DNA of 64,000 bases, taken from the NCBI RefSeq assembly GCF_001447785.1, contig NW_015169173.1, forward strand, positions 959,182 through 1,023,181, in the 5' to 3' direction. This document shows positions 1-64,000 of this stretch, piece by piece (position 1 is the first letter of the stretch; each line of letters opens with the position of its first letter). A program made the position numbers and the translations under genes. The notes below the pieces were generated by a model, which was given only the letters and a program-made list of their open reading frames with translations, made no database searches and was not told the DNA's origin. The stretch comes from Gekko japonicus (lineage: Eukaryota).

Positions 1-1335
1 GCCACTTGAGGTGGCACTCCTCCAACACCCCTGGAGCGCGGAATGCCTCCCCAGCTTCAGGGGAGAGCGTCCGCCATCGCTGAGCCGCAGACCGGAAGTC
101 GCGGTGCTTCCACACTTCCAATCCACTTTGCAACTGGATTTTACACTGTAAGACGGCAAAATCCATTTGCAAACTATTACTAGAGTGCATTGAAAGTGGA
201 TTATTAAGTGTGTGTGAAAGCGATAAACAGAACTAGGTCTAATCTAGTGGTGAGAGTATTGAGTCTGTGAGATCTTAATTCTGACACAAATTACCTTCTC
301 AGCCTCCACTGTTTGCTCTCACTCTGTAAAACAGGAAGTTTATTGTGGTAGTCAATGAGGTAAGAACCATAGACCACACTGTTAAAAATGCTTGAGCCAG
401 ATAAGAGGTCCAGAAAAGGAGACAACACAGAGTTTTAAATCATTGGCACTTAGCAGAAAATCGATCCCTTCATTCCCATCTGCTGGAACAGAACAGAATT
501 CCTTTTGAAAGGTACAGTGCTGCTACTTTGCAGTCTGGCAAAATACGGAGAGCTCCCCCAATCAGCAGGATCAGCAGGGGAAAACAAGGACACTAACAGT
601 GCAATCCTAAAAACACTTTTCTGAAAGTAAATTCCCTTGAGTAGACCTGCTTAGACTTACACTATCTGGGGCACAGTGCAACGAAGCATCATCTACTCTG
701 ACCTACATTCACTATAAAAGACAGAGCTGGAAAGCAAACCATTGCTTCTGAATGGTCATTCCAGCCCCTTATGATTCTACTGTTAAAACTGATAAAATCA
801 GTTTGCTTTCAGAGTAGTAATGGCAAACAAACAAAAACCCCTAGTTTGGAAAGGAAAGTGCAAGCAGCACTTACTGAATTTGTTCTGATGGACAATTATG
901 CTTTCACAAAAAGCATAGCCAAACTGGATCCATAACTTAAAATTTACAGACAATATTCTCCAAATATTAATAGTCCTTTATGGGTGTTTTAACAACCTTA
1001 AACAAAGCGCTCCCTAGAACATGACGAATACATTCCGTAACCTTGTTTTCTCTGATGTCATGGGGACACCCTGTACCATATGACAGGGCTTGACAAATCC
1101 TAGGTGCTGGGTCACCATAGCATCTAGAAACGCCATCATGGCAGCCAGTATTTTCAGCAATGACTTATTGCCGTGTCCCTCAGCAATTCTCAGTGGAAGT
1201 ACAAGCTTATTTATCATCTTGCATCAGCATGTTTTGTTGTATGATTCCAAAATTAACATGCACAAAGTACTTGTCATTGCTGGCTTATATGTAAATGTAA
1301 GTTTACACCATTCAATAGTGCTTCCTGAATTTTGT

Positions 1336-1683
1336 CAGAACAAGGAACTTCTTGACCTTCTCCATGGCATGGGCCATTAGAGCATAGGCTTCGCAAGGTG
1401 GTCCAAAGACTTCAATGAGGACACGCAGGTCCCTATTTAAGTAAGCATACTTTGGATCACATCCTTTGCGCAGTTCCTCTTCCTTTGCCTTGTCTCTCAT
1501 TGACCCTTTCCCAAGAACAGAGATCTTTGCTCCAGTTTCTTCCTGCAGCTGCTTAATGGTGTTGTCCTGGGGTCCCAGTACCTTCCCAACAAAGTCAAAC
1601 TTTGGATACTGCTTGACCAGTATCAGAACCCGTTCCTTCAGCTTCATGTTCTTGTGGGAAAACAAGTTCAAATAAGTCTCTTC
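1336..1683 (-). pseudogene. KHDRBS1: Processed (intronless) KHDRBS1/Sam68 fragment covering the STAR/KH domain, embedded in an LTR retroelement
   Basis: Translates [116 protein letters not shown], nearly identical to Sam68. It runs across the YPK|F and KAK|EEE exon junctions without introns. The GxxG loop is altered (GPQG>GPQD). Confidence 0.93.
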
Positions 1684-3740
1684 CCTGAACTCTCCTGGGT
1701 CTCCCAAGTGGCCTGTGAAGTGGTCACTACCAACCGTTTCCACTAGGTCACTCTCTGGGGAGTCCCAGGTGAGTTCTGCTTCCCTCTCCTGTGTTTCAAG
1801 AGAGTTGGATAGGAGAGCTCCCTCCCTGGATGTCTACTGGCCCTCCCGCTGGGGCTGATCGTCACCACACCCTTTTTTGGGTTTGGAGTCTAGTAGTTCC
1901 CCCTCCTCTGGGGTTACCAGGCCCTCCCTGTCACTTGCAGCTGCTTGTTCAGGCTGCCCCGGTGGTGTAGCCGACCCATTTCCCTCCTGGGCCCCCTGGG
2001 CCTCTAGAACCTGGGTAATCTGGCTTTCACCCCTGATGACCTGACTGCTAGTCACTGCTTTAACTGTAAATCGGCCTGCCAGAAGATCCCTGACTAGCAA
2101 CACTGGGTAAGGTTGGTCTTTTTTCAACCCCGTCTCTGTGAGGCACTCCTTCCCCCTCCATTCCAGGGGCACCCTTACCACTGGTACCATCTGAGATCCT
2201 CCGCAAGCTCCCACAATGTTGAAGACCCTGTTGGGCATAATATCAGCGTCAGATATAAGGTCAGACCTTATAAGTGAGATGGATGAACCCATATCAGCGT
2301 ACCCCAAAACCAGTTGGTCTTTTACCCTCACCGGTTCTACGAAACCAGCCCAGTCTTCCAGGGGCTTCATTGTGACACTGAGGCATTCATGCTGCACTAA
2401 TGCCACCGTGCCTTCTGTCACCTTTTGGACAGCTGGTGCCAGGGGGACAGGCTTGGGGAACTCTGCCTGTGCTTTAGGGCAAGTGGCTTTGAAATGCCCA
2501 GACTCCCCACAGGTATAGCAGGTCCAGCTAGGGGGTCTATCTCCCTCTGGTGTCTCTGAGGATTTCCTAACCCTAGATGGGGTAAGAGGCTCCCTCCTCT
2601 GGGGAGGGGGACTTGGTCTTCCACCCCTTCCATCTCCTACCGGGCTTTTCCACTCCATCCCTTCCCTGATGGCTACCAGCTTGTCTGCCAGGTCAGTGGC
2701 TTCAGTAAGGGTTTTGGACTCCTTATCCTTGATTAGACATTTTAACTCCTTAGGAATCTTGGAGTAAAACTGATCAAGGAGCATCAGTTGAGCCAAACCC
2801 TTCATATCAGTCACCTTGGCCTCAGTTAACCACCTCCCACACGTTTCTCCCAGTTTGGCCCCAAACTCCATGTAGGATTTACACTGCTGGGGATTTAAGG
2901 CTCTAAACTGCTTGCAAAAGTGGTTAGGCCCCAACTGGAATCGTTTGAACACCGCTGCCTTGAAGTCTTTGAAGGTGATCCCTCCTTCCTGGCTAGGCAT
3001 GCTGTGGCATACTGCTGCCAATTCCCCAGTCAGGATGCTGCAGAGATAGGCCATCAGGTCTGCTTCTGCCAGACCCCACTGGGTAGCAGCCTTCAGAGTT
3101 GGCTAGGCACACTGAAGGGTCTTCCCCCTCCTTGTAGGGAACAAATTCCTTCAGAGTGACCTTGGATCTTTTTACTCTGGTTCACCTGAAGGCATGCCAT
3201 CTCCATCTCGTGTCTGCGTTGTTCCTCCTGTGCCTGAAGATGCCACTTCTCCATCTCCTGCTCCAGTCTGCGTTGTTCCTCCTGGGACTGAACTGAACTT
3301 TTCCATCTCCATCTCAGTTTTCTTCATCTCCTTATCCCGCTCCAGTCTGCGGGCCTCTATCCGCATCCGCTGCAGTTCTAGTTGCAGCTGGAGATTTGTT
3401 TCTGGCTGTAGAGGGTGCACCACTGCAGCTGCTCCTGTACCCTGGTTATGGTCTATCAGGAGGGTTTGCAGATCAGCCACATTCATACCTGAAGACTCTC
3501 TGGAAACTGATTGGCTGTAACCCTCCTGGAGCTGTGGTTTGGTCATTTTCAGGATGTCCCGTATCTTTGCAGGCCTCATCCTATCCAACTAAGCTTCTCC
3601 TACTCCAGTCGACCCGAAAAAGAAAAACAAAGCCCTTTTGGATGGTTGTTCTCAGTGCGCTTGTGCCACCCGTCTGGTCCCAGGAGAGACCAGTGTGGGA
3701 GTGGAAAGCAGACAGCCTACAATCCCCATAATGCTTATAG
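1684..3740 (-). mobile_element. Degenerate Gypsy (Gmr1/SCAN-like) internal region: gag, CCHC zinc knuckle and aspartic protease
   Basis: ORFs 3172-3588 and 1834-3054 carry a capsid/SCAN-like segment (LMLLDQFYSKIPKELK), a knuckle (CYTCGESGHFKATC) and a protease motif (GYADMGSSISLI). There are frameshifts and stops around 3055-3174 and a TAG at 1834-1836. Confidence 0.9.
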
Positions 3741-3771
3741 AGGGTTATAGCCAATCAGTTTCCAGAGAGTC

Positions 3772-4228
3772 TGTGAGGAGAATATGACTTAAGCTGTTAA
3801 CTGTGAAAAGCAATGTTCTTTCGTCTCTCAGCTGCGGTCTGGTCTCACAGAGGGGACAGGCTGGTCTGGTGAGAGAAAAAGATCCCTCACTGGGGACAGA
3901 GTGAGAACAGGTAATGTAGCCTGGCAGGCTGTGGGCCTTGAAGGAGTAACCAGTTAAGCGAACTAGGTAGTCGCATTAGGTTTGTGTTTATTTTGCCTTT
4001 TAAACACTGTTAGATCTTTTAAAGCACCTTGTCTTGTTTTCCTTGCCCCGGTACTGTGCTAATAAACCATTTTGTTTCATTGTTACCTGCCTGGTCATCA
4101 CGCCTATGTTCTCGGCTTAAAAGGGGGGCATTTTTGGATGGGCTTGGGAGGGTACCCTGGGTCTTCTCAGGGGACCCGAAGTCCAGGGTGGTGGCGGCGG
4201 ATGGTGGCGACCCCCTGGGGTCATGACA
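3772..4228 (+). mobile_element. LTR (or 3' part of an LTR), oriented opposite to the adjacent gag-pro
   Basis: Starts TGTGAG, has AATAAA near 4060 on the + strand, and a GGTGGTGGCGGCGG U5-like tract. It ends ...GTCATGACA exactly at the right copy of the flanking duplication. Confidence 0.7.
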
Positions 4229-4679
4229 CTTGTCATTGCTGGCTTATATGTAAATGTCAGTTTACACCATTCAGTAGCGATGGATGAATTCATTGCTTCA
4301 CCAGTTACTTTCTATACTGCCTCCAATATTAATTTAAATAGAGATTTTTAGAGCAACACTGGAATTATGAGAAATTGGGGGAAAGTTCGATTAGAGGTTA
4401 CCTTTTTGTTATGGTGATGACAACCAACCACAGTTACAACTACACATACTTCAATACTTGTCATAGTTTAAAATTACAAGAACCTGTAAAGAGGTTTTGT
4501 GGTACCAATAATTAGAAAATACAGTCATTAAAATACAAAACTCTGAAGTTTGGCTCCTAAATTTCGGGGCCAGTTTCTTGATCTAAAGCAGATTTGTCAA
4601 GTCCTGCCTTATGAATTTGTTCCAAGGAGTTTCTGAAGAACTTTGAAGCTGAACACAACTTCCCTTGGGGAAACCAGGT

Positions 4680-5180
4680 GGCTTCTCGATCGGCCCGTGA
4701 CTCGAGATTTCCGGATTACTCAAACCTCCCAACGATCACAAACCCACGCGGTGCTACTGTTAGACTACTTTCGATAGCTGCCATCCCCACTAGCAGCCAA
4801 AAGGCTGATCTGTGGTGGGAGGAGTGGCTGTCACTCACCCGTTCACCACGAAGAACGGGTCCTCCAGAGACACCGCTGACCGATCGAGTCAGTCTCCCCG
4901 AGTCGCCTTCAGGAAGAGAGCGCCAGTCCGGTCAGCCGGGCACGGAGAGGACTAGCCACACGTATGGGGAAAGCGTCGCATGCTTTCCTCTCCCGCCCCA
5001 CACTGAAGCCTCCCAGGCGGCCACTTTTACTGTGGGCGCCTCTTCCCGAATCTGATCGGACTTTCCCCGCCCGTCTTCCAAAGTGGAACCGGCCTTTCCT
5101 AAAGGGAGGAGCCAGACGAGGGGAGGAAGGAAAGCACCCTGGATTTAGCTGGTTAGAGGGAATCCCCGGAATGTCTGCTG
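4680..5180 (-). promoter_or_regulatory. CpG-island promoter of STX10
   Basis: CpG-rich, with GC boxes (CCCGCCC near 4992 and 5066) and GGAA motifs directly upstream of STX10 exon 1. Confidence 0.65.
4839..4873 (-). pseudogene. STX10: STX10 (syntaxin-10) coding exon 1 with the start codon changed to GTG; the rest of the gene lies left of the window
   Basis: Minus strand reads GTG TCT CTG GAG GAC CCG TTC TTC GTG GTG AAC GG|gtgagt, i.e. (M>V)SLEDPFFVVNG, a 35-nt exon with a canonical donor. There is an in-frame TGA upstream at 4889-4891. It lies head-to-head with IER2 as in mammals. Confidence 0.82.
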
Positions 5181-8100
5181 GTTTGGGTGGGTGTGTTGGG
5201 GGGGGGGAGCTCGTTTCTTTCCACTCCTCCCCCATTCAGCTTCCTGGAAATGGAAAATGCGTCACTCATACAAAAAAAAAAACCCCGGCCCAGAATAGCA
5301 GCACATCCTCCTGGGGGTTCTCATTCATTTTTTTTCTACCTCTCTCCCACTTTTCCAAAAAAGTAGGTTTTCTTTTCTTTTAAAAAACGGATTTTCCCTA
5401 TTATTTCAATGCAAGTTTAGTGGAGGTTTTAGTTTGTCTTGCTACCCGATTCGTACGTGTGCATCTGACTGCAGCTTTAGAGGTACGTGTACGGGAAAAG
5501 TCACAGTGACAGTAGTTATATCAGGGGAATAAACGATGCACTTTATGCTTCCTATATTCTTCGCTTTACTTGGCCTTTCCTGAGTCTTAGCTTGCGGCAC
5601 CCAGATGTGCCAACTGAATGTCTCTAATAATTTAGCTTGTGAGGACGGGGGTGGAAAACACCTGCGTGGAAAGAACTAAGGGAATGCGTTCACTTGATGC
5701 CTTTAGTAGCTGAGTTCATAGCGTCTCTGTACCGCTAGTTTCACAAACAGCGCCTATAAACAAGCGGGGTGAAATGTGTTTGTTGCTCTGCCGGGGGCTA
5801 CGTCGCACGTAAGCAGCCTGTATACAAAGTATTGTGCTACCTCACCTCGCAGTGCGTGTAAACAGATCAACTTGCAAAGCAGCCGACAGTCCTTGGACCA
5901 GCTCCCGGAAGCTCAAGTAAACGCTCGTCACCTTTGCCCATGTATGGAAACAGGAAGCGAAGCCACTATCGACGTCAGCATTTTTAGAACGGCGGGTAAA
6001 TGCAATGCAACTTCGACTCCTCCCCCTGTCGTCATCGCCCAATAATATATGGAGGGAAACGGTCACCAAGGAGACTGGGGTGACCTAATAGAGGGCGGAG
6101 CCTTTTCAAAGGCAGAAGCCGGGGGGGGGGGGGGGGGGAGAGAAGCGGTAGCGGTTGAGGGTATTTCTTTCTTCTTGAGGGTCGGCTCGATGGGCGGCTC
6201 TATTTACCTTTGTACTCTGGGTGTATTGGTGAAAAGGCAGAACTGCCCTTCCATCCCGCGGGTAACAAATCACTACGAGGCTTGTCAAGGCAGACGGCCT
6301 TTATATGCGGTCCTTTGCGGCTATGTTAAGGGCGTGAACGTGCGTGCTTCAAATGTAAACTGGTGTGTGCAAATAAACACACAGCCAGGTGGGTGCGGAC
6401 GACATGATGTAATCCTAGACAGCACTTGAGCGTAAACCCCAACAAGCAGACTAGGATAGGACAATTGCGAGTCGGCATGCATAGGATCAGGCCTTGTCAG
6501 TTTTCAAACTTCTTTTAGGCCTGGCCTGAGTCAGGGTTCTGAGTAGATTTCATTAAAATTGCTGGTATTCACGCATAAAGGTACCCAGGGTTGCAGTTAC
6601 AACCTATTTGGTATCCTTTTGGTGGAAGTTGCATTGCAATTTAATTTAAACTTATAAGATGTACTAATTGTACTACTTTTATGTTTACTAGTACAATAAC
6701 AGGCAGTTTCTCCCCCTGATTTCTGAATACAAAGCAAGGCCTGAGTTAGGAATACTACTTGCAGTTTAACATGAGTTGTGGAATGTTGCATCAAGCAAAA
6801 AACAGAGGAAAGTGCACTTTAGTACAGTAAGCACTTTAGTACTAGGTTGCCAGTTCTTTGTTTCACATCCTTATCCCAGAGGCTAAAAACTTTCTGTTTT
6901 GCTCAGTACTACAAGGGAAATTTATATTTATTTTATTTATTTATTTTTCATATTTATACCCCGCCCTCCCTCATGGGCTCAGGGCGGCTAATGGTAGCTT
7001 CCTAATCTATCCCCTTAACTTTCAAGCAGCAGCAGTCCCGGGCAAATCAACTGCTAGTCCCATCTAACAGACACCCCTTTTCCCTTTTCTACCTTAATGG
7101 CAACATTGCCATGGAAGAGAAGCAGTCTGGGTACCTATGCTGTAGAGGACAGAAATCCTCTCCTCTACATCTTGCCTGTGTAGGAGCTGCTGGGGGGGGG
7201 ATGACATGACCAAAGTCTTTGGAATTTGTGTGGGGCAATGGAAGTAGTAAAGCATATCTGAACAGTAGTGCATCATTCCCAGCACACACTTGCTGTTTAT
7301 TGTGTTGTCCGGAGCCACTGAGAGTGCAAAGTGTCATGCCCTGAACAGAGAAACTTAGTTCTTGCACATGTACAAAAATGGTGTCACATACCAGAAGGAG
7401 TGGAACTGCCCTTTTCTTACACTTTGGGAAACAATTGGTATGCCTGACTTAGAAGTGAGCAGCTGGAAATTAAAACATTGCCTCAGCTCTTTGAAGAGAA
7501 AGAAGAATGCAACAATCATCATCATTTTTAATTCAAATGCCTTTTGCATTTTGATAGCTAGTAAGATTAATCAATTTTAGAAGAACTATGAAGATTGCAA
7601 GCACCAACTTTCAATCACAGAGCATAAATCTGTTTTGGGGTTCAGTCCAATTAGTAAGTAAATTTTAAATTTTATTTTGTAGTATTAAAGCATTTGAAAT
7701 GACATTCAGTGTCATACATATACAGGATGTTTATAATTTGTTTTAATAATTATCTGCATAAATACACCAGATTCGTTTTTGACTGAGAATTACAGCAGTA
7801 TCTTATGCAAAGTTATACCAGTCTAAGCCCAATGGGCTTAGAATGGAGAAACTCTGTTTAGGGCTGCATTGTTAATTGAGTTTCCAAATGTGCGGGGGGT
7901 GGGGATCACCTGATACTTATAGTTGTCAAAACAAGGAACTTCATTCTTGTCCCAGATATCTCCCCCCTCCTCAATAGTAAGCCCAAACAGGGGGATTTCT
8001 ACAAAGCAAAACTAGGAAGCTACTACATTCGTTCCCTAGCTTCGACTGACACAAATCATAGAATCATAAAACTTGGAAGGGGCCATGCAGGCCATCTAGT

Positions 8101-9399
8101 GCAACCCCGTCTCAATGCAGGATCAGCTGAAATAAAGGTGTTTTTGTTGCAGACAGAATTTGAAGTAAATTCCCTTGAAATCAGTGGCATTTAATTCCAA
8201 GTAAAATGTTCAGGACTTCAGTCCTAATGATGCTTGGAGCGTATATCTTGTGAATGTTAAGGCAGAAAAGGAACACTGAAATCAAATGCACATTCTAAGC
8301 AACACAGATTTAATTAAATTAGTAATGTGGGAAGTACAAAACAGGTTTTTGTTTTTATGCACACTAGGTGAATCATACCAAACTCAGACTTACTTCCAAA
8401 TGAACATGGACAGGATTGGGCTGGATCATAGGAACCGTTTAAGTGATAAGGCACTATCACCCATTTTGTTTTGCTGGTTCACATATGCATGTCACAGCAC
8501 ACATGTAATCCCACAGATACAGCTTTCACAAATTGCTGTTGTTTTTTAATGAAGCAAGTACAGTAATCAAGCATGGAACAATCATATGGTGCATACATAT
8601 GTGTGAATTAGGCAGTAATGGTTGGGAAATGAATAGGTCTACACCCTGAGTGAAGCTAAGTTTGGTCAGCATGGAGGTGGTATCTCCCCTAAACTTTGTT
8701 TGCACTTAAAGCCTGTCTCTATTTTAATATTCCTGGATCTACAAGTTTTGTGGCAGGTACAAAGAAACCGTATTGCCCTCAATGATACAGAGTAGGTATT
8801 TTTAGCAATGCTCCAAGTTACACTAAGCACTAGTTGAAATTACCATATTTCACACTGAATGTGCACCTGTGGTTATTGTGTGGCACCTACAGCCCCCCAC
8901 AGCTCATTAAGGTCAGGTAAGGTTATTGCAACATTTAGTGATGATTTTCATGTAAGTATCAGTGGGCCAAGCATAGCTACAACCTGCATGTTGCTGTGAG
9001 GTATTTTTCAAAGAAGTCAGTTCATACATCAATTTCCAAGTCAGCAAGTATATTCTGGAATTTATTCATCAAGGGATGTCCATACACTTGTGAATTGCTT
9101 TCATAAGTTGGCCACATTTATTTCAGCTGGACAGGAATGTAATAAATGTGCTTCCACTGGGGGGCTTTCCACTAGAGAAATCCCGCCCAAACTAATAGCT
9201 TTACTCTAAAATAAACGATACGAGAAATCCGCAGCTTCCTAACAAAGAATTTAAAATTCAAAGAAGAAAGAAATCCGCAGCCACAGGTTCTGCACTGCGC
9301 TCCTTTTAACGTAGCATTCCTAGGATGTGTGCTGTTTGGTGGACAAATCTGCACCGCAGACATAGAGAGCAGAGCTCAGTGGAAGGAGGCCTAGGTTTT

Positions 9400-9796
9400 T
9401 GTGGGGGTTTTCCCCCCTCGTTGGACGTCGTGCCCCTGGGCGGCCGAAGGTTTCGCTTTTTCCTCCTCCCCTCCCCCATCGCCTGACATTTCCGTCTACC
9501 CCGCCCCATCTCGGAGAGGGCGGCCAGAGGCGCGCGGCAAAGGGCCGGATGCGGCTCGCAGAGTGGGCGGAGGAGGCCCAGGCGCTGAGATCACCAGCAG
9601 TATAAAAGGGAGCGCGCTGGGCGCGGCCCCGCTCATTCGGGGCGGACGACGCTTGAAAGGGCTGTTCTAATGAGGATCGGCTGCTAACAACAGCGCGCGC
9701 AAAAAAGGAAGGGGGGGCGCCACTTTCGCCTTCGTGGAGAAAGGACAAAGGTTTCCTGTCCACTTCTGAGTAACCCCGAAGAGTCCGGAGGCCAAC
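9400..9796 (+). promoter_or_regulatory. IER2 proximal promoter and 5'UTR (CpG island, GC boxes, TATA box)
   Basis: TATAAAA at 9601-9607, GGGCGG boxes at about 9500-9570, and a strong Kozak context GCCAACATGG at the IER2 start. Confidence 0.75.
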
Positions 9797-10549
9797 ATGG
9801 AAGTGCAGAAGGAAGCGCAGCGCATCATGACCATGTCGGTGTGGAAAATGTACCACTCGCGTATGCAGCGCGGCGGCCTCCGGCTCCATCGCAGCTTGCA
9901 GCTATCCCTCGTCATGCGTAACGCCCGAGACCTCTATCTCTCCGCCAAGCTGGAGGAAGAGGACGAGATGGCAGCTGGGGTCGGCCCTGGAGAAGATTTT
10001 GCCGGGCGGCAGCCGCAGCTGGACTTACAGGCGCCAAGCCCTCCACATCTGGAGGGGGCCCGAGCACCGGAGAGACTTCCGCAGGCACCGCTGGAGGCGT
10101 CTCTTCTCAGCCCGCAGCCTTTGGAGACGCCGCCGCTCCCTTCGCCTTCGGCCAGCCCCGAGCCGGAGCCCATGGAGACTCAGGAGGAGCCCAGCAGCTC
10201 GCCCGCGCCTCCCCAGTCTCGGACTAGCTGGAGCCGGGGCGCCTCAGGGCCTCCGCCGGGCGCCACCAAGCCGAGCCGCAAGCGCCGCAGCAGCAGCCTG
10301 GGCAAAATAGGCGCCGCCGAAGCCGGTCTGGTGCCCAGCAAGAAGGCGAAGCTGGTGGAAGAGGAAGGCGAGCGGCAGCCGCAGCGCCAAGAAGGGCCTT
10401 TCCCGAGCTTAGCTCGAGTCTTGCAGGACCGCTTCTCGGGCTTGATCCTCCCGCCGCAGGCGGCTAAAGGCAGCGAGGAGCCCAAGGCCAGCTGCAGGCA
10501 AGGGGACGGCGTGCTGAGCATAATGGTGAGAGCTGTGGTGGCCTTCTAG
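9797..10549 (+). CDS. IER2: Immediate early response 2, intact single-exon ORF of 250 aa
   Basis: N-terminus MEVQKEAQRIMTMSVWKMYHSRMQRGGLRLHRSLQLSLVMRNARDLYL, basic NLS-like motifs RKRR and PSKKAK, and C-terminus VRAVVAF, all diagnostic of IER2. Confidence 0.97.
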   Translation: MEVQKEAQRIMTMSVWKMYHSRMQRGGLRLHRSLQLSLVMRNARDLYLSAKLEEEDEMAAGVGPGEDFAGRQPQLDLQAPSPPHLEGARAPERLPQAPLEASLLSPQPLETPPLPSPSASPEPEPMETQEEPSSSPAPPQSRTSWSRGASGPPPGATKPSRKRRSSSLGKIGAAEAGLVPSKKAKLVEEEGERQPQRQEGPFPSLARVLQDRFSGLILPPQAAKGSEEPKASCRQGDGVLSIMVRAVVAF

Positions 10550-12214
10550 AGCGCCCCCGCCAGGAACTCGTAGCCGGAAACTTCTCGCTCCAGAGAAGCG
10601 GAGCCTGCGGAAGCCCCTCTTGGGTGACAGAGGAGCTGAACACCGCCTCCCACACCCGGCCCAGCGGCCCCCAGCTCCTCGGTGGCGGGGCCTTGGCGGT
10701 CCGGAAGGCGCGCAGCGGGAGGCTGGTGACGGTTGGGGGGTGGCGGGGGAGCCCAGGCGGGTCCCTCCTCCTTTCCCCGCCCGGTGGGGATAGGCGAGAG
10801 ACACTCTGGTGGCTGGGGGAGCGGGCGACGCAAAAGCAAAAGCCTGCGGGAGAGGGAGCGACGCTTGCCGAAGGAGGCCCCAACTCGGCCGGCGAGCCCG
10901 GGACGCAGCTGTGTTCTTTGAGGGACTGGCCGCGCCAATGCGGGCGTCGGCGTTAGGAGGAGCTGAAATGACTTGACTTTGGGAGAGGGGGACGCTCCGG
11001 GGAAATGAGAGAGACTTTTGAAATACGTGGGATCATTCCGACTGATTCCAGACGGTTGACTCATGTGGAAAGCAACCACTATCTGTACGCTTTTTGTGTG
11101 TGCTAGTCAATAACAATGACGTCCTTATCCTGCCTTTTGAAAAAGTTGTTGCCTCTTCTGGTCCCCCACCGCCGACCAATTCTCTCTTGAATGGGATTAA
11201 AGGGAGGGGGAGTTCAGGATTCTGGGGCAGCTCCCCTGAAGGGTTAAAAAGTCTTGCTGGGAGTTGTTGAAGAAAGGCAGCTTTTGTCAGTCCCGCTCCT
11301 ATCTGGTGTGTGTGTGGGGGGGAGAGATCTACCCAGCATTCTTTTCCTCAGGGCCATCCCTTTTTTTTTTTCCTTACCTAATAATGAAGGATGATGAAGT
11401 GGCCTGTTTCTTTGTGCCAGAGAAGATTTCAAAACCAGATTAGTTTTGCCGGTTTGTGTATGATGAGAGCAGAAACAGAAGGGGGGGGGACATCCAACCG
11501 GTCTTACTAGTTATGACTCATCTCTCATATGACTAGCATTTGCATTACACTGGGTCCAAGAGTGCAGGGGATTTCCTGCTTATGAACTGCCTTAGCTTTG
11601 TGTTTGTTTTTTTAAAAGGTGTGGGTAGAACCCTGAATGACTGTGTGTATGGGGGGGGGGTTAAAGTACAAATATTAAAGGCTTACTGGCAACTTTCCCG
11701 GATGCCTGAAGCTGTTGAGATATACATTGAACAGTGGTGGGCATTGCTGTTTTTACATAAACAGAATGTTTTCCTCTCGAGATTATCAAATTGGACATTT
11801 CTCACTCAGAGAGAATGAGATTGGTGGTGTTTTGGCATCATTTCATTTTTTTATAAATAAAAGTAGTCATTCTGTGAAATTCCAAGACATATTTTCTCCC
11901 TTTGCTGATTGCAGTATTTCTTCCACTTGGTCTATTGTGAAATGCTGCTTGTTGTCCTGTGTGAGTTTAATATAAATGCTTCCCAAGTGTGTGTTTAATG
12001 CAAACTCTTGGCCTAAGTGCTGGGAATGTTCATGAAACACTGTTTTGTTTCAAAACTGGCGAAATTGGTGTCTGTCAAGGTACTCTGTAATGCTGCCTTT
12101 ATATCTTCAAGGTTTTGTCACTTGTGTTTATTTTCTATTTTTTGAAATGGGGGGGATACAGGCTTCTTCGGTTCTGTTTTTCACCCTCATGGTGTAAATA
12201 ATTTTGATCACTGA

Positions 12215-12220
12215 AATAAA
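12215..12220 (+). terminator. Probable IER2 polyadenylation signal
   Basis: AATAAA at the end of a long U-rich 3'UTR, followed by T/GT-rich sequence. A second AATAAA near 11856 is an alternative. Confidence 0.5.
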
Positions 12221-12764
12221 GGCCATCTGAATTTTTTAATTTCCCGTGGTGCTTCATTCTTGATCATTTTAAATTTTAAAATGTGTACATAGAGGGTTAT
12301 CACCCTTAGTGGATGTGAAAGAGGGGAATGTTCAAACACTTCCTGGGTCCCATCAGTTACGCCTCCTACATTAAGAACTGTTGATGTTCAGAGGTTAAGG
12401 AAATGAAGAACCAAAGGGGCCTGAAGAAACAGCAAGGTAGTGGCAGGAAAGAACAGCATCTTCTAAGGGCCAGAATTCCAAGTGTCTTCACTACACAGTG
12501 AATTGGATACAAATCTGAACTTAACTCCCATCTCCAATAACTCAATTTTGTGCTCTTAAAAACCAGCCCAGAAGGCCTGTATGACCTTGATTGGTGCACT
12601 AGACTTCTAGTGCAGCCAGAACTAAATCATGTTCCTTGTTATGTGGCTGTTTCCAAGAGTGGATGGAGGCAAGGATGAGCAAGTGTTGCCTTGCTTAAGC
12701 TAGGTAGTTATTCCTGTTTGGCTTTTAGGCTATCACTTTTCGGATGTCTCTCTGCCAGGTACCA

Positions 12765-14255
12765 GAATTTTATTATGTATATAGCCAAAGGCCATCACAG
12801 TACAGAATTAGGATAGTAAAAAGAAAATAATTCTAATCGTATATAGGTAAAACAGCAATTAAAAGGAATTTTCATACAAATAAATATGGACCAGTTATAA
12901 ACAGTAAATTTTTTAAATGATAAATCCAGTTAGTCATAAAAAGGTTAATTTTCTGAAGTTGCAGTCTTAGCCCTGATTTTTTGGGCAGCCAAGGCAAAAA
13001 GAGACACTTTATAACTGATGAGCGGATCAGTGTCAGATAATAGAAAGACCAGCTTGTCAATGTCAGAGGAAATTTTTTGCCCTATTAGCAGATTATCAAG
13101 ACATTTAGATCTAACTGCTGTATACATAGGACAAAATAGTGTGTAGTGAAGAATGTCCTCTGGAACTGAAGTACCACATATACAAGAACGTAAGGCCAGT
13201 GGTATTTGAGAGTATCTCCCCGTGAGTAGAGCTGTTGGCATAGTCTGAAAATGTAAGGAAGTGCCTATCTGAGATTTTGAGATGTAATATTCACTAAGTA
13301 AGGAGATCTATCATGATCTCTTCTGAATAACTTAAACCAAGGGGAGAATTTAGACCTAGAGATGGTAAACCTGTCCAATAAAGTGTCACATTTGTAGATC
13401 GTTTCTTAAGTTGGTACCAATATTGAGAGCCCCCAACAAATTGTCTGGAATAGAATAGTAGGCAAGTATGTTCTTATAACATGTAGACCAGGATGTGTCT
13501 CTACATGACATTAGTTGAAGGCATTGTTTGCTAAATATGTTGGTGAGGGCAGTATTACCTTTATTCCAGGATCTGAGTAAAGCAAGGTGGATGCGAGCCC
13601 TAACTTAGGGCATACCAAGTTCTGCCCTCATTAGGGCTGCAGGGGTCCCCTTGGGCAGGGCAAGAAGTCGTCTTAATGAATAAGTTTTGAATTGATTCCA
13701 GGCTGGAGATTAGTCCTTCAAGCCCCAGACCTCTACACCATAAAGAAGGTGGGGGATTGCCTTGTGAGTAAATAATTTTACTGCGGGGTCTACAAGGAAT
13801 CCACCTTTGGTGTGATAAAATCTCAGAATTGCTCCTTCTTTTTTTTTTTGTAGAAGCTTTAACAGTATCCAGATGTATTTTCCAATTTAAGGTCTCACTA
13901 AAGGTCACTCCCAAATATTTAAAAGAGCTGCATTGCTCAATAGCTATTCCATGAATACTCCAAGCAAACTTTCCGGGGTGTTTTCTAAAGACCATAACCT
14001 TGGTCTTGTTATAGATTATATTAAGAGCCTCCTCTTTACAGTATTCACCAAGTTGGTGTAGCAGCCTTTTTAATCCAATTTGAGTAAGAAATAAAAACCA
14101 TGTCATCAGCGTATAATAAAATTGAGATCTTCTGATGACCAAACAAGGAAGCAACAAACTTGGGTCCTGAGAGCTTGTGAACTATATAATTTATGTACAG
14201 GTTGAAAAGCAAGGGGGCAAGAATACATCCCTGCTTAACCCCCCCTACAGATTTC
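12765..14255 (-). mobile_element. 5'-truncated degenerate non-LTR retrotransposon (RT plus C-terminal CCHC; RTE-X-like, clade uncertain)
   Basis: RT motifs GVKQGCILAPLLFNLYIN, LLYADDMV and FKYLGVTF. C-terminal CICG...EDILHYTLFCPMY. The 3' end has AATAAA. Several frameshifts. Confidence 0.85.
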
Positions 14256-16029
14256 TGCCAGGTAGTTTGGCTAAACGACTGAGTTGCATAACAATGTGTG
14301 GCTTCAGGAGGGGCATGAGAGTACAGGCAGTTTATATTTAGAGCTGCAGTAACAGAGCTTGTAAACTTGTTTATGATGAACGAAAATAGCATTTCTATAA
14401 ACATGGGCTACTAGCCAGCTGGACAGTACTGGCAGGCAGGAGCTTGGATATGAGTGCTTTGCAAAACGTTAGTAGCTGCGGTGTCTCAAAGGTAATCTCC
14501 TAAGTGAGCATCTTATGCTTGTCTGCAGTTCTCGGATCATGCAGTGGAAACATTATGGGTTTGTTGGCACAATACAGTTTTGTCAAAAAATTGGTTCCCA
14601 CAGGGGCTGTGTACCAGCACAATTTTTTAAACAATATATTTATTGATTTTTAAATGACATACAGACAAAAGAAAAAACACAGACAGACAAACATACAATG
14701 TAGAATATCACCAATATTTTAAACACATCAAGGTCTCATAGGGGTAACAATACATTAATCCTATCTACTCACCCATATTCTACTCTTTACATAATTACAT
14801 AATATTACATTACTCCCCATAATATTATATACCACCACAAATTTTCACAGGTTATGAAGGTCCCCTCAATAGAAATTTTTCATGAAAGAACATATATGTT
14901 CCAATACGTTCCATTTGGATGATACTTGATTTGATTAATTGCTGGCCAACAGAATAAACCTTTGGTTATAATTCCAGCATGATTTTTTTTGTCATTTCAA
15001 AATGTAGTCAGGCATATCATGAGACTGAAGAACTGATTTCAGATTGTTTAGACAATTATGCATATTACTGAAGATTGGGAATAAAGTGCTTCTCAATAGT
15101 CATGAATGCAAAGGAGCCCCTCCAATAATTCAGTAACTTTAGGATTCATGATTTTGGGGAAAGTCTAACATTTAACTTCTTACTCATTTTAAAAAGTGCA
15201 CCAAAGGATTTGACAAAGAGGGAATGAAAGTATATGCCACTAATGTTGTTGCACCTTGGACTCTCTCATTCTGGTTTACAGTAGTTCTGTGAGACAGCTG
15301 GGAGAGAACTGAAATTGATGTTGAATGGGCCCCTAGGGCTAAAAGAGCTCTTCTGTGATTCAGTGCTCAGGAATTCACTTGTAACCTGAGCTGCAGCCAC
15401 TTTAAAGGTCATAAACTGGTAATTTTCCCTTCTCCACAATCTAGTTACCTCCTCCCTAGCTGATTTTATGAAATTAGTTCTTTAGCTGGTGTGAAGTTCT
15501 TAAGGTTTCTGTTCAAGGCATAGCAAACAACCTAAGCTTTTTCGTTCTGCAAAGTCTGGAATTACCATCACTGTTAGTAGAGACTGGAATCTCTGGCCTA
15601 GTTTTCCTCTAAAGTGGTAAAGTTGTGTCTAGGCACTTCACATTGCAGGTAGATGCTCACAGGAATTTTTTAAAAACTTCCATATAGAAATGTAGATATT
15701 GCAGAGAATGATTCTAACCTAGCTTTCTCTGTGTCATTAGTTTCCATATGAAGAATTTTTTAAATTTTGTATGGAGGTTTGTTCAGACTGAAGTCATATA
15801 GCCAAGGCCTAAATTTCCCACCAAGTGACAACTAGGAATCAGCTTCAGCCCAACCCTATTTCTTCCCACACAAAACCTGCTCCACCCCTATCAATGAGTC
15901 AGCTGGAAAGTCACTCTTGGTCACAGCTTGGTTGCTCTGATACTAACACCAGAGCTATTATGCTACAAAGAACCATGACCTACTTTTCTACAAGAGCCAA
16001 GCTTTCTGTACAAATGGAAATAGATCAAG

Positions 16030-16200
16030 ATGGGTAGCCATGTTTGTCTAGCAGTTGAACAGAGTAAGAGTCCAGTAGTACCTTAAAGACTAACAAAATG
16101 TGCGGTCGTATAAGAGCTTTTGTGAGTCACTGCTCACTTCAGATAGTGAAGAAGTGAGCAATGACTCACAAAAGCTCATACCCTACCACGGATTTTGTAC
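16030..16200. mobile_element. Penelope-like terminal repeat fragments in inverted arrangement
   Basis: GAGTCCAGTAGTACCTTAAAGACTAACAAAAT motif, followed by an imperfect palindrome TGTGAGTCACTGCTCACTTC...GAAGTGAGCAATGACTCACA. Related copies lie at about 17765-17870, 41470-41660 and 48930-49015. Confidence 0.55.
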
Positions 16201-19200
16201 AAATGGAAGAACAAGATACTATTCCACTTTGGGGGCTTTGGCTCCTGCTGAATGTAAAATTTTCCCTCCTGTAACATACAGTAGAAATGCTAAACAGAAT
16301 TGGAAATAGCTAGATAGGATTAAAGACGCCACACCCATATACCCATAGGCTTTTACTGTTCCTTTCAGCCAGAGTTCTTGGAAGGCCCTACACATTCTCG
16401 TGCACAGGGCTGCTTTGAATTTACAAAGGGAAGAAAAATCTCCCTTTGGGGCAAGTTAGAACAAGATAGCTTTCAGAGTTGGCAGGGCTTTGCAGGTGGT
16501 CTCTTATACATCTGCCCCAAAACCACAAAAAAATAAAATCAAATTCTGCCTCCCACAAACAACCTTTATGTCTGAACCAAACATGAGATTATGTAAAAGT
16601 TTAAATCTGGCAGAGACCTGAATCGTATCTTTTCCCTCTTGGAACACTTTGAAGTTCTGTAACCTCTTGAGCAGAGCTTTTGTAATATGCTGTATACTTC
16701 AAGAGACTGTTGTCTGTGTTAAGAGTTTTAAATCCATACAGTGGGGAAAGACAGAATCCATCTGTAACCTCTTCACATCTGAAATGGGGGAGGGAGCTGA
16801 GAGTCTTTTGGAAGCTTTTTGTTTTTTAAGCAGGAAATAACAGTGAAACATTCAAAAAAATTTTTAAAAAGCAACAAAACAGTCTGAAATGCTACCAAAT
16901 TTGAGATCAAATGATGAAGATGCACTGAACACACACAGCTTTTTTTTAAAAAAAGTGCAGGTGAAGGATCCAGTCCTTCCCATACCCACTCACCTTACTG
17001 CATGCTATTGTTTCATCACTTCTTCTAGCCCAGCTCAATTAACAGTATGGAAGCTGAGCTGGAAGAAAATGCTGAAAACATCTAAGCATACTGATGTAAA
17101 TCTGGGTAGGATTTCTCTCATCTGCATTTTTCACTGCAGTCTAAAGGGGGGGGGGGAGATAACAGATCTTGGAAGCCTGAATCCTTTTTCACTAACATCG
17201 GTGGAATCAAGAAATTATATTGCTTATTCCTGTGCATCCCATGGTTTTATCTTCACACATGCTGTGATAGAATAAATAACTAGAGCCAAGAGTTATTCTT
17301 GAAGCCACTAACCAGGGGAAGAATGCGTATAAACTCCTTTGCTCAAGGTCAAGGGTCCAGCTTGCTTTTTGAGCATGCATAAACCTTGTTCTGCCAGATT
17401 ATTAAACAAGCTGCAAGGCATTTCGTTCTAGCCCAGGCTGATGCAAGCTTTCTTCATTGCTCTGTGTTATTTTAAAAATCCTCTTCTCTGCTAGTCAGAA
17501 GGCATTTTGAGCCTGTGGAATATACATTAGACCATCCTAAACTAGGTTTTGAGGTGAGTTGAGACTTTAAAAACGAATAGCTTTATATATCTTTGCTGAC
17601 ACCCACCCAATGCCCAGTAAACTTGAGAGGAGTATACATGTCAGAGAAAACACTTCTGCACTAAATGCCTTGTGTTTGAGGAGACAGTGCAGGTTCAAGC
17701 GGAGTGATGGAGGAAATACTATCTATATCCACATTTCACCACTATTATGTAAAATAGCTTCAGAAAGGAGCCATGTTGGTCTGCAACAGAACAGCTAGAT
17801 TGCAGTCCTGTAGCATCTTAGAGACCAACAAGATTTTTGGGGTATGAGCTTTCAAGAGTCAAAGCTGCCTCCTCAAACGTAGTATGGCCACATCGTAGCC
17901 CTCTAGCCTTATGATCTTCCATAAAGTGCAGGATGTTTCAGTTAACAAGCACATTTTTTAAAAACCCTGTTTGCTACATTACACTATAGTATATTCTTTA
18001 TGGTGTTTGAATTCCAGAGTTTCTGCCCTCTTTAACCTTCCTGTCCTGCTGCTTTGTGGGAAACCCCCAGAAAACCCACACTATCCTGCATTGCACCTAG
18101 AGCCTGTCACAGCATTCATCACCTGTGCAAGACACTCCCCTTGTGAATAGACAGAAGGGTCTTTGATAATGCCCCAATCACATCTCCAGCAGAACAAAGG
18201 CAGCATGGCTAATGGCTCCCACTCAAAGTGTGATTCTCTCCCTCCACACATGCACATACAAAAGGCAATCTGAAGGATAGAAAAAAACACCAAAGCCAGG
18301 ATATGGGGGTTGCAGAGCAAGGAAGGCTTCACACACCAAATGCAGAGAGGTTGGTTTCCTGTGCATCGCCTACCCCTGGAGACAGGATACCAAAGCGGAC
18401 AGCCTGTTCCGCCTTACCATGAGCCAGGCTGTATCCGGCATCTGCTGAAGTTCCTGTGTTCTCACCAGTGAGGGCAGAAGAGCAGGGAGGGGGCAGCACC
18501 ATGGGACTATGTGCCTCCAGTCAGAAGAGATTCTTGTCCCAGTGGCCACAGCTCTCCCCCCACCCACCCATGCATGTAGTTCCACTGGGTAACAAAATAT
18601 TTATAAGTGGCATGGAACTTTCATTTTCTCCCTTTTGGTTTCAAGGAATTTCTCTTCTGTTCAGTGAGAAGCAGAATGAAAAGCAGCTTCCTAGTTCCTG
18701 GATACTCAGTGCAGTGTATTCCATGACAAAGACAACAATCGTAATCAAGCTCACTAGGAAGCAAGCCCTATTGAACTAAATGGGACTTGCTTCTGAGTGA
18801 ACATGCTTTGTATTGTGCTGAAAATGTCACAACACCAAAAGTAGCAGTAACTGAATAAAATATACAGGAAGGGCATGCAGGCCTATTTACAACAGCCACA
18901 AGCCATCACATCTAAATATGCACACACTTTTATAGGTATAGCCTAGTACCAACCCTGGACATCAGGGCTGTATTCTCAGCTTTGGAGAAGAGACTCTTCC
19001 AGGTTACAAAGATGGCAAGACGGACAGCAGACAGCCTGATTGGAAGCTTAGGTGAGAAATATGGGATCAACTGGAGTTGTGCAAGTTTGTATGTTTGTTT
19101 CATTTGGAGTGTGATTTTGCTCTGCCCAGCTTCCCTTAGCCTGGGTTCTCCATCAGTGGCAGTCCCTTGGCAGTCACTTCATGTCCTGCCACACTGCTGG

Positions 19201-19740
19201 TGCAGGATGGAATCCCACGATTACTACACCCCTTATGAGACAACCTCATTAAAGTGCTCCAACCTGGACAATTATGGGACACGCCTCAGAATAATTAGCA
19301 CCCATGGGAAACTGCTTTGCAGACAGGCTGCATACACTAACAGCTAGAGCAGGTTATTCTAGAAGCCAGAACTCCTAAAGCTTCCCCCTCCCAACCTGCT
19401 TTCCCACTCATTAGTGAAGAAGGAAACAAAAACCCAGGCAGAGTCATGACATTTTTTAGGAACACAGACTTCATGTCACATGACCTTTTTGAACCTTGAG
19501 TTCTCTGCCTCTAACCATTCAGCACAGAGGGGAAAACAGGACCTCCCAGATATTTCAAAGCCAAAGATCTCCTGTAGCAAGTGAACAATCCCTCCTTCGA
19601 TCCTGCTACATGCTCTACAGCATGAATAATAAGAGCTTATGTATACAGCAAAATAATCTCTGAATGAAAAAAAATGGCCTGAATGGGGAGAGTCCATACA
19701 CAGTCATTTTGCCTTCCCCATATTTCTTAATTTCTTGGAG

Positions 19741-20352
19741 AACAATAAGGTTTCCCCCCGCCCCCTTATAATTCATATACACTTTATCACAGAGGCAGTC
19801 ACTTGTGCACTTTGATTGTGGACTACCACAGCCTCCGTTTAAATATTCCTGGCCATTTTAACCCTTCCATTTTTTAAGGAAACAATAGGATTATTGTGAT
19901 TTCCATTTTTGTCACAAAATGGAAAGGCTGATATTCCATATCCTGCACTCATATAACCAAAGCTAACGTTCTTATCTGGCCTCATGTAGCACTTGTAAGG
20001 AACACCAGATCACGTTTGACTCACAACTGTCTGAAAATCAATTCTCCTTGGAATTGTCAGTTTATGTCCATGAAGTGGAGTTACACTCTCAGTTCTGGAT
20101 GACTTCACTGTAAGAAATGGGAAACTTGGGTGCAAACAGGGTCACTTCTCCATTTTGATTCTGCTTTTCAGACAACAGTGAGACAGCAATTAGTCTTTTT
20201 GAACCAGTCTCCTATCTAAGGGAAACTTGGATTCTGTCCTTACCTGCCTTTCCCTTCTTCCCCTGGAGTCACTATTAGGGTAGGGGGAGAAGGGAAAAAC
20301 GTAGAAAACAATAAGGTTTCCCCCCCGCCCCCTTATAATTCATATACACTTT
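19741..20352. repeat. 45-46 bp direct repeat (19741-19785 and 20307-20352) enclosing about 520 bp of unique sequence
   Basis: AACAATAAGGTTTCCCCCCGCCCCCTTATAATTCATATACACTTT occurs twice and differs only in the length of the C run. Confidence 0.9.
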
Positions 20353-21796
20353 TCACCACACATTGCACAAGAAGCCTGTTTTGCTAGAACATGCTACCTG
20401 CTGGGAACAACAGGGGTAACTGGAATCTTATGGAAGGAAGCCAGATATACAAGATGAAGTGAAAGGGCTTTTTAGTTCTCCCAGTCCAGACATAACTTCT
20501 TACTAATTTTTTTCTAGTTCCCACTGACTGTATCCTTAGAGCATAAATGTAACAGAAGTACGCTGATTGGGCCGAGGCTCTCTAGCCCTTGTTGCCTTTA
20601 GACTACAGAGACCATCGGTCCTCCTGCAGTTCCATTTCCTCCTTTGCACACGGGGTGAAACATGTCAGGTGCTCATAGGTGTTGGCTTAAGGGAGGTGCC
20701 ATGAGACTGTGCAGACCGTTCTTGCTCCTAACACCAGCAAGGCAACACTCTCACAGTTTAGCCTGGGCAACCTGCCAGTCGGGCTGAGACAACAGCTCGG
20801 CTGACAAAAGCCTTAATCCTTGGTAATAGCCAAGAGAGAAGAGGTGGCCAGGATCATTCTGTATAGTAACTTGTGGTCTCACTCAAAACAAAAATACTGT
20901 GAAGACTGACTACTGTAGCCTGTGTTTAGTTTGCCTACTTCCTAACTTCCTTCAGGATATATTCCAAATTCATATTTTTGCAATGTCTTTCCCATCCCAA
21001 ACACTGTCATGGATTTAGACGCAGGAAGCCAGCAATCGAAACCTCACAGTATTTCTTCCTTTCTCTGTCAATGACCCTAGATCAGTCTCACTTCTTAACT
21101 ACTGCATCAGAGGAAAAAACCCAACCCTACACCTGGTCACCAGCTGTTCCTTCTATCTGCAAATCTCACTGAAAGTGGTTTCCCCTCTGTCCCAAATACA
21201 ACAAAAGCAGTGAACTATTAGACTGAAGACGAAGAATGGAATCCCAGCCCAGAGCACTTCTCCTTCAAAACCATGCTGGGCACAAGTCACATGGCTTGCA
21301 TCTATGCCTGCAGCCATCTTGTTCAGCGTTCGTATGTCTATTGGGAAGATCAAGCACAGCCCTTTATGTGCATATGTGAAGAGGTCCTTGTGTGTGTTTT
21401 CAGGGGTCTTGAAGTAGTGTTTGCCTAGTCACAAGTGTGTGTGATGTAGGGATTACCAGCTAATGACCATTTGGTCATAGTCTTACTTCCCCATTTGGCA
21501 TTTCTGTCCCCCTCTCCCAAGTTGCACACCTATAATTTAAAAAACAAAACAATAGTGTGAATGGGAAATAAAGATATAGCAACACATCAGGGGAAGCCTC
21601 GCCTTTCCCAAAGTGGCCTACAGCCAAACTAGCTACTGATCAGAGGTATAAGAATACTCACACATACTGAAGCAATGTATCTGAGCAGGGACAATAATGC
21701 ATATAAATGTACTTGAGGATTTCATGTATTTACACATAGAATGAAACATCTGGATGCCTGTGTACAAAAGTATGGGGCACATATATGTATGTGTGA

Positions 21797-22118
21797 TAGG
21801 GTTGCCAAGTGGCACTTACCCTTCCGGCGGGGGACTCCAGGTCGGCTCCCGGCGCATGTGCGCGCCGCATGCACGTCACAGGGAAGTGACGTCATGACGC
21901 CGGGCACGCTGGGGGCGGGGCCACGACCATACAAGGGAAAACCAGTTTTCCCTTGTATGGCCGTGGCCCCGCCCCGAGCGTGCCCGGCATCATGACGTCA
22001 CTTCCCTGTGACGTGCATGCTGGGGCTGGGTTCCCCCCGGGGCCCGATTCCCCGGCGTCGGGGAACGAGCCTCTGGGGTGGGAGGTTTTCCACCCCCCGG
22101 GGGGATTTGGCAGCCCTA
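21797..22118. mobile_element. hAT-like MITE with a large internal palindrome
   Basis: Terminal inverted repeats TAGGGTTGCCAA...TTGGCAGCCCTA. Near-perfect hairpin at 21867-22020. Confidence 0.8.
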
Positions 22119-22249
22119 TCCTGTGAACCATAAAAGGAGTATGTGTGTTTGCATAAATCAATTAAGGTGAGTGCTTGTCTGTTATGTACAAGGACCGCCA
22201 CCAGGGGTCCGTGGCTAAAGCAGGAGCTTGGTCCCCAAACACTTTTCAT

Positions 22250-22610
22250 TAGGGTTGCCAAGTGAATTTGTCTTACCGGTGGGGGAGCCTCGGCGGGCTC
22301 CGGGAGCTGTCCCTCGATGTGTGCGCGTGCGAAGCACGTGCGCGCCGCCAGCATGTCACCAGAAGTGACGCACGACGTCGATCATGTTGAAGGCGTGGCC
22401 CCGATTGTCGGAGGGAAAAGCATAGAGTTTTCCCTCCGACGATTGGGGCCACGCCCCCAACGTGATTGATGTGGTTGCGTCAAGCCATGCTGCGCTTTGG
22501 GGGCGGAGTTCCCCCAGGGCCCGATTCCGCGGCGGCGGGAATCAGGACTCCAAAGCGGGGGTTTACCTGCCCCCACTTGGCAGCCCCCCCACCCCCACTT
22601 GGCAGCCCTA
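22250..22610. mobile_element. hAT-like MITE of a related family
   Basis: TAGGGTTGCCAAGTG...CACTTGGCAGCCCTA, flanked by a TTTTCAT direct repeat. Confidence 0.8.
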
Positions 22611-22913
22611 TTTTCATTGTCCATTCTATCAGCAGCACTTACTGGGTGGGGCTGCCTGCCTTCCTTCCTTCCTGCACAAAAAAAGAGTAGCTGTTTTCCC
22701 CTGGCCTCAAGCAGCCACTTCCCCTTTTCTTCCTCTGCAGCCAGAATCACCCTTCCTGGTAGTCTGCCACTGCTGTGTGACAGTCTTGGTAGGATTAAGA
22801 AGTGGGGTGGTGGCAGCCTAACCAGGGCCTCATGCCAACTGCACCCCCCCCCCGAAGCAGAAAGATAAAGAGGCTATTTACCTCAAAGAGATGCATCTTC
22901 TGGGTCTGCTAAG

Positions 22914-23113
22914 TAGGGCTGCCAGTACTGGGTTGAGAAATTCCTGAGCTCTGGGGGTGAAACCTGGTGAGGGTAGGAACCCCAGCTGGGTAGACTGCCA
23001 TATAGCCCACCCTCCAAAGCAGCCATTTTCTTCAGAGGAACTGATCTATGTAACCCAGAGATCAGTTGTAATTCTGGGAGCTCTCCAGGCCCACCTGGAA
23101 CTTGGCAATCCTA
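22914..23113. mobile_element. Short hAT-like MITE; a second copy lies at 23818-24023
   Basis: TAGGGCTGCCAG...TTGGCAATCCTA. The internal sequence is shared with 23818-24023 (CCACCCTCCAAAGCA.CCATTTTCT). Confidence 0.7.
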
Positions 23114-24039
23114 GCAAGTATCTATTCCACCACGCTGCTCTATTCTTTTCCAGTTCCTGTGCAGAAGAAGCAATTCTCAAAGCTGCTGCAGCAGTGTAGG
23201 CGAAGAGAACACTGGCTTATTCAACACGGCCTGCAGGGCAAAGGTCTGCCCACTTGCACCACAGCGCCATCAAACTGGCTGTACTGCTCAGCTATCTCCC
23301 CTTGGGAGAAAGAAAGGCATTAATCTTGAGTGACTCATCTCAGCAGTTGTGGCCTAGGCGTCTCCTTGTTCCCGTAATTTTGTGAGCCCTACTCTGCTCC
23401 CTGAAACGCAGCCAGAGGACCCTTTGGTAATTCTAAACAGACACTTCTCTCCCTTTCTTCCCACCTTCATTTGGAAGACTACAGTCAGGACTTTGACTGA
23501 GCCCCACTTTACCAGAGCAGAGCAGTAGTACTAGGCTTTGAAGGAGCAGCTCCTATAATGTCTGGGTACCAATTTAGGAAGGTGTGGATTCCAATCAAGA
23601 ACACTGTCTGAGAATGCACAGAGTGCGCTTCCTTTGCCACGGAGTAATCAGGGCCCAGGGATATGAAATTAAGGTGCAGGGCTTCTGGGTTAGACCCCAT
23701 AGCTACCAAGTTAGTATATCCCCTTGGGGCCTAGGTGGGCAGGAATTTAACGACATTGTCCCCTTCAAATTGGGCTGCTGCCTAGTGTTGCCAGGTCCCC
23801 CCTGGCCACAGGAGAGGTAGGGTTGCCAGATCCAGGTTGGGAAACTTTTGGGAGATTTGGGGATGAAGCCTGGGGGATACAGGGACCTCAGTGGGGTACA
23901 ATGCCATACAGTCCACCCTCCAAAGCACCCATTTTCTCCAGGTGAAGTAATCTCTGTCGCCTGAAGATGATGAGCTGTAATTCCGGGGGATCCCTAGGTC
24001 CCACCTGGAGGCTGGCATCCCTACTAGTGACCTGCTTTC

Positions 24040-24960
24040 AACGCGACGCCCAGCGTCGTACTAAAACAGGGGTCTTAGTTCAGCTGCCGCACTTCCTTCC
24101 AGGGCCCACAGCGATCTTCGAAACCGGGGAATGTAGGTCAGGGCGGCCGCAGTAAGGCAGCCCAGCCCTGCCTCCCGAGGCCTTCTGGGTGGTGGAGCGA
24201 GCAAGCGAAAGACATGCTGGTGCCTGCGCCCGCCGCGGCCCGGCCCGGCCCAACCCCCTCCGGCTGCATTCCACACCAGCTACGCGGCCCCCGCTCCGCC
24301 TCCTGCCGGGCCAGTGCGGAAGCGGGGAATTTCCTGGCACCACACGCGGAACAGGAAGGCGGAAATGAAAACAGCGCCGAGCCAAAATAGATGGGGGGAG
24401 GGAGGGGGGGAGGGACCGGTTCTCTCTTAAAGGCACAGCAGGCCCCACAAGCGGAAGGGGCTGCGGCGGGCCAAGGCGGCCGCGTCGATAAAAAGCTCTT
24501 GTGCTCCTTCAGACCGCACCCCTCCCCGCCTCCTCCTCCTCAAGAGCTGCTGCCAGCTCACCATGCCTACGTGGGAAGCAGAATTGCTCAACAAGCTGAG
24601 AGACACACGATTGTATCGGGCGCACAGCAGTTGGGTGGAGGAGAAAGGAAAGCCACGCTCCCTGGCTAGGACCGTTTAACTGCTGCATAAACGGCCGGCT
24701 TCTGCCTCCGAAGGCATACTTTGGAAGGCGTTAGAATTACGACTTCGCTCCTAAACACGCCTTGAAAGGGAGGCGCTGCTCTTACCCTTTCCGATTGTGA
24801 GCACAATGNNNNNNNNNNNNNNNNNNNNNNNNNNNNNNNNNNNNNNNNNNNNNNNNNNNNNNNNNNNNNNNNNNNNNGCTTTCCCGGTCCCGACTACGCC
24901 CGAGAAGGCCTAACAGTTGATTTAGAGGCGGCATCCAAAACCAATCCAGATTAAGTGGCC
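24040..24960. promoter_or_regulatory. Orphan CpG island, putative enhancer
   Basis: CpG-rich, with an NF-kB consensus GGGGAATTTCC at 24324-24334 and clustered CGGAA ETS cores. No recognisable coding exon. Contains an assembly gap at 24809-24877. Confidence 0.55.
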
Positions 24961-25895
24961 ATGTGGCCCCAGAGAGGCCAGGCGTGCTCGGCCTGATCTG
25001 TCTCTATCCTAACGGCAGACAGACGGAACTACAAAGCAGAAATAAAAACCCTTTCTATTCCTCATACTCCCCCGCTCCCAATTCTCCTATAATCCCTCTG
25101 CAGGTTTCCTCTCTACCGCAGGCACTGCCCCCCCCATCCCCCCTTTGCTTTATACTCCAGCTCTGCCCTCCTCCCCTCCTCAGGAGTACAGCTGGAAGTA
25201 GTCCGGGGAAGGAGAATTTGCCTGGAAGCCAGAAAATAGCAGTGGGGGAGGGGAGCAAGGCCTGAACCAACAGCTGCATTCCAGACTCTGGAACCTGGCC
25301 AAAGAATAGTGTCTTGAAGCAAACGACAGGCCAAAGCCTTCTACCGACATTTGATCCTTCTGGTTTGTGTAAAGGGTGCTGCTAAGACAAAACCTTTGAA
25401 TTAATGAAGAGTCACTGTCACCCTCTCCTATACTCCCAACACCAGCACAAGTGTCAGTCATCATCTTGTACATAAAACATGCATGATGTAGAAACAATCT
25501 AATTGCTATTTTTTATGTGCACTGATAGTAAGAGATGCATGGATTCTATAAAAGGCAATTGATCTGTGTCATCTTGAGAGGGCACAATTCCCATCTCTTT
25601 CTTTGACCCACTAGATCAGCAGAGGGCCTCCTATATCAGATAAATGCTGAGATAGCTTTCACGCACAAGTCCTTCGTAGAATTCCATGCTGCATGTTAGA
25701 AGCTGCCTGATCACATGCCTCTACAGCTCTCCACTTTGACATCAGGCTATAGTGGGAAACTGCCAATCAGAATGGAGACCCCTACACCATGAAATACATT
25801 TTTCCAGCCATCATTTCACTCAATTTGTTTCCAACACTTGGTTCAGAAAGCAGGAGCTTCCTTCACTTGGGTTTTATTTATTTAGAACACTTCTA

Positions 25896-26453
25896 TGCTG
25901 TCTTTCTGCCAAATTTAGAGTCCCCAAGGCAGCAAACATTAAAAAGCATTTAAAATGCACATAAAAACACATGACCAAGGAGGAAGACTAAAACTGGACA
26001 GCCAACTTGAGCAGTCTGGGGAAAGCAGTGAAAGCTCTCTATGTATTTGCTGGGCTAAAAGCTAACCTGGTGTTTGAGCAAAACGGCCGTGAAGGGTCCT
26101 CCTCCTCTGAGGTTAGGAGGACATCTCCATGGGTTATTCCCATCGTTGCTGTCTTTCTGCCAAATTTAGAGTCCCCAAGGCAGCAAACATTAAAAAGCAT
26201 TTCAAATGTGCATAAAAACACATGAACAAGGAGGAAGACTAATAGCTGGTGAGAGTTGTTAGGGTGCAGTTTTTTACCTTTTTAAACTGGACAGCCAACT
26301 TGAGCAGTCTGGGGAAAGCAGTGAGAGCTCTCTATGTATTTGCTGGGCTAAGAGCTAACCTGGTGTTTGAGCAAAACAGCCATTGGCACTTACCGTGAAG
26401 GGTCCTTCTCCTCTGAGGTTAGGAGGACATCTCCATGGGTTATTCCCATCGTT
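25896..26453. repeat. Tandem duplication (25896-26146 and 26147-26453) that includes the end of the DIRS element
   Basis: TGCTGTCTTTCTGCCAAATTTAGAGTCCCCAAGG...GGACATCTCCATGGGTTATTCCCATCGTT occurs twice. The first copy has two internal deletions. Confidence 0.9.
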
Positions 26454-27359
26454 CCCTTTAGGGAGGCAGGAAATACTTTTTTCTCCTTCCTGTTGGCGCC
26501 TTGGGAATAGCCCTGCCCCTCAGTTCTGGGACTCCGTAAGCAGTGAGTATCAACTAAGGCTAACTCCCCTGCGCCAAGCAGGTAAACTTCAAACATTAAT
26601 TGTGGAACTATAAAAACAGTACAAGAACTCAGAAGAAGAAGAAGAGAACAGCACAGTGAAAAAGGAAAAGACGATGGTGAAAGTGGGAGGGCCGAGATGT
26701 CCTCTTAACCTCAGAGGAGAAGGACCCTTCACGGTAAGTGCCAATGGCCGTTCTTCCTCTGCAGTGGAGGACATCTCCCATGGGACCTCCAAAAGCAGTG
26801 TCCCCTATATGGGTGGGTCATCATCGTCAGCCGAAGGGAGAATGTGCTGACGCAATCGTGTTTAGCTTGTAGTGATGAATTAAGGTAACGTCCAAGTAGC
26901 GGCCTTGCAGACCTCCTCGACTGATGCTCTATTCGTGAATGCCGCATTGGTTGCCACACTTCTCAAGGAATGAGCCGTGATCCCTTTGGGAATTTCCATT
27001 CCCGACGCCTGTCGAGCACTCGGGAGGGACTTGCCTCACGACGTCTTCTGGCTCCACAAAGGAACAAGAAGGAAAAGGCAGAGTAAAGAGTAGGGGGAAA
27101 GAAGCAGATAGAGAGAACTCTAAGGGGGAAAAGGTAGAGTAAAAGTAGAACAAGTTAAAGGAGAAAAGTAGATGGACAAAAACGCAGAGCAGCATCATTA
27201 TCGTCCAGCAGGTGAAGAAGATAAAGAGAAAGATGACAGTACCAAGGAGAGTAGGGCTATTCCCAAGGCGCCAACAGGAAGGAGAAAAAAGTATTTCCTG
27301 CCTCCCTAAAGGAACAATGGGAACAACCCATGGAGATGTCCTCCATCTCAGAGGGAGAA
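26373..27359 (-). mobile_element. Non-autonomous DIRS1-like (tyrosine-recombinase class) retroelement
   Basis: Inverted terminal repeats at 26406-26514 and 27253-27359, a terminal extension at 26373-26405, and an internal complementary region at 26695-26784 that joins copies of both termini. No RT or YR ORF. Confidence 0.8.
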
Positions 27360-28446
27360 GATGTTGTTCACACAACTGAGACAACCTGGCATTGTATCCA
27401 AAGGATCTTTAATAACCATCCTGTTATTGACAGCTAAGTGTGTACTCCCAAATTATGCAACACTGCGTGGGCAAACAGATTTCAGACTGCCTGAGAAAAA
27501 TGCCCTCTCCCTTCACCAAGGACTACATTGTGCTCTATAAGAACAGACATCAGTAGAGACAAATTATCCTTTCACCAAGGAGGAGACATGGGCTGAGGGT
27601 TTTGCAGATAGGACATCACCACAGCAGAGATAGACAGCCTGGAGATGAGAGAGGGAAAGACATAAGTAGAGCACAGTCCTACTATTACTCTGTCAATAGC
27701 AACCAAGTTTTGATATCAACAAAATGAATTATGAAATATGAAGGAAGGACCTCAAAATGCATTTCAGCTCTAAGAACCTTTATAAGATAGGTTTGCCAAA
27801 AACCTTTGCCATACTACATGTTACATATTGAACGATCAATTTCTTGGCTTCTACTTTGATCATTCTTCCCTTATGAAAGTACTATGTACTGCTGCCCTTA
27901 GGAGGTGTGCACACTCACGCAGGGAAGACCATTGTAAGTAAGAGATGAAAGGTGCCACAGAAGGAGGGAGGCCCAGTTGTAAAGGGGGGCATGGCTCAAG
28001 TTGGCACAGCATGACCTACACAAAAGGAAGTAGAAATAAATATTCTTTGCAGTGAGACTGTGGTTGCACAGAAGAGTAGACTATATAGGGGCTTCCAGGC
28101 ATACCTGCATATAGAAGGTAGCAGAAGGGTACCTCATGTTTTACAGTTGCTTCAAAAAGAAAATGTAGTGCTGACTGCCAAATGGACATTGCATTTTTAC
28201 ATGGTTTTAACTCCCTTAGGTATTTATGAAAGATAATACCTTCTCTTTACTCAGTAGTAGTGATGAGAAATTTAGCCAGGAATTAATAAGATGGTGAAAG
28301 AAATGAATAGTTGTCTTACATGAAGCTGCTCATCATCTGTTTGGTGTCTTCTGAGCTCCTCGAGTTGGCAAAGCTTATAAATGAGCAGTAGACAGCAATC
28401 CATGCACACCACTTGAGCTGCAAAAACCCATGGGGTAAACTCTAAG

Positions 28447-28796
28447 CTGCGGTGGCTCAAGTGGTTAAGACGCTAAACTGCAGGCTGTGGAAGGTTGGTA
28501 GTTCAGCAGTTCGAGACCCGAGTGTGCCGCATGACGGAGTGAGCTCCCGTCTCTAGTTCCAGCTCCTGCCAACCTAGCAGTTCGAAAGCAAGAAATTGCA
28601 AGTAGATAAATAGGTACCACTTTGGTGGGAAGGTAACAGCGTTCTGTGCGCCTTGGTATTTAGTCATGACGGCCACATGACTACGGAAATGTCTTCGGAC
28701 AGTGCTGGCTCTTCGGCTTTGAAATGGAGATGAGCACCACAACCCTAGAGTTGGATTCGATTGGCTTTCGAGCAAGGGAACCTTTACCTTTACTTT
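28447..28796 (+). mobile_element. Sauria SINE
   Basis: tRNA-like head GCGGTGGCTCAAGTGGTTAAGAC...GTTCGAGACCCG, body AAATAGGTACCACTTTGGTGGGAAGGTAAC, and (ACCTTT)n tail. Confidence 0.88.
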
Positions 28797-30189
28797 TACA
28801 TCTCCACTACAGGTATAAAACTATCAAAAACATTCACCCTTGCTTATCTAGTGAAGACAGGAACTGATTTCGGTTTTAAAGAGGGATAGTTTCGCTAGAC
28901 CAAGCTCACTCAAACTCAGTGGCCACACAAATGATAAAATATACCTGACTTTAGAAAATTGTATGTGTGCTATGTGTTATCAAGTCACTTCTGACTTACA
29001 GCAACAAACTAGGAACGTATTAACAGTACACCCATAGCTCTCAAATGATAAGATGAACACATGATCCCTGGGCACTGAACCTGGGGTGTTCAATGTGTTC
29101 ACAAGTAGCACAAGTAAAACTTACAGTGACTTGAGAACTCAAGGGGAAAAAAGCATGCAACTGTATGCGTTTGTAATCTCATTTATGTCAGAAAAACCAA
29201 TGACAACAGAGAACCCAAACAGAGAGATCAGGAATTAATCAGATGTTCATGTAGTAACGCACAAATTCAAATAGGTATCAATATATCTAATTTTCAACAT
29301 GATTGGAATGTGCCCGAAGGCATAATCTTCAAATTTAAGGACAAGAAAGAAAAAATTGATACTGCAGGAAAGGCATTGGAGTTTTTGCAGCATCATAATC
29401 TTGGGGCTGCAGCCCCCCAAAAAGCTCATCAGTTGAGAAAGAAAAAGGATAGATGTTGAGTTGTTATTGTTTCTAGAAAGCCATATGAGTATTAACTATT
29501 TCTTATATTGTTCTTTATTAAGTCAAATGCGCAGGTGTTATCTATTGTTTCGATTACAGGATGAAGACCATGATTGACCACATACAATGAACTTTAATCG
29601 AACTTTAAGCTAGAAGCTAATTTTATAAGCATTATGTATGATCACCATCTCTTGGGTTTTTAGTGGGTTTTCTTTACTTTTTCCCTTAGATTGTAGTCCC
29701 CTCCCTATTTTCGTTGTAGTTTTTAGAAAATGCAATGAATTTTTTTTTTCTCAACATGATCACATCTGTGGCTATTTAAATCTGAAGACAGGAGCCATGA
29801 ACAATCAAGACATGTTTTTCTATAAACCTGAAAAAGACCCAAGTTTGCAAAAAAGCCCTGAAATCTAAAAAACAAAACAAAAACACTGAGGGTTTTGTTT
29901 TTTTGTTTTAAACCCAGTAATAGACCCTTTAAATAATAACTGCTTGAAGAAACAAATGCCCTCTGTGGCCAACGCTGGGCAACCACAACAGCACTGTTAG
30001 GTCAAGCCTTGGTTTCGGTCAGTAAAAGGCATGGGGAGGAGGCCCCTTCCAGGGCTGTTTGGCCTTTTAGGAAGGACTCACTGGGGGCAGGCCTGGCAGC
30101 AACCACCAGGCAAATTGCTACCACACAATTTGCATGACTTACCCAGACCTGGCTGCTTGCTACTGTTCAACAGCAGCCACCCCATGAAA

Positions 30190-30400
30190 ACCAGAGTGAG
30201 CTAATGGTCAGTGTGTCAGATTGGGATGGGGGGAACCTGGTTTGAATCCCCACTCTGCCACAGAAGCCTGCTGTATGACCTTGGGCCAGTCACACACTCT
30301 CAGTCGCAGCTACATCACAGGGTTGTTGTGAAGATAAAATGGAAGGGGATGATGTAAACTGTTTTGGGGGCATTGTGTGGAGAAAGATGGGTATAAATGA
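30190..30400 (+). mobile_element. tRNA-derived Squam3/MIR-like SINE; related copies at about 31460-31685 (+) and 43100-43235 (-)
   Basis: B-box GGTTTGAATCCC followed by ATGACCTTGGGCCAGTCACAC...CACAGGGTTGTTGTG. Confidence 0.65.
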
Positions 30401-33399
30401 AGTAAATATAGCTGAAGATAGGCGGGAGAGATAAAATGTAGGTTGGTCGGTGGGGGGGCAGGAGAGAAGGAAGCAAGGAATGGTGAGCATATGGGGGCTG
30501 CCTGGAGAAGAGAAAGAAGAAACAGTGTTGTGTAGGGGAAACTGAGCTGCCACTTGCAAGTCCTTGCAGGTTCCCCATCACACAACTGGGCCTGGCCCAG
30601 CTGCCCACACCATGCAACTTGGTCAGACATTTCCCAGGGAGAGGCTACCAGGGGTAGGGAAGGAGGGAAAACTGAAGACAGGTGTGTGTGTGGGGGGGGA
30701 GACAAAGATCGGTTCACTGGTGGGTGGAAAGGGAAGAAAGAGGCAGAAAAGGAGGATAGGATATCAGGGTTTTCAGGGAAGGGAATGAAGAAACAGTGGG
30801 AGGGCAAAATGAGACCCCGCCCATGTCCATGTGGTCCTCTGCTTGTTTTAATTATTTGCAATGGTTAAGATACAAAATGCATTTTTATGGAGTTTTACTT
30901 TAAATAAAGCACAGCTGGGGTTGAATGCTTTTTTATAATATGTCTATATGTAATCACAGGAGGTCACCTTTTTGGCACACACTTTGATATTAAACTGGAT
31001 ATAGCAGTTTTGTAGTGCCCTTAGCATAATTTAATTTTAACCTCTATGGTGATGAGAACAGTGGTAGTTATTGCAGGCAATCTTAAGAAAGGGTTTATCT
31101 AGATACCATAATAGTTATGTTTGGCACATGTAGACAAACCTATCAGAAGCCAGCTATCTTTTAGGGTGGCGAAACATAGGCCCAAAGACCAAATTGGATT
31201 TTTCTATGTAGTAAAATAATATGAAACAATACAAAGGGCCCATCTCTCCCCCATACATATTTACTGTTGTTGTACACATCTGAACTAAAATGATGCAGAT
31301 GGAGGAGAATTTGTATACAAAGGAGCAAGCATCTATGTCTGCATAAAGATGTGCACATCTTTCCCCCCCCGCCCCCCTCAGTGCACCACATTGATCAGTT
31401 GGAAGTTTGCTACATAGCCTTTTGAGGGAGAAAGATTCTTCATCCTAGTTGCAAGATGGTCAGTGTGGTACAGTGGTTAGAGGACTGGACTAATATCTGG
31501 GAGACCAAAGTTCACATCCCCACTCTTCCATAGAAATTTGCTGGGTGACGTTGGGCTAGTCATGCACTCTCAACCTAATCTATCTCACAGGGTCGTGGGT
31601 AAGGGTAAAATGCAGAATGATATCAGGCACTCTGAGACCCCATTGGGGAGAAAGGTGGGGTATAAATTAAGTATATAAATAAATAAGGGAAGGGATGAAG
31701 TTAATACAGCTTGGCTAGCTAGTGCAATGTGCTCCTTTACCCCAGAGCATACTAAAGCGATCGAAGTGTACAGCCACATAATATCTCAGTCCATATATAT
31801 GCTTCTACCACCCTGTTCTGTATGTCTCCATACCCTCTCCTATCATAGATTTTACAGTGAAAAGGACAATATAAAGACAACAGAAAAATCACTGTTAATT
31901 ACCAAATCCAATCCATTTTATTATTCTTGGCTAGACAGAATATGTCTTAGCAGTTTATCTAACTGCTCAACTGAAAACCCCAAATAACAGGAACACTGTT
32001 CCTGCTTTAACACTATGGTCGAATCTGTATTTGCATTTTAAATCATTTTCATGCTGCTGTGACGCCGTCTTTCTCTATGCTTGTTTGAATGTTGTTTGGA
32101 GAAGGTTCTTTTAAAGCAGTGTGGAGGTGCAATGACAGTGGAGCCGCCCCAAAGGATGATAAACATATGTGGACTTGCGGAAAGTATACTAGCACTGTTG
32201 AGGTGTGAAAATGACACCAAATGTAGACAGCTTTTTTGAAGATGGAGTCAAAAGGCTGGGACACTGGTGGGAAAGACAAATGCAGATTCCGCCTATGTTA
32301 CACTGACAAACCTTTAAAGAACATCAAGCTGGTTATGTGCCCTCATTTTGCCAATAAGTAAAGGAATTAGGAGCAAAGACTATTTTACAGGGCAACAATT
32401 CCACTCAATGGAGGTTACTATTTACTTGAACAAAATTATTTTAATCTTGTTTCTTTACTTTCATCATTACCTGGCTTATTTTGCAGACCTAAAACCATCA
32501 GTGTTACTGTTTTCTGTTTTGTTACATTTTAATACATACCTATTATAGTGAAAAATATACATGACACACTATATAAACATATCATACATTCTGCTGCTCC
32601 CTCATGTGCATTCAAGAAACACATCGAGGCTGCAACTAGTAGGAAGTTATTCACAGCTGCTGAAATCAATGGGGCCTTGAATTCGTGGTTACATCCATGT
32701 TGGATTTTATAGTGAAAAAAAGCTGGCTTTCACAGGACTTGAGCCTAGGCCTATAATGCACAATATTCAGCCAAGAAAGCAGTGCTCCTGCTCAGACATC
32801 AATCCATCTTCTATCTCAAATTGCACCTACATGAAGGACACTTGAAGCACAACTAGCACTGAAGAGGGATCCAGATATCTCTGCTGAAGGTAGTGGGCCT
32901 ATTATAGAAATATATAAAAACATTTTCTACATGCTCAGATTGCTTTATTTTGTCACAACAAGTCAGCTCCCCCAATGGACTGTAAAAGTACACCTCTCTG
33001 TGTGGAATGTGATGATGCAAACACTGCCACACCTATTAGTGTCTGTGATGTAATGAGCATTACAGCCTGCTCTGGCAATTGTGTAAAGGTTCTGACTTCT
33101 TTAGCTACCCTACATCATTGGAATATTCACATAGTTTTGTGCTTTTTAAGTGATTAAATTAAGACCTCCTCCTAATTTAGCAAAAAACCTAGCACTTTAT
33201 TAAGCTATTTTTTTTAAAGACAAAGTCAAATATACAGATCTACTTTCCAGTCCTGAAGGGCACAGATCCCTTGACTGACAACATCCACCGGCAACAACAC
33301 CTACACCCACTCCCTCCTCCTATATAGCGTGGACTGGATATCACTACTGCCTTTGAATTGAGACTAGAGGCTGGAGTTCACGTTGATCGTGAAGATAAG

Positions 33400-34160
33400 T
33401 CCCTCAGACTCACGTCGCTTCTTGCCCTTAGATCCTCCCTTTCCCACGACGTGTCACTGCTCTGTTTATCCCAACACTACTACTTTCTCTTGGCAAGGTA
33501 AATTGCTTCGGCTGTCTTTTCCGCCCTTTCGAATCCGTTGCCATAGCGATCTCATGGCCTTTCCTTCATGAGCCTCAGCGCCCCCTTTCGTATCACTACA
33601 ATCCTTCAACGCCGCACGGTCTCCTTTCGTGCTGTACAGGTCTTGTTCCCTTGCCGGGGCGTTGCCTCAATCATACCGAAGGCCCGGTCATTGGTGACCT
33701 GAGCACGCGGTTAGGGCCGCCGCGGGTCCGCCATGTTTGTTACTGGACATCGCGCAACCCGTCCCAAGCGGCTCCAGAGAGCCTCTCCAACTTCTGCTGC
33801 CTTTCAGCGCGATGGGGGGGGGGGGGCCCGCAACGGGGGGGGCAACAAATGCAGTAACACCGCAGTGCTCAAAATATTTAGTTCCAAAAAGATTACGCGA
33901 ACTCTGATTGACGAACGCTTATGCTGGTCCTGTTTTATTTTGCTTCCTCGTCCGTACTGATTCAGGTAACTGTGGGACTGTCTTTTCTTGGGAAATATCC
34001 GCGGTTGCTCTACTGAAAGGCGAAGGAGGGAGAGGAGACCCGCGGAGAACAAGCGGAACTAAAGGCACTGCGCCCAGTAGCTATGCGCTCTGAGGAGCCA
34101 ATGAGGATGAACTTTGTGCTTTTTCTGTAATTTTTTCCCTCGCTTGTTGTTTCGGTCCGG
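33400..34160. promoter_or_regulatory. Bidirectional CpG-island promoter of WDR83OS and WDR83
   Basis: CpG-rich region spanning WDR83OS exon 1 and lying upstream of the first WDR83 coding exon. CCAAT near 34098. Possible non-coding exon donor TTCAG|gtaac at 33965. Confidence 0.65.
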
Positions 34161-34767
34161 TTTGCAGTAAGCATTAAAGATTTAAGATATAGTAAGAGGT
34201 TTTACGTAAGGTTAGCAATCCCTATTAAATGAGACTTGGGTCTGTTGGAAAATCTCTATAAAAAGGCAATAGGGTTGGCCTCAACTGGTATAGATTGAGA
34301 GTTTTAAAGAAAATTGGGGGAGAGAATTCTCAGGGATTTCTTGAAAATATAAGAAATCCTAGATATGTATAAGTGGTTTATTCTACAAAAATGTCACTAA
34401 CTAGTTTGGAGCGGAATGGTGGAAAGAGGATCTAGTCGACTGACCAAATATTAAGGCAACATAAAGTAGTCTAGAGTGGGTACTCCTTTGCCAATTTTGC
34501 TTTCTAGAGATGCACTGTCTCTAGTTCTATTTACCATTGTAAGGAAAATTGTAACTTTGTTGGGTTTAGAGCTGAGGATTTATTTCTGTCTGTGTTCTAT
34601 CCCTGTGGTGTTCCAAGATGAAAAAACTACCAGAAGCAAAACATTCCTAACCCTTCAATCCAGTTTGGGATATTCCTGGTTCATGAAACTTTACAGTGGA
34701 TGTTGCTGTGTCATCAAATGTATGGGAGCATCACTCACAGCATATGTGTGAAACACATTACTTCATG

Positions 34768-37700
34768 ATGGCTTTTCCAGAGCCAAAACCAAAGAAACCT
34801 GAACTGCCTAAGAAACTGCTGGGCACATTGCAATGTAAACAGGGAGCTGTCAGAGCTGTAAGGTTCAATGGTGAGTGCATCCTCAATCCTGCACAGTGGA
34901 CATTGGTACATAATTATTAGGGCTAAAGAAGCTGGGAAAGAGAGCCCTTGTTTTATGATCTTCAAGGAAACTGGGATCTATTGTGTGACATGGCCCCAGT
35001 TTTTTTTAGTGATTTGTTAGATCAAGAAAGTTATTGCAGTGGGTGTGGGGAGGTGCTGAGAAAAGGTTTTTGACTGCATGGGAATGGTGCGGTCAGTGTA
35101 ACTCAGATGGATAATATCACAGGCTGGAATGTGACTTGTGGTGTTCTTAGTAATAACAGCTGTGGAAGCACTGCTTGTTGGGAGATGTAGATGTCTGGTA
35201 GCACAGAAATCAGGAAGTAGAAGGGAGGAGATTTGGCCTGGGCCTAGTTTATTTTACTAAGTGATGCTGCATTTGTTTTGTTTTGCTTGTTTAACTTAAA
35301 CAATAAATCTGGTTTTGCACTTAAATTGTACTCAGTAGTTTGATACAACAGTAGTGTAGTGATTCTTAGCCTTTCTTCTTCTCTTTTTCCCCAAGTGGAT
35401 GGGAATTACTGTCTCACTTGTGGCAGTGACAAGTCACTCAAGCTCTGGCACCCCCACAAAGGGACTCTCCTCAAGACATACAGTGGCCATGGCTATGAGG
35501 TACTGGATGCAGCAGGGTAAGAGATGGGAGATAGGGATCAACTTCTGTTACAAAAGGAAAGAACATTTGCTGTGGAACACCATTCAGAAAAACTGAGATG
35601 TTAAACAGTCCCCTTGTTTAGGTTAAGTCACAACTTTTGTCCTTTGTCTGGACCTTTGAGAGGACAGGGCTGTGTATAAAAAGTTGCACTGTTAAAAAGC
35701 TGAATTCTCTGAGTTGTATGTATTGGGCAACTTAAGCAGATGTACATTCATAGGCTTGGATCCTTCTTAGAATTTCCGCAGGTGCACAGAGAGGAGGTAG
35801 GATGATTTTCACTAGTGCCCCCACTCACCCATATGAAACATCAGATTCACCTGTCTCCCAGGAGCAGCATTTTTATGGTTGTTTTGGTCTGTTGCAGAAG
35901 GAAGGAATCTGCAAAAATCGCATCCCTCTTTGTACCTGAAGAAATTATAGGCAGGATCCAATCTCTATTCTTATTTTGAAAAACAGGTTCTATTCCTGCT
36001 ATTTACCAGGTGAAACAGCTGCAAAAGTGGGTGGGACTGTTGTAAGGCAGGGCTGCCCTGATTCATACAAGTGAGTTTTCTACTCAGGGAACAGGAGGAT
36101 TGGTAAGCACCTGGAATTTCCTTAGTCATTGTTGGATCTGTGTTGCACACCTGTGTACCTAGCCCTACTTTCTCAGTTCTTCCTTAGGAGGGAGGGCTCC
36201 ATCTCCTGCAGGAACCATTGGGGGGTTTCTTACCCTCCTGTGGCAGCCATTTTGGGATGGCACTCATCACCCCTTCTCAAAATTCCAAACAAGCTTGCAG
36301 GCTCAAAAGGTCTGGGACCCCTGCCCTAATGCTACCCACTGATCGCCAAAAAAGAAAGTCCTATTTTGCCTTGAAAACTAACAAACTAAATTTAACAAGC
36401 TTGATTAGGTTGAGTCTGTGTCATCAGATACAGTAAAGTGAACTTTCGCTATGCAAGATTCACCAAAAGAAAAAAATATGTGAACAGTGTGTTAAAATGC
36501 CTGGTTTGTAATATAACTGTTCTCTTCCCTCTGTGGGCCCCTCTATATACACATTCAAATCTATTTTTCCTACTTTTGTGACTTTTAAAAAATGGAATCT
36601 AAGTGTCTCTGACAGAATTCTGCACCTACTGCTGAATTCTGTGCTCTCTCAGTTCAGTTGAGAGAGCCCTGGGTCTTGACATCCCTTGAATTAGAGTAGG
36701 AGATGTGGAAGCCCAAGAAATGACATTTCTGTTGCTGCTGTTATCCCTCATCTGTTTCTCTTCTCCCATAGGTCATTTGACAACAGCCAGCTTTGCTCAT
36801 GCGGATCAGACAAGACTGTTGTGCTATGGGATGTGGCAAGAGGGCAGGTGATTCGCAAGTTCCGTGCCCATGCAGGGGTAAGACTTGTTCTGTCCTTTTT
36901 GGGTTTCAGGGAAATGTCTCCACTCTTATTCATAACAAAGTGAATTCCTCTGGACTTGCAATGAGGGTTAATAGCTCTGTACTCTGTCTTGCTAGATCAG
37001 GCTGTGTTAGTGACTTTGTCTCTTTGAAAGCCATCGTCTCAGGAAGCACATGACATAGCTGACCCATTGTCCATTATCATGGGAGAGGTGTGTATGGAGG
37101 AGATAGAGAGTTTTAAGGACAACTTAAACCTTTTGTGGGATTGCCAGGCTACTTAAACTGAGAGACTTGGACAGTGAAACTGAGCATGTAGGTGCAGAGG
37201 GCAGGGGCTGTGACCATCTCCCCCACAAAAAAGATACCAGCTGTTTTGCTAGTTGAGGGTGAAATTAAATAAAAGTTACTCTGTGTTGTCTATGAGAGTA
37301 CTTTGTGTGTCAGTATTGTGGGATGGGAGTAATACTGGAGGCTAGAGCTCTGTGGAAATAACACAAGTATGAAGGGTTGAAGTGATCGGTGAGAAGGCGA
37401 GTAAGAAATAAGTTTTACAAAAGGTCATGCTCAAAAGCATACTTGAGTCAGATTCCCAGGATGAGGAAGTTTATATGTAGCCTTTGGGAAAGCACTTGTC
37501 CCTAATCTCTTCTTTCTGTCTGTTATTGGGCAGAAGGTAAACTGTGTCCAGTTCAGTGAAGAGGCTATGATCTTGTCAGGTAAGGAATGCTTATTTTCTT
37601 GCCAGTTGTTTCCAGATAATTGGTTTTCTTGTTTTACTTAGTTGGGTTTTTTGTTTGTTTGTTTGCTGTCTTGCAGGATCTATTGACTCCAGTATTCGCT

Positions 37701-40700
37701 GCTGGGACTGTCGTTCACGCAGACCAGATTCCATCCAGATACTTGATGAGGCCAAAGATGGCATCTCCAGTCTGAAAGTGTCAGATCATGAAATCCTTAC
37801 AGGATAAAGAGAGGTAAGGTGGAAGAGGTATCTGGAGCTGGAGAAGACAAACTCCGTGCTCTGCTGAGCTCAAGCCAAACTCTCATGGAGCCTATCAAGC
37901 ACTCCCAACCTTTTTGGCTCATCTGTAGTGGGCTATGAGAATGACCCGTATGACCACTATTGGAATACAGCATTCAAAACATTATCTTTTAACATTAAAT
38001 CCTGTAGCGTGTACAGATTTGAGAATTTTTGCTTACTTTTTATGCAGGTCAGTTGCTACTAAATGCTTAGAAATCAGAGGATACAAGTTCACATCAGTGA
38101 ACATCTTTCATGTTTTTGCTGCTGTATTTTTTTGTTACATTCCATTCCAATAAAACTTTGCTTTTAAATTTTTGTTCATATAATAAAACTTTTAATACGA
38201 CAAGCTCATTTAAACACAAAGCTTGATCCAATCCACCATCGGCCCAGCAGCTGCATGACAGGCCTAGTTTCCCCCTCTGTCCACTGTCAAAAACAAATTA
38301 CTTCCAAATTTTAGTTGACAGTACATGGTATTTGTGTACCAAATAGTCTCAGTTTTGTCACTTTCGTCCATCTCCAGGAAGTTTCTCCTTGTTTTCATCT
38401 CTTCACCCATATCCCCTAAAAATTACATGTCATCAATTTTCTGTTTACTAACAATATAGCTATTATTTGGTTTACTTCTTATTCTTAACAGTAATATTTT
38501 TGTACAGTCCTTCTAGTAATAGTAAACAGCCTAGTCCTTGGAGCAAAAATTTTGCTTCCTGGAATGCGCTTTGTTTCTTGTCTTCTGCTTTCAGTTTTAT
38601 CTATTCATTCTTATCCTGTTCTGCTTTGCCATTCATGACAGAGTAGAAAGTTTTCTGTATGTTCAGTGTTCCCTAGTATCAAACCTGTGCCCTGCCCCAA
38701 ATGTACATGCTTAGCTGAAGTCCCCACCATGAGGTAGTGAGAGAAGAACCGAGCAAAAAATTAACAATCCTTTGGCATTCCTTAGTAGTCATTTAGGGGC
38801 TCTCTATCAGTAGGGCCTCACTCCTGCCAGGCCAGCTTTGGAAAATACCTTTTACTCATGTGAGGAATGATTTGAATTGCAGTTTTAGGTGATCAGGGGA
38901 ATAGATATTTTCATTCAGCAAGTGCTGCTGGTCCCTCTTCTTAGTCCCCCTGGGGCCTTTCCCCTTAAACTGCTCAAAATGTTTAAATTGCTCAGAATAT
39001 TTTTTCTCCAAACACACTATCTCCACATGTAGAATTTTTGCAAAATTTGCAATTTATACACACTTGTATAAAGGATGCAAACAGTAAATACATATGGCTC
39101 TTCCCCCATCTCAACAATTAGGGTCTGTAATATTAGAATCAGAGGGCTTACAGTACAGAATTTACTGCCCTGGTTGATTAGCGATGACTCCCTCTCCTTT
39201 CTCAGTTCTGTAGATGGACGTGTCCGACGTTATGACTTACGCGCTGGAGAGCTGTGCTCAGACTATATGGGAAGTGAGTGTGCCGAACTCCATCTGCAAA
39301 TCTGGTGCCTTGTTAGGCGTCTCTGACTCTCCATGTTGTAGAATTGACACTGGCCATTTCTGTTCAATAGACTTGGTACAGATTCAGCTTGAAGGATTGT
39401 TGTGAAGCCACATCTTTGATCTTCGGTCACATGTTGTTCATCGACTCCAGTGGCAGGGCAGAATGCAGCTGACTTGATCCCTGCAAGTTGCTATCCCTGT
39501 CTGTCTCCCTTTGGAATTGTCAGCATTGGGCAAAATGCCATCACAGTCCTAGGAGCACATTACAAAGACTTTGCTCATCCTCTTGCTCCTCCCTACACAC
39601 ACACTTGAAATGATGGAATCCAGCACTGCTATCTTATTACTACAGGTCCCATCACGTGCGTTTGTTTCAGCAAAGATGGACAATGTATGCTGGCTGCTAG
39701 TTTGGACTCCACGCTACACTTGTTGGACAAGGACACAGGCGAGATGCTGGGAGAGTGAGTAATAAATGCAGCAACCCCATTGTTGTCAGGGCAGGATATA
39801 GGGATCATATTAATCCAGTGCTGAAAGATTTGCACTGCTTTTTCTAAATAAACCAATAATAAATATTGTGATTCTGGTCTAATGTTGTTCCCCAAGTATC
39901 TTGACTCAAGGAAACTGCAGTTGTACCAGATGGGCTGCTGGGGAGAGCCTGGCTGTTCTGTATGGGAGAAATGTTCTTCTCATTCTCTTCTGAATCCCCC
40001 CCCCCCAAAAAAAAATGTCTCTAGATACACAGGCCACAAGAACGTAGCCTACAAGATGGACTACTGCCTGAGATACGCATATTGGGAGCTGCTCTGAGGA
40101 TGGCAAAGTGTATTTCTGGGACCTGGTTGAGGTGAGCATAATTGCCCAGGGACATCGTGTGCATTCTTCACAGGCACCCCTGTGATTTCTCTTTGCCTCA
40201 TGCCAGCAGACCTATAGATATCATTGTGTGCTATGGAATCTATAGAGAATGAATTCCCCTCAGGTGGACAGGGTAATATTTAACCCTGGAGAAAGAAACT
40301 GACAGTCTCTCCCCCCACACTACCCATTAGTCATGGTCTGTGGAAAATGACACATTTCTACTCCTTAGCCTGGTTGAGAGAAGGAATAGTAGGTGGTTTG
40401 TCTGGCCTTAGCTGTCTTGGGAGGGCTGCTAACAACATAAGCAGGCTGGCAGCAGAGTTGGTGCAGAATATTTTTAATCCTAGGAGTTGCCAATCATCCA
40501 CCTGTTGGGTTACAAAGAACTTTATTGTGGGTAAAGCCTTGCCAAATGCTCAGTTTTGATCGATGCAGGGCAAATAACATTTCGGTAGCCAGCGAGGTTC
40601 ATGCACAAGTGTGCATCACTTCTGTTGCTGGGCATTTCTTTCCTTGTCATTGAATGTGTTAAACTTGGATGCTCCTTCCCAATCTTGCTTGTTCAGCGAT

Positions 40701-41224
40701 AACAATGACTCTGCTTGGCTCTCTTCATTTTGTAAAATTATAGGGGGAAGAGAGAGGTGATAGTGTTGTGTGTCCTGGGCTTACTTTTGCCATGTTGAGC
40801 CTCTTGCAGCATTAATGGGTGGTGATCTCTTCTAGTGTGTAAGCAATGCAACCGCACTGTAGATGGGACTCTCAAGTTAAGTCTCTGTGAGAAAGGTGGA
40901 CTATACATGAGGTAAATACTCCAGGTCTGGTGGCAGAGGGACTGGGGCATGTATATCCTCCAGAGTTCTTGTCTTCCTAATGTCTGCAACTGTTCTCTCT
41001 CATCATAGGGATCCCTGGCTACGAGCTCACCTGTGAGTAACAGTGCTGTCCAGTCTCTGTCCTTCCACCCAACTGAGGCTGGCTTGCTCACTGTGGCAGA
41101 GGGCCTTGTGCAGCTTTGGAGGGAGGAGTCGTGCATGGCAGAGGAGGAAGGCCCGCCTGCTCGATCTTCATCGCTAGCTCGATGGAACAGAGAACTCCAG
41201 ATGCAGGGATTTGAGATGCTCTAA
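34768..41224 (+). pseudogene. WDR83: WDR83 (MORG1), disrupted. Exons 34768-34870, 35396-35516, 36772-36877, 37534-37579, 37677-37803, 39206-39273, 39646-39754, 40025-40131, 41009-41224
   Basis: Starts MAFPEPKPKKPELPKKLLGTLQCKQGAVRAVRFNVDGNYCLTCGSDK and all nine coding exons are traceable. The donor after exon 5 is AT instead of GT. Exon 8 is 8 nt short, giving TGA at 40095-40097. Exon 4 lacks one codon. Confidence 0.92.
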
Positions 41225-44200
41225 CATACCTTTCATGCGAAGCATCACATTGTGCTCAACTGTCTCTGGAAAGGGGTGTAGCATCAGACTAGGACTATTC
41301 ACACACTAGACGTCACGTCTTCAAGAGGGCTAGCCCTTTTATGCCTTTTGGTGGTTTAAGAAGAGAGGCTTCTTTCTCTGCTAAAGTTGAAATATGTCCT
41401 ACCTCTTCGGGCTGTCACTTTGCAATTCCCTGTATTACAACTACTAATTCAAGCGTAATGTTCCACAAGGGTAGCCATGTTAGTCTGTTACAGGAAAATT
41501 GACCAGGAGCCCAGTGGCACCTTAGACACTAACAGTCTAAATTCCTGTATAAGCTTTTGTGGCTCAGAACTCACCACCAAATGTGATAACATGACTGTGA
41601 CTCAAGACAGCTTATGCTGAAATATATATTATTAGTCTTCAAGGTAGCACTGGGCTCCTGCTTAGTCCCTCTTTGTGATGGGTTTTATTCTTGAGTCATG
41701 CTGCAGCAAAGTAACTTGGTTAAAGTCAAAACACAGAAGCCCTATTAACTAGGTTAATACAACTAACAGTACACATGCATTCCTTTGTATGACTTTTCAC
41801 AATTCATGAGTTTAATATGCTAGAGAATGCAAGAGTTGTGTTTCAGCTGCAGCTGCTTAGAACCATCCCTTTCATTAAATGGTTGCGGTATTAAAATGGG
41901 CAGAAGGAAACAACCTCTGTGCTTTGGGTACTTGGGTACACACCATGGTGTAGTTTTCTGCATAATTTTAAATGTATTGTCTCAGTGCTACAGATAATTT
42001 TGCTGTGTTAATATGCTACATTTTTGTATTTTAACAATACTAATCAAAAATCAAACTGTTCATGGGGCAGAGAATAATTTTTCTGTGGTGGAATTCAAAT
42101 CCTTCCTGTTTCCCACGTGAGGTAGTGTGGAGATGACAGGGATGTCTTCTATTAATCTGTAATTGTATATTTTCCCTTGCTTCACAAAAAATCCTGGAGG
42201 TGTTCTTCTCTCTTCCAGGCTTTCCCTCTGCCAAATGTGTTGTCTGAGTGATATGGTTGGAGTAGCCATACTTCCTTCCCTGTGTGCATTTGCCTGTCCA
42301 AAGGGTATGAATTTGCAGGAAAGCATTCTTCTGCCATCTGTAGTGTTCCCAGGTGTGTGGGAATTAGAGGGATTCCACATAGAGTGATGGGTCCTGTGCT
42401 TTTGTTCCTTCCCATGTTTTATAGGTGGTGGGGATATGATGGGAGGCATGCCAGCTTCCATATGTTGTGCTTCATCAAAACATTATCCCACCTTTCTTGC
42501 CACAAACAGTAACTCAAGGAGGCATACAAAGCTAGCAAACCAAGAATATCCACAAATTTTAAAACACTGTAAAAATTTAATCGGCACCACAGGATAGATC
42601 TCATTCTTTAGATTCCAGGCAATCCACTACAACTTTCTGGGTACACCCAATGGAAAAAAAATACTAACACTATTTCATCTCAGTACCTTTTAAACAGTCT
42701 CCAGGTGCAAGGTGCCAAAATAATATAGAATGGTCTGTGTAAAAAGCTGCCTAAAGATACCTTCTGGCCACAACTGAAACTCATCCCAGCAACTACCGGC
42801 CAGAACTCTGAGAACATTCTTTGATTGTCATGAAGAAGTAGTGGCATCCCAGATCAAAAGAAATGTGAACAATTTTTTCAGCGTTTTCTTCTAAAATACT
42901 GTGAGCAGCAGGTAGGATTTCTCACTTTCTGCAAAGTACCCAGTAGAACCACAGCAGCACAAGTATGGCCTTTGATACCCGTTGGTGCCCCATGCAAAAT
43001 GGGAACGGCGACACCACAAGCTCACTGGGCCCCTTTCTAGTTTCTGTTTTGCATTTTTAGCCTGCCCTGGAACAGCAGACACTGTGTGTGTGTGTGTTTT
43101 TTTCTCCTATTCCATTTTGCCTTGTGAGGTGGGTTAGGCTTAGAAAGAGCTGGGCCCAGGCCATGGCCCAGAAGGGTTTTGAACCGAGTTTTCCTTGGTC
43201 TCAGTCCAACACTCCAGCCACTGCACCACACTAATGCTCTTTTCAGATCTCTGAGTTTCATCAAATGCCCAGTTTTGTAAACTGCCAGTATTGACCATAA
43301 CTCAGATACACAAACATCAGAAACAGCAGATTGTAAAATTATTAGATTAACAGCTCATCTATAACCCATCAGTGTTTTCAAAGACACTGTTCCTAGTAGA
43401 AAACCTGTATTTGGGGAGCTGTATGTAAGGTGGAAAGCAAGTTGGATGGCTTGGCAGAATTTAAGGAAGGAAATACAATTTGGGGGAACCTGAACTTTGA
43501 CACGAATAGGAATTTCCATTTCAAAGGAAAGTGTTCAAAAACAGCTGAGTTGTTATAGAATCTGATTCCTATTGGTAATTTTCTTCTTCTGAACCTAGCC
43601 AGTTTATAGTTTCCTCTGCTGTACTGTATTTTTAATTGTTGTTCTACATTGATAGTGCCACAGATGGTTGTGTTTTTCTTGTAATCGTTTAGGTAATGTA
43701 TCTAGGTTCAGAGCCGCATATGACAAGGTAACTTATTTTATGTTAGCAGGTATCCCAGCATAGCCTATATGCTTGCACAACAGTGGGCCAGAAATTAATC
43801 ACAGGTGGCACAACTGGACAGCTCAGCGGATTGCAGTATACCCTGGAAGGAGCTTCCTGGCATGTTTCATCACATTGTTTGAACCAGTTCTCCAGGGTTG
43901 GGAAAACAGTGCTGTCCAGTCAATGTCATTGTTCTCAACTGGAGATACTTCATTCCAGGGACATCTACATAGCACCTTGGCTTTTAGACAAAAATATTAT
44001 TCCTTAATTTAAAAAGAAAAGTGTGCACATTTTAAAATAGCATAAATTAAAAATAAAATTGGTTATTCCAGTGTTGAATTAATGACAATGGTTCAAATTT
44101 TAAGAGCAGCTGAAATATACTTGGCAACAGCCAGAGTGATGAGAATTTCATTTGCAGACTGGAGATTATGTGATAATCATCTGGACTGTTGGGGAACGTT

Positions 44201-45736
44201 ACAAGAAAGGGGGTTATCAGAAGAGCTCTTAATTTACCATAGAATTTTCATGAAAGTTTTCAGGGATCCGAAAGCCCTGTGGACAGATCCTTTAGCCATA
44301 TGAAGTCTTAGAGAATCTATCACATAGGTCTAAAAATTGTAGAAATGATGCCACACATCTGGGAGTACCAAACAACGCTTAAAGAAAAGATGATTGGATG
44401 ACTTCCATAGTGGACCCAGAAGCCTGGGTCTAAATGGGGACCCCATATAGGAGTTGGTGTGTAATTTTGCCTGAAACACCTGTACAATCGATGTGTCAGC
44501 TGCCAAGTGGATCTAGTACTTATTAAGATACAGGAGGAGTAAGGAAACCATGAGAGAGGCTTGAAATAGTAAACCTAGATAATTAAGCAAAGAAACCAAC
44601 AAGAGTTATGCAAAGGATGTTGGGAAGAAACCAGTAGGCATGCAATTAACTTCTGCATAAACCTTGAAGTGCTATTAACACAGAGAGGGGGAATACAGCC
44701 TAGTTTTCCATGCCATTGCTCTGATCTGGGGTCTCATGCTAGTGTTCCATGTGCTGGAAAAGTGCAAAACCTACAGTAAGATACTTTTGGAACTCCAGCT
44801 TCTAGCCCTAGCTCTGTTGGAAACTGCCTCTTAATTCAGGTTATCTCCCCTAAGGAGTGTTACAGATTTGCCTTCACTCATCACCCGGGAACAAGAGGGG
44901 GATCAGCACCAAAGCCACACGACTTATCAACCTGCCCTCTTGTCCTTGTTACAGTCGATACTATTTTTAAATTGGATGACATTTTGCAGCCTAAAGAGCA
45001 ACAGAGTTCAAAGGAATCAAAGGTCATTGGGCACTAGAGGAAGATCTATTGACTAGCTGGCAGCTATTGCTACAGAAGTGAACAACACAGAGAAAATTCT
45101 TCCCTCGCAGAATTCAAGAAGTGAGGCACAGCTACTGAAGGCCAGGGGTTGCCTTCCATACTCTCAAGGTGAGTGGCCAGTTTTCCCCCCAATTGCTGTC
45201 CAAACTTAGGGAATACTAAGAAGGTAACAAGGTTCACTCCAGGTTAAGGCTAGACAAAAGAAAAGGAGTCTCATATCTTTTTCTGTACCTCTAATAAAAG
45301 AATGGGTGGGTACAAAGGCTGGCTTCTTGCTTTTGAATCGCAGCAGAATGTTAAACAGTGCAGTTTGTGATGCTAGGACCACTGGGTTTAAGAGATCATT
45401 GCTTTTGTCTTGCCTCTTCGGAAAGTTCCAACAGCTGAAAAGGCGAAGAAGATGTGACCAGTGTCTGGATTCTGACACCAACTCTATCACTCAGTGTCTG
45501 CCTGCTCAATGTTTGGCACAGGCATGCTTCAAGCTCTGTAAAAGGTTCTGTTTTAGGGGGAAGCAGGTTATTAGGGAACCAGGAAAGAGAAAGACAGGCA
45601 GCCCACAAGCCCAAAACTGCTGCTTCCCAATAGCAAGGCAGAGATACCGGGTGGCAACTGAAGGTTACCTTTGGCCTCATGCCGATTGTCCTGTTGCTGT
45701 TCCAGGCTGTCTGCCCTACTGAAGACTCTTGTTCTG

Positions 45737-48772
<3,036 letters not shown>

Positions 48773-50044
48773 TTGCTGCTATTCACAGGTCTTACCAACT
48801 GCTTTAATCCAATCTTAGCTATACTTATCGCTCAATTATTTATGCATCTTGACTCCAACGAGCCCTTCATGGCAACTAACTCCCCCCCTCACCTATATGT
48901 AAGGCTTGAGGAAGTCTGTTTCAATGTATCTGAAGAAGTGTGCATGCACACAAAAAGCTTATACCCAGAATTAAACTTGTTGGTCTTAAAGGTGCCACTG
49001 GACTCAAACTTAGTTCTCACATCTGTTTGTTAACTTTTTAATTTGTATTTATTCGTATGCTAATTTGCTGCTATTCACAGGTCTTATCAGCTGCTTTAAT
49101 CCTATCTTAGCAATACTTATAGTTCAGTTACATATGCATCTTGACTCCAATTAGTCCTTCCTGGCAACTCACCTGCCAGAGCGTTACTCTCAGGAAATAA
49201 CTTCCTGGTGGTCCCCGGCCGAAGAGAAGTCCAGCTGTCCTTGGCCAGGGCTTTCTCAGCCCTGGCCCCCGCCTGGTGGAAGGCTCCGCCTGAAGACATC
49301 CATGCCCTGCCGGAGTTGTTACCATTCCACAGGGCATGTAAGGCAGAGATGTTCCGCTGGGCCTTCGGCTGAGGACAGTGGCAGGCGCCCTTTGGCACTC
49401 TCATATATTTTCCCATCCCTTGAAACTCCTCCCCCCAGGGAGGCTGGGGAGTCAGCACATGCAGGTGTATGGGAAGATATCCTAGCTATACAGTTCAGCT
49501 CTTTTCATCATACCCCATCTCTCTGGCCATACAAAAGAGAGGAAACAGAATCATTCCCAATCCCTCTACTCCAGCAGTGGCTATGGAAAGGCAAGATGGC
49601 CAGCCTCCAACCTTCAGCCACTCAGTTAGGTTAACGGTTTGAGTGCTTCACCCACCGCCTCCTTAAAAACCATTATCATAGAAATGGTTGTGCATCTACT
49701 AGCTGTGCACGAATAACTGCCAGGAGACAGTGGGATGAGTGGTTTTCTTTTTTTGGGGGGGGGAGAAATGACACAAATTGTTATTATGGTTATTTCCTTA
49801 GGGTTCTTCCTCTTTCTCTCTGCTGCCTGTGGATGTATTTCCCATTTTCTTTTTATGTGCTTTCACCAACATGCCATGACTAAAATCATGCTCAAACTTT
49901 ATTAAAAGGCCTGCAAGGTTTCAGTCTTGACTTGAGATGAATCACTAAAACCTGTTCCACAGCTCCAGGAAAGAGTCCCAATGGGCTGCCACCTATCAAG
50001 CAGACAGGACTGCTTCAGAATGACAGTGAACAAAAGGAATATAG

Positions 50045-50337
50045 CAGGGGTGGCCAAACGGTGGCTCGTTCACATGTATTGTGCTGCTCCCGGCAGGGTG
50101 GCTGGGGAAGCTAAAAATCATTAGCAAACAAATATCACTGGACAAATAAATATCATTATCAATATCTGCTTTTACCACTTTTGTTATTATTTTTGGCAGG
50201 CTCATTTAATGTTAATAAAAAGCAAATTTGCATATTTACCAGTAAAGACATGTAATATTTGTTCATATCTTGTGGCTCTCAAACATTTGACATTTATTCT
50301 ATGTGGCTCTTACATCAAGCAGGTTTGACCACCCCTG
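50045..50337. mobile_element. hAT MITE with a perfect 8-bp target-site duplication
   Basis: TIRs CAGGGGTGGCCAAAC...GTTTGACCACCCCTG, flanked by GAATATAG on both sides. Confidence 0.9.
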
Positions 50338-52423
50338 GAATATAGCCATACTGTGCCTCATCTGCACTGTTGGGGGAATAATTTACTGAACTATTGGGTT
50401 GCATTAGACTTAGTTCAATCATCTGTCTTAAATAGCTGCATACCTGGGTGCTTCACTTGCAAACCTATAAGGGATATTTGTGATATTTTACTTCTTCATT
50501 CCAGTAATTCCTAAGATATAGGACACAGCCACAACCTGAAACTACGCTGTTCTCCTATGTTAGTCAACAGTTGATGACTCCATGAGCAGGGCTTTACATA
50601 ATCTGCAAAACATACCTCTTAGATCAGTTGTCAGACTAGGAAAATGATTACAAGTACTTTCATCAATGGCTAGGTGAAAGTACCAGTTTCCCCCTCTCAT
50701 CTGAGACATAACAATCACATTGCCTTAAGCCTAAAATACTGCATGGTACTATACTTGTAATGTATTTTTCAATCTGAATGATGCAAAATGCACAAGCAAA
50801 TTTTGTTAAGAGTATTGCACTACCAGGAGCCTACTACATCAAGTGAACTGTATGTACAGTACAGAGAAGGTGTCAAAGTCCATAAGCCAGCTGTACCCTA
50901 CATCCTTAAAAAAACAAACCTCCCTTTCCTGTGTGTTTTTCAGATCAACCAAGCAGGGATGCACTAATGGTACAAGATTCTAGGTGCTCAGGTTGTCTCA
51001 TGGAAGCCAGAGAACTGGGCAAGCTGTGCCTGCCTGCCTGGGGTCAGGGAAGAAGCATGGCAACCGTCTGTTCTCATGAGCAAGGTCCCAAATGTAGTAT
51101 GGGGATGGCAGAGAGAATCTTTGTCAGAGAATCCATGATGGCTTTCAGTGCAATTAAGTATACTTCCTTGGCCAAACTAACTCTTTACTCTGTGTTTGCA
51201 TAACAAAGTATGTAGACAGATATTTATTGCATTTTCATGCTGTTTTGGAATTATTTTCCTCATAAGAAGATTCATCTGGGCTACCTTTTTTGGGGGGGGG
51301 GGGGACTAGGCTGGCTCAGCTATGAAAAAGTAAATGAGCTCAGTATCCTAGAGAATTTTAAGGATTAGTGTACATTTGTACTTAGTCAGCTTTCAGGAGT
51401 GGGTTTTTAAAGATTGTAATAAAAGCCCTGGCAAGGGATAGAGCTAATACACCAACAAAAATATAAAATATGTATAAAAAGGATTCTAGTACACAATGTG
51501 CTTAAAATATACATATGTGCTTTTGAATAATTTCCACATGCAGTTACCAACACTTGGCCCGGGGAGAGCTCAAAAAATGAAGCAAGCAGAGATGGATAAA
51601 TCCAGTAGCATTATTTGTCTTGTGCATTTGTATCACAACTGCAATACTTGTTACATTCCACAGATCTGAAAGGAATGTGCATCCAAATAAGTGGCTCAGA
51701 AGTGCCTCCTTAATCTCTGCCCTATTAAAGCTGGCTTGAAAAATGTGCTGGTACAGAAATAACAGAGCTGATCAGAAAAACTGCACAGCCAAGTTCTTCC
51801 ATACATTAAGTCTCATTTCTAAACCAAGAACCACAAGACAGCGGCTTTAGAAAAGCAGGTTAAGAGCCATGAGAAATAAACAGTGCACCACCACCACAGA
51901 TCAGCCACCACAAGAGAACATCTTTAATTAAACTGTAAACATGGATCAGGGTTTGGTGGCTACAGGGTCATTTTTGCCTGATTGCACACTCCAGCCTCTA
52001 TGCCGCCCCTCCACCTCCTCTTGTTCAAGCTGATGGTCCCAGGACTAGAGCTGTGCCTGGAATGTTGCAGCTATTCGGCTGCAGTTTGCCTCACCCACCA
52101 CGTGACTCAACTGGCAGCTCTCCTCTGGAATGTGCAGCCAACTTAGCAGTGAGTGTCCACCCAGGAGAGGCAGAGTGTACCAAGTGAGCACCATGCTAGG
52201 GAGACACAGTAGCTGGCAGCAGGGGGCTTGGATGTGCACTGATGCACTAATCTGTGTAAGCCCCTGGGACAAGCTCAGGCTGAACCTCACAGATACACAG
52301 AGCATACAAAAAGAACCAAAATCTCCACAGGCACCGGGACGCTAGTCCCTGACAGGAGGTTGTCCGAGACACAGAACTTAGCACCCTTGTAGTTGGAGGC
52401 ATGGATCAGTAACTGACTCTTCA

Positions 52424-55400
52424 TCACACAGGGAGTCTCCAGACCTCCAAAGATAGACCACCTGAGGCAGCAACAGCTATGTTCCCTGCAACGCTGACCT
52501 GCAAAAGAAAAGGAGAGGGAAAGTGGGTGCGTAATTAGTCCAGCAGATGGTGCTAATCTCACTGAAGTCACATATACTTGGGTGCCTAACCTCACAGGAA
52601 AAAGGTCGCTGCAGATGCTTCCGCCCACAACCTCCTCCGATTCTAAGTGCTCCCTGGTTCCCAGGTAGGGCTCTAACAGCATTGCTATTCCCCATCCAAT
52701 TGTTCTTACCCCACTTAGCATGCAACTGTGCGTCCGTGAACAGATAGCCTTTGGTGGATCTGTGGGAATATGGATCTGGGAAGAGAAAGTCAAAGGATCC
52801 AGGGCTTGAAGCTGGAAGACTGACAGGAATAGGTTACTTTATCATAGGAAATACAAAGACAGAAACGGGGGAAACAGCAGATGAGTCCCCCATCACAAAA
52901 GGGCTGAGCCAGGGCAACTAGGACAGAGCTCAGCTCCATAAAAGGGTACGAGACTGATGAAGACACGGAGTATACTCTGAAGGCATCAGCCTGTAAACAG
53001 GGACAAGGAAGCCAGCTTAAGGTGGCCCTTGCTCTCCTTCATGATTTCCATTTTAAGCCATTAGTCCTCACTCTCCTTTCACAATTCACAACTGAGCCAA
53101 GGGCCATCCTTCTTGCTGTACAAAGTTGAGAAGGACAATAATGAAATTAAGCGTTGCTCCAGCACATACATGATGAGAAGGTACCCTGGACCTAAGCCTG
53201 TCTACGGGTCACAGATCCGTAACTTAGGGACAACGCTTACACGCAGTGTCTTGTCCGTGGAAGCTGTGTACAGAGCGCCCAGTGAGTATTGGACTCCAGT
53301 GATCTGAGAACGATGGCCAACATCAAAGTGCTGCAGAGAGAAGAAACAGTGAGGCACTGAATGTGCCAAGGCAGCCAACACAAGCACGCTTGCCTCACCT
53401 TACTGAACCTGCACTGTCCATAGCAAGGTCCTTTCATTTTGAGGAAACAGCTTTCTAGTTTAGTTCTAGCTTCTGTTGCGGCTGGCAAAACAAAACTACC
53501 CCAACTGTTCAAAACTCATGATATTTCTACTCTGAATCTTAGAAGTGTTCTGAAATACAGCTACAATCAACTTCAAGCAGTATATTATCTACACTTACGG
53601 AGGCACAACTTACTTTGTGGGTGGCAATGACAAGCCTACCATCCTTCCCTGCCTCCCAGAGATCCACGTTCTCCCAGCATACCCTTACGTGCTGAAAGCT
53701 GTCCCCTCGGTTTTGAAACACATACAGCAGTCCATAGTTGTCTCCAGCCCACAGCTGACAACCCTGGTATGACATGCTGAGGAGATAGGAGTCCAGCTAG
53801 GGAAGAAAATAAACTGATGTCACTGCCAAAAGTAGGAATAACGAAGGTGTACCAAATATCTGCAGGTAATTTAGTAAAGCAATGAGATCAAGCCACACAA
53901 AGTAAATGATGCTCAGAAATGCCTGCCAATATGAACTTGGGGAAATCCTGACACTAAAAATGACAACCAGCATGATTCTGAAGAAAATGGAAGACCTTCT
54001 CTCTACAGGGGACAATACTCAGAATAGGGAACAGATGGGTGAGAGCACAAGTAAATACTACTACACGTATTCTTTTTGGCCAAACCGCAGCTGCAGTGCC
54101 TTTGAACAATACAAACAACAGCTGCCAAGCTGGACACAATAGAGACGGAGCTTTGTCTTATGATACAACCCTTCCACAAGCTCAGAAGTAATCCAATCAG
54201 GGTGGTAGCTAGCATGGGGCGCACAGGGCGATGCCCCCTCCTGAATTCTCAATGCCCCCCAGCCCAAAGATCCTTGCCGCTTGCAGACTCATAGACAGAG
54301 GGGGTGGCAGGGACTAGCAGGGGACACCCTGCTTCCCTTATGGGAGCCTAGTGGCCGCTGCCTTTCAACACAGCTTGGCGCGCACACCCCGCCCTGTCAG
54401 GAAGGAGGGAGGCCAGGCACAAGTGGCATGCTGGCGGGGGGGGGGGGGGGGGGGGGGCGTACTCGCTCTCCTCACTGTCGGGCACCTCCCTTCTTCTTTC
54501 TACCCCACCCCCTCCATCCAGTGTCCCCCAAAAACTTGTCTAGCTATGGGGCTGAATCCAACATCCAAATTTAGAAAGGAAAGCCAAAAATTCTCATTAC
54601 AAATTCAAGAGAAAACATGCACAAACTGGGCTCTCTCCCATGGAATGTTTGGAATGTTTGGCTATTCAAGAGAAAACATGCACAAACTGGGCTCACTCCC
54701 ATGGAATGTTTGGCTGTCCTCATTAGGAAAATGAGACTCCTAGATCTCTCACACACCTGCAGCCTCTGGAGGACACTGTTGGCCCGTCTGTCAAAAAACA
54801 CTACTGTCCGATCCTCACTGCCAGAGATGATGAAGCGCTCGTCAGCTGCAAGGGACAGGACTGCACTGGAATGGAGCTTGCGGCTCTTTACGAGGGGTTG
54901 AGAAGCTGTAGGAGAGGGTCCAAGGGACACATCACAAGAGCACAGTCACTGACAACAGAGCTTCACAAAACTAATGGCTTGATCAGCTGACACCTCACAC
55001 ATGGTCTCTCCCTAGCGGGTCACAGTACTCCAGTTGACATCACGTTCTTTTCACTGGGAAGCAACCACAAGCAGAAGAGAGGATAGAGCTTCCTCTGGGT
55101 GAACTTTGGCGAGCTCTTCCCAACTAATCTGGGGCTAGCCTACTGTCATACAATAGACATTGTTACCTTTTCCTAGCCCAAGCAAGCGCACTTAAGAGCC
55201 ACTGTCTTCCCACATTAAATTTCCTACTTAAGAAAGCAGTGTGATAGGGTTGAATGCCAACTATGCACATTGTCTTAATGCAAAAGGACCTGGCTGGAAG
55301 GGACACACCTCTGCCTTTTCTAACCATCTGTGTTTGTCTTTCTCCTTCCCATTGAAGAAATAAATAGCTTCTCTCTATACCCTCAGCTGCATCAGCTACT

Positions 55401-58400
55401 TGCAACTGAGCCTGTGTTTACCAAGCTCCTAATTCAAGCTGGGCAGATTTTGTGTTCAATCTTAACTGACTGAAGGGAATGGGTGGATGGGGAGGGGGAA
55501 TGAAAGGGACAGAAAGTAAAAGGACAACACAAGGAGAAAACACACCGTGGAGTTCCTTTCCAAGATATCGAATGAAAGGCACTGAAACAAGGTTGTGACA
55601 GATCAGGGCACCAGTACCACTGACAACAGATGGCACTAACCTCGTGGGTCATATACTGTCACCTTCTTGTCATAGGTTCCTGTGACAAGGATGTCAGGCA
55701 GGTAAGAAAGGCACAACACAGCTGCTTTCCCTCTAGGATGAGAAGGAAAAATCAGGTGAAGGCACAGAATGCCCACTTTAAAGTCAACAAACCTCTGCTC
55801 AGCCACAGTTCTGCTTGTCGTGGATTACAAGGCTAGTGCCCTACGGGTGTCAGCTCGAGCAAAAGCCTTAATGTCTCTCAATATTGCCTGAGAACCCAGA
55901 ATACTGAGATGGGTCCCTTTATTCAGTGGAGCATGCAGCAAAATTCCAGGTTCTGCCGTTCTTATTTTAGATCCCCCAAGTACAACCCTCAGGAAAAGTT
56001 GCTAGGGCAACATTACCTGATTTCTCCGAACTGCTGCCCATCAGCAGCTATGTCCCAAAGCTTCACTGTACTGTCCCAGGAGCCTGAGCACACCCGGTTG
56101 TCTCTCGTAGCCAGCGACCAGACCCATCCCTAACAGCAAAAGAGTTAAGATCTACGTCAGCACTCTCTCCAACTCTTTAGAAGCAACACAATCTCATTCC
56201 AGTGGCACACAAAAAAAACACGTGGCCATTCCTTTCACCTACATCTTATTAACAGTAACTGCTCTAAAGCCGGGAATAGTTCCACATAATATGAACAGAC
56301 CTAGTGCTGACAGCCACCATGATGCAGTGGTTACGGTACTGCAGGGACCAGGGGCTCAAGGCCATGAAGCTCACAGGGTGCCCCCTGGGCCAGCCACACA
56401 TTCACAGCCTGACCTACCACACAGGGCTGTTATAAGGACAAAACAGAGGAGAGAAGAACCATGNNNNNNNNNNNNNNNNNNNNNNNNNNNNNNNNNNNNN
56501 NNNNNNNNNNNNNNNNNNNNNNNNNNNNNNNNNNNNNNNNNNNNNNNNNNNNNNNNNNNNNNNNNNNNNNNNNNNNNNNNNNNNNNNNNNNNNNNNNNNN
56601 NNNNNNNNNNNNNNNNNNNNNNNNNNNNNNNNNNNNNNNNNNNNNNNNNNNNNNNNNNNNNNNNNNNNNNNNNNNNNNNNNNNNNNNNNNNNNNNNNNNN
56701 NNNNNNNNNNNNNNNNNNNNNNNNNNNNNNNNNNNNNNNNNNNNNNNNNNNNNNNNNNNNNNNNNNNNNNNNNNNNNNNNNNNNNNNNNNNNNNNNNNNN
56801 NNNNNNNNNNNNNNNNNNNNNNNNNNNNNNNNNNNNNNNNNNNNNNNNNNNNNNNNNNNNNNNNNNNNNNNNNNNNNNNNNNNNNNNNNNNNNNNNNNNN
56901 NNNNNNNNNNNNNNNNNNNNNNNNNNNNNNNNNNNNNNNNNNNNNNNNNNNNNNNNNNNNNNNNNNNNNNNNNNNNNNNNNNNNNNNNNNNNNNNNNNNN
57001 NNNNNNNNNNNNNNNNNNNNNNNNNNNNNNNNNNNNNNNNNNNNNNNNNNNNNNNNNNNNNNNNNNNNNNNNNNNNNNNNNNNNNNNNNNNNNNNNNNNN
57101 NNCATGCAGTGATGCATACATCTGCACAGTTCATTTTGAATGCAGTATCTGGAATAACTGAGCAAAGAACTCAGGGTGTTAAGCAGCAAGGAAAGGAGTC
57201 ATGGGTGCAGTATAGGCAAGAGCAGAAAGAGCTCTGCAGGACACAGCTGAATCTTCGACAGTTGCTAACCGGAAAACTTTTATTTTCTTTTTATTTTATT
57301 TATTTATTTATTGTTCGATTTATATCCCGCCCTCCCCAGAACGGGCTCAGAGCGGCTAACAATTAGGGCACAAAGCCAAGATTAAAACAGGGCACGAAGC
57401 CATGATTAAAACACTAAAAACAATAAAACAATCCACTAATACATAAAGTGCAGGTGCTCTAGATGTCGCTACAGTCTTCTAGGTGTCACTTCAATCCTCA
57501 ATTCCAAGATGGGTTCTGGCAAAATAAGCCCAGAACAACAGCGTAAGTTCCGTAACAACACTGCCATCCAATCTTTGTCCCAGGGCCGTCTTGCACCTCG
57601 GTGGTACTCACACCATTTATGGTGGCGGTGCGATGGTGGTACAGTGGCAGCAGCGGCTCCTACTCAAAAGCCTGGCGGAAGAGCTCCATCTTGCACGCCA
57701 TGCGGAACTGCGCAAGGTCCCACAGGGCCCGGATCTCCTCCGGGAACTCATTCCACCAGGTAGGAGCCGCCACCAAAAAGGCCCTGGCCCTGGTCGCAGC
57801 GAATTTGATATCTCTGGGGTCTGGGGTCACCAAAAGATGTTGGGCCCCCAACCGTAGTGCCCTTGGGGGAACATATGGGGAAAGGTGGTCCCTTAGATTT
57901 GCCAGACCCTGGCCATGTAGGGCTTTAAAGGTAAGACCCAGCACTTTGAAGCAGATCCGTACGCTATTGGCAGCCAGTGCAGTGCTTTCAGCACAGGCCG
58001 GATATGGTCCCCCCTAGAGAGACCCATCAACAGCCTGGCTGCCGCATTCTGCACTAGCTGCAGCTTCCAGATTAGCGACAAAGACAGCCCCATGTAGAGA
58101 GTGTTACAGTAGTCCAACCTCGAGGTGACCGTCGTATGGATCACTGTGGCCAGGTCTTCGCGGTCAAGGAAGGGGACCAACTGCTGTGCCAGCCGAAGAT
58201 GGTAGAAGGCCGACTTGGCAGTGGCTGCTACCTAGGCCTCCATCGTTAAAGAGGAGTCCAGGAGCACACCCAAACTCCTAACCCCCAAGACTGGCACCAG
58301 AGGTGCCCCATCAACGGTCAGGACGGAGAGGGAGCCCCAACCCCGAACCAACCCAAGCCCAGGACCTCCGTCTTCGCCGGGTTTAGTTTCAGCCGACTCA

Positions 58401-61400
58401 GTCTGAGCAAACCAGCCACAGCTTGCAATGCCCGATGAAGGTCATCTGGGTCAGAGTTTGACCAGCCGCCCAGCATCAGATAGAGCTGGGTGTCATCCTC
58501 ATATTGATGACACCCAAGCCCATAACTCCAGGCAATCTGGGCAAGGGGGCGCATGTAGATGTTAAACAACATCGGGGACAGCACCGCCCCCTGAGGCACC
58601 CCACAATCAAGAGGGCGCCTCTGGGACCGCTGATCCCCTATCACCCCCCTTTGTCCCCGGCCTTGAAGAAAAGAGGCAAACCACTGTAGGGCAAGCCCCT
58701 GAATCCTGTCAGCGAGGTGGTGGGTCAGCAACTGGTGGTTCGCCATATCAAATGTGGCCAACAGATCTAACAACAACAGTGCTGCCACACCATCTCAATC
58801 CAGATGCATTCGGAAGTTGTCAGTCAGGGCAACCAACGCCGCCTCCGCCCCGTGACCTGGGCGAAAGCTGGAATGGAAAGGATCTAGGACTGAAGCATCC
58901 TCCAGAAAGCCCTGTAGCTGTATCGCCACCGCCCTCTCGATAAGTTTGCCCAAATAGGGCAAATTGGACACCGGCCGATAGTTGGCCAATTCAGCCAGGT
59001 CCAGAGATGGTTTTTTCAAGAGAGGGCGGACCATCACTTCCTTGAGTGCTCCGGGGAACCACCCCTCTGAAAGGGACGTTGATAATCTCCCGCAAAGCAA
59101 CTCGAAGCCCATCGTGGCCTGCCTTAATAAGCCAGGATGAGCACGGATCAAGGTTGCACATGGTTGGACGTACAGATACGAGCAATCTGTCAACTTTGTC
59201 CAGGCTGAGTAGGCCGAAACGCTCTAAACCCGAAGCCGAAGACGTGCAAGGGGCCTCGAGTTCGCTCACTGTTTCAATTGTGGTGGGGAGGTCATGGCGG
59301 AGCACCATGACTTTATCTACAAAATAGCTTGCAAATGCCTCACAGCCAATGTCCAATTCCCTAACGTTTTGCCTGCCCTGTGGCAGAGCTGTCAAAGACC
59401 GGATCGTTCTAAACAATTGGGCTGGGCATGAGCTCGCAGATGCAATCTCGGCTGCATAGAACTCCCTCTTTGCGGCCTTGACTGCCATCTCATAGGATCT
59501 CATAAGCGTCCTATAAGATGCTCTTGACGCCTCGTCACGAGCACGACACCACCGTCTCTCTAGCCATCTCAGTTCTTGCTTCAGATGCCGCAACTCCTGG
59601 GTATACCAGGGTGCTCGCCGAGTGCGAAGAGGGCACCTGGGAGCGATCTCGTCAATGGCTGTGGAGAGCCGACCATGCCAGTCCTCCACCAGCTCATCCA
59701 ACGAGCCGCCAGGGGGCCTCGGATCCCACAGGGCCATCTGGAACCACACAGGGTCCATTTGGCTCCATGGGCAAGCAAAAATCCACTCGCCGCCTACACA
59801 GGGTTGGGGTGGGACATTCAGGTGGGCCTTCAGTCCCTGGTGGTCCGACCATGGCACTGCATCCGCAGTGATCCGGTCCACCATCACCCCCACCACGAAG
59901 ATCATATCAAGCATGTGACCGGCCCGATGCGTGGGAGGCGATACAAGTTGAGAGAGTCCCAGCGCCGCCATGGACGACACTAGGTCCGTAGCCCAGCTGA
60001 AGGTCGCGTCCTCGGCATGGACGCTGAAATCCCCCAACACAATAAGCCTTGGGTGCTCCAACGCCCAGCCTGATATGGCCTCCAGCATGGACGGCAAGCT
60101 ATTGGCCGGTGCGGTAGGCGGTCGATACACTAGCCAAATCGCCAAACTCTCCTCAGCCTCCAGCATCAAGCTGACACATTCCACGCCCGCGATCTCCACG
60201 GACGGAGGCGCCCGGAAGGAGTAAGCCTCCCAAATGAAAATCGCCACTCCCCCCCCCCCCCCCTCACCCCCCACGATTGGTGGAGGACCGAGAAACCCGG
60301 TGGGGCAAGCTGGGTAAGAGCTACCGTCTCCCCATGCCGCACCCAGCTCTCGGTCACGCACGCCAGGTCTGCCTGTTGTTCCATCACAAAATCCCAAAGG
60401 ATTGTGGTCTTGTTGTTAATGGACCTGACGTTGGACAGCACCAATGACGGAGCGGGGTTTTCACTCCTGGCCCCACTGCCGGCCACCCTTGGGATGGGGC
60501 GTAGGCTGGAAGGGTGCTAAGCCATTCTGTTTCTCCACGTCCTTCCCTTACTTTTCAAACTGACTGCAGCAAGCTCAAAGTCTGGCAGTTTTTTAAAGGC
60601 AGTCACTGCACCCTGCTCACCATCAGTGTTCCCTCTAAGCTGAGTTAGTGTGAGCTAGCTCACAGTTTTTTAGCTTCCAGCTCACAAATTTTTGTCTTAG
60701 CTCAGGAAGGATGGCTCCAGCGCAAAGTAATTGATGCAGTAGCCAAACCGCTTGCTCACAGCTTTAATGCCGGTAGCTCACAAAGTAGAATTTTTGTTCA
60801 CAAGATCCCACAGCTTAGAGGGAACATTGCTCACCATGTAGAACAACACATCTTAAAGGTGAGAGCATCAGCCCTCTATTCCAAAAGAAATTGAATGGTC
60901 CTATGGCAAGTCCGATCTCGTCAGATCCCAGAAGCTAAGCAGGGCTGACCCTGGGAAGTACTTGGATGGAAGACCTCCAAGGAATACCAGGGCCAGGACA
61001 CAGAGGCAGGCAATAGCAGGCAAAAGCCACCTCTCGGAAACGTCCAAGCCCGACTAGGGGTCGCCGGAAGTCAACCATGACTTCCAGGCACATAAAAAAA
61101 ATACAAAAAGAAGGAAGGAAGGAAGGAAGGAAGGAAGGAAGGAAGGAAGGAAGGAAGGAAGGAAGGAAGGAAGGAAACACAGTGGGTTAGAACAAGAATC
61201 TCTACTGTCAGTCTGACTGGTTTAATTCTGGAAAAAAGGCCCCTTCCATGCAAATTACCACAGAGATATTTTCACAAACCCAAAGGCAGCAGCATTCAGG
61301 CTCTTGACTGGCCACATACTCATGGAAGGACATATGTCAAAAAGTAATATTGCACTACTACAGCAGCACAGAAATTTAGCAGCTTTTACCTGAAGGAGGA

Positions 61401-61529
61401 GGACAGAGTCAACTGAAGCAAAGTGCCCATCAGCTAGCGAAAAGTACTCTGTATTCTTGCCATCCTCTGCCCATTGCTGGAGATGTTCCTCTAGTTCAAT
61501 GCAAGCAGCTGGCCAGTTAAAGTCATCAT
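52424..61529 (-). CDS. FBXW9: FBXW9, partial. Visible exons 61390-61529, 56017-56129, 55641-55732, 54757-54905, 53683-53796, 53241-53330, 52710-52775, 52424-52498. Exon 1 is beyond the window and exon 3 is not seen (probably in the N gap)
   Basis: Translates [14 protein letters not shown]...VDSVLLLQ; [26 protein letters not shown]; [26 protein letters not shown]; [25 protein letters not shown]; [11 protein letters not shown]; ...[12 protein letters not shown]. All splice sites are canonical and phases are consistent. Confidence 0.92.
56464..57101. other. Assembly gap
   Basis: Run of N. Confidence 1.
57280..60540 (-). mobile_element. Near full-length ORF2 of a degenerate L2-clade LINE in an FBXW9 intron
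   Basis: APE endonuclease ([29 protein letters not shown]) and RT ([42 protein letters not shown]), then SRLDYCN and a 3' (AATA)n tail. Multiple frameshifts. Confidence 0.93.
60624..60829. mobile_element. hAT MITE with an 8-bp target-site duplication
   Basis: TIRs CAGTGTTCCCTCTAAGCTG...CAGCTTAGAGGGAACATTG, flanked by CTCACCAT on both sides. Confidence 0.9.
60902..61105 (+). mobile_element. 5S rRNA-derived SINE with a LINE-like tail
   Basis: CCGATCTCGTCAGATCCCAGAAGCTAAGCAGGG...GTACTTGGATGGAAGACC...GGAATACC matches the 5S internal control region. It is followed by a non-5S tail and an A-rich end. Confidence 0.8.
61109..61176 (+). repeat. (GGAA)n microsatellite
   Basis: Perfect GAAG/GGAA array following the SINE tail. 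Confidence 0.97.
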
Positions 61530-61749
61530 CTACAGAGACATGGATGGGGCATAAAGGAATCCATATTTTCCTTTAGGCTATGCAGGACAATCTCAAGCAA
61601 TGCAAGCAAATTTTGTTTATAGTGGTTATGCACAAGTATTCTCAGAGTATACAGTAGATATGCACAAGTATTCTCAAAGCCATTTACAAAGAAAAAAAGT
61701 AACACAACTGATCTATCTAGTTTCCTAAAATGACAGGAACATGTCTTAG

Positions 61750-64000
61750 ATAAGGTTGTTATATAAGTGGAGTGATTTAATAGCCCTGAGGAGCTTCCAT
61801 TCCCGCTTAATTAGCATGAAAACATCCAATATACACGGTGGTTCTTTTGCAAAAAAAAAAAAAAATCCTATGAAAAATCTATAAAAGTCAGAGGACAGCC
61901 TAAATTACAGTAAATCATCAGAGATGATAATAAAACTAGACTACAGTAAATCATCAGAGATGATAATAAAAGGATTTGGATGCCTCAGTGAAACAGCCCA
62001 CAGACTTGAACATGATGAAGAAAAAGAATGAGAAGAAATGAGGAGGAATTCAGACATTTGTTCTCCATTAAAACCAGACAAGCAGCTGCGTACAGATAAC
62101 AACCTACCAACAAAAGAATTAGTAAGTGATCTTTCTAATTTTTTTCTCTCCTAACAAATACAAAGCTCTGGACTCGGACAGTGAGCCAACTATCCATAAA
62201 TTGTCACCTCTTTAAAGCTGATGAACTTATAAGGGAGACTAGATTAGCAGACTCACAACCACCTTGTTCAGCTTCCTCAGAGATGAAAGACAATTCCTTA
62301 GAGAGTGGGTGGCATGAGCAAGACCCACTAAGAAATTTTCTGCCTAAGTTCATCGGAGACCACTGCCTTCTTACTGACGAAACTGTTGCGGCTAATTTTA
62401 AGCAATTAAATAGCACTGCTAATAAACTTGACCACCTTAGGCAAAACTTCAATGCCTCAATTCCAGAGAACTTGAACCCCTTCCCCCACCACCACCACAC
62501 AAGGGAGAGAAGCTTTAATTGTACCAAAAATAAATAACAAACCTCCTGGCTCAAGAACACAGGACATGCAGCTTCCCACTGACAGGGGAACAAACAGTGA
62601 AGAAGCCAGAAAGCTGGGTCACAGATTGCAAAACCATCAAATTGCATTATTTATTAAACATAATTTTGTGAACCGGGGGCGTTGGATAAATAAAAGATCA
62701 ATTCTCTACTCCCTGAGCCAACTTCTGCATATAGAAATTTGTCATATTGACCTTGAGAGAGTTGAAAGACTCCCAAACACACCTTCTGGGAGGAGAGTTC
62801 TCCTAACTTTCAGCCAGCCAATAATTCCCTCAGTGCTTTTTTATCCGCCTTTAAAATCTTTACAACCAGAGCCTTCATAGATGAAGCTGTTCGGACGTTA
62901 ATTCCAGGGACTACAAGTAGGAAAGCTCCCACTTATGGCCTTGAATCTAGAGCTCTTCTTAACACAACTGGCAATGACCCAAGCTTACTCCAGAATGCGG
63001 ACAAATGATTGCATTATCAGCATGTGCAAGATCAAGGTGCCAGATAAAATAGAACAGCTGCATCCTGCAAACTCTCCAAAAACATCTCCTTTGGGGGAAC
63101 AAACAAACATTTCTTCTACATTGGAGAAACTGAAGAACTCACTCCAGCTCCTTCATACTTCAGTTGAGCCTCTTAATTTATTTCTCCCTGTGAGACGACC
63201 GTCCAACTATAAGCCAAAGACTTGAGCCTATAGCCTGATTTGATCTTCCCTGTGACCAACATTGACAACAGTTCCCAGCTCTCTTATGACCTTGGTAAGT
63301 CGATATTCATTTCCACCCCATCAAAGGTGCTAACTCCAACTTTACTGCCTATAAAGTTAATGCATCAAAGGGTTGGCAGCAGAACATCTCAAGTAAAGAC
63401 TAGTAAACCCTCACAGGAGCCTCCTATTATACAAAGCAAAGACCAAAGAATCTCTACGGAAGTCCCAGAAGGACAGCTGAGTCCTGAAAGCTCTGGCATA
63501 GTGGAGTGTGAGAGTAAATCAAAGGCTGGGAGGAAAGCAAAGAGCAAGAAGCTCAGGGAGATGTTGGAGAGATTTTCTGCAATATGTCAGGAAGAATATG
63601 TCAACAAGATGCATCGGATCTATCACAGTTCATCTGAAGAAACATGTAAAGAATTGGAATTCTTAGTGAACTAATAATGGATTTGCCGGCAAGCTTCCTG
63701 GGTATCCATTTCCAGCCTTGGAGAGGTGGTTGGGGAGCCCAGTGGGGGTTTCTACCTCCTCCAGGGTCCACCCAGTGCAGCCTAGACACACCACACGCCT
63801 AATGACATCTTACATGCAGCTGCTGGTACCATCGCCGAGCAACCGCGGCCTCTCCACTGACTCCCTTGTTCGACTGCGAATGTGGAAGACCTGCCGAGTG
63901 GGAACCAGGAGATCGAGGAGTGGGGCCTATAAAAAACAAGGACTAAGAAAAGAACCCTTACCAGCAAGACAGCGGGGAGGAAATAAGAGGGCTCAGAAGG
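61750..64000 (+). mobile_element. Probable degenerate LINE 5'/ORF1 region in FBXW9 intron 1
   Basis: A-rich coding-like strand with a chain of broken + strand ORFs (62181-63674). No diagnostic motif recognised. Confidence 0.35.

Follow-up and report, generated by a model that had tools for sequence, protein, structure and literature searches.

The window, a stretch of 64,000 nt from Gekko japonicus, contains the remains of a Gmr1-like Ty3/Gypsy element joined to a spliced piece of the host gene KHDRBS1 (Sam68), with the coding parts on the minus strand. A leader (3580-3659), in which inspection of the sequence revealed no primer-binding site (PBS) of the expected TGG type, precedes a Gmr1-type gag (2440-3579, ATG at 3579) with frame changes near 3295, 3165 and 3093. 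The identity given to gag and its knuckle in an earlier note on this DNA is confirmed by Pfam matches for a SCAN capsid (about 2922-2668; PF02023) and a CCHC knuckle (about 2523-2473; PF00098). Gag also contains a 33-nt patch (3493-3525) matching LTR positions 3740-3772 in inverted orientation (32/33). Downstream lie an aspartic protease (2075-2340), with an active-site motif one residue off that of relatives (2292-2290), and a protease-integrase spacer (1684-2074) that ends in the motif preceding the integrase zinc-binding domain in relatives. The gag-protease and the KH piece occupy one minus-strand frame, as first claimed, with ORFs 1834-3102 and 1312-1833 sharing it and the TAG at 1836-1834, within the spacer, as the sole separator of the two.

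The window holds a single LTR-like segment with TG...CA ends (3662-4228, no strand assigned; 567 nt, or 565 nt if counted from 3664), and no second LTR copy was found within the 64 kb. Two signals of the LTR face away from gag, being carried by the plus strand: an AATAAA at 4061, followed by a T/G-rich tail, and a CCAAT at 3751, with signal order interpreted following PMC3601003. The bases CTTG at 3660-3663 (plus strand) recur at 4229-4232 after the LTR; the pair may be coincidental, or it may mark a solo LTR with a 4-bp target site duplication (TSD). A 51-nt host-like sequence (no strand assigned) is duplicated with 3 mismatches (E=6e-16). Its upstream copy (4229-4279) starts with CTTG on the plus strand and abuts the LTR end, and its downstream copy (1270-1320) occupies the expected site of the Pol end, polypurine tract (PPT) and 3' LTR. 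PBS, PPT and a short TSD around the whole element were not found at the locus, which has the 51-nt duplication instead. The element proposed earlier at 1269-4273 is thus not a complete LTR element, having only one LTR and end repeats that are a host-like duplication. Terminal repeats of 51-63 nt were rejected as LTRs, being AT-rich, lacking TG...CA ends and running on into the flank. A candidate host exon at 4839-4874 had no PDB or Pfam match.

The gag-protease shows 54% identity to P0001 through the protease. P0001 and P0002 from Sphaerodactylus townsendi are Gmr1-like Ty3/Gypsy proteins with a SCAN domain and an integrase ahead of RT and RNase H (PR-IN-RT-RH), the order described for Gmr1 in bioRxiv 2025.03.03.638093. 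At 51-54% identity, they share with the window the Gmr1-like hallmarks of a SCAN-type capsid, a CCHC knuckle and a protease, all in one Gag-Pol frame. In contrast to both, the window lacks integrase, RT and RNase H domains, which are replaced, has a broken gag, and is missing the 3' LTR, PPT and PBS.

The replacing sequence matches KHDRBS1 in the PDB (E=1.7e-62), as the earlier note had recognized, and carries a squamate-type Thr at 1677. It was correctly described as intronless, crossing two inferred exon boundaries without introns. On the minus strand, it enters exon 2 at nt 42 (nt 42-125 at 1600-1683), continues through exon 3 (117 nt, 1483-1599, including the N171- and G181-equivalent changes) and exon 4 (145 of 147 nt, 1338-1482), and then returns to the start of exon 2 (nt 5-21 at 1321-1337), leaving the remnant of a back-splice junction. 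We take these exons to be numbers 2, 3 and 4; a literature search for the KHDRBS1 exon structure gave no paper. The boundaries come from gene models. Both the boundaries and the microhomologies at the two ends are inferred from proteins.

Several observations support the return to exon 2. Positions 1337-1321 fit gecko KHDRBS1 at one of 910 offsets with 1 mismatch, at exon 2 nt 5 (next best 3), and none of 300 random 17-mers matched KHDRBS1 as well. Two further chimeric gene models, P0123 (Gekko kuhli) and P0136, have derived changes of the KH part in common with the window and contain the back-splice junction whole. The P0123 tail KLTKFR is encodable at 1 of 903 position-phases in P0003 and 1 of 1233 in P0004, in each case exactly at the first base of exon 2. 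Across all fetched proteins it is encodable at 12 of 321,303, and 11 of the 12 are the same host peptide. A non-co-linear exon junction at splice sites is present in P0123 and P0136, and in the window copy with 6 nt missing relative to P0123. Because of these missing 6 nt, the exact splice joint rests on P0123 and P0136, two gene models of automated origin that carry the label UNVERIFIED_CONTAM. In tblastn, P0003 was significant only for residues 29-149, at 1701-1339, and no exon 1 or exon 5+ sequence of KHDRBS1 was detected in the insert. The exon lengths taken from the gene models (125+117+147=389) add up to a putative circle of 389 nt. A human circle at chr1:32495898-32498935 has the same spliced length according to the supplement of PMC4823868, where its low abundance is evident from 12 reads in 26 samples, and it is also catalogued in PMC7326039. 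The exon 2-4 circle is documented in human only. Judged from the sequence, the captured RNA is probably the KHDRBS1 exon 2-4 circle, not linear mRNA as the earlier note had proposed.

Both ends of the insert can be placed in the element. On the 5' side, the GAAGAG at 1683-1678 pointed out earlier encodes Glu-Glu, and P0123 has an identical switch. On the 3' side, a scan of 109,365 residues for RKD.D gave a single hit, which sits at residue 1268 of the 1273 in the Gmr1 Pol P0001; 4 of the 5 residues match, in a comparison with a family that shares just 54% identity. Glu-Glu and the Arg-Lys at the 3' end fit both parents as peptides in a comparison made at the protein level, and the final 6 nt of 1321-1337 (Arg-Lys) are also compatible with the Pol C-terminus. 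With 604 residues of P0001 between the two switch motifs, the match of the P0123 and P0136 tails to the Gmr1-type Pol C-terminus indicates the replacement of some 604 codons, covering integrase, RT and RNase H. This supports the earlier proposal of template switching with a spliced host RNA that took the place of integrase and RT. The replacement amounts to 369 of the 389 nt of the circle, just under one turn, and an internal part of the ORF was replaced rather than interrupted, as is typical of LTR-mediated retrocopies.

We suggest, with a probability of roughly 0.72, that the locus is a dead chimeric Gmr1-like Ty3/Gypsy copy in which a reverse transcript of a 389-nt KHDRBS1 exon 2-4 circular RNA took the place of the integrase-RT-RNase H region through LTR-type template switching. 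The sequence itself shows the order of the insert (3' part of exon 2, exons 3 and 4, 5' part of exon 2, nothing outside the circle), and protein comparison shows its limits (start of the integrase region, last Pol residues). The circle would have been co-packaged, and during minus-strand synthesis the reverse transcriptase would have quit the element RNA at the pol end, resumed on the circle around exon 2 nt 21 and copied backwards across the back-splice junction. After 369 of 389 nt, it would have gone back to the element RNA at GAAGAG. More speculatively, a turn left incomplete by about 20 nt might be expected from a switch near the end of a circle opened by RNase H. The chimera could then have spread as a non-autonomous element copied in trans, with the KH part decaying as a passenger, consistent with three copies carrying stepwise shared changes. 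In the window copy, the 3' end would have disappeared during insertion or shortly thereafter: a join with host DNA across an imperfectly matching stretch (1321-1331, with 7 of 11 bases aligned in register) would have produced the 51-nt duplication, and decay would have followed. A lost 3' end resembles one-ended integration; a literature search for aberrant one-ended integration gave no paper.

The earlier note had anticipated further chimeric copies, and P0123 and P0136 form one group with the window (99/97 support). All three share 171D, 186Q, 216C and 250K. A profile search for proteins of 85-508 aa retrieved only these two among the best 120 of 860 (8000 candidates scored), and long chimeric proteins (304-2000 aa) were absent from the best 120 of 663. 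P0123 may be orthologous with the window locus, and the chimera was probably amplified as a non-autonomous family. The three copies could also descend from one old insertion that was inherited or segmentally duplicated, a conceivable but less likely history given some weight by the fact that only three sequences are known. However, P0123 and P0136 are on different contigs (241 and 41 Mb), the 3' and 5' neighbours of the copies differ, the shared changes are stepwise and the private changes are unequal (4 vs 13 in the comparison of P0123 and the window, p=0.049). Using the P0123 tail to orient the LTR was uninformative (mismatch rate 0.31 vs 0.30-0.32, with 48% of 2000 random starts equally good).

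Alternatively, LINE reverse transcription or the repair of a break might have placed a copy of the same circular template in a resident Gypsy element, with pol deleted. The window scars do look repair-like (51-nt duplication, imperfect-homology join, inverted 33-nt patch), but they are private to the window copy, the tail of which departs from P0123 and P0136 after Arg-Lys. The sign of an independent LINE-type insertion suggested in the earlier note was looked for, and the KH piece has neither a TSD nor a poly(A), the longest A run past its end being 4. Furthermore, P0123 and P0136 have element sequence on both sides of a replaced internal ORF, the signature reported in PMC5131818, making this route improbable. 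Somewhat less plausible still is a linear RNA with repeated exons, produced by trans-splicing or from exons 2-4 duplicated in tandem in the genome. Such an RNA would yield the same non-co-linear junction, and PMC4897178 names other routes to such junctions. Against it, the insert stays within three exons and just under one turn, and a human circle of equal size is catalogued.

The state of the KH piece bears on whether the fusion has a function. In the window, the domain has 12 substitutions and the junction codon at columns identical in 67/67 orthologues, and the residue equivalent to N171, a direct RNA contact in Sam68 (PMC4735526), is changed in all three copies. Compared with the Sam68 STAR domain described there, the copies retain the equivalent of residues 143-256 and lack QUA1, the D258 equivalent and the C-terminal region. 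The second glycine of GxxG is changed in the window, and Y145 and Y241 are kept in the window and P0123. The copies do not show the features expected of a functional STAR domain (QUA1, intact RNA contacts, purifying selection), and the host RNA-binding domain named in the earlier note is a decayed KH rather than a working one. With three gag frameshifts, a stop, one LTR and neither PBS nor PPT, the window copy is dead; as predicted from these lesions it makes no fusion protein today, and the locus is most likely inert. A circle-founded gecko Gmr1 family with one open frame from Gag through KH and the back-splice frame shift to the Pol stop is a further reading, which we regard as quite unlikely. 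If true, its expressed members would have released a KH part that is unable to bind RNA yet keeps the Y145/Y241 dimer surface, and that could act in the germ line as a poison of, or a decoy for, host Sam68/T-STAR. Domestication of the KH fusion as an RNA-binding or packaging module is very improbable: the KH frame is open in all three copies and kept at both switches, but neutral change would leave such a frame open in roughly half of cases (0.42-0.53), captures are often in frame in any event (14/17 in PMC5131818), and frameshifts and a stop lie upstream of a KH part altered at 12 invariant columns and at the N171 equivalent in every copy.

Capture of linear KHDRBS1 mRNA, with the bases after KH as deleted exon 5 or repair filler, has next to no remaining credibility: one frame reads D..I.QE..LNGV, loosely like exon 5, and the flank at 4285-4300 repeats two 6-mers of the filler, but the co-linear exon 5 start mismatches 1337-1321 at 7-14 of 17 positions against 1 for exon 2, the whole junction is present in P0123 and P0136, and a 4-residue match to the host protein arises from 293 of 3000 random 51-mers. 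The LNGV match in the 51-nt repeat is thus chance, and KLTKFR placement together with the exon 2 fit rules out deleted exon 5 or flank-templated DNA as filler. DGDY, read as exon 5 in another frame, could be encoded at one place in the host protein, but the fifth residue does not agree, and it was not counted.

Pseudogenes derived from circular RNA are already known in mouse. Like the gecko case, the circRFWD2 pseudogenes of Dong et al. 2016 (PMC4897178) preserve a back-splice junction in the genome, are confined to exons of the circle, lack a poly(A), exist in several copies and have an LTR-element neighbourhood (theirs MMERVK10C-int). The gecko case differs in its squamate host, in a Gmr1-like Ty3/Gypsy element rather than an ERV, and in having both switches placeable in the element ORF, in frame with Gag-protease. 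No reptile case was found in the literature searched, which was covered at abstract level, with most subscription journals and bioRxiv supplements outside. LTR-mediated retrocopies, according to Tan et al. 2016 (PMC5131818), likewise have a partial spliced host RNA replacing an internal ORF part without L1 hallmarks. They also feature switches at short shared sequence (with candidates here at the peptide level), re-copying as non-autonomous elements, and loss of one side in older copies. The window copy differs from these two-LTR products in its circular template, single LTR and 51-nt duplication; 'circular' and 'reptile' have 0 occurrences in the main text.

The mechanism producing circRNA-derived pseudogenes was left open in PMC4897178. 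In the gecko, entry and exit points are identifiable in the element ORF and enclose just under one turn, making copy-choice capture by an LTR reverse transcriptase a testable explanation. Both switch points would show how circular RNA can be written back into a genome. Such copies call for caution, as they can pass for back-splice reads and appear in annotations under the name of KHDRBS1-like genes. The locus would be a fossil of the inferred KHDRBS1 exon 2-4 circle, human-sized, in the lizard germ line. A circle of the same size as in human suggests that amniotes have probably back-spliced these exons for a long time.

The Gag-protease part of the element and the KHDRBS1 (Sam68) KH piece share a minus-strand frame (3102-1312), with a TAG at 1836-1834 as the sole internal stop, as the earlier note had reported. 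The first part of the frame encodes a SCAN-type capsid and a CCHC knuckle. The Gag-protease part shows 54% identity over 361 residues, reaching through the protease, with P0001, one of two polyprotein relatives from Sphaerodactylus townsendi. In both relatives (P0001 and P0002), integrase precedes RT/RNase H, which is the Gmr1-like order according to bioRxiv 2025.03.03.638093. The TAG is likely a lesion rather than a programmed Gag stop, because neither relative has a stop in the spacer. From its ATG at 3579, Gag shifts frame three times (near 3295, 3165 and 3093), and the protease motif differs from the relatives by one residue. A 33-nt LTR piece (3740-3772) is inverted within gag at 3493-3525, in frame and approximately matching the length of what was replaced. 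The patch might stem either from an RT switch on element RNA or from a local DNA template switch.

KHDRBS1 sequence begins at 1683 in the minus-strand frame and ends at KKFLV. The source host was likely a gecko, given that the best matches are gecko proteins and that position 1677 carries the Thr typical of squamates. Exon boundaries were taken from breaks in gene models. An unrelated Val-first stretch follows KKFLVP in 9/198 proteins (intron read-through, phase 0), and unrelated sequence lies upstream of IEKIQK in ~12/112, with Glu or Gln retained (phase 1). Additional breaks occur before FNFVGK and after GSMRDKxK. The resulting exon lengths of 125, 117 and 147 nt sum to 389 nt, and we take these exons to be numbers 2-4. 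The 17 bases after the KH piece (1337-1321) correspond to nt 5-21 of exon 2 with one mismatch. Across 910 offsets no other fits as well (the runner-up has three mismatches), while exon 5 gives at least 7 mismatches. Random 17-mers fitted as well in 0/300 cases, and random 13-mers matched perfectly in 2/300. Judged from this exon order, the template of the KH piece was probably a circular RNA. The earlier proposal of host RNA capture stands for a spliced KHDRBS1 piece, with the linear template replaced by a probable circle joining exon 4 to the start of exon 2. In human, two supplement rows of PMC4823868 list a KHDRBS1 circle with a spliced length of 389, rows of PMC7326039 carry the same coordinates, and PMC12465176 reports another KHDRBS1 circle with the same acceptor.

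Further chimeric copies, whose existence the earlier note had raised as a possibility, were recovered by running the whole frame through phmmer against 1.84 billion representatives. Among the best 150 of 3700 matches were P0123, a gene model from Gekko kuhli (241-Mb contig), and P0136, an NCBI gene model (41-Mb contig), both labelled UNVERIFIED_CONTAM. P0123 spans the spacer-to-KH switch as in the window (86% over 148 residues). Only these two of 285 retrieved proteins carry the diagnostic marks of the chimera. After the last exon-4 codon, P0123 reads KLTKFR and P0136 KSTKFR, which is the EIDKIQK exon entered at its first base in a shifted phase. KLTKFR is encodable at a single place in gecko KHDRBS1 (1/903 and 1/1233) and nowhere in Sphaerodactylus KHDRBS1 (0/1197), which has EIEK; 321,303 places held one unrelated instance. 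At the exon 4-to-2 joint, the window copy lacks 6 nt. The insert comprises, as read from these proteins, 369 of the 389 nt of the circle and replaces ~604 Pol codons, since exon 2 accounts for 7 residues of the P0123 tail (21 nt) and the remainder, RKDGD with the shared Arg-Lys, fits the Pol end. A single RKD.D is present in 109,365 residues, and it lies at the P0001 C-terminus. Residues 1-40 of P0136 resemble a different Gmr1-type Gag start, either because the KH module may have moved to a second family or because the gene model may join two neighbours.

The three copies form one group (99/97 support, one row left out) and have 171D, 186Q, 216C and 250K in common (human numbering, anchored on Y145, R204 and Y241). 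According to PMC4735526, N171 forms a hydrogen bond with the RNA, and an N171D/F172L mutant has been described. In the window, 12 KH codons and the junction codon are changed at columns identical in 67/67 amniote orthologues (67 of 69 used). Without selection, an open frame would be expected in 42-53% of cases (116 codons, 13-15 changes). Private changes are unequal (4 in the window vs 13 in P0123, p=0.049), which weakly favours insertions made separately, at different times, over orthology.

Window self-comparison recovered only two repeats at the element, the 33-nt inverted one and a 51-nt direct repeat (1270-1320 and 4229-4279, 3 mismatches). The 3 mismatches in 51 are of about the same order as the private change of the window copy, and thus its 3' loss might roughly be as old as its insertion. 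An LTR-like segment (3662/3664-4228) starts with TG, ends with CA and is flanked by CTTG on both sides. Its plus-strand AATAAA lies 70% along the segment with a G/T-rich tail (63% G+T), and the minus-strand AATAAA lies at 42% with 37% G+T behind. As the plus-strand signal and tail fit the motif order given in PMC3601003, motif order favours an LTR directed away from gag, i.e., a solo LTR with a 4-bp TSD. Position, ~80 nt before the gag ATG and flush with the duplication edge, speaks for the 5' LTR of the element itself. The element has neither a second LTR nor a PBS or PPT.

A short exon-like minus-strand stretch, SLEDPFFVV (4839-4874), is preceded by GTG, not ATG, and followed by a GT donor. 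It had no match in PDB or Pfam, and we take it to resemble the syntaxin-6/10 N-terminus. If so, the element would lie in sense in the first intron of that gene. The window also holds a single-exon IER-family gene (PF05760) in a GC-rich island (9770-10549, plus), a LINE remnant that retains endonuclease-like and RT pieces (58321-60415, minus) and a weak RT C-terminal remnant (13600-14181, minus, E=0.059). Nested direct and inverted repeats (25896-27312; 41-98 nt, 95-100%) form a local rearrangement. Tandem-like duplications at 46688-49172, including a 99% identical 300-nt pair, are either young or an assembly effect. A hairpin at 21867-22020 has 76-nt arms (96% complementary) and a 2-nt loop; 56111-57366 contains an assembly gap, with 708 N in the window.

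The exon order and extent of the insert, its boundaries in Pol at both sides, the three related copies and their decay are read from sequence. Mechanistically, the circle might have been co-packaged with element RNA, with two template switches during minus-strand synthesis and the chimera re-copied in trans. The 3' end in the window could reflect a repair-type join, at one-ended integration or via recombination with an empty allele. Such joins offer an analogy; no supporting paper was found in the literature searched. Against this mechanism count boundaries placed at protein level, the single LTR of doubtful orientation, and the restriction to two further copies, both automated models. The window element works like the LTR-mediated retrocopies described in PMC5131818, but does not show the two LTRs that define them. 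The copy has the sequence features of circRNA-derived pseudogenes (PMC4897178), whose mechanism the authors call mysterious. Mouse circRFWD2 copies adjoin MMERVK10C-int in that study. No reptile circRNA-derived pseudogene was found within the literature searched.

The chimera is real, as first observed, and the locus is more specific than its initial, incomplete description. The window locus is probably inert today. Its value lies in a readable mechanism and a fossil of a conserved circle, rather than in a new functional protein.

Follow-up and report, generated by a model that had tools for sequence, protein, structure and literature searches.

The systems that come closest to the locus described here are the young Y/W gametologs of geckos, recent segmental-duplicate pseudogenes, the opsin pseudogenes of Gekko japonicus and the errors of short-read draft genomes. 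In Sphaerodactylus townsendi, linkage group LG3, which is syntenic with Gallus 18/30/33, is the XY pair (bioRxiv 10.1101/2021.08.13.456260), as a first, sequence-only reading of this DNA had correctly noted. In G. japonicus itself, sex determination is reported to be temperature-dependent; heteromorphic sex chromosomes are described for a Japanese population, whereas a Nanjing population is reported to lack them (PMC9026794). No sex-determining linkage group is reported for the species. The RH1 and SWS2 opsin genes of G. japonicus are pseudogenes that decayed in place through start-codon mutations and lost or shifted exons (PMC4673495). Finally, frameshift and missing-exon errors occur in short-read drafts, and NCBI flags such cases as 'LOW QUALITY PROTEIN'.

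The DNA analysed here, a stretch of 64,000 nucleotides (the window), sits within a 2.5-Mb scaffold (2,497,706 bp) of the male G. japonicus draft, and its gene order, STX10/IER2 ... WDR83OS/WDR83/GNG14/FBXW9, is that of the ancestral-synteny locus. The source animal of assembly V1.1 was an adult male from Nantong, China, and the 2015 draft was built from Illumina short reads at 131x with SOAPdenovo/SSPACE (PMC4673495). The window contains two N gaps, one intergenic (24809-24877) and one inside FBXW9 (56464-57102). The assembled letters of the lesions described below are independent of both gaps, which are more than 2.6 kb from WDR83OS. Six lesions were found. Two are point changes that hit key sites, two are insertions of a single nucleotide, one is a deletion of 8 nt, and the last is the loss of an exon. 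All exons were analysed one by one against references and not as a joined spliced protein.

The locus resembles each of the four systems in some respects and differs from each in others. It shares with the young gecko gametologs linked loss-of-function changes, retained introns and promoters and a male source animal, and it would belong to the same ancestral linkage group as S. townsendi LG3 if, as the sequence-only reading has it, the block maps to chicken chromosome 30. Unlike S. townsendi LG3, it comes from another family and species, its partner copy is unseen, its neighbouring genes are clean, and G. japonicus is mainly known for temperature-dependent sex determination. Like a recent segmental-duplicate pseudogene, it keeps introns, splice sites and promoter, its lesions are few and young, and a bidirectional gene pair is hit as a unit. 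However, the copy lies in ancestral synteny, so that the parent rather than the daughter would be decaying, which is unlike the usual duplicate pseudogene, and no second copy is visible in the protein annotation. With the opsin pseudogenes it shares the genome, the decay in place, the changed start codon and the lost exon; the opsin losses, however, are old, linked to nocturnality and strongly diverged, whereas the window genes are housekeeping genes whose remaining exons are almost unchanged. The SOAPdenovo draft, the indels, the missing exon and a truncated annotation are all features of short-read draft errors; in contrast, the clean base exchanges that hit a start ATG and the +1 position of a donor, the distance of every lesion from gaps and the clustering of all six in two neighbouring loci are not.

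WDR83 is encoded on the plus strand in nine coding exons, which were mapped by tblastn with the Sceloporus WDR83 protein together with direct reading and residue comparison. All of its acceptors are AG and all of its donors are GT, except that of exon 5. Coding exons 1-4 (34768-34870, 35396-35516, 36772-36877 and 37534-37579) all keep the reading frame and are bounded by GT/AG sites; compared with all of the references, exon 4 is shorter by one codon. Exon 5 (37677-37803), the phase of which was deduced from the exon 6 acceptor, is 87% identical to residues 124-169 of human WDR83 (9s2f). Its last bases, up to 37803, are ...ACA GG, and the intron opens with AT (37804-37805), such that the +1 donor base (37804) is A and not G; reading through the exon leads immediately to TAA. 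Rescue by the next GT, about 10 nt past exon 5, was considered and rejected because it keeps the TAA in frame. Exons 6 (39206-39273) and 7 (39646-39753) are intact. Exon 8 (40025-40131) has 107 nt instead of 115, with 8 nt missing at 40070/40071; the three codons equivalent to S-E-R are reduced to a single A (40071), and a premature TGA lies at 40095-40097. Residues 229-243 and 247-266 of Sceloporus WDR83 align to this exon in two different frames. An alternative acceptor or donor near exons 7-8 was likewise rejected as a rescue because none nearby restores the frame after the 8-nt loss. Exon 9 (41009-41221) is open, and its tail exceeds that of the references by about 22 aa.

Apart from these two lesions, WDR83 looks like a working gene. 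It matches the Sceloporus protein at 261 of 304 residues (86%), and 18 residues are private to the gecko, of which about 9-10 occupy columns that are otherwise invariant. The corresponding numbers for other lone deep lineages are 21 and 7 in alligator, 19 and 8 in platypus and 28 and 11 in mouse, which places the private changes of the gecko protein within the range of working orthologues. The NCBI model of WDR83 at this locus is truncated to 182 aa, and it joins exon 5 to exon 6 precisely at the AT-AG junction. If transcripts were the basis of this junction, they would derive from a GT-bearing version of the gene.

WDR83OS lies on the minus strand, head to head with WDR83. Its exon 1 (33699-33750), identified by direct reading, has two extra bases relative to the human N-terminus, C at 33735 and T at 33713. 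There are two candidate start codons, ATG1 at 33750-33748 and ATG2 at 33734-33732; the extra C immediately precedes ATG2, and the extra T produces CCC-TAA right after MADPRRP, with the TAA (33713-33711) in the ATG2 frame. A GT donor closes the exon at 33699, and this end is reached in the correct phase from neither ATG. The 'intron 1' that follows (28418-33698) is the expected site of exon 2 and contains no N gap. Motif scans of both strands of the entire window gave no trace of exon 2 (residues 18-52, approximately), and the exon was also absent among the stop-free pieces of intron 1 read by eye. Splicing that skips exon 2 was rejected as a rescue, being out of frame from both ATGs. The remaining two exons are intact. 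Exon 3 (28320-28417, AG acceptor and GT donor) is identical to residues 50-85 of human Asterix at 35 of 36 positions (E 1.3e-18) and matches the Pfam ASTER family (E 5.6e-16); exon 4 with the stop codon (27572-27638) matches positions 78-95 of the ASTER profile, which is the profile end. The two genes share a bidirectional CpG-island promoter (33400-34100) with a CpG o/e of 0.91, rising to 0.94 in the core (33600-33900). Exon 1 of WDR83OS lies within this GC-rich island, which has C runs, and is the exception to the general distance of the lesions from gaps and low-complexity joins.

The third gene with a lesion is STX10, and the claim regarding it rests on a single exon, as only exon 1 is within the window and the remainder of the gene lies outside. 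The exon (4839-4873, minus strand) was found by direct reading and a motif scan, and it has GTG at the expected position of the ATG; it reads GTG (4873-4871) TCT CTG GAG GAC CCG TTC TTC GTG GTG AAC GG and ends at 4839, directly before a GTGAGT donor. Six codons ahead of the GTG there is an in-frame TGA (4891-4889), and so, an in-frame ATG is absent. The stop-free piece is 17 aa long, which is below the useful length for PDB and Pfam searches, so the identification rests on the SLEDPFFVV motif and on synteny, that is, a head-to-head arrangement with IER2, both of which we take to be characteristic of STX10. A text search found no paper on the STX6/STX10 N-terminal motif. The 5' end of the gene lies in a CpG island (4600-5200; GC 0.57) with a CpG o/e of 0.70, compared with a background of 0.14-0.15. 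STX10 is dispensable in some mammals and is not known from mouse and rat.

The other genes of the block are in good condition. IER2 (9797-10549, plus strand) is an intact single-exon ORF of 250 aa that matches Pfam IER (E 2.5e-18), and its exact protein is on record at NCBI. GNG14 has two exons (45737-45829 and 47355-47480, plus strand), is intact at 72 aa with a C-T-I-A end and a Pfam G-gamma match, and is followed by an ATTAAA signal at 47485. Alignment to PDB Ggamma2 chains shows N (47409-47411) in place of the D of DPLL. The FBXW9-like WD40 exons on the minus strand (53205-53399, 53542-53796, 54574-54945, 55639-55824, 56016-56129 and 61258-61572) are all open, with weak WD40 matches; they are broken up by the N gap at 56464-57102 and by a LINE at 57.6-60.4 kb, and the name FBXW9 is given by synteny alone. 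Remnants of MAN2B1 and DHPS were not seen at the human-equivalent positions, an observation that was made by eye without a reference sequence and is weak. An ORF run at 62.1-63.7 kb has no match in Atlas or Pfam. Transposable elements in the window amount to two insertions, a Gypsy-like element and the LINE, and internal repeats are few, with no ampliconic structure.

The sequence-only reading had proposed that three of six genes in this block carry independent disabling lesions while keeping their introns and promoters, and that the decay is recent. Direct reading confirms that the lesions of WDR83, WDR83OS and STX10 are present in the assembled letters. It is also correct that introns and promoters are kept, as all splice sites other than the exon 5 donor are intact and the CpG islands persist, with a CpG o/e of 0.7-0.94 against a background of about 0.15; the ORF and Pfam results agree as well with its description of IER2 and the visible FBXW9 exons as intact. 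The count of three genes needs to be revised, however, since there are really two units, namely the bidirectional pair WDR83OS/WDR83 and STX10 exon 1, and the GNG14 changes that had been listed with the lesions are not lesions. The proposed recency stands insofar as what remains of the coding sequence shows the conservation of working orthologues, but damage that is unfixed or artefactual would leave the same picture.

As is typical of non-processed pseudogenes, WDR83 and WDR83OS have disabling lesions in a retained exon-intron structure. Relaxed constraint on the remaining coding sequence, the other mark of such pseudogenes, was found neither in the private changes of WDR83 nor in exon 3 of WDR83OS. 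Because the remaining coding sequence, the other splice sites and the promoter CpG content are conserved, the lesions appear to be young. The damage is thus very young, specific to one copy or haplotype, or artefactual, and if it is recent or unfixed, a working copy or allele is to be expected elsewhere.

A second copy was looked for among annotated proteins; a collapsed haplotype would be invisible in annotation. No second G. japonicus IER2 or WDR83 protein with at least 90% identity is on record, and therefore, a separately assembled partner block is not evident. The protein clusters of IER2 and of the truncated G. japonicus WDR83 have one member each, the best non-self matches of the truncated model are 85-86% identical and come from turtle and boa, and the matches to Sceloporus WDR83 include no full-length WDR83 of G. 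japonicus. Transcript-derived proteins were uninformative as a test of intact mRNA, as even IER2 is without a Logan-derived G. japonicus entry.

We tentatively favor, as the best of several readings none of which commands even odds in our judgement, that a young duplicate or haplotype is decaying here. The lesions would most likely be real mutations on one of two versions of the locus in the sequenced animal. The affected version of the WDR83OS-WDR83 pair, either a recent duplicate or one haplotype, would be losing function, and a second version of the pair, whose existence we infer, would do the work. In the affected version, the change of the donor +1 base from G to A would block the normal splicing of WDR83 intron 5, and even if the transcript were spliced, the exon 8 frameshift would cost the protein its last propeller blades. 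Asterix could not be made from WDR83OS with exon 1 out of frame and exon 2 absent, and the start codon of STX10 would have been lost separately. This reading needs no sex linkage; what is observed are lesions in genes of otherwise normal conservation. The argument against it is that the working copy is not visible in the annotation. A decaying duplicate or haplotype has to be weighed against the possibility, which we consider nearly as likely, that some or all of the lesions are errors of the draft (misassembly, gap closing or repeat misjoins) and that the genes are intact in the animal. A short-read draft with N gaps invites such errors, everything except the lesions resembles working genes, the missing exon 2 and the two 1-nt insertions of WDR83OS are located within or next to a GC-rich island that has long runs of C, and the NCBI model splices exactly over the 'dead' donor of WDR83. 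On the other hand, a 131x Illumina consensus usually has far fewer errors within 36 kb than the six, of four different kinds, that would be needed, and this coverage makes the substitutions at the start codon and the donor +1 position, which are plain changes at functionally critical bases, unlikely to be errors. Furthermore, none of the lesions adjoins a gap, and IER2, GNG14 and all of the other exons in the window are clean.

If the lesions are real and there is only one version of the locus, WDR83, WDR83OS and STX10 would be single-copy unitary pseudogenes fixed very recently in G. japonicus. The lack of a full-length WDR83 on record, the truncated NCBI model, the dispensability of STX10 in some mammals, and the in-place opsin pseudogenes of the same genome are all in line with such a loss, but we regard it as unlikely: both WDR83OS, which is the PAT-complex subunit Asterix, and WDR83 (MORG1) are conserved in vertebrates, the loss of either is expected to be harmful, and the conserved exons and CpG islands would demand three near-simultaneous and extremely recent losses. 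Still less probable, in our view, is a young sex-linked region of which this block would be the degenerating haplotype, located on the Y or otherwise cut off from recombination, the intact X allele having been collapsed by the assembler. The male source animal, the youth of the lesions, and the linkage, across 36 kb, of several such changes in presumably indispensable genes would fit a recombination-sheltered haplotype, and so would the heteromorphic sex chromosomes of the Japanese population and, if the block does map to chicken 30, the XY role of the homologous linkage group (Gallus 18/30/33) in S. townsendi. However, Sphaerodactylus is from another gecko family, sex chromosomes are often replaced in geckos, Chinese G. 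japonicus have temperature-dependent sex determination with no heteromorphic sex chromosomes in a Nanjing population, and neither IER2 nor WDR83 has a recorded partner copy. The block-wide decay and repeat accumulation that suppressed recombination would bring were not found either; the IER2, GNG14 and FBXW9 exons are clean, the CpG islands are intact, and this part of the 2.5-Mb scaffold has few repeats, two TE insertions and no ampliconic structure. The observations made here tie the damage to no sex chromosome, and the sex-chromosome reading is no more likely than a decaying segmental duplicate. The most far-reaching version is likewise improbable; in it, a species usually classed under temperature-dependent sex determination would have a cryptic young non-recombining haplotype, Y-linked or sheltered by an inversion, on the linkage group that forms the XY pair of S. 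townsendi, and the first housekeeping genes of this haplotype would be failing.

What the locus means depends on which of these readings holds. Should the lesions be real and specific to a haplotype, they would mark a possibly sex-linked region of suppressed recombination in a gecko with disputed sex determination, and PCR markers would be at hand in the 8-nt deletion and in the G>A change of the donor. A decaying duplicate would be an ordinary example of non-functionalisation, and assembly errors would advise caution in inferring gene loss from the 2015 G. japonicus draft.

A local duplication is visible elsewhere in the window. By blastn, a tandem second copy of the GNG14 3' segment lies at 47871-48772 (plus strand); it differs from 46688-47628 by 26 mismatches (2.9%) and a 39-nt gap. 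Its last exon is degenerate and has no Pfam match, the 39 nt being an in-frame deletion, and NPF has become NSF.

Direct reading of the exons confirms that the assembled sequence carries the disabling changes in WDR83, WDR83OS and STX10 exon 1 that the sequence-only reading had reported as three damaged genes out of six, although they are better counted as one bidirectional pair (WDR83OS/WDR83) plus STX10 exon 1. For every gene, the exons were searched and analysed singly. WDR83 (34768-41221, plus strand) has nine coding exons, all of which are recovered in order against P0014, the 316-aa Sceloporus WDR83 protein. Every acceptor is AG, and every donor but that of exon 5 is GT. Exon 5 ends in ...ACA GG (37803), and the next two bases are AT in place of the GT donor. 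The phase of exon 5 is fixed because the exon 6 acceptor supplies one base ahead of TCT GTA GAT, and read-through from exon 5 meets an immediate TAA. Rescue by the next downstream GT was considered and rejected, since the same TAA stays in frame. Exon 8 measures 107 nt vs. the expected 115, with CTG, a lone A at 40071 and GAT where the references encode L-S-E-R-D; therefore, the frame stops at TGA 40095-40097. Alternative splicing was also rejected as a rescue here, because no nearby site restores the frame. Exon 4 (37534-37579) is one codon short relative to 23 of 23 references (E-E-A-M-I-L vs. E-E-A-T-V-I-L), an in-frame loss that is additional to the two disabling lesions.

The WDR83OS exons lie on the minus strand (exon 1, 33750-33699; exon 3, 28417-28320; exon 4, 27638-27572). 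Judged against the human N-terminus, exon 1 has a surplus C at 33735, between ATG1 and ATG2, and a surplus T at 33713 that leads to a TAA straight after M-A-D-P-R-R-P. The exon for approximately residues 18-52 was not found when the 5.3-kb intron was read piece by stop-free piece, nor when the whole window was scanned for motifs on both strands; the gene has no internal N gap. The STX10-like exon 1 (4873-4839, minus strand) is the only exon of its gene inside the window, the remainder being beyond the edge, and it has GTG at the expected ATG and a TGA six codons upstream. Presumably this exon belongs to STX10, as judged from the SLEDPFFVV motif and synteny; a text search of the literature gave no match to the motif. 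The putative loss of the start codon would rest on this one short exon (a 17-aa piece).

GNG14 (45737-45829 and 47355-47480, plus strand), for which a duplicated last exon and a DPL>NPL change had also been noted, is intact; it encodes 72 aa that end in C-T-I-A and has a polyadenylation signal five bases past the stop. The D-to-N change is a conservative substitution relative to the DPLL of Ggamma2. The duplicated last exon does exist, but it is downstream of the intact gene and is not damage. It is the second unit of a tandem repeat (2.9% difference and a 39-nt deletion), and the duplication is real and moderately old. IER2 (9797-10549, plus strand) is an open ORF of 250 aa, and the FBXW9-like WD40 exons are at 53.2-61.6 kb on the minus strand. 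Neither of the two N runs in the window touches a lesion. One (24809-24877) is intergenic, 2.7 kb past the WDR83OS stop, and the other (56464-57102) is within FBXW9 and may hide some of its exons. The gene order appears to differ from the human 19p13 order. IER2 and the 3' end of WDR83OS are neighbours, inspection by eye of the interval between them (10550-27570) showed no MAN2B1 exons, and no DHPS was seen by eye between WDR83 and GNG14 (41222-45736).

P0006, the 182-aa NCBI model of WDR83 isoform X2, which was retrieved with a single WDR83 exon as the query, matches the window in tblastn at 100% over exon 4 and over exon 6 plus the adjoining intron, and at lower values only across exon junctions. 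Its exon 5-exon 6 join falls exactly on the AT-AG junction; if transcripts back this join, their source is probably a GT-bearing version. The model omits the true first coding exon and begins in an upstream exon (33921-33965), reads exon 2 (35396-35499) in the wrong frame, regains the frame via a GT within that exon, and terminates by read-through into intron 6. This structure looks as though it was forced by the lesions.

The damaged genes are otherwise well preserved, and three measures suggest that the damage is young. WDR83 is identical to the Sceloporus protein at 261 of 304 residues. Of its residues, 18 occur in none of the 23 references; roughly 9-10 of these fall in columns that are otherwise invariant, and two of the ten are alignment effects of the one-codon exon 4 deletion. 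The same counts for other lone deep lineages are 21/7 for alligator, 19/8 for platypus, 28/11 for mouse and 23/10 for coelacanth. No other gecko is among the references, so the number of private changes is what would be expected of a working gene. WDR83OS exon 3 is identical to human Asterix at 35 of 36 residues, and the undamaged exon 4 matches Pfam ASTER and still carries its stop codon. The CpG islands are fully kept at both promoters (CpG o/e of 0.91-0.94 for WDR83OS/WDR83 and 0.70 for STX10, vs. a background of 0.14-0.15). Together, these three measures imply that the lesions are very recent, unfixed or unreal. The earlier claim of recent decay agrees with all of them, as unfixed or unreal lesions would.

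A working copy was sought among known proteins. With P0014 as the query, the best protein clusters contain no full-length G. japonicus WDR83, and with P0006 the best non-self matches are 85-86% identical and come from turtle and boa. The clusters of P0006 and IER2 have one member each; therefore, the annotation has neither an intact WDR83 nor a near-identical second IER2. The transcript-derived proteins are uninformative on this point because they lack a G. japonicus entry even for IER2.

We tentatively favor a young decaying duplicate or haplotype, with autosomal or undefined linkage, as a possible explanation of these patterns. Faults of a short-read draft are only slightly less likely. The window belongs to the reference draft of G. 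japonicus (scaffold of 2,497,706 bp), whose IER2 protein on record is identical to that of the window, and which was built with SOAPdenovo and SSPACE from Illumina reads (131x) of an adult male from Nantong (PMC4673495). A female, long-read, chromosome-level assembly of the species has been published (PMC10776941). True recent loss, with which the annotation lacking an intact WDR83 would be consistent, is unlikely.

The sequence-only reading proposed a decaying Y or W haplotype, and a Y-linked or otherwise sheltered haplotype is the least probable of these explanations. The parallel that it named is correct as stated: linkage group LG3 of Sphaerodactylus townsendi, syntenic with Gallus 18/30/33, is an XY pair (bioRxiv 10.1101/2021.08.13.456260). 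However, S. townsendi belongs to a different gecko family, and gecko sex chromosomes turn over frequently. In the literature, G. japonicus has temperature-dependent sex determination, and heteromorphic sex chromosomes are reported to be present in a Japanese population and absent from a Nanjing one (PMC9026794); the sequenced male was of Chinese origin (PMC4673495). No lesions occur in IER2, GNG14 or the FBXW9 exons of this block, and the window contains few internal repeats and two TE insertions, one Gypsy-like and the other a LINE.

The Gypsy-like element (1269-4290, minus strand) is in the first intron of STX10. Its Gag-like ORF (1837-3102) has a SCAN domain and a CCHC zinc knuckle, with a stop-free KH-domain piece directly downstream (1315-1833; Pfam KH-I_KHDC4-BBP and KH_1), and short LTR-like repeats at its ends (1269-1331 and 4228-4290) share 89% identity. 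Between IER2 and the WDR83OS 3' end is a 3-kb CpG-rich stretch (22000-25300; GC 0.55, CpG o/e 0.5), in which no coding exon was recognised; it holds the first N gap and a 200-bp repeat of 73% identity (22913-23113 and 23817-24023). Four stop-free pieces of 107-146 aa in shifting frames (62139-63671, plus strand, opposite FBXW9) match no Pfam family and have no Atlas look-alike; they may represent one large exon with frameshifts, a repeat or a chance occurrence. An FBXW9 intron contains a 5S rRNA match (60894-60998, plus strand; 38.9 bits vs. the Rfam gathering threshold of 38) that adjoins a (GAAG)n run (61110-61176); this is probably no gene but a 5S-derived SINE. The LINE (57600-60415, minus strand), also in an FBXW9 intron and directly beside the second N gap, has a 474-codon stop-free endonuclease/RT-like piece (58994-60415) plus more RT pieces, and it may have inserted fairly recently.
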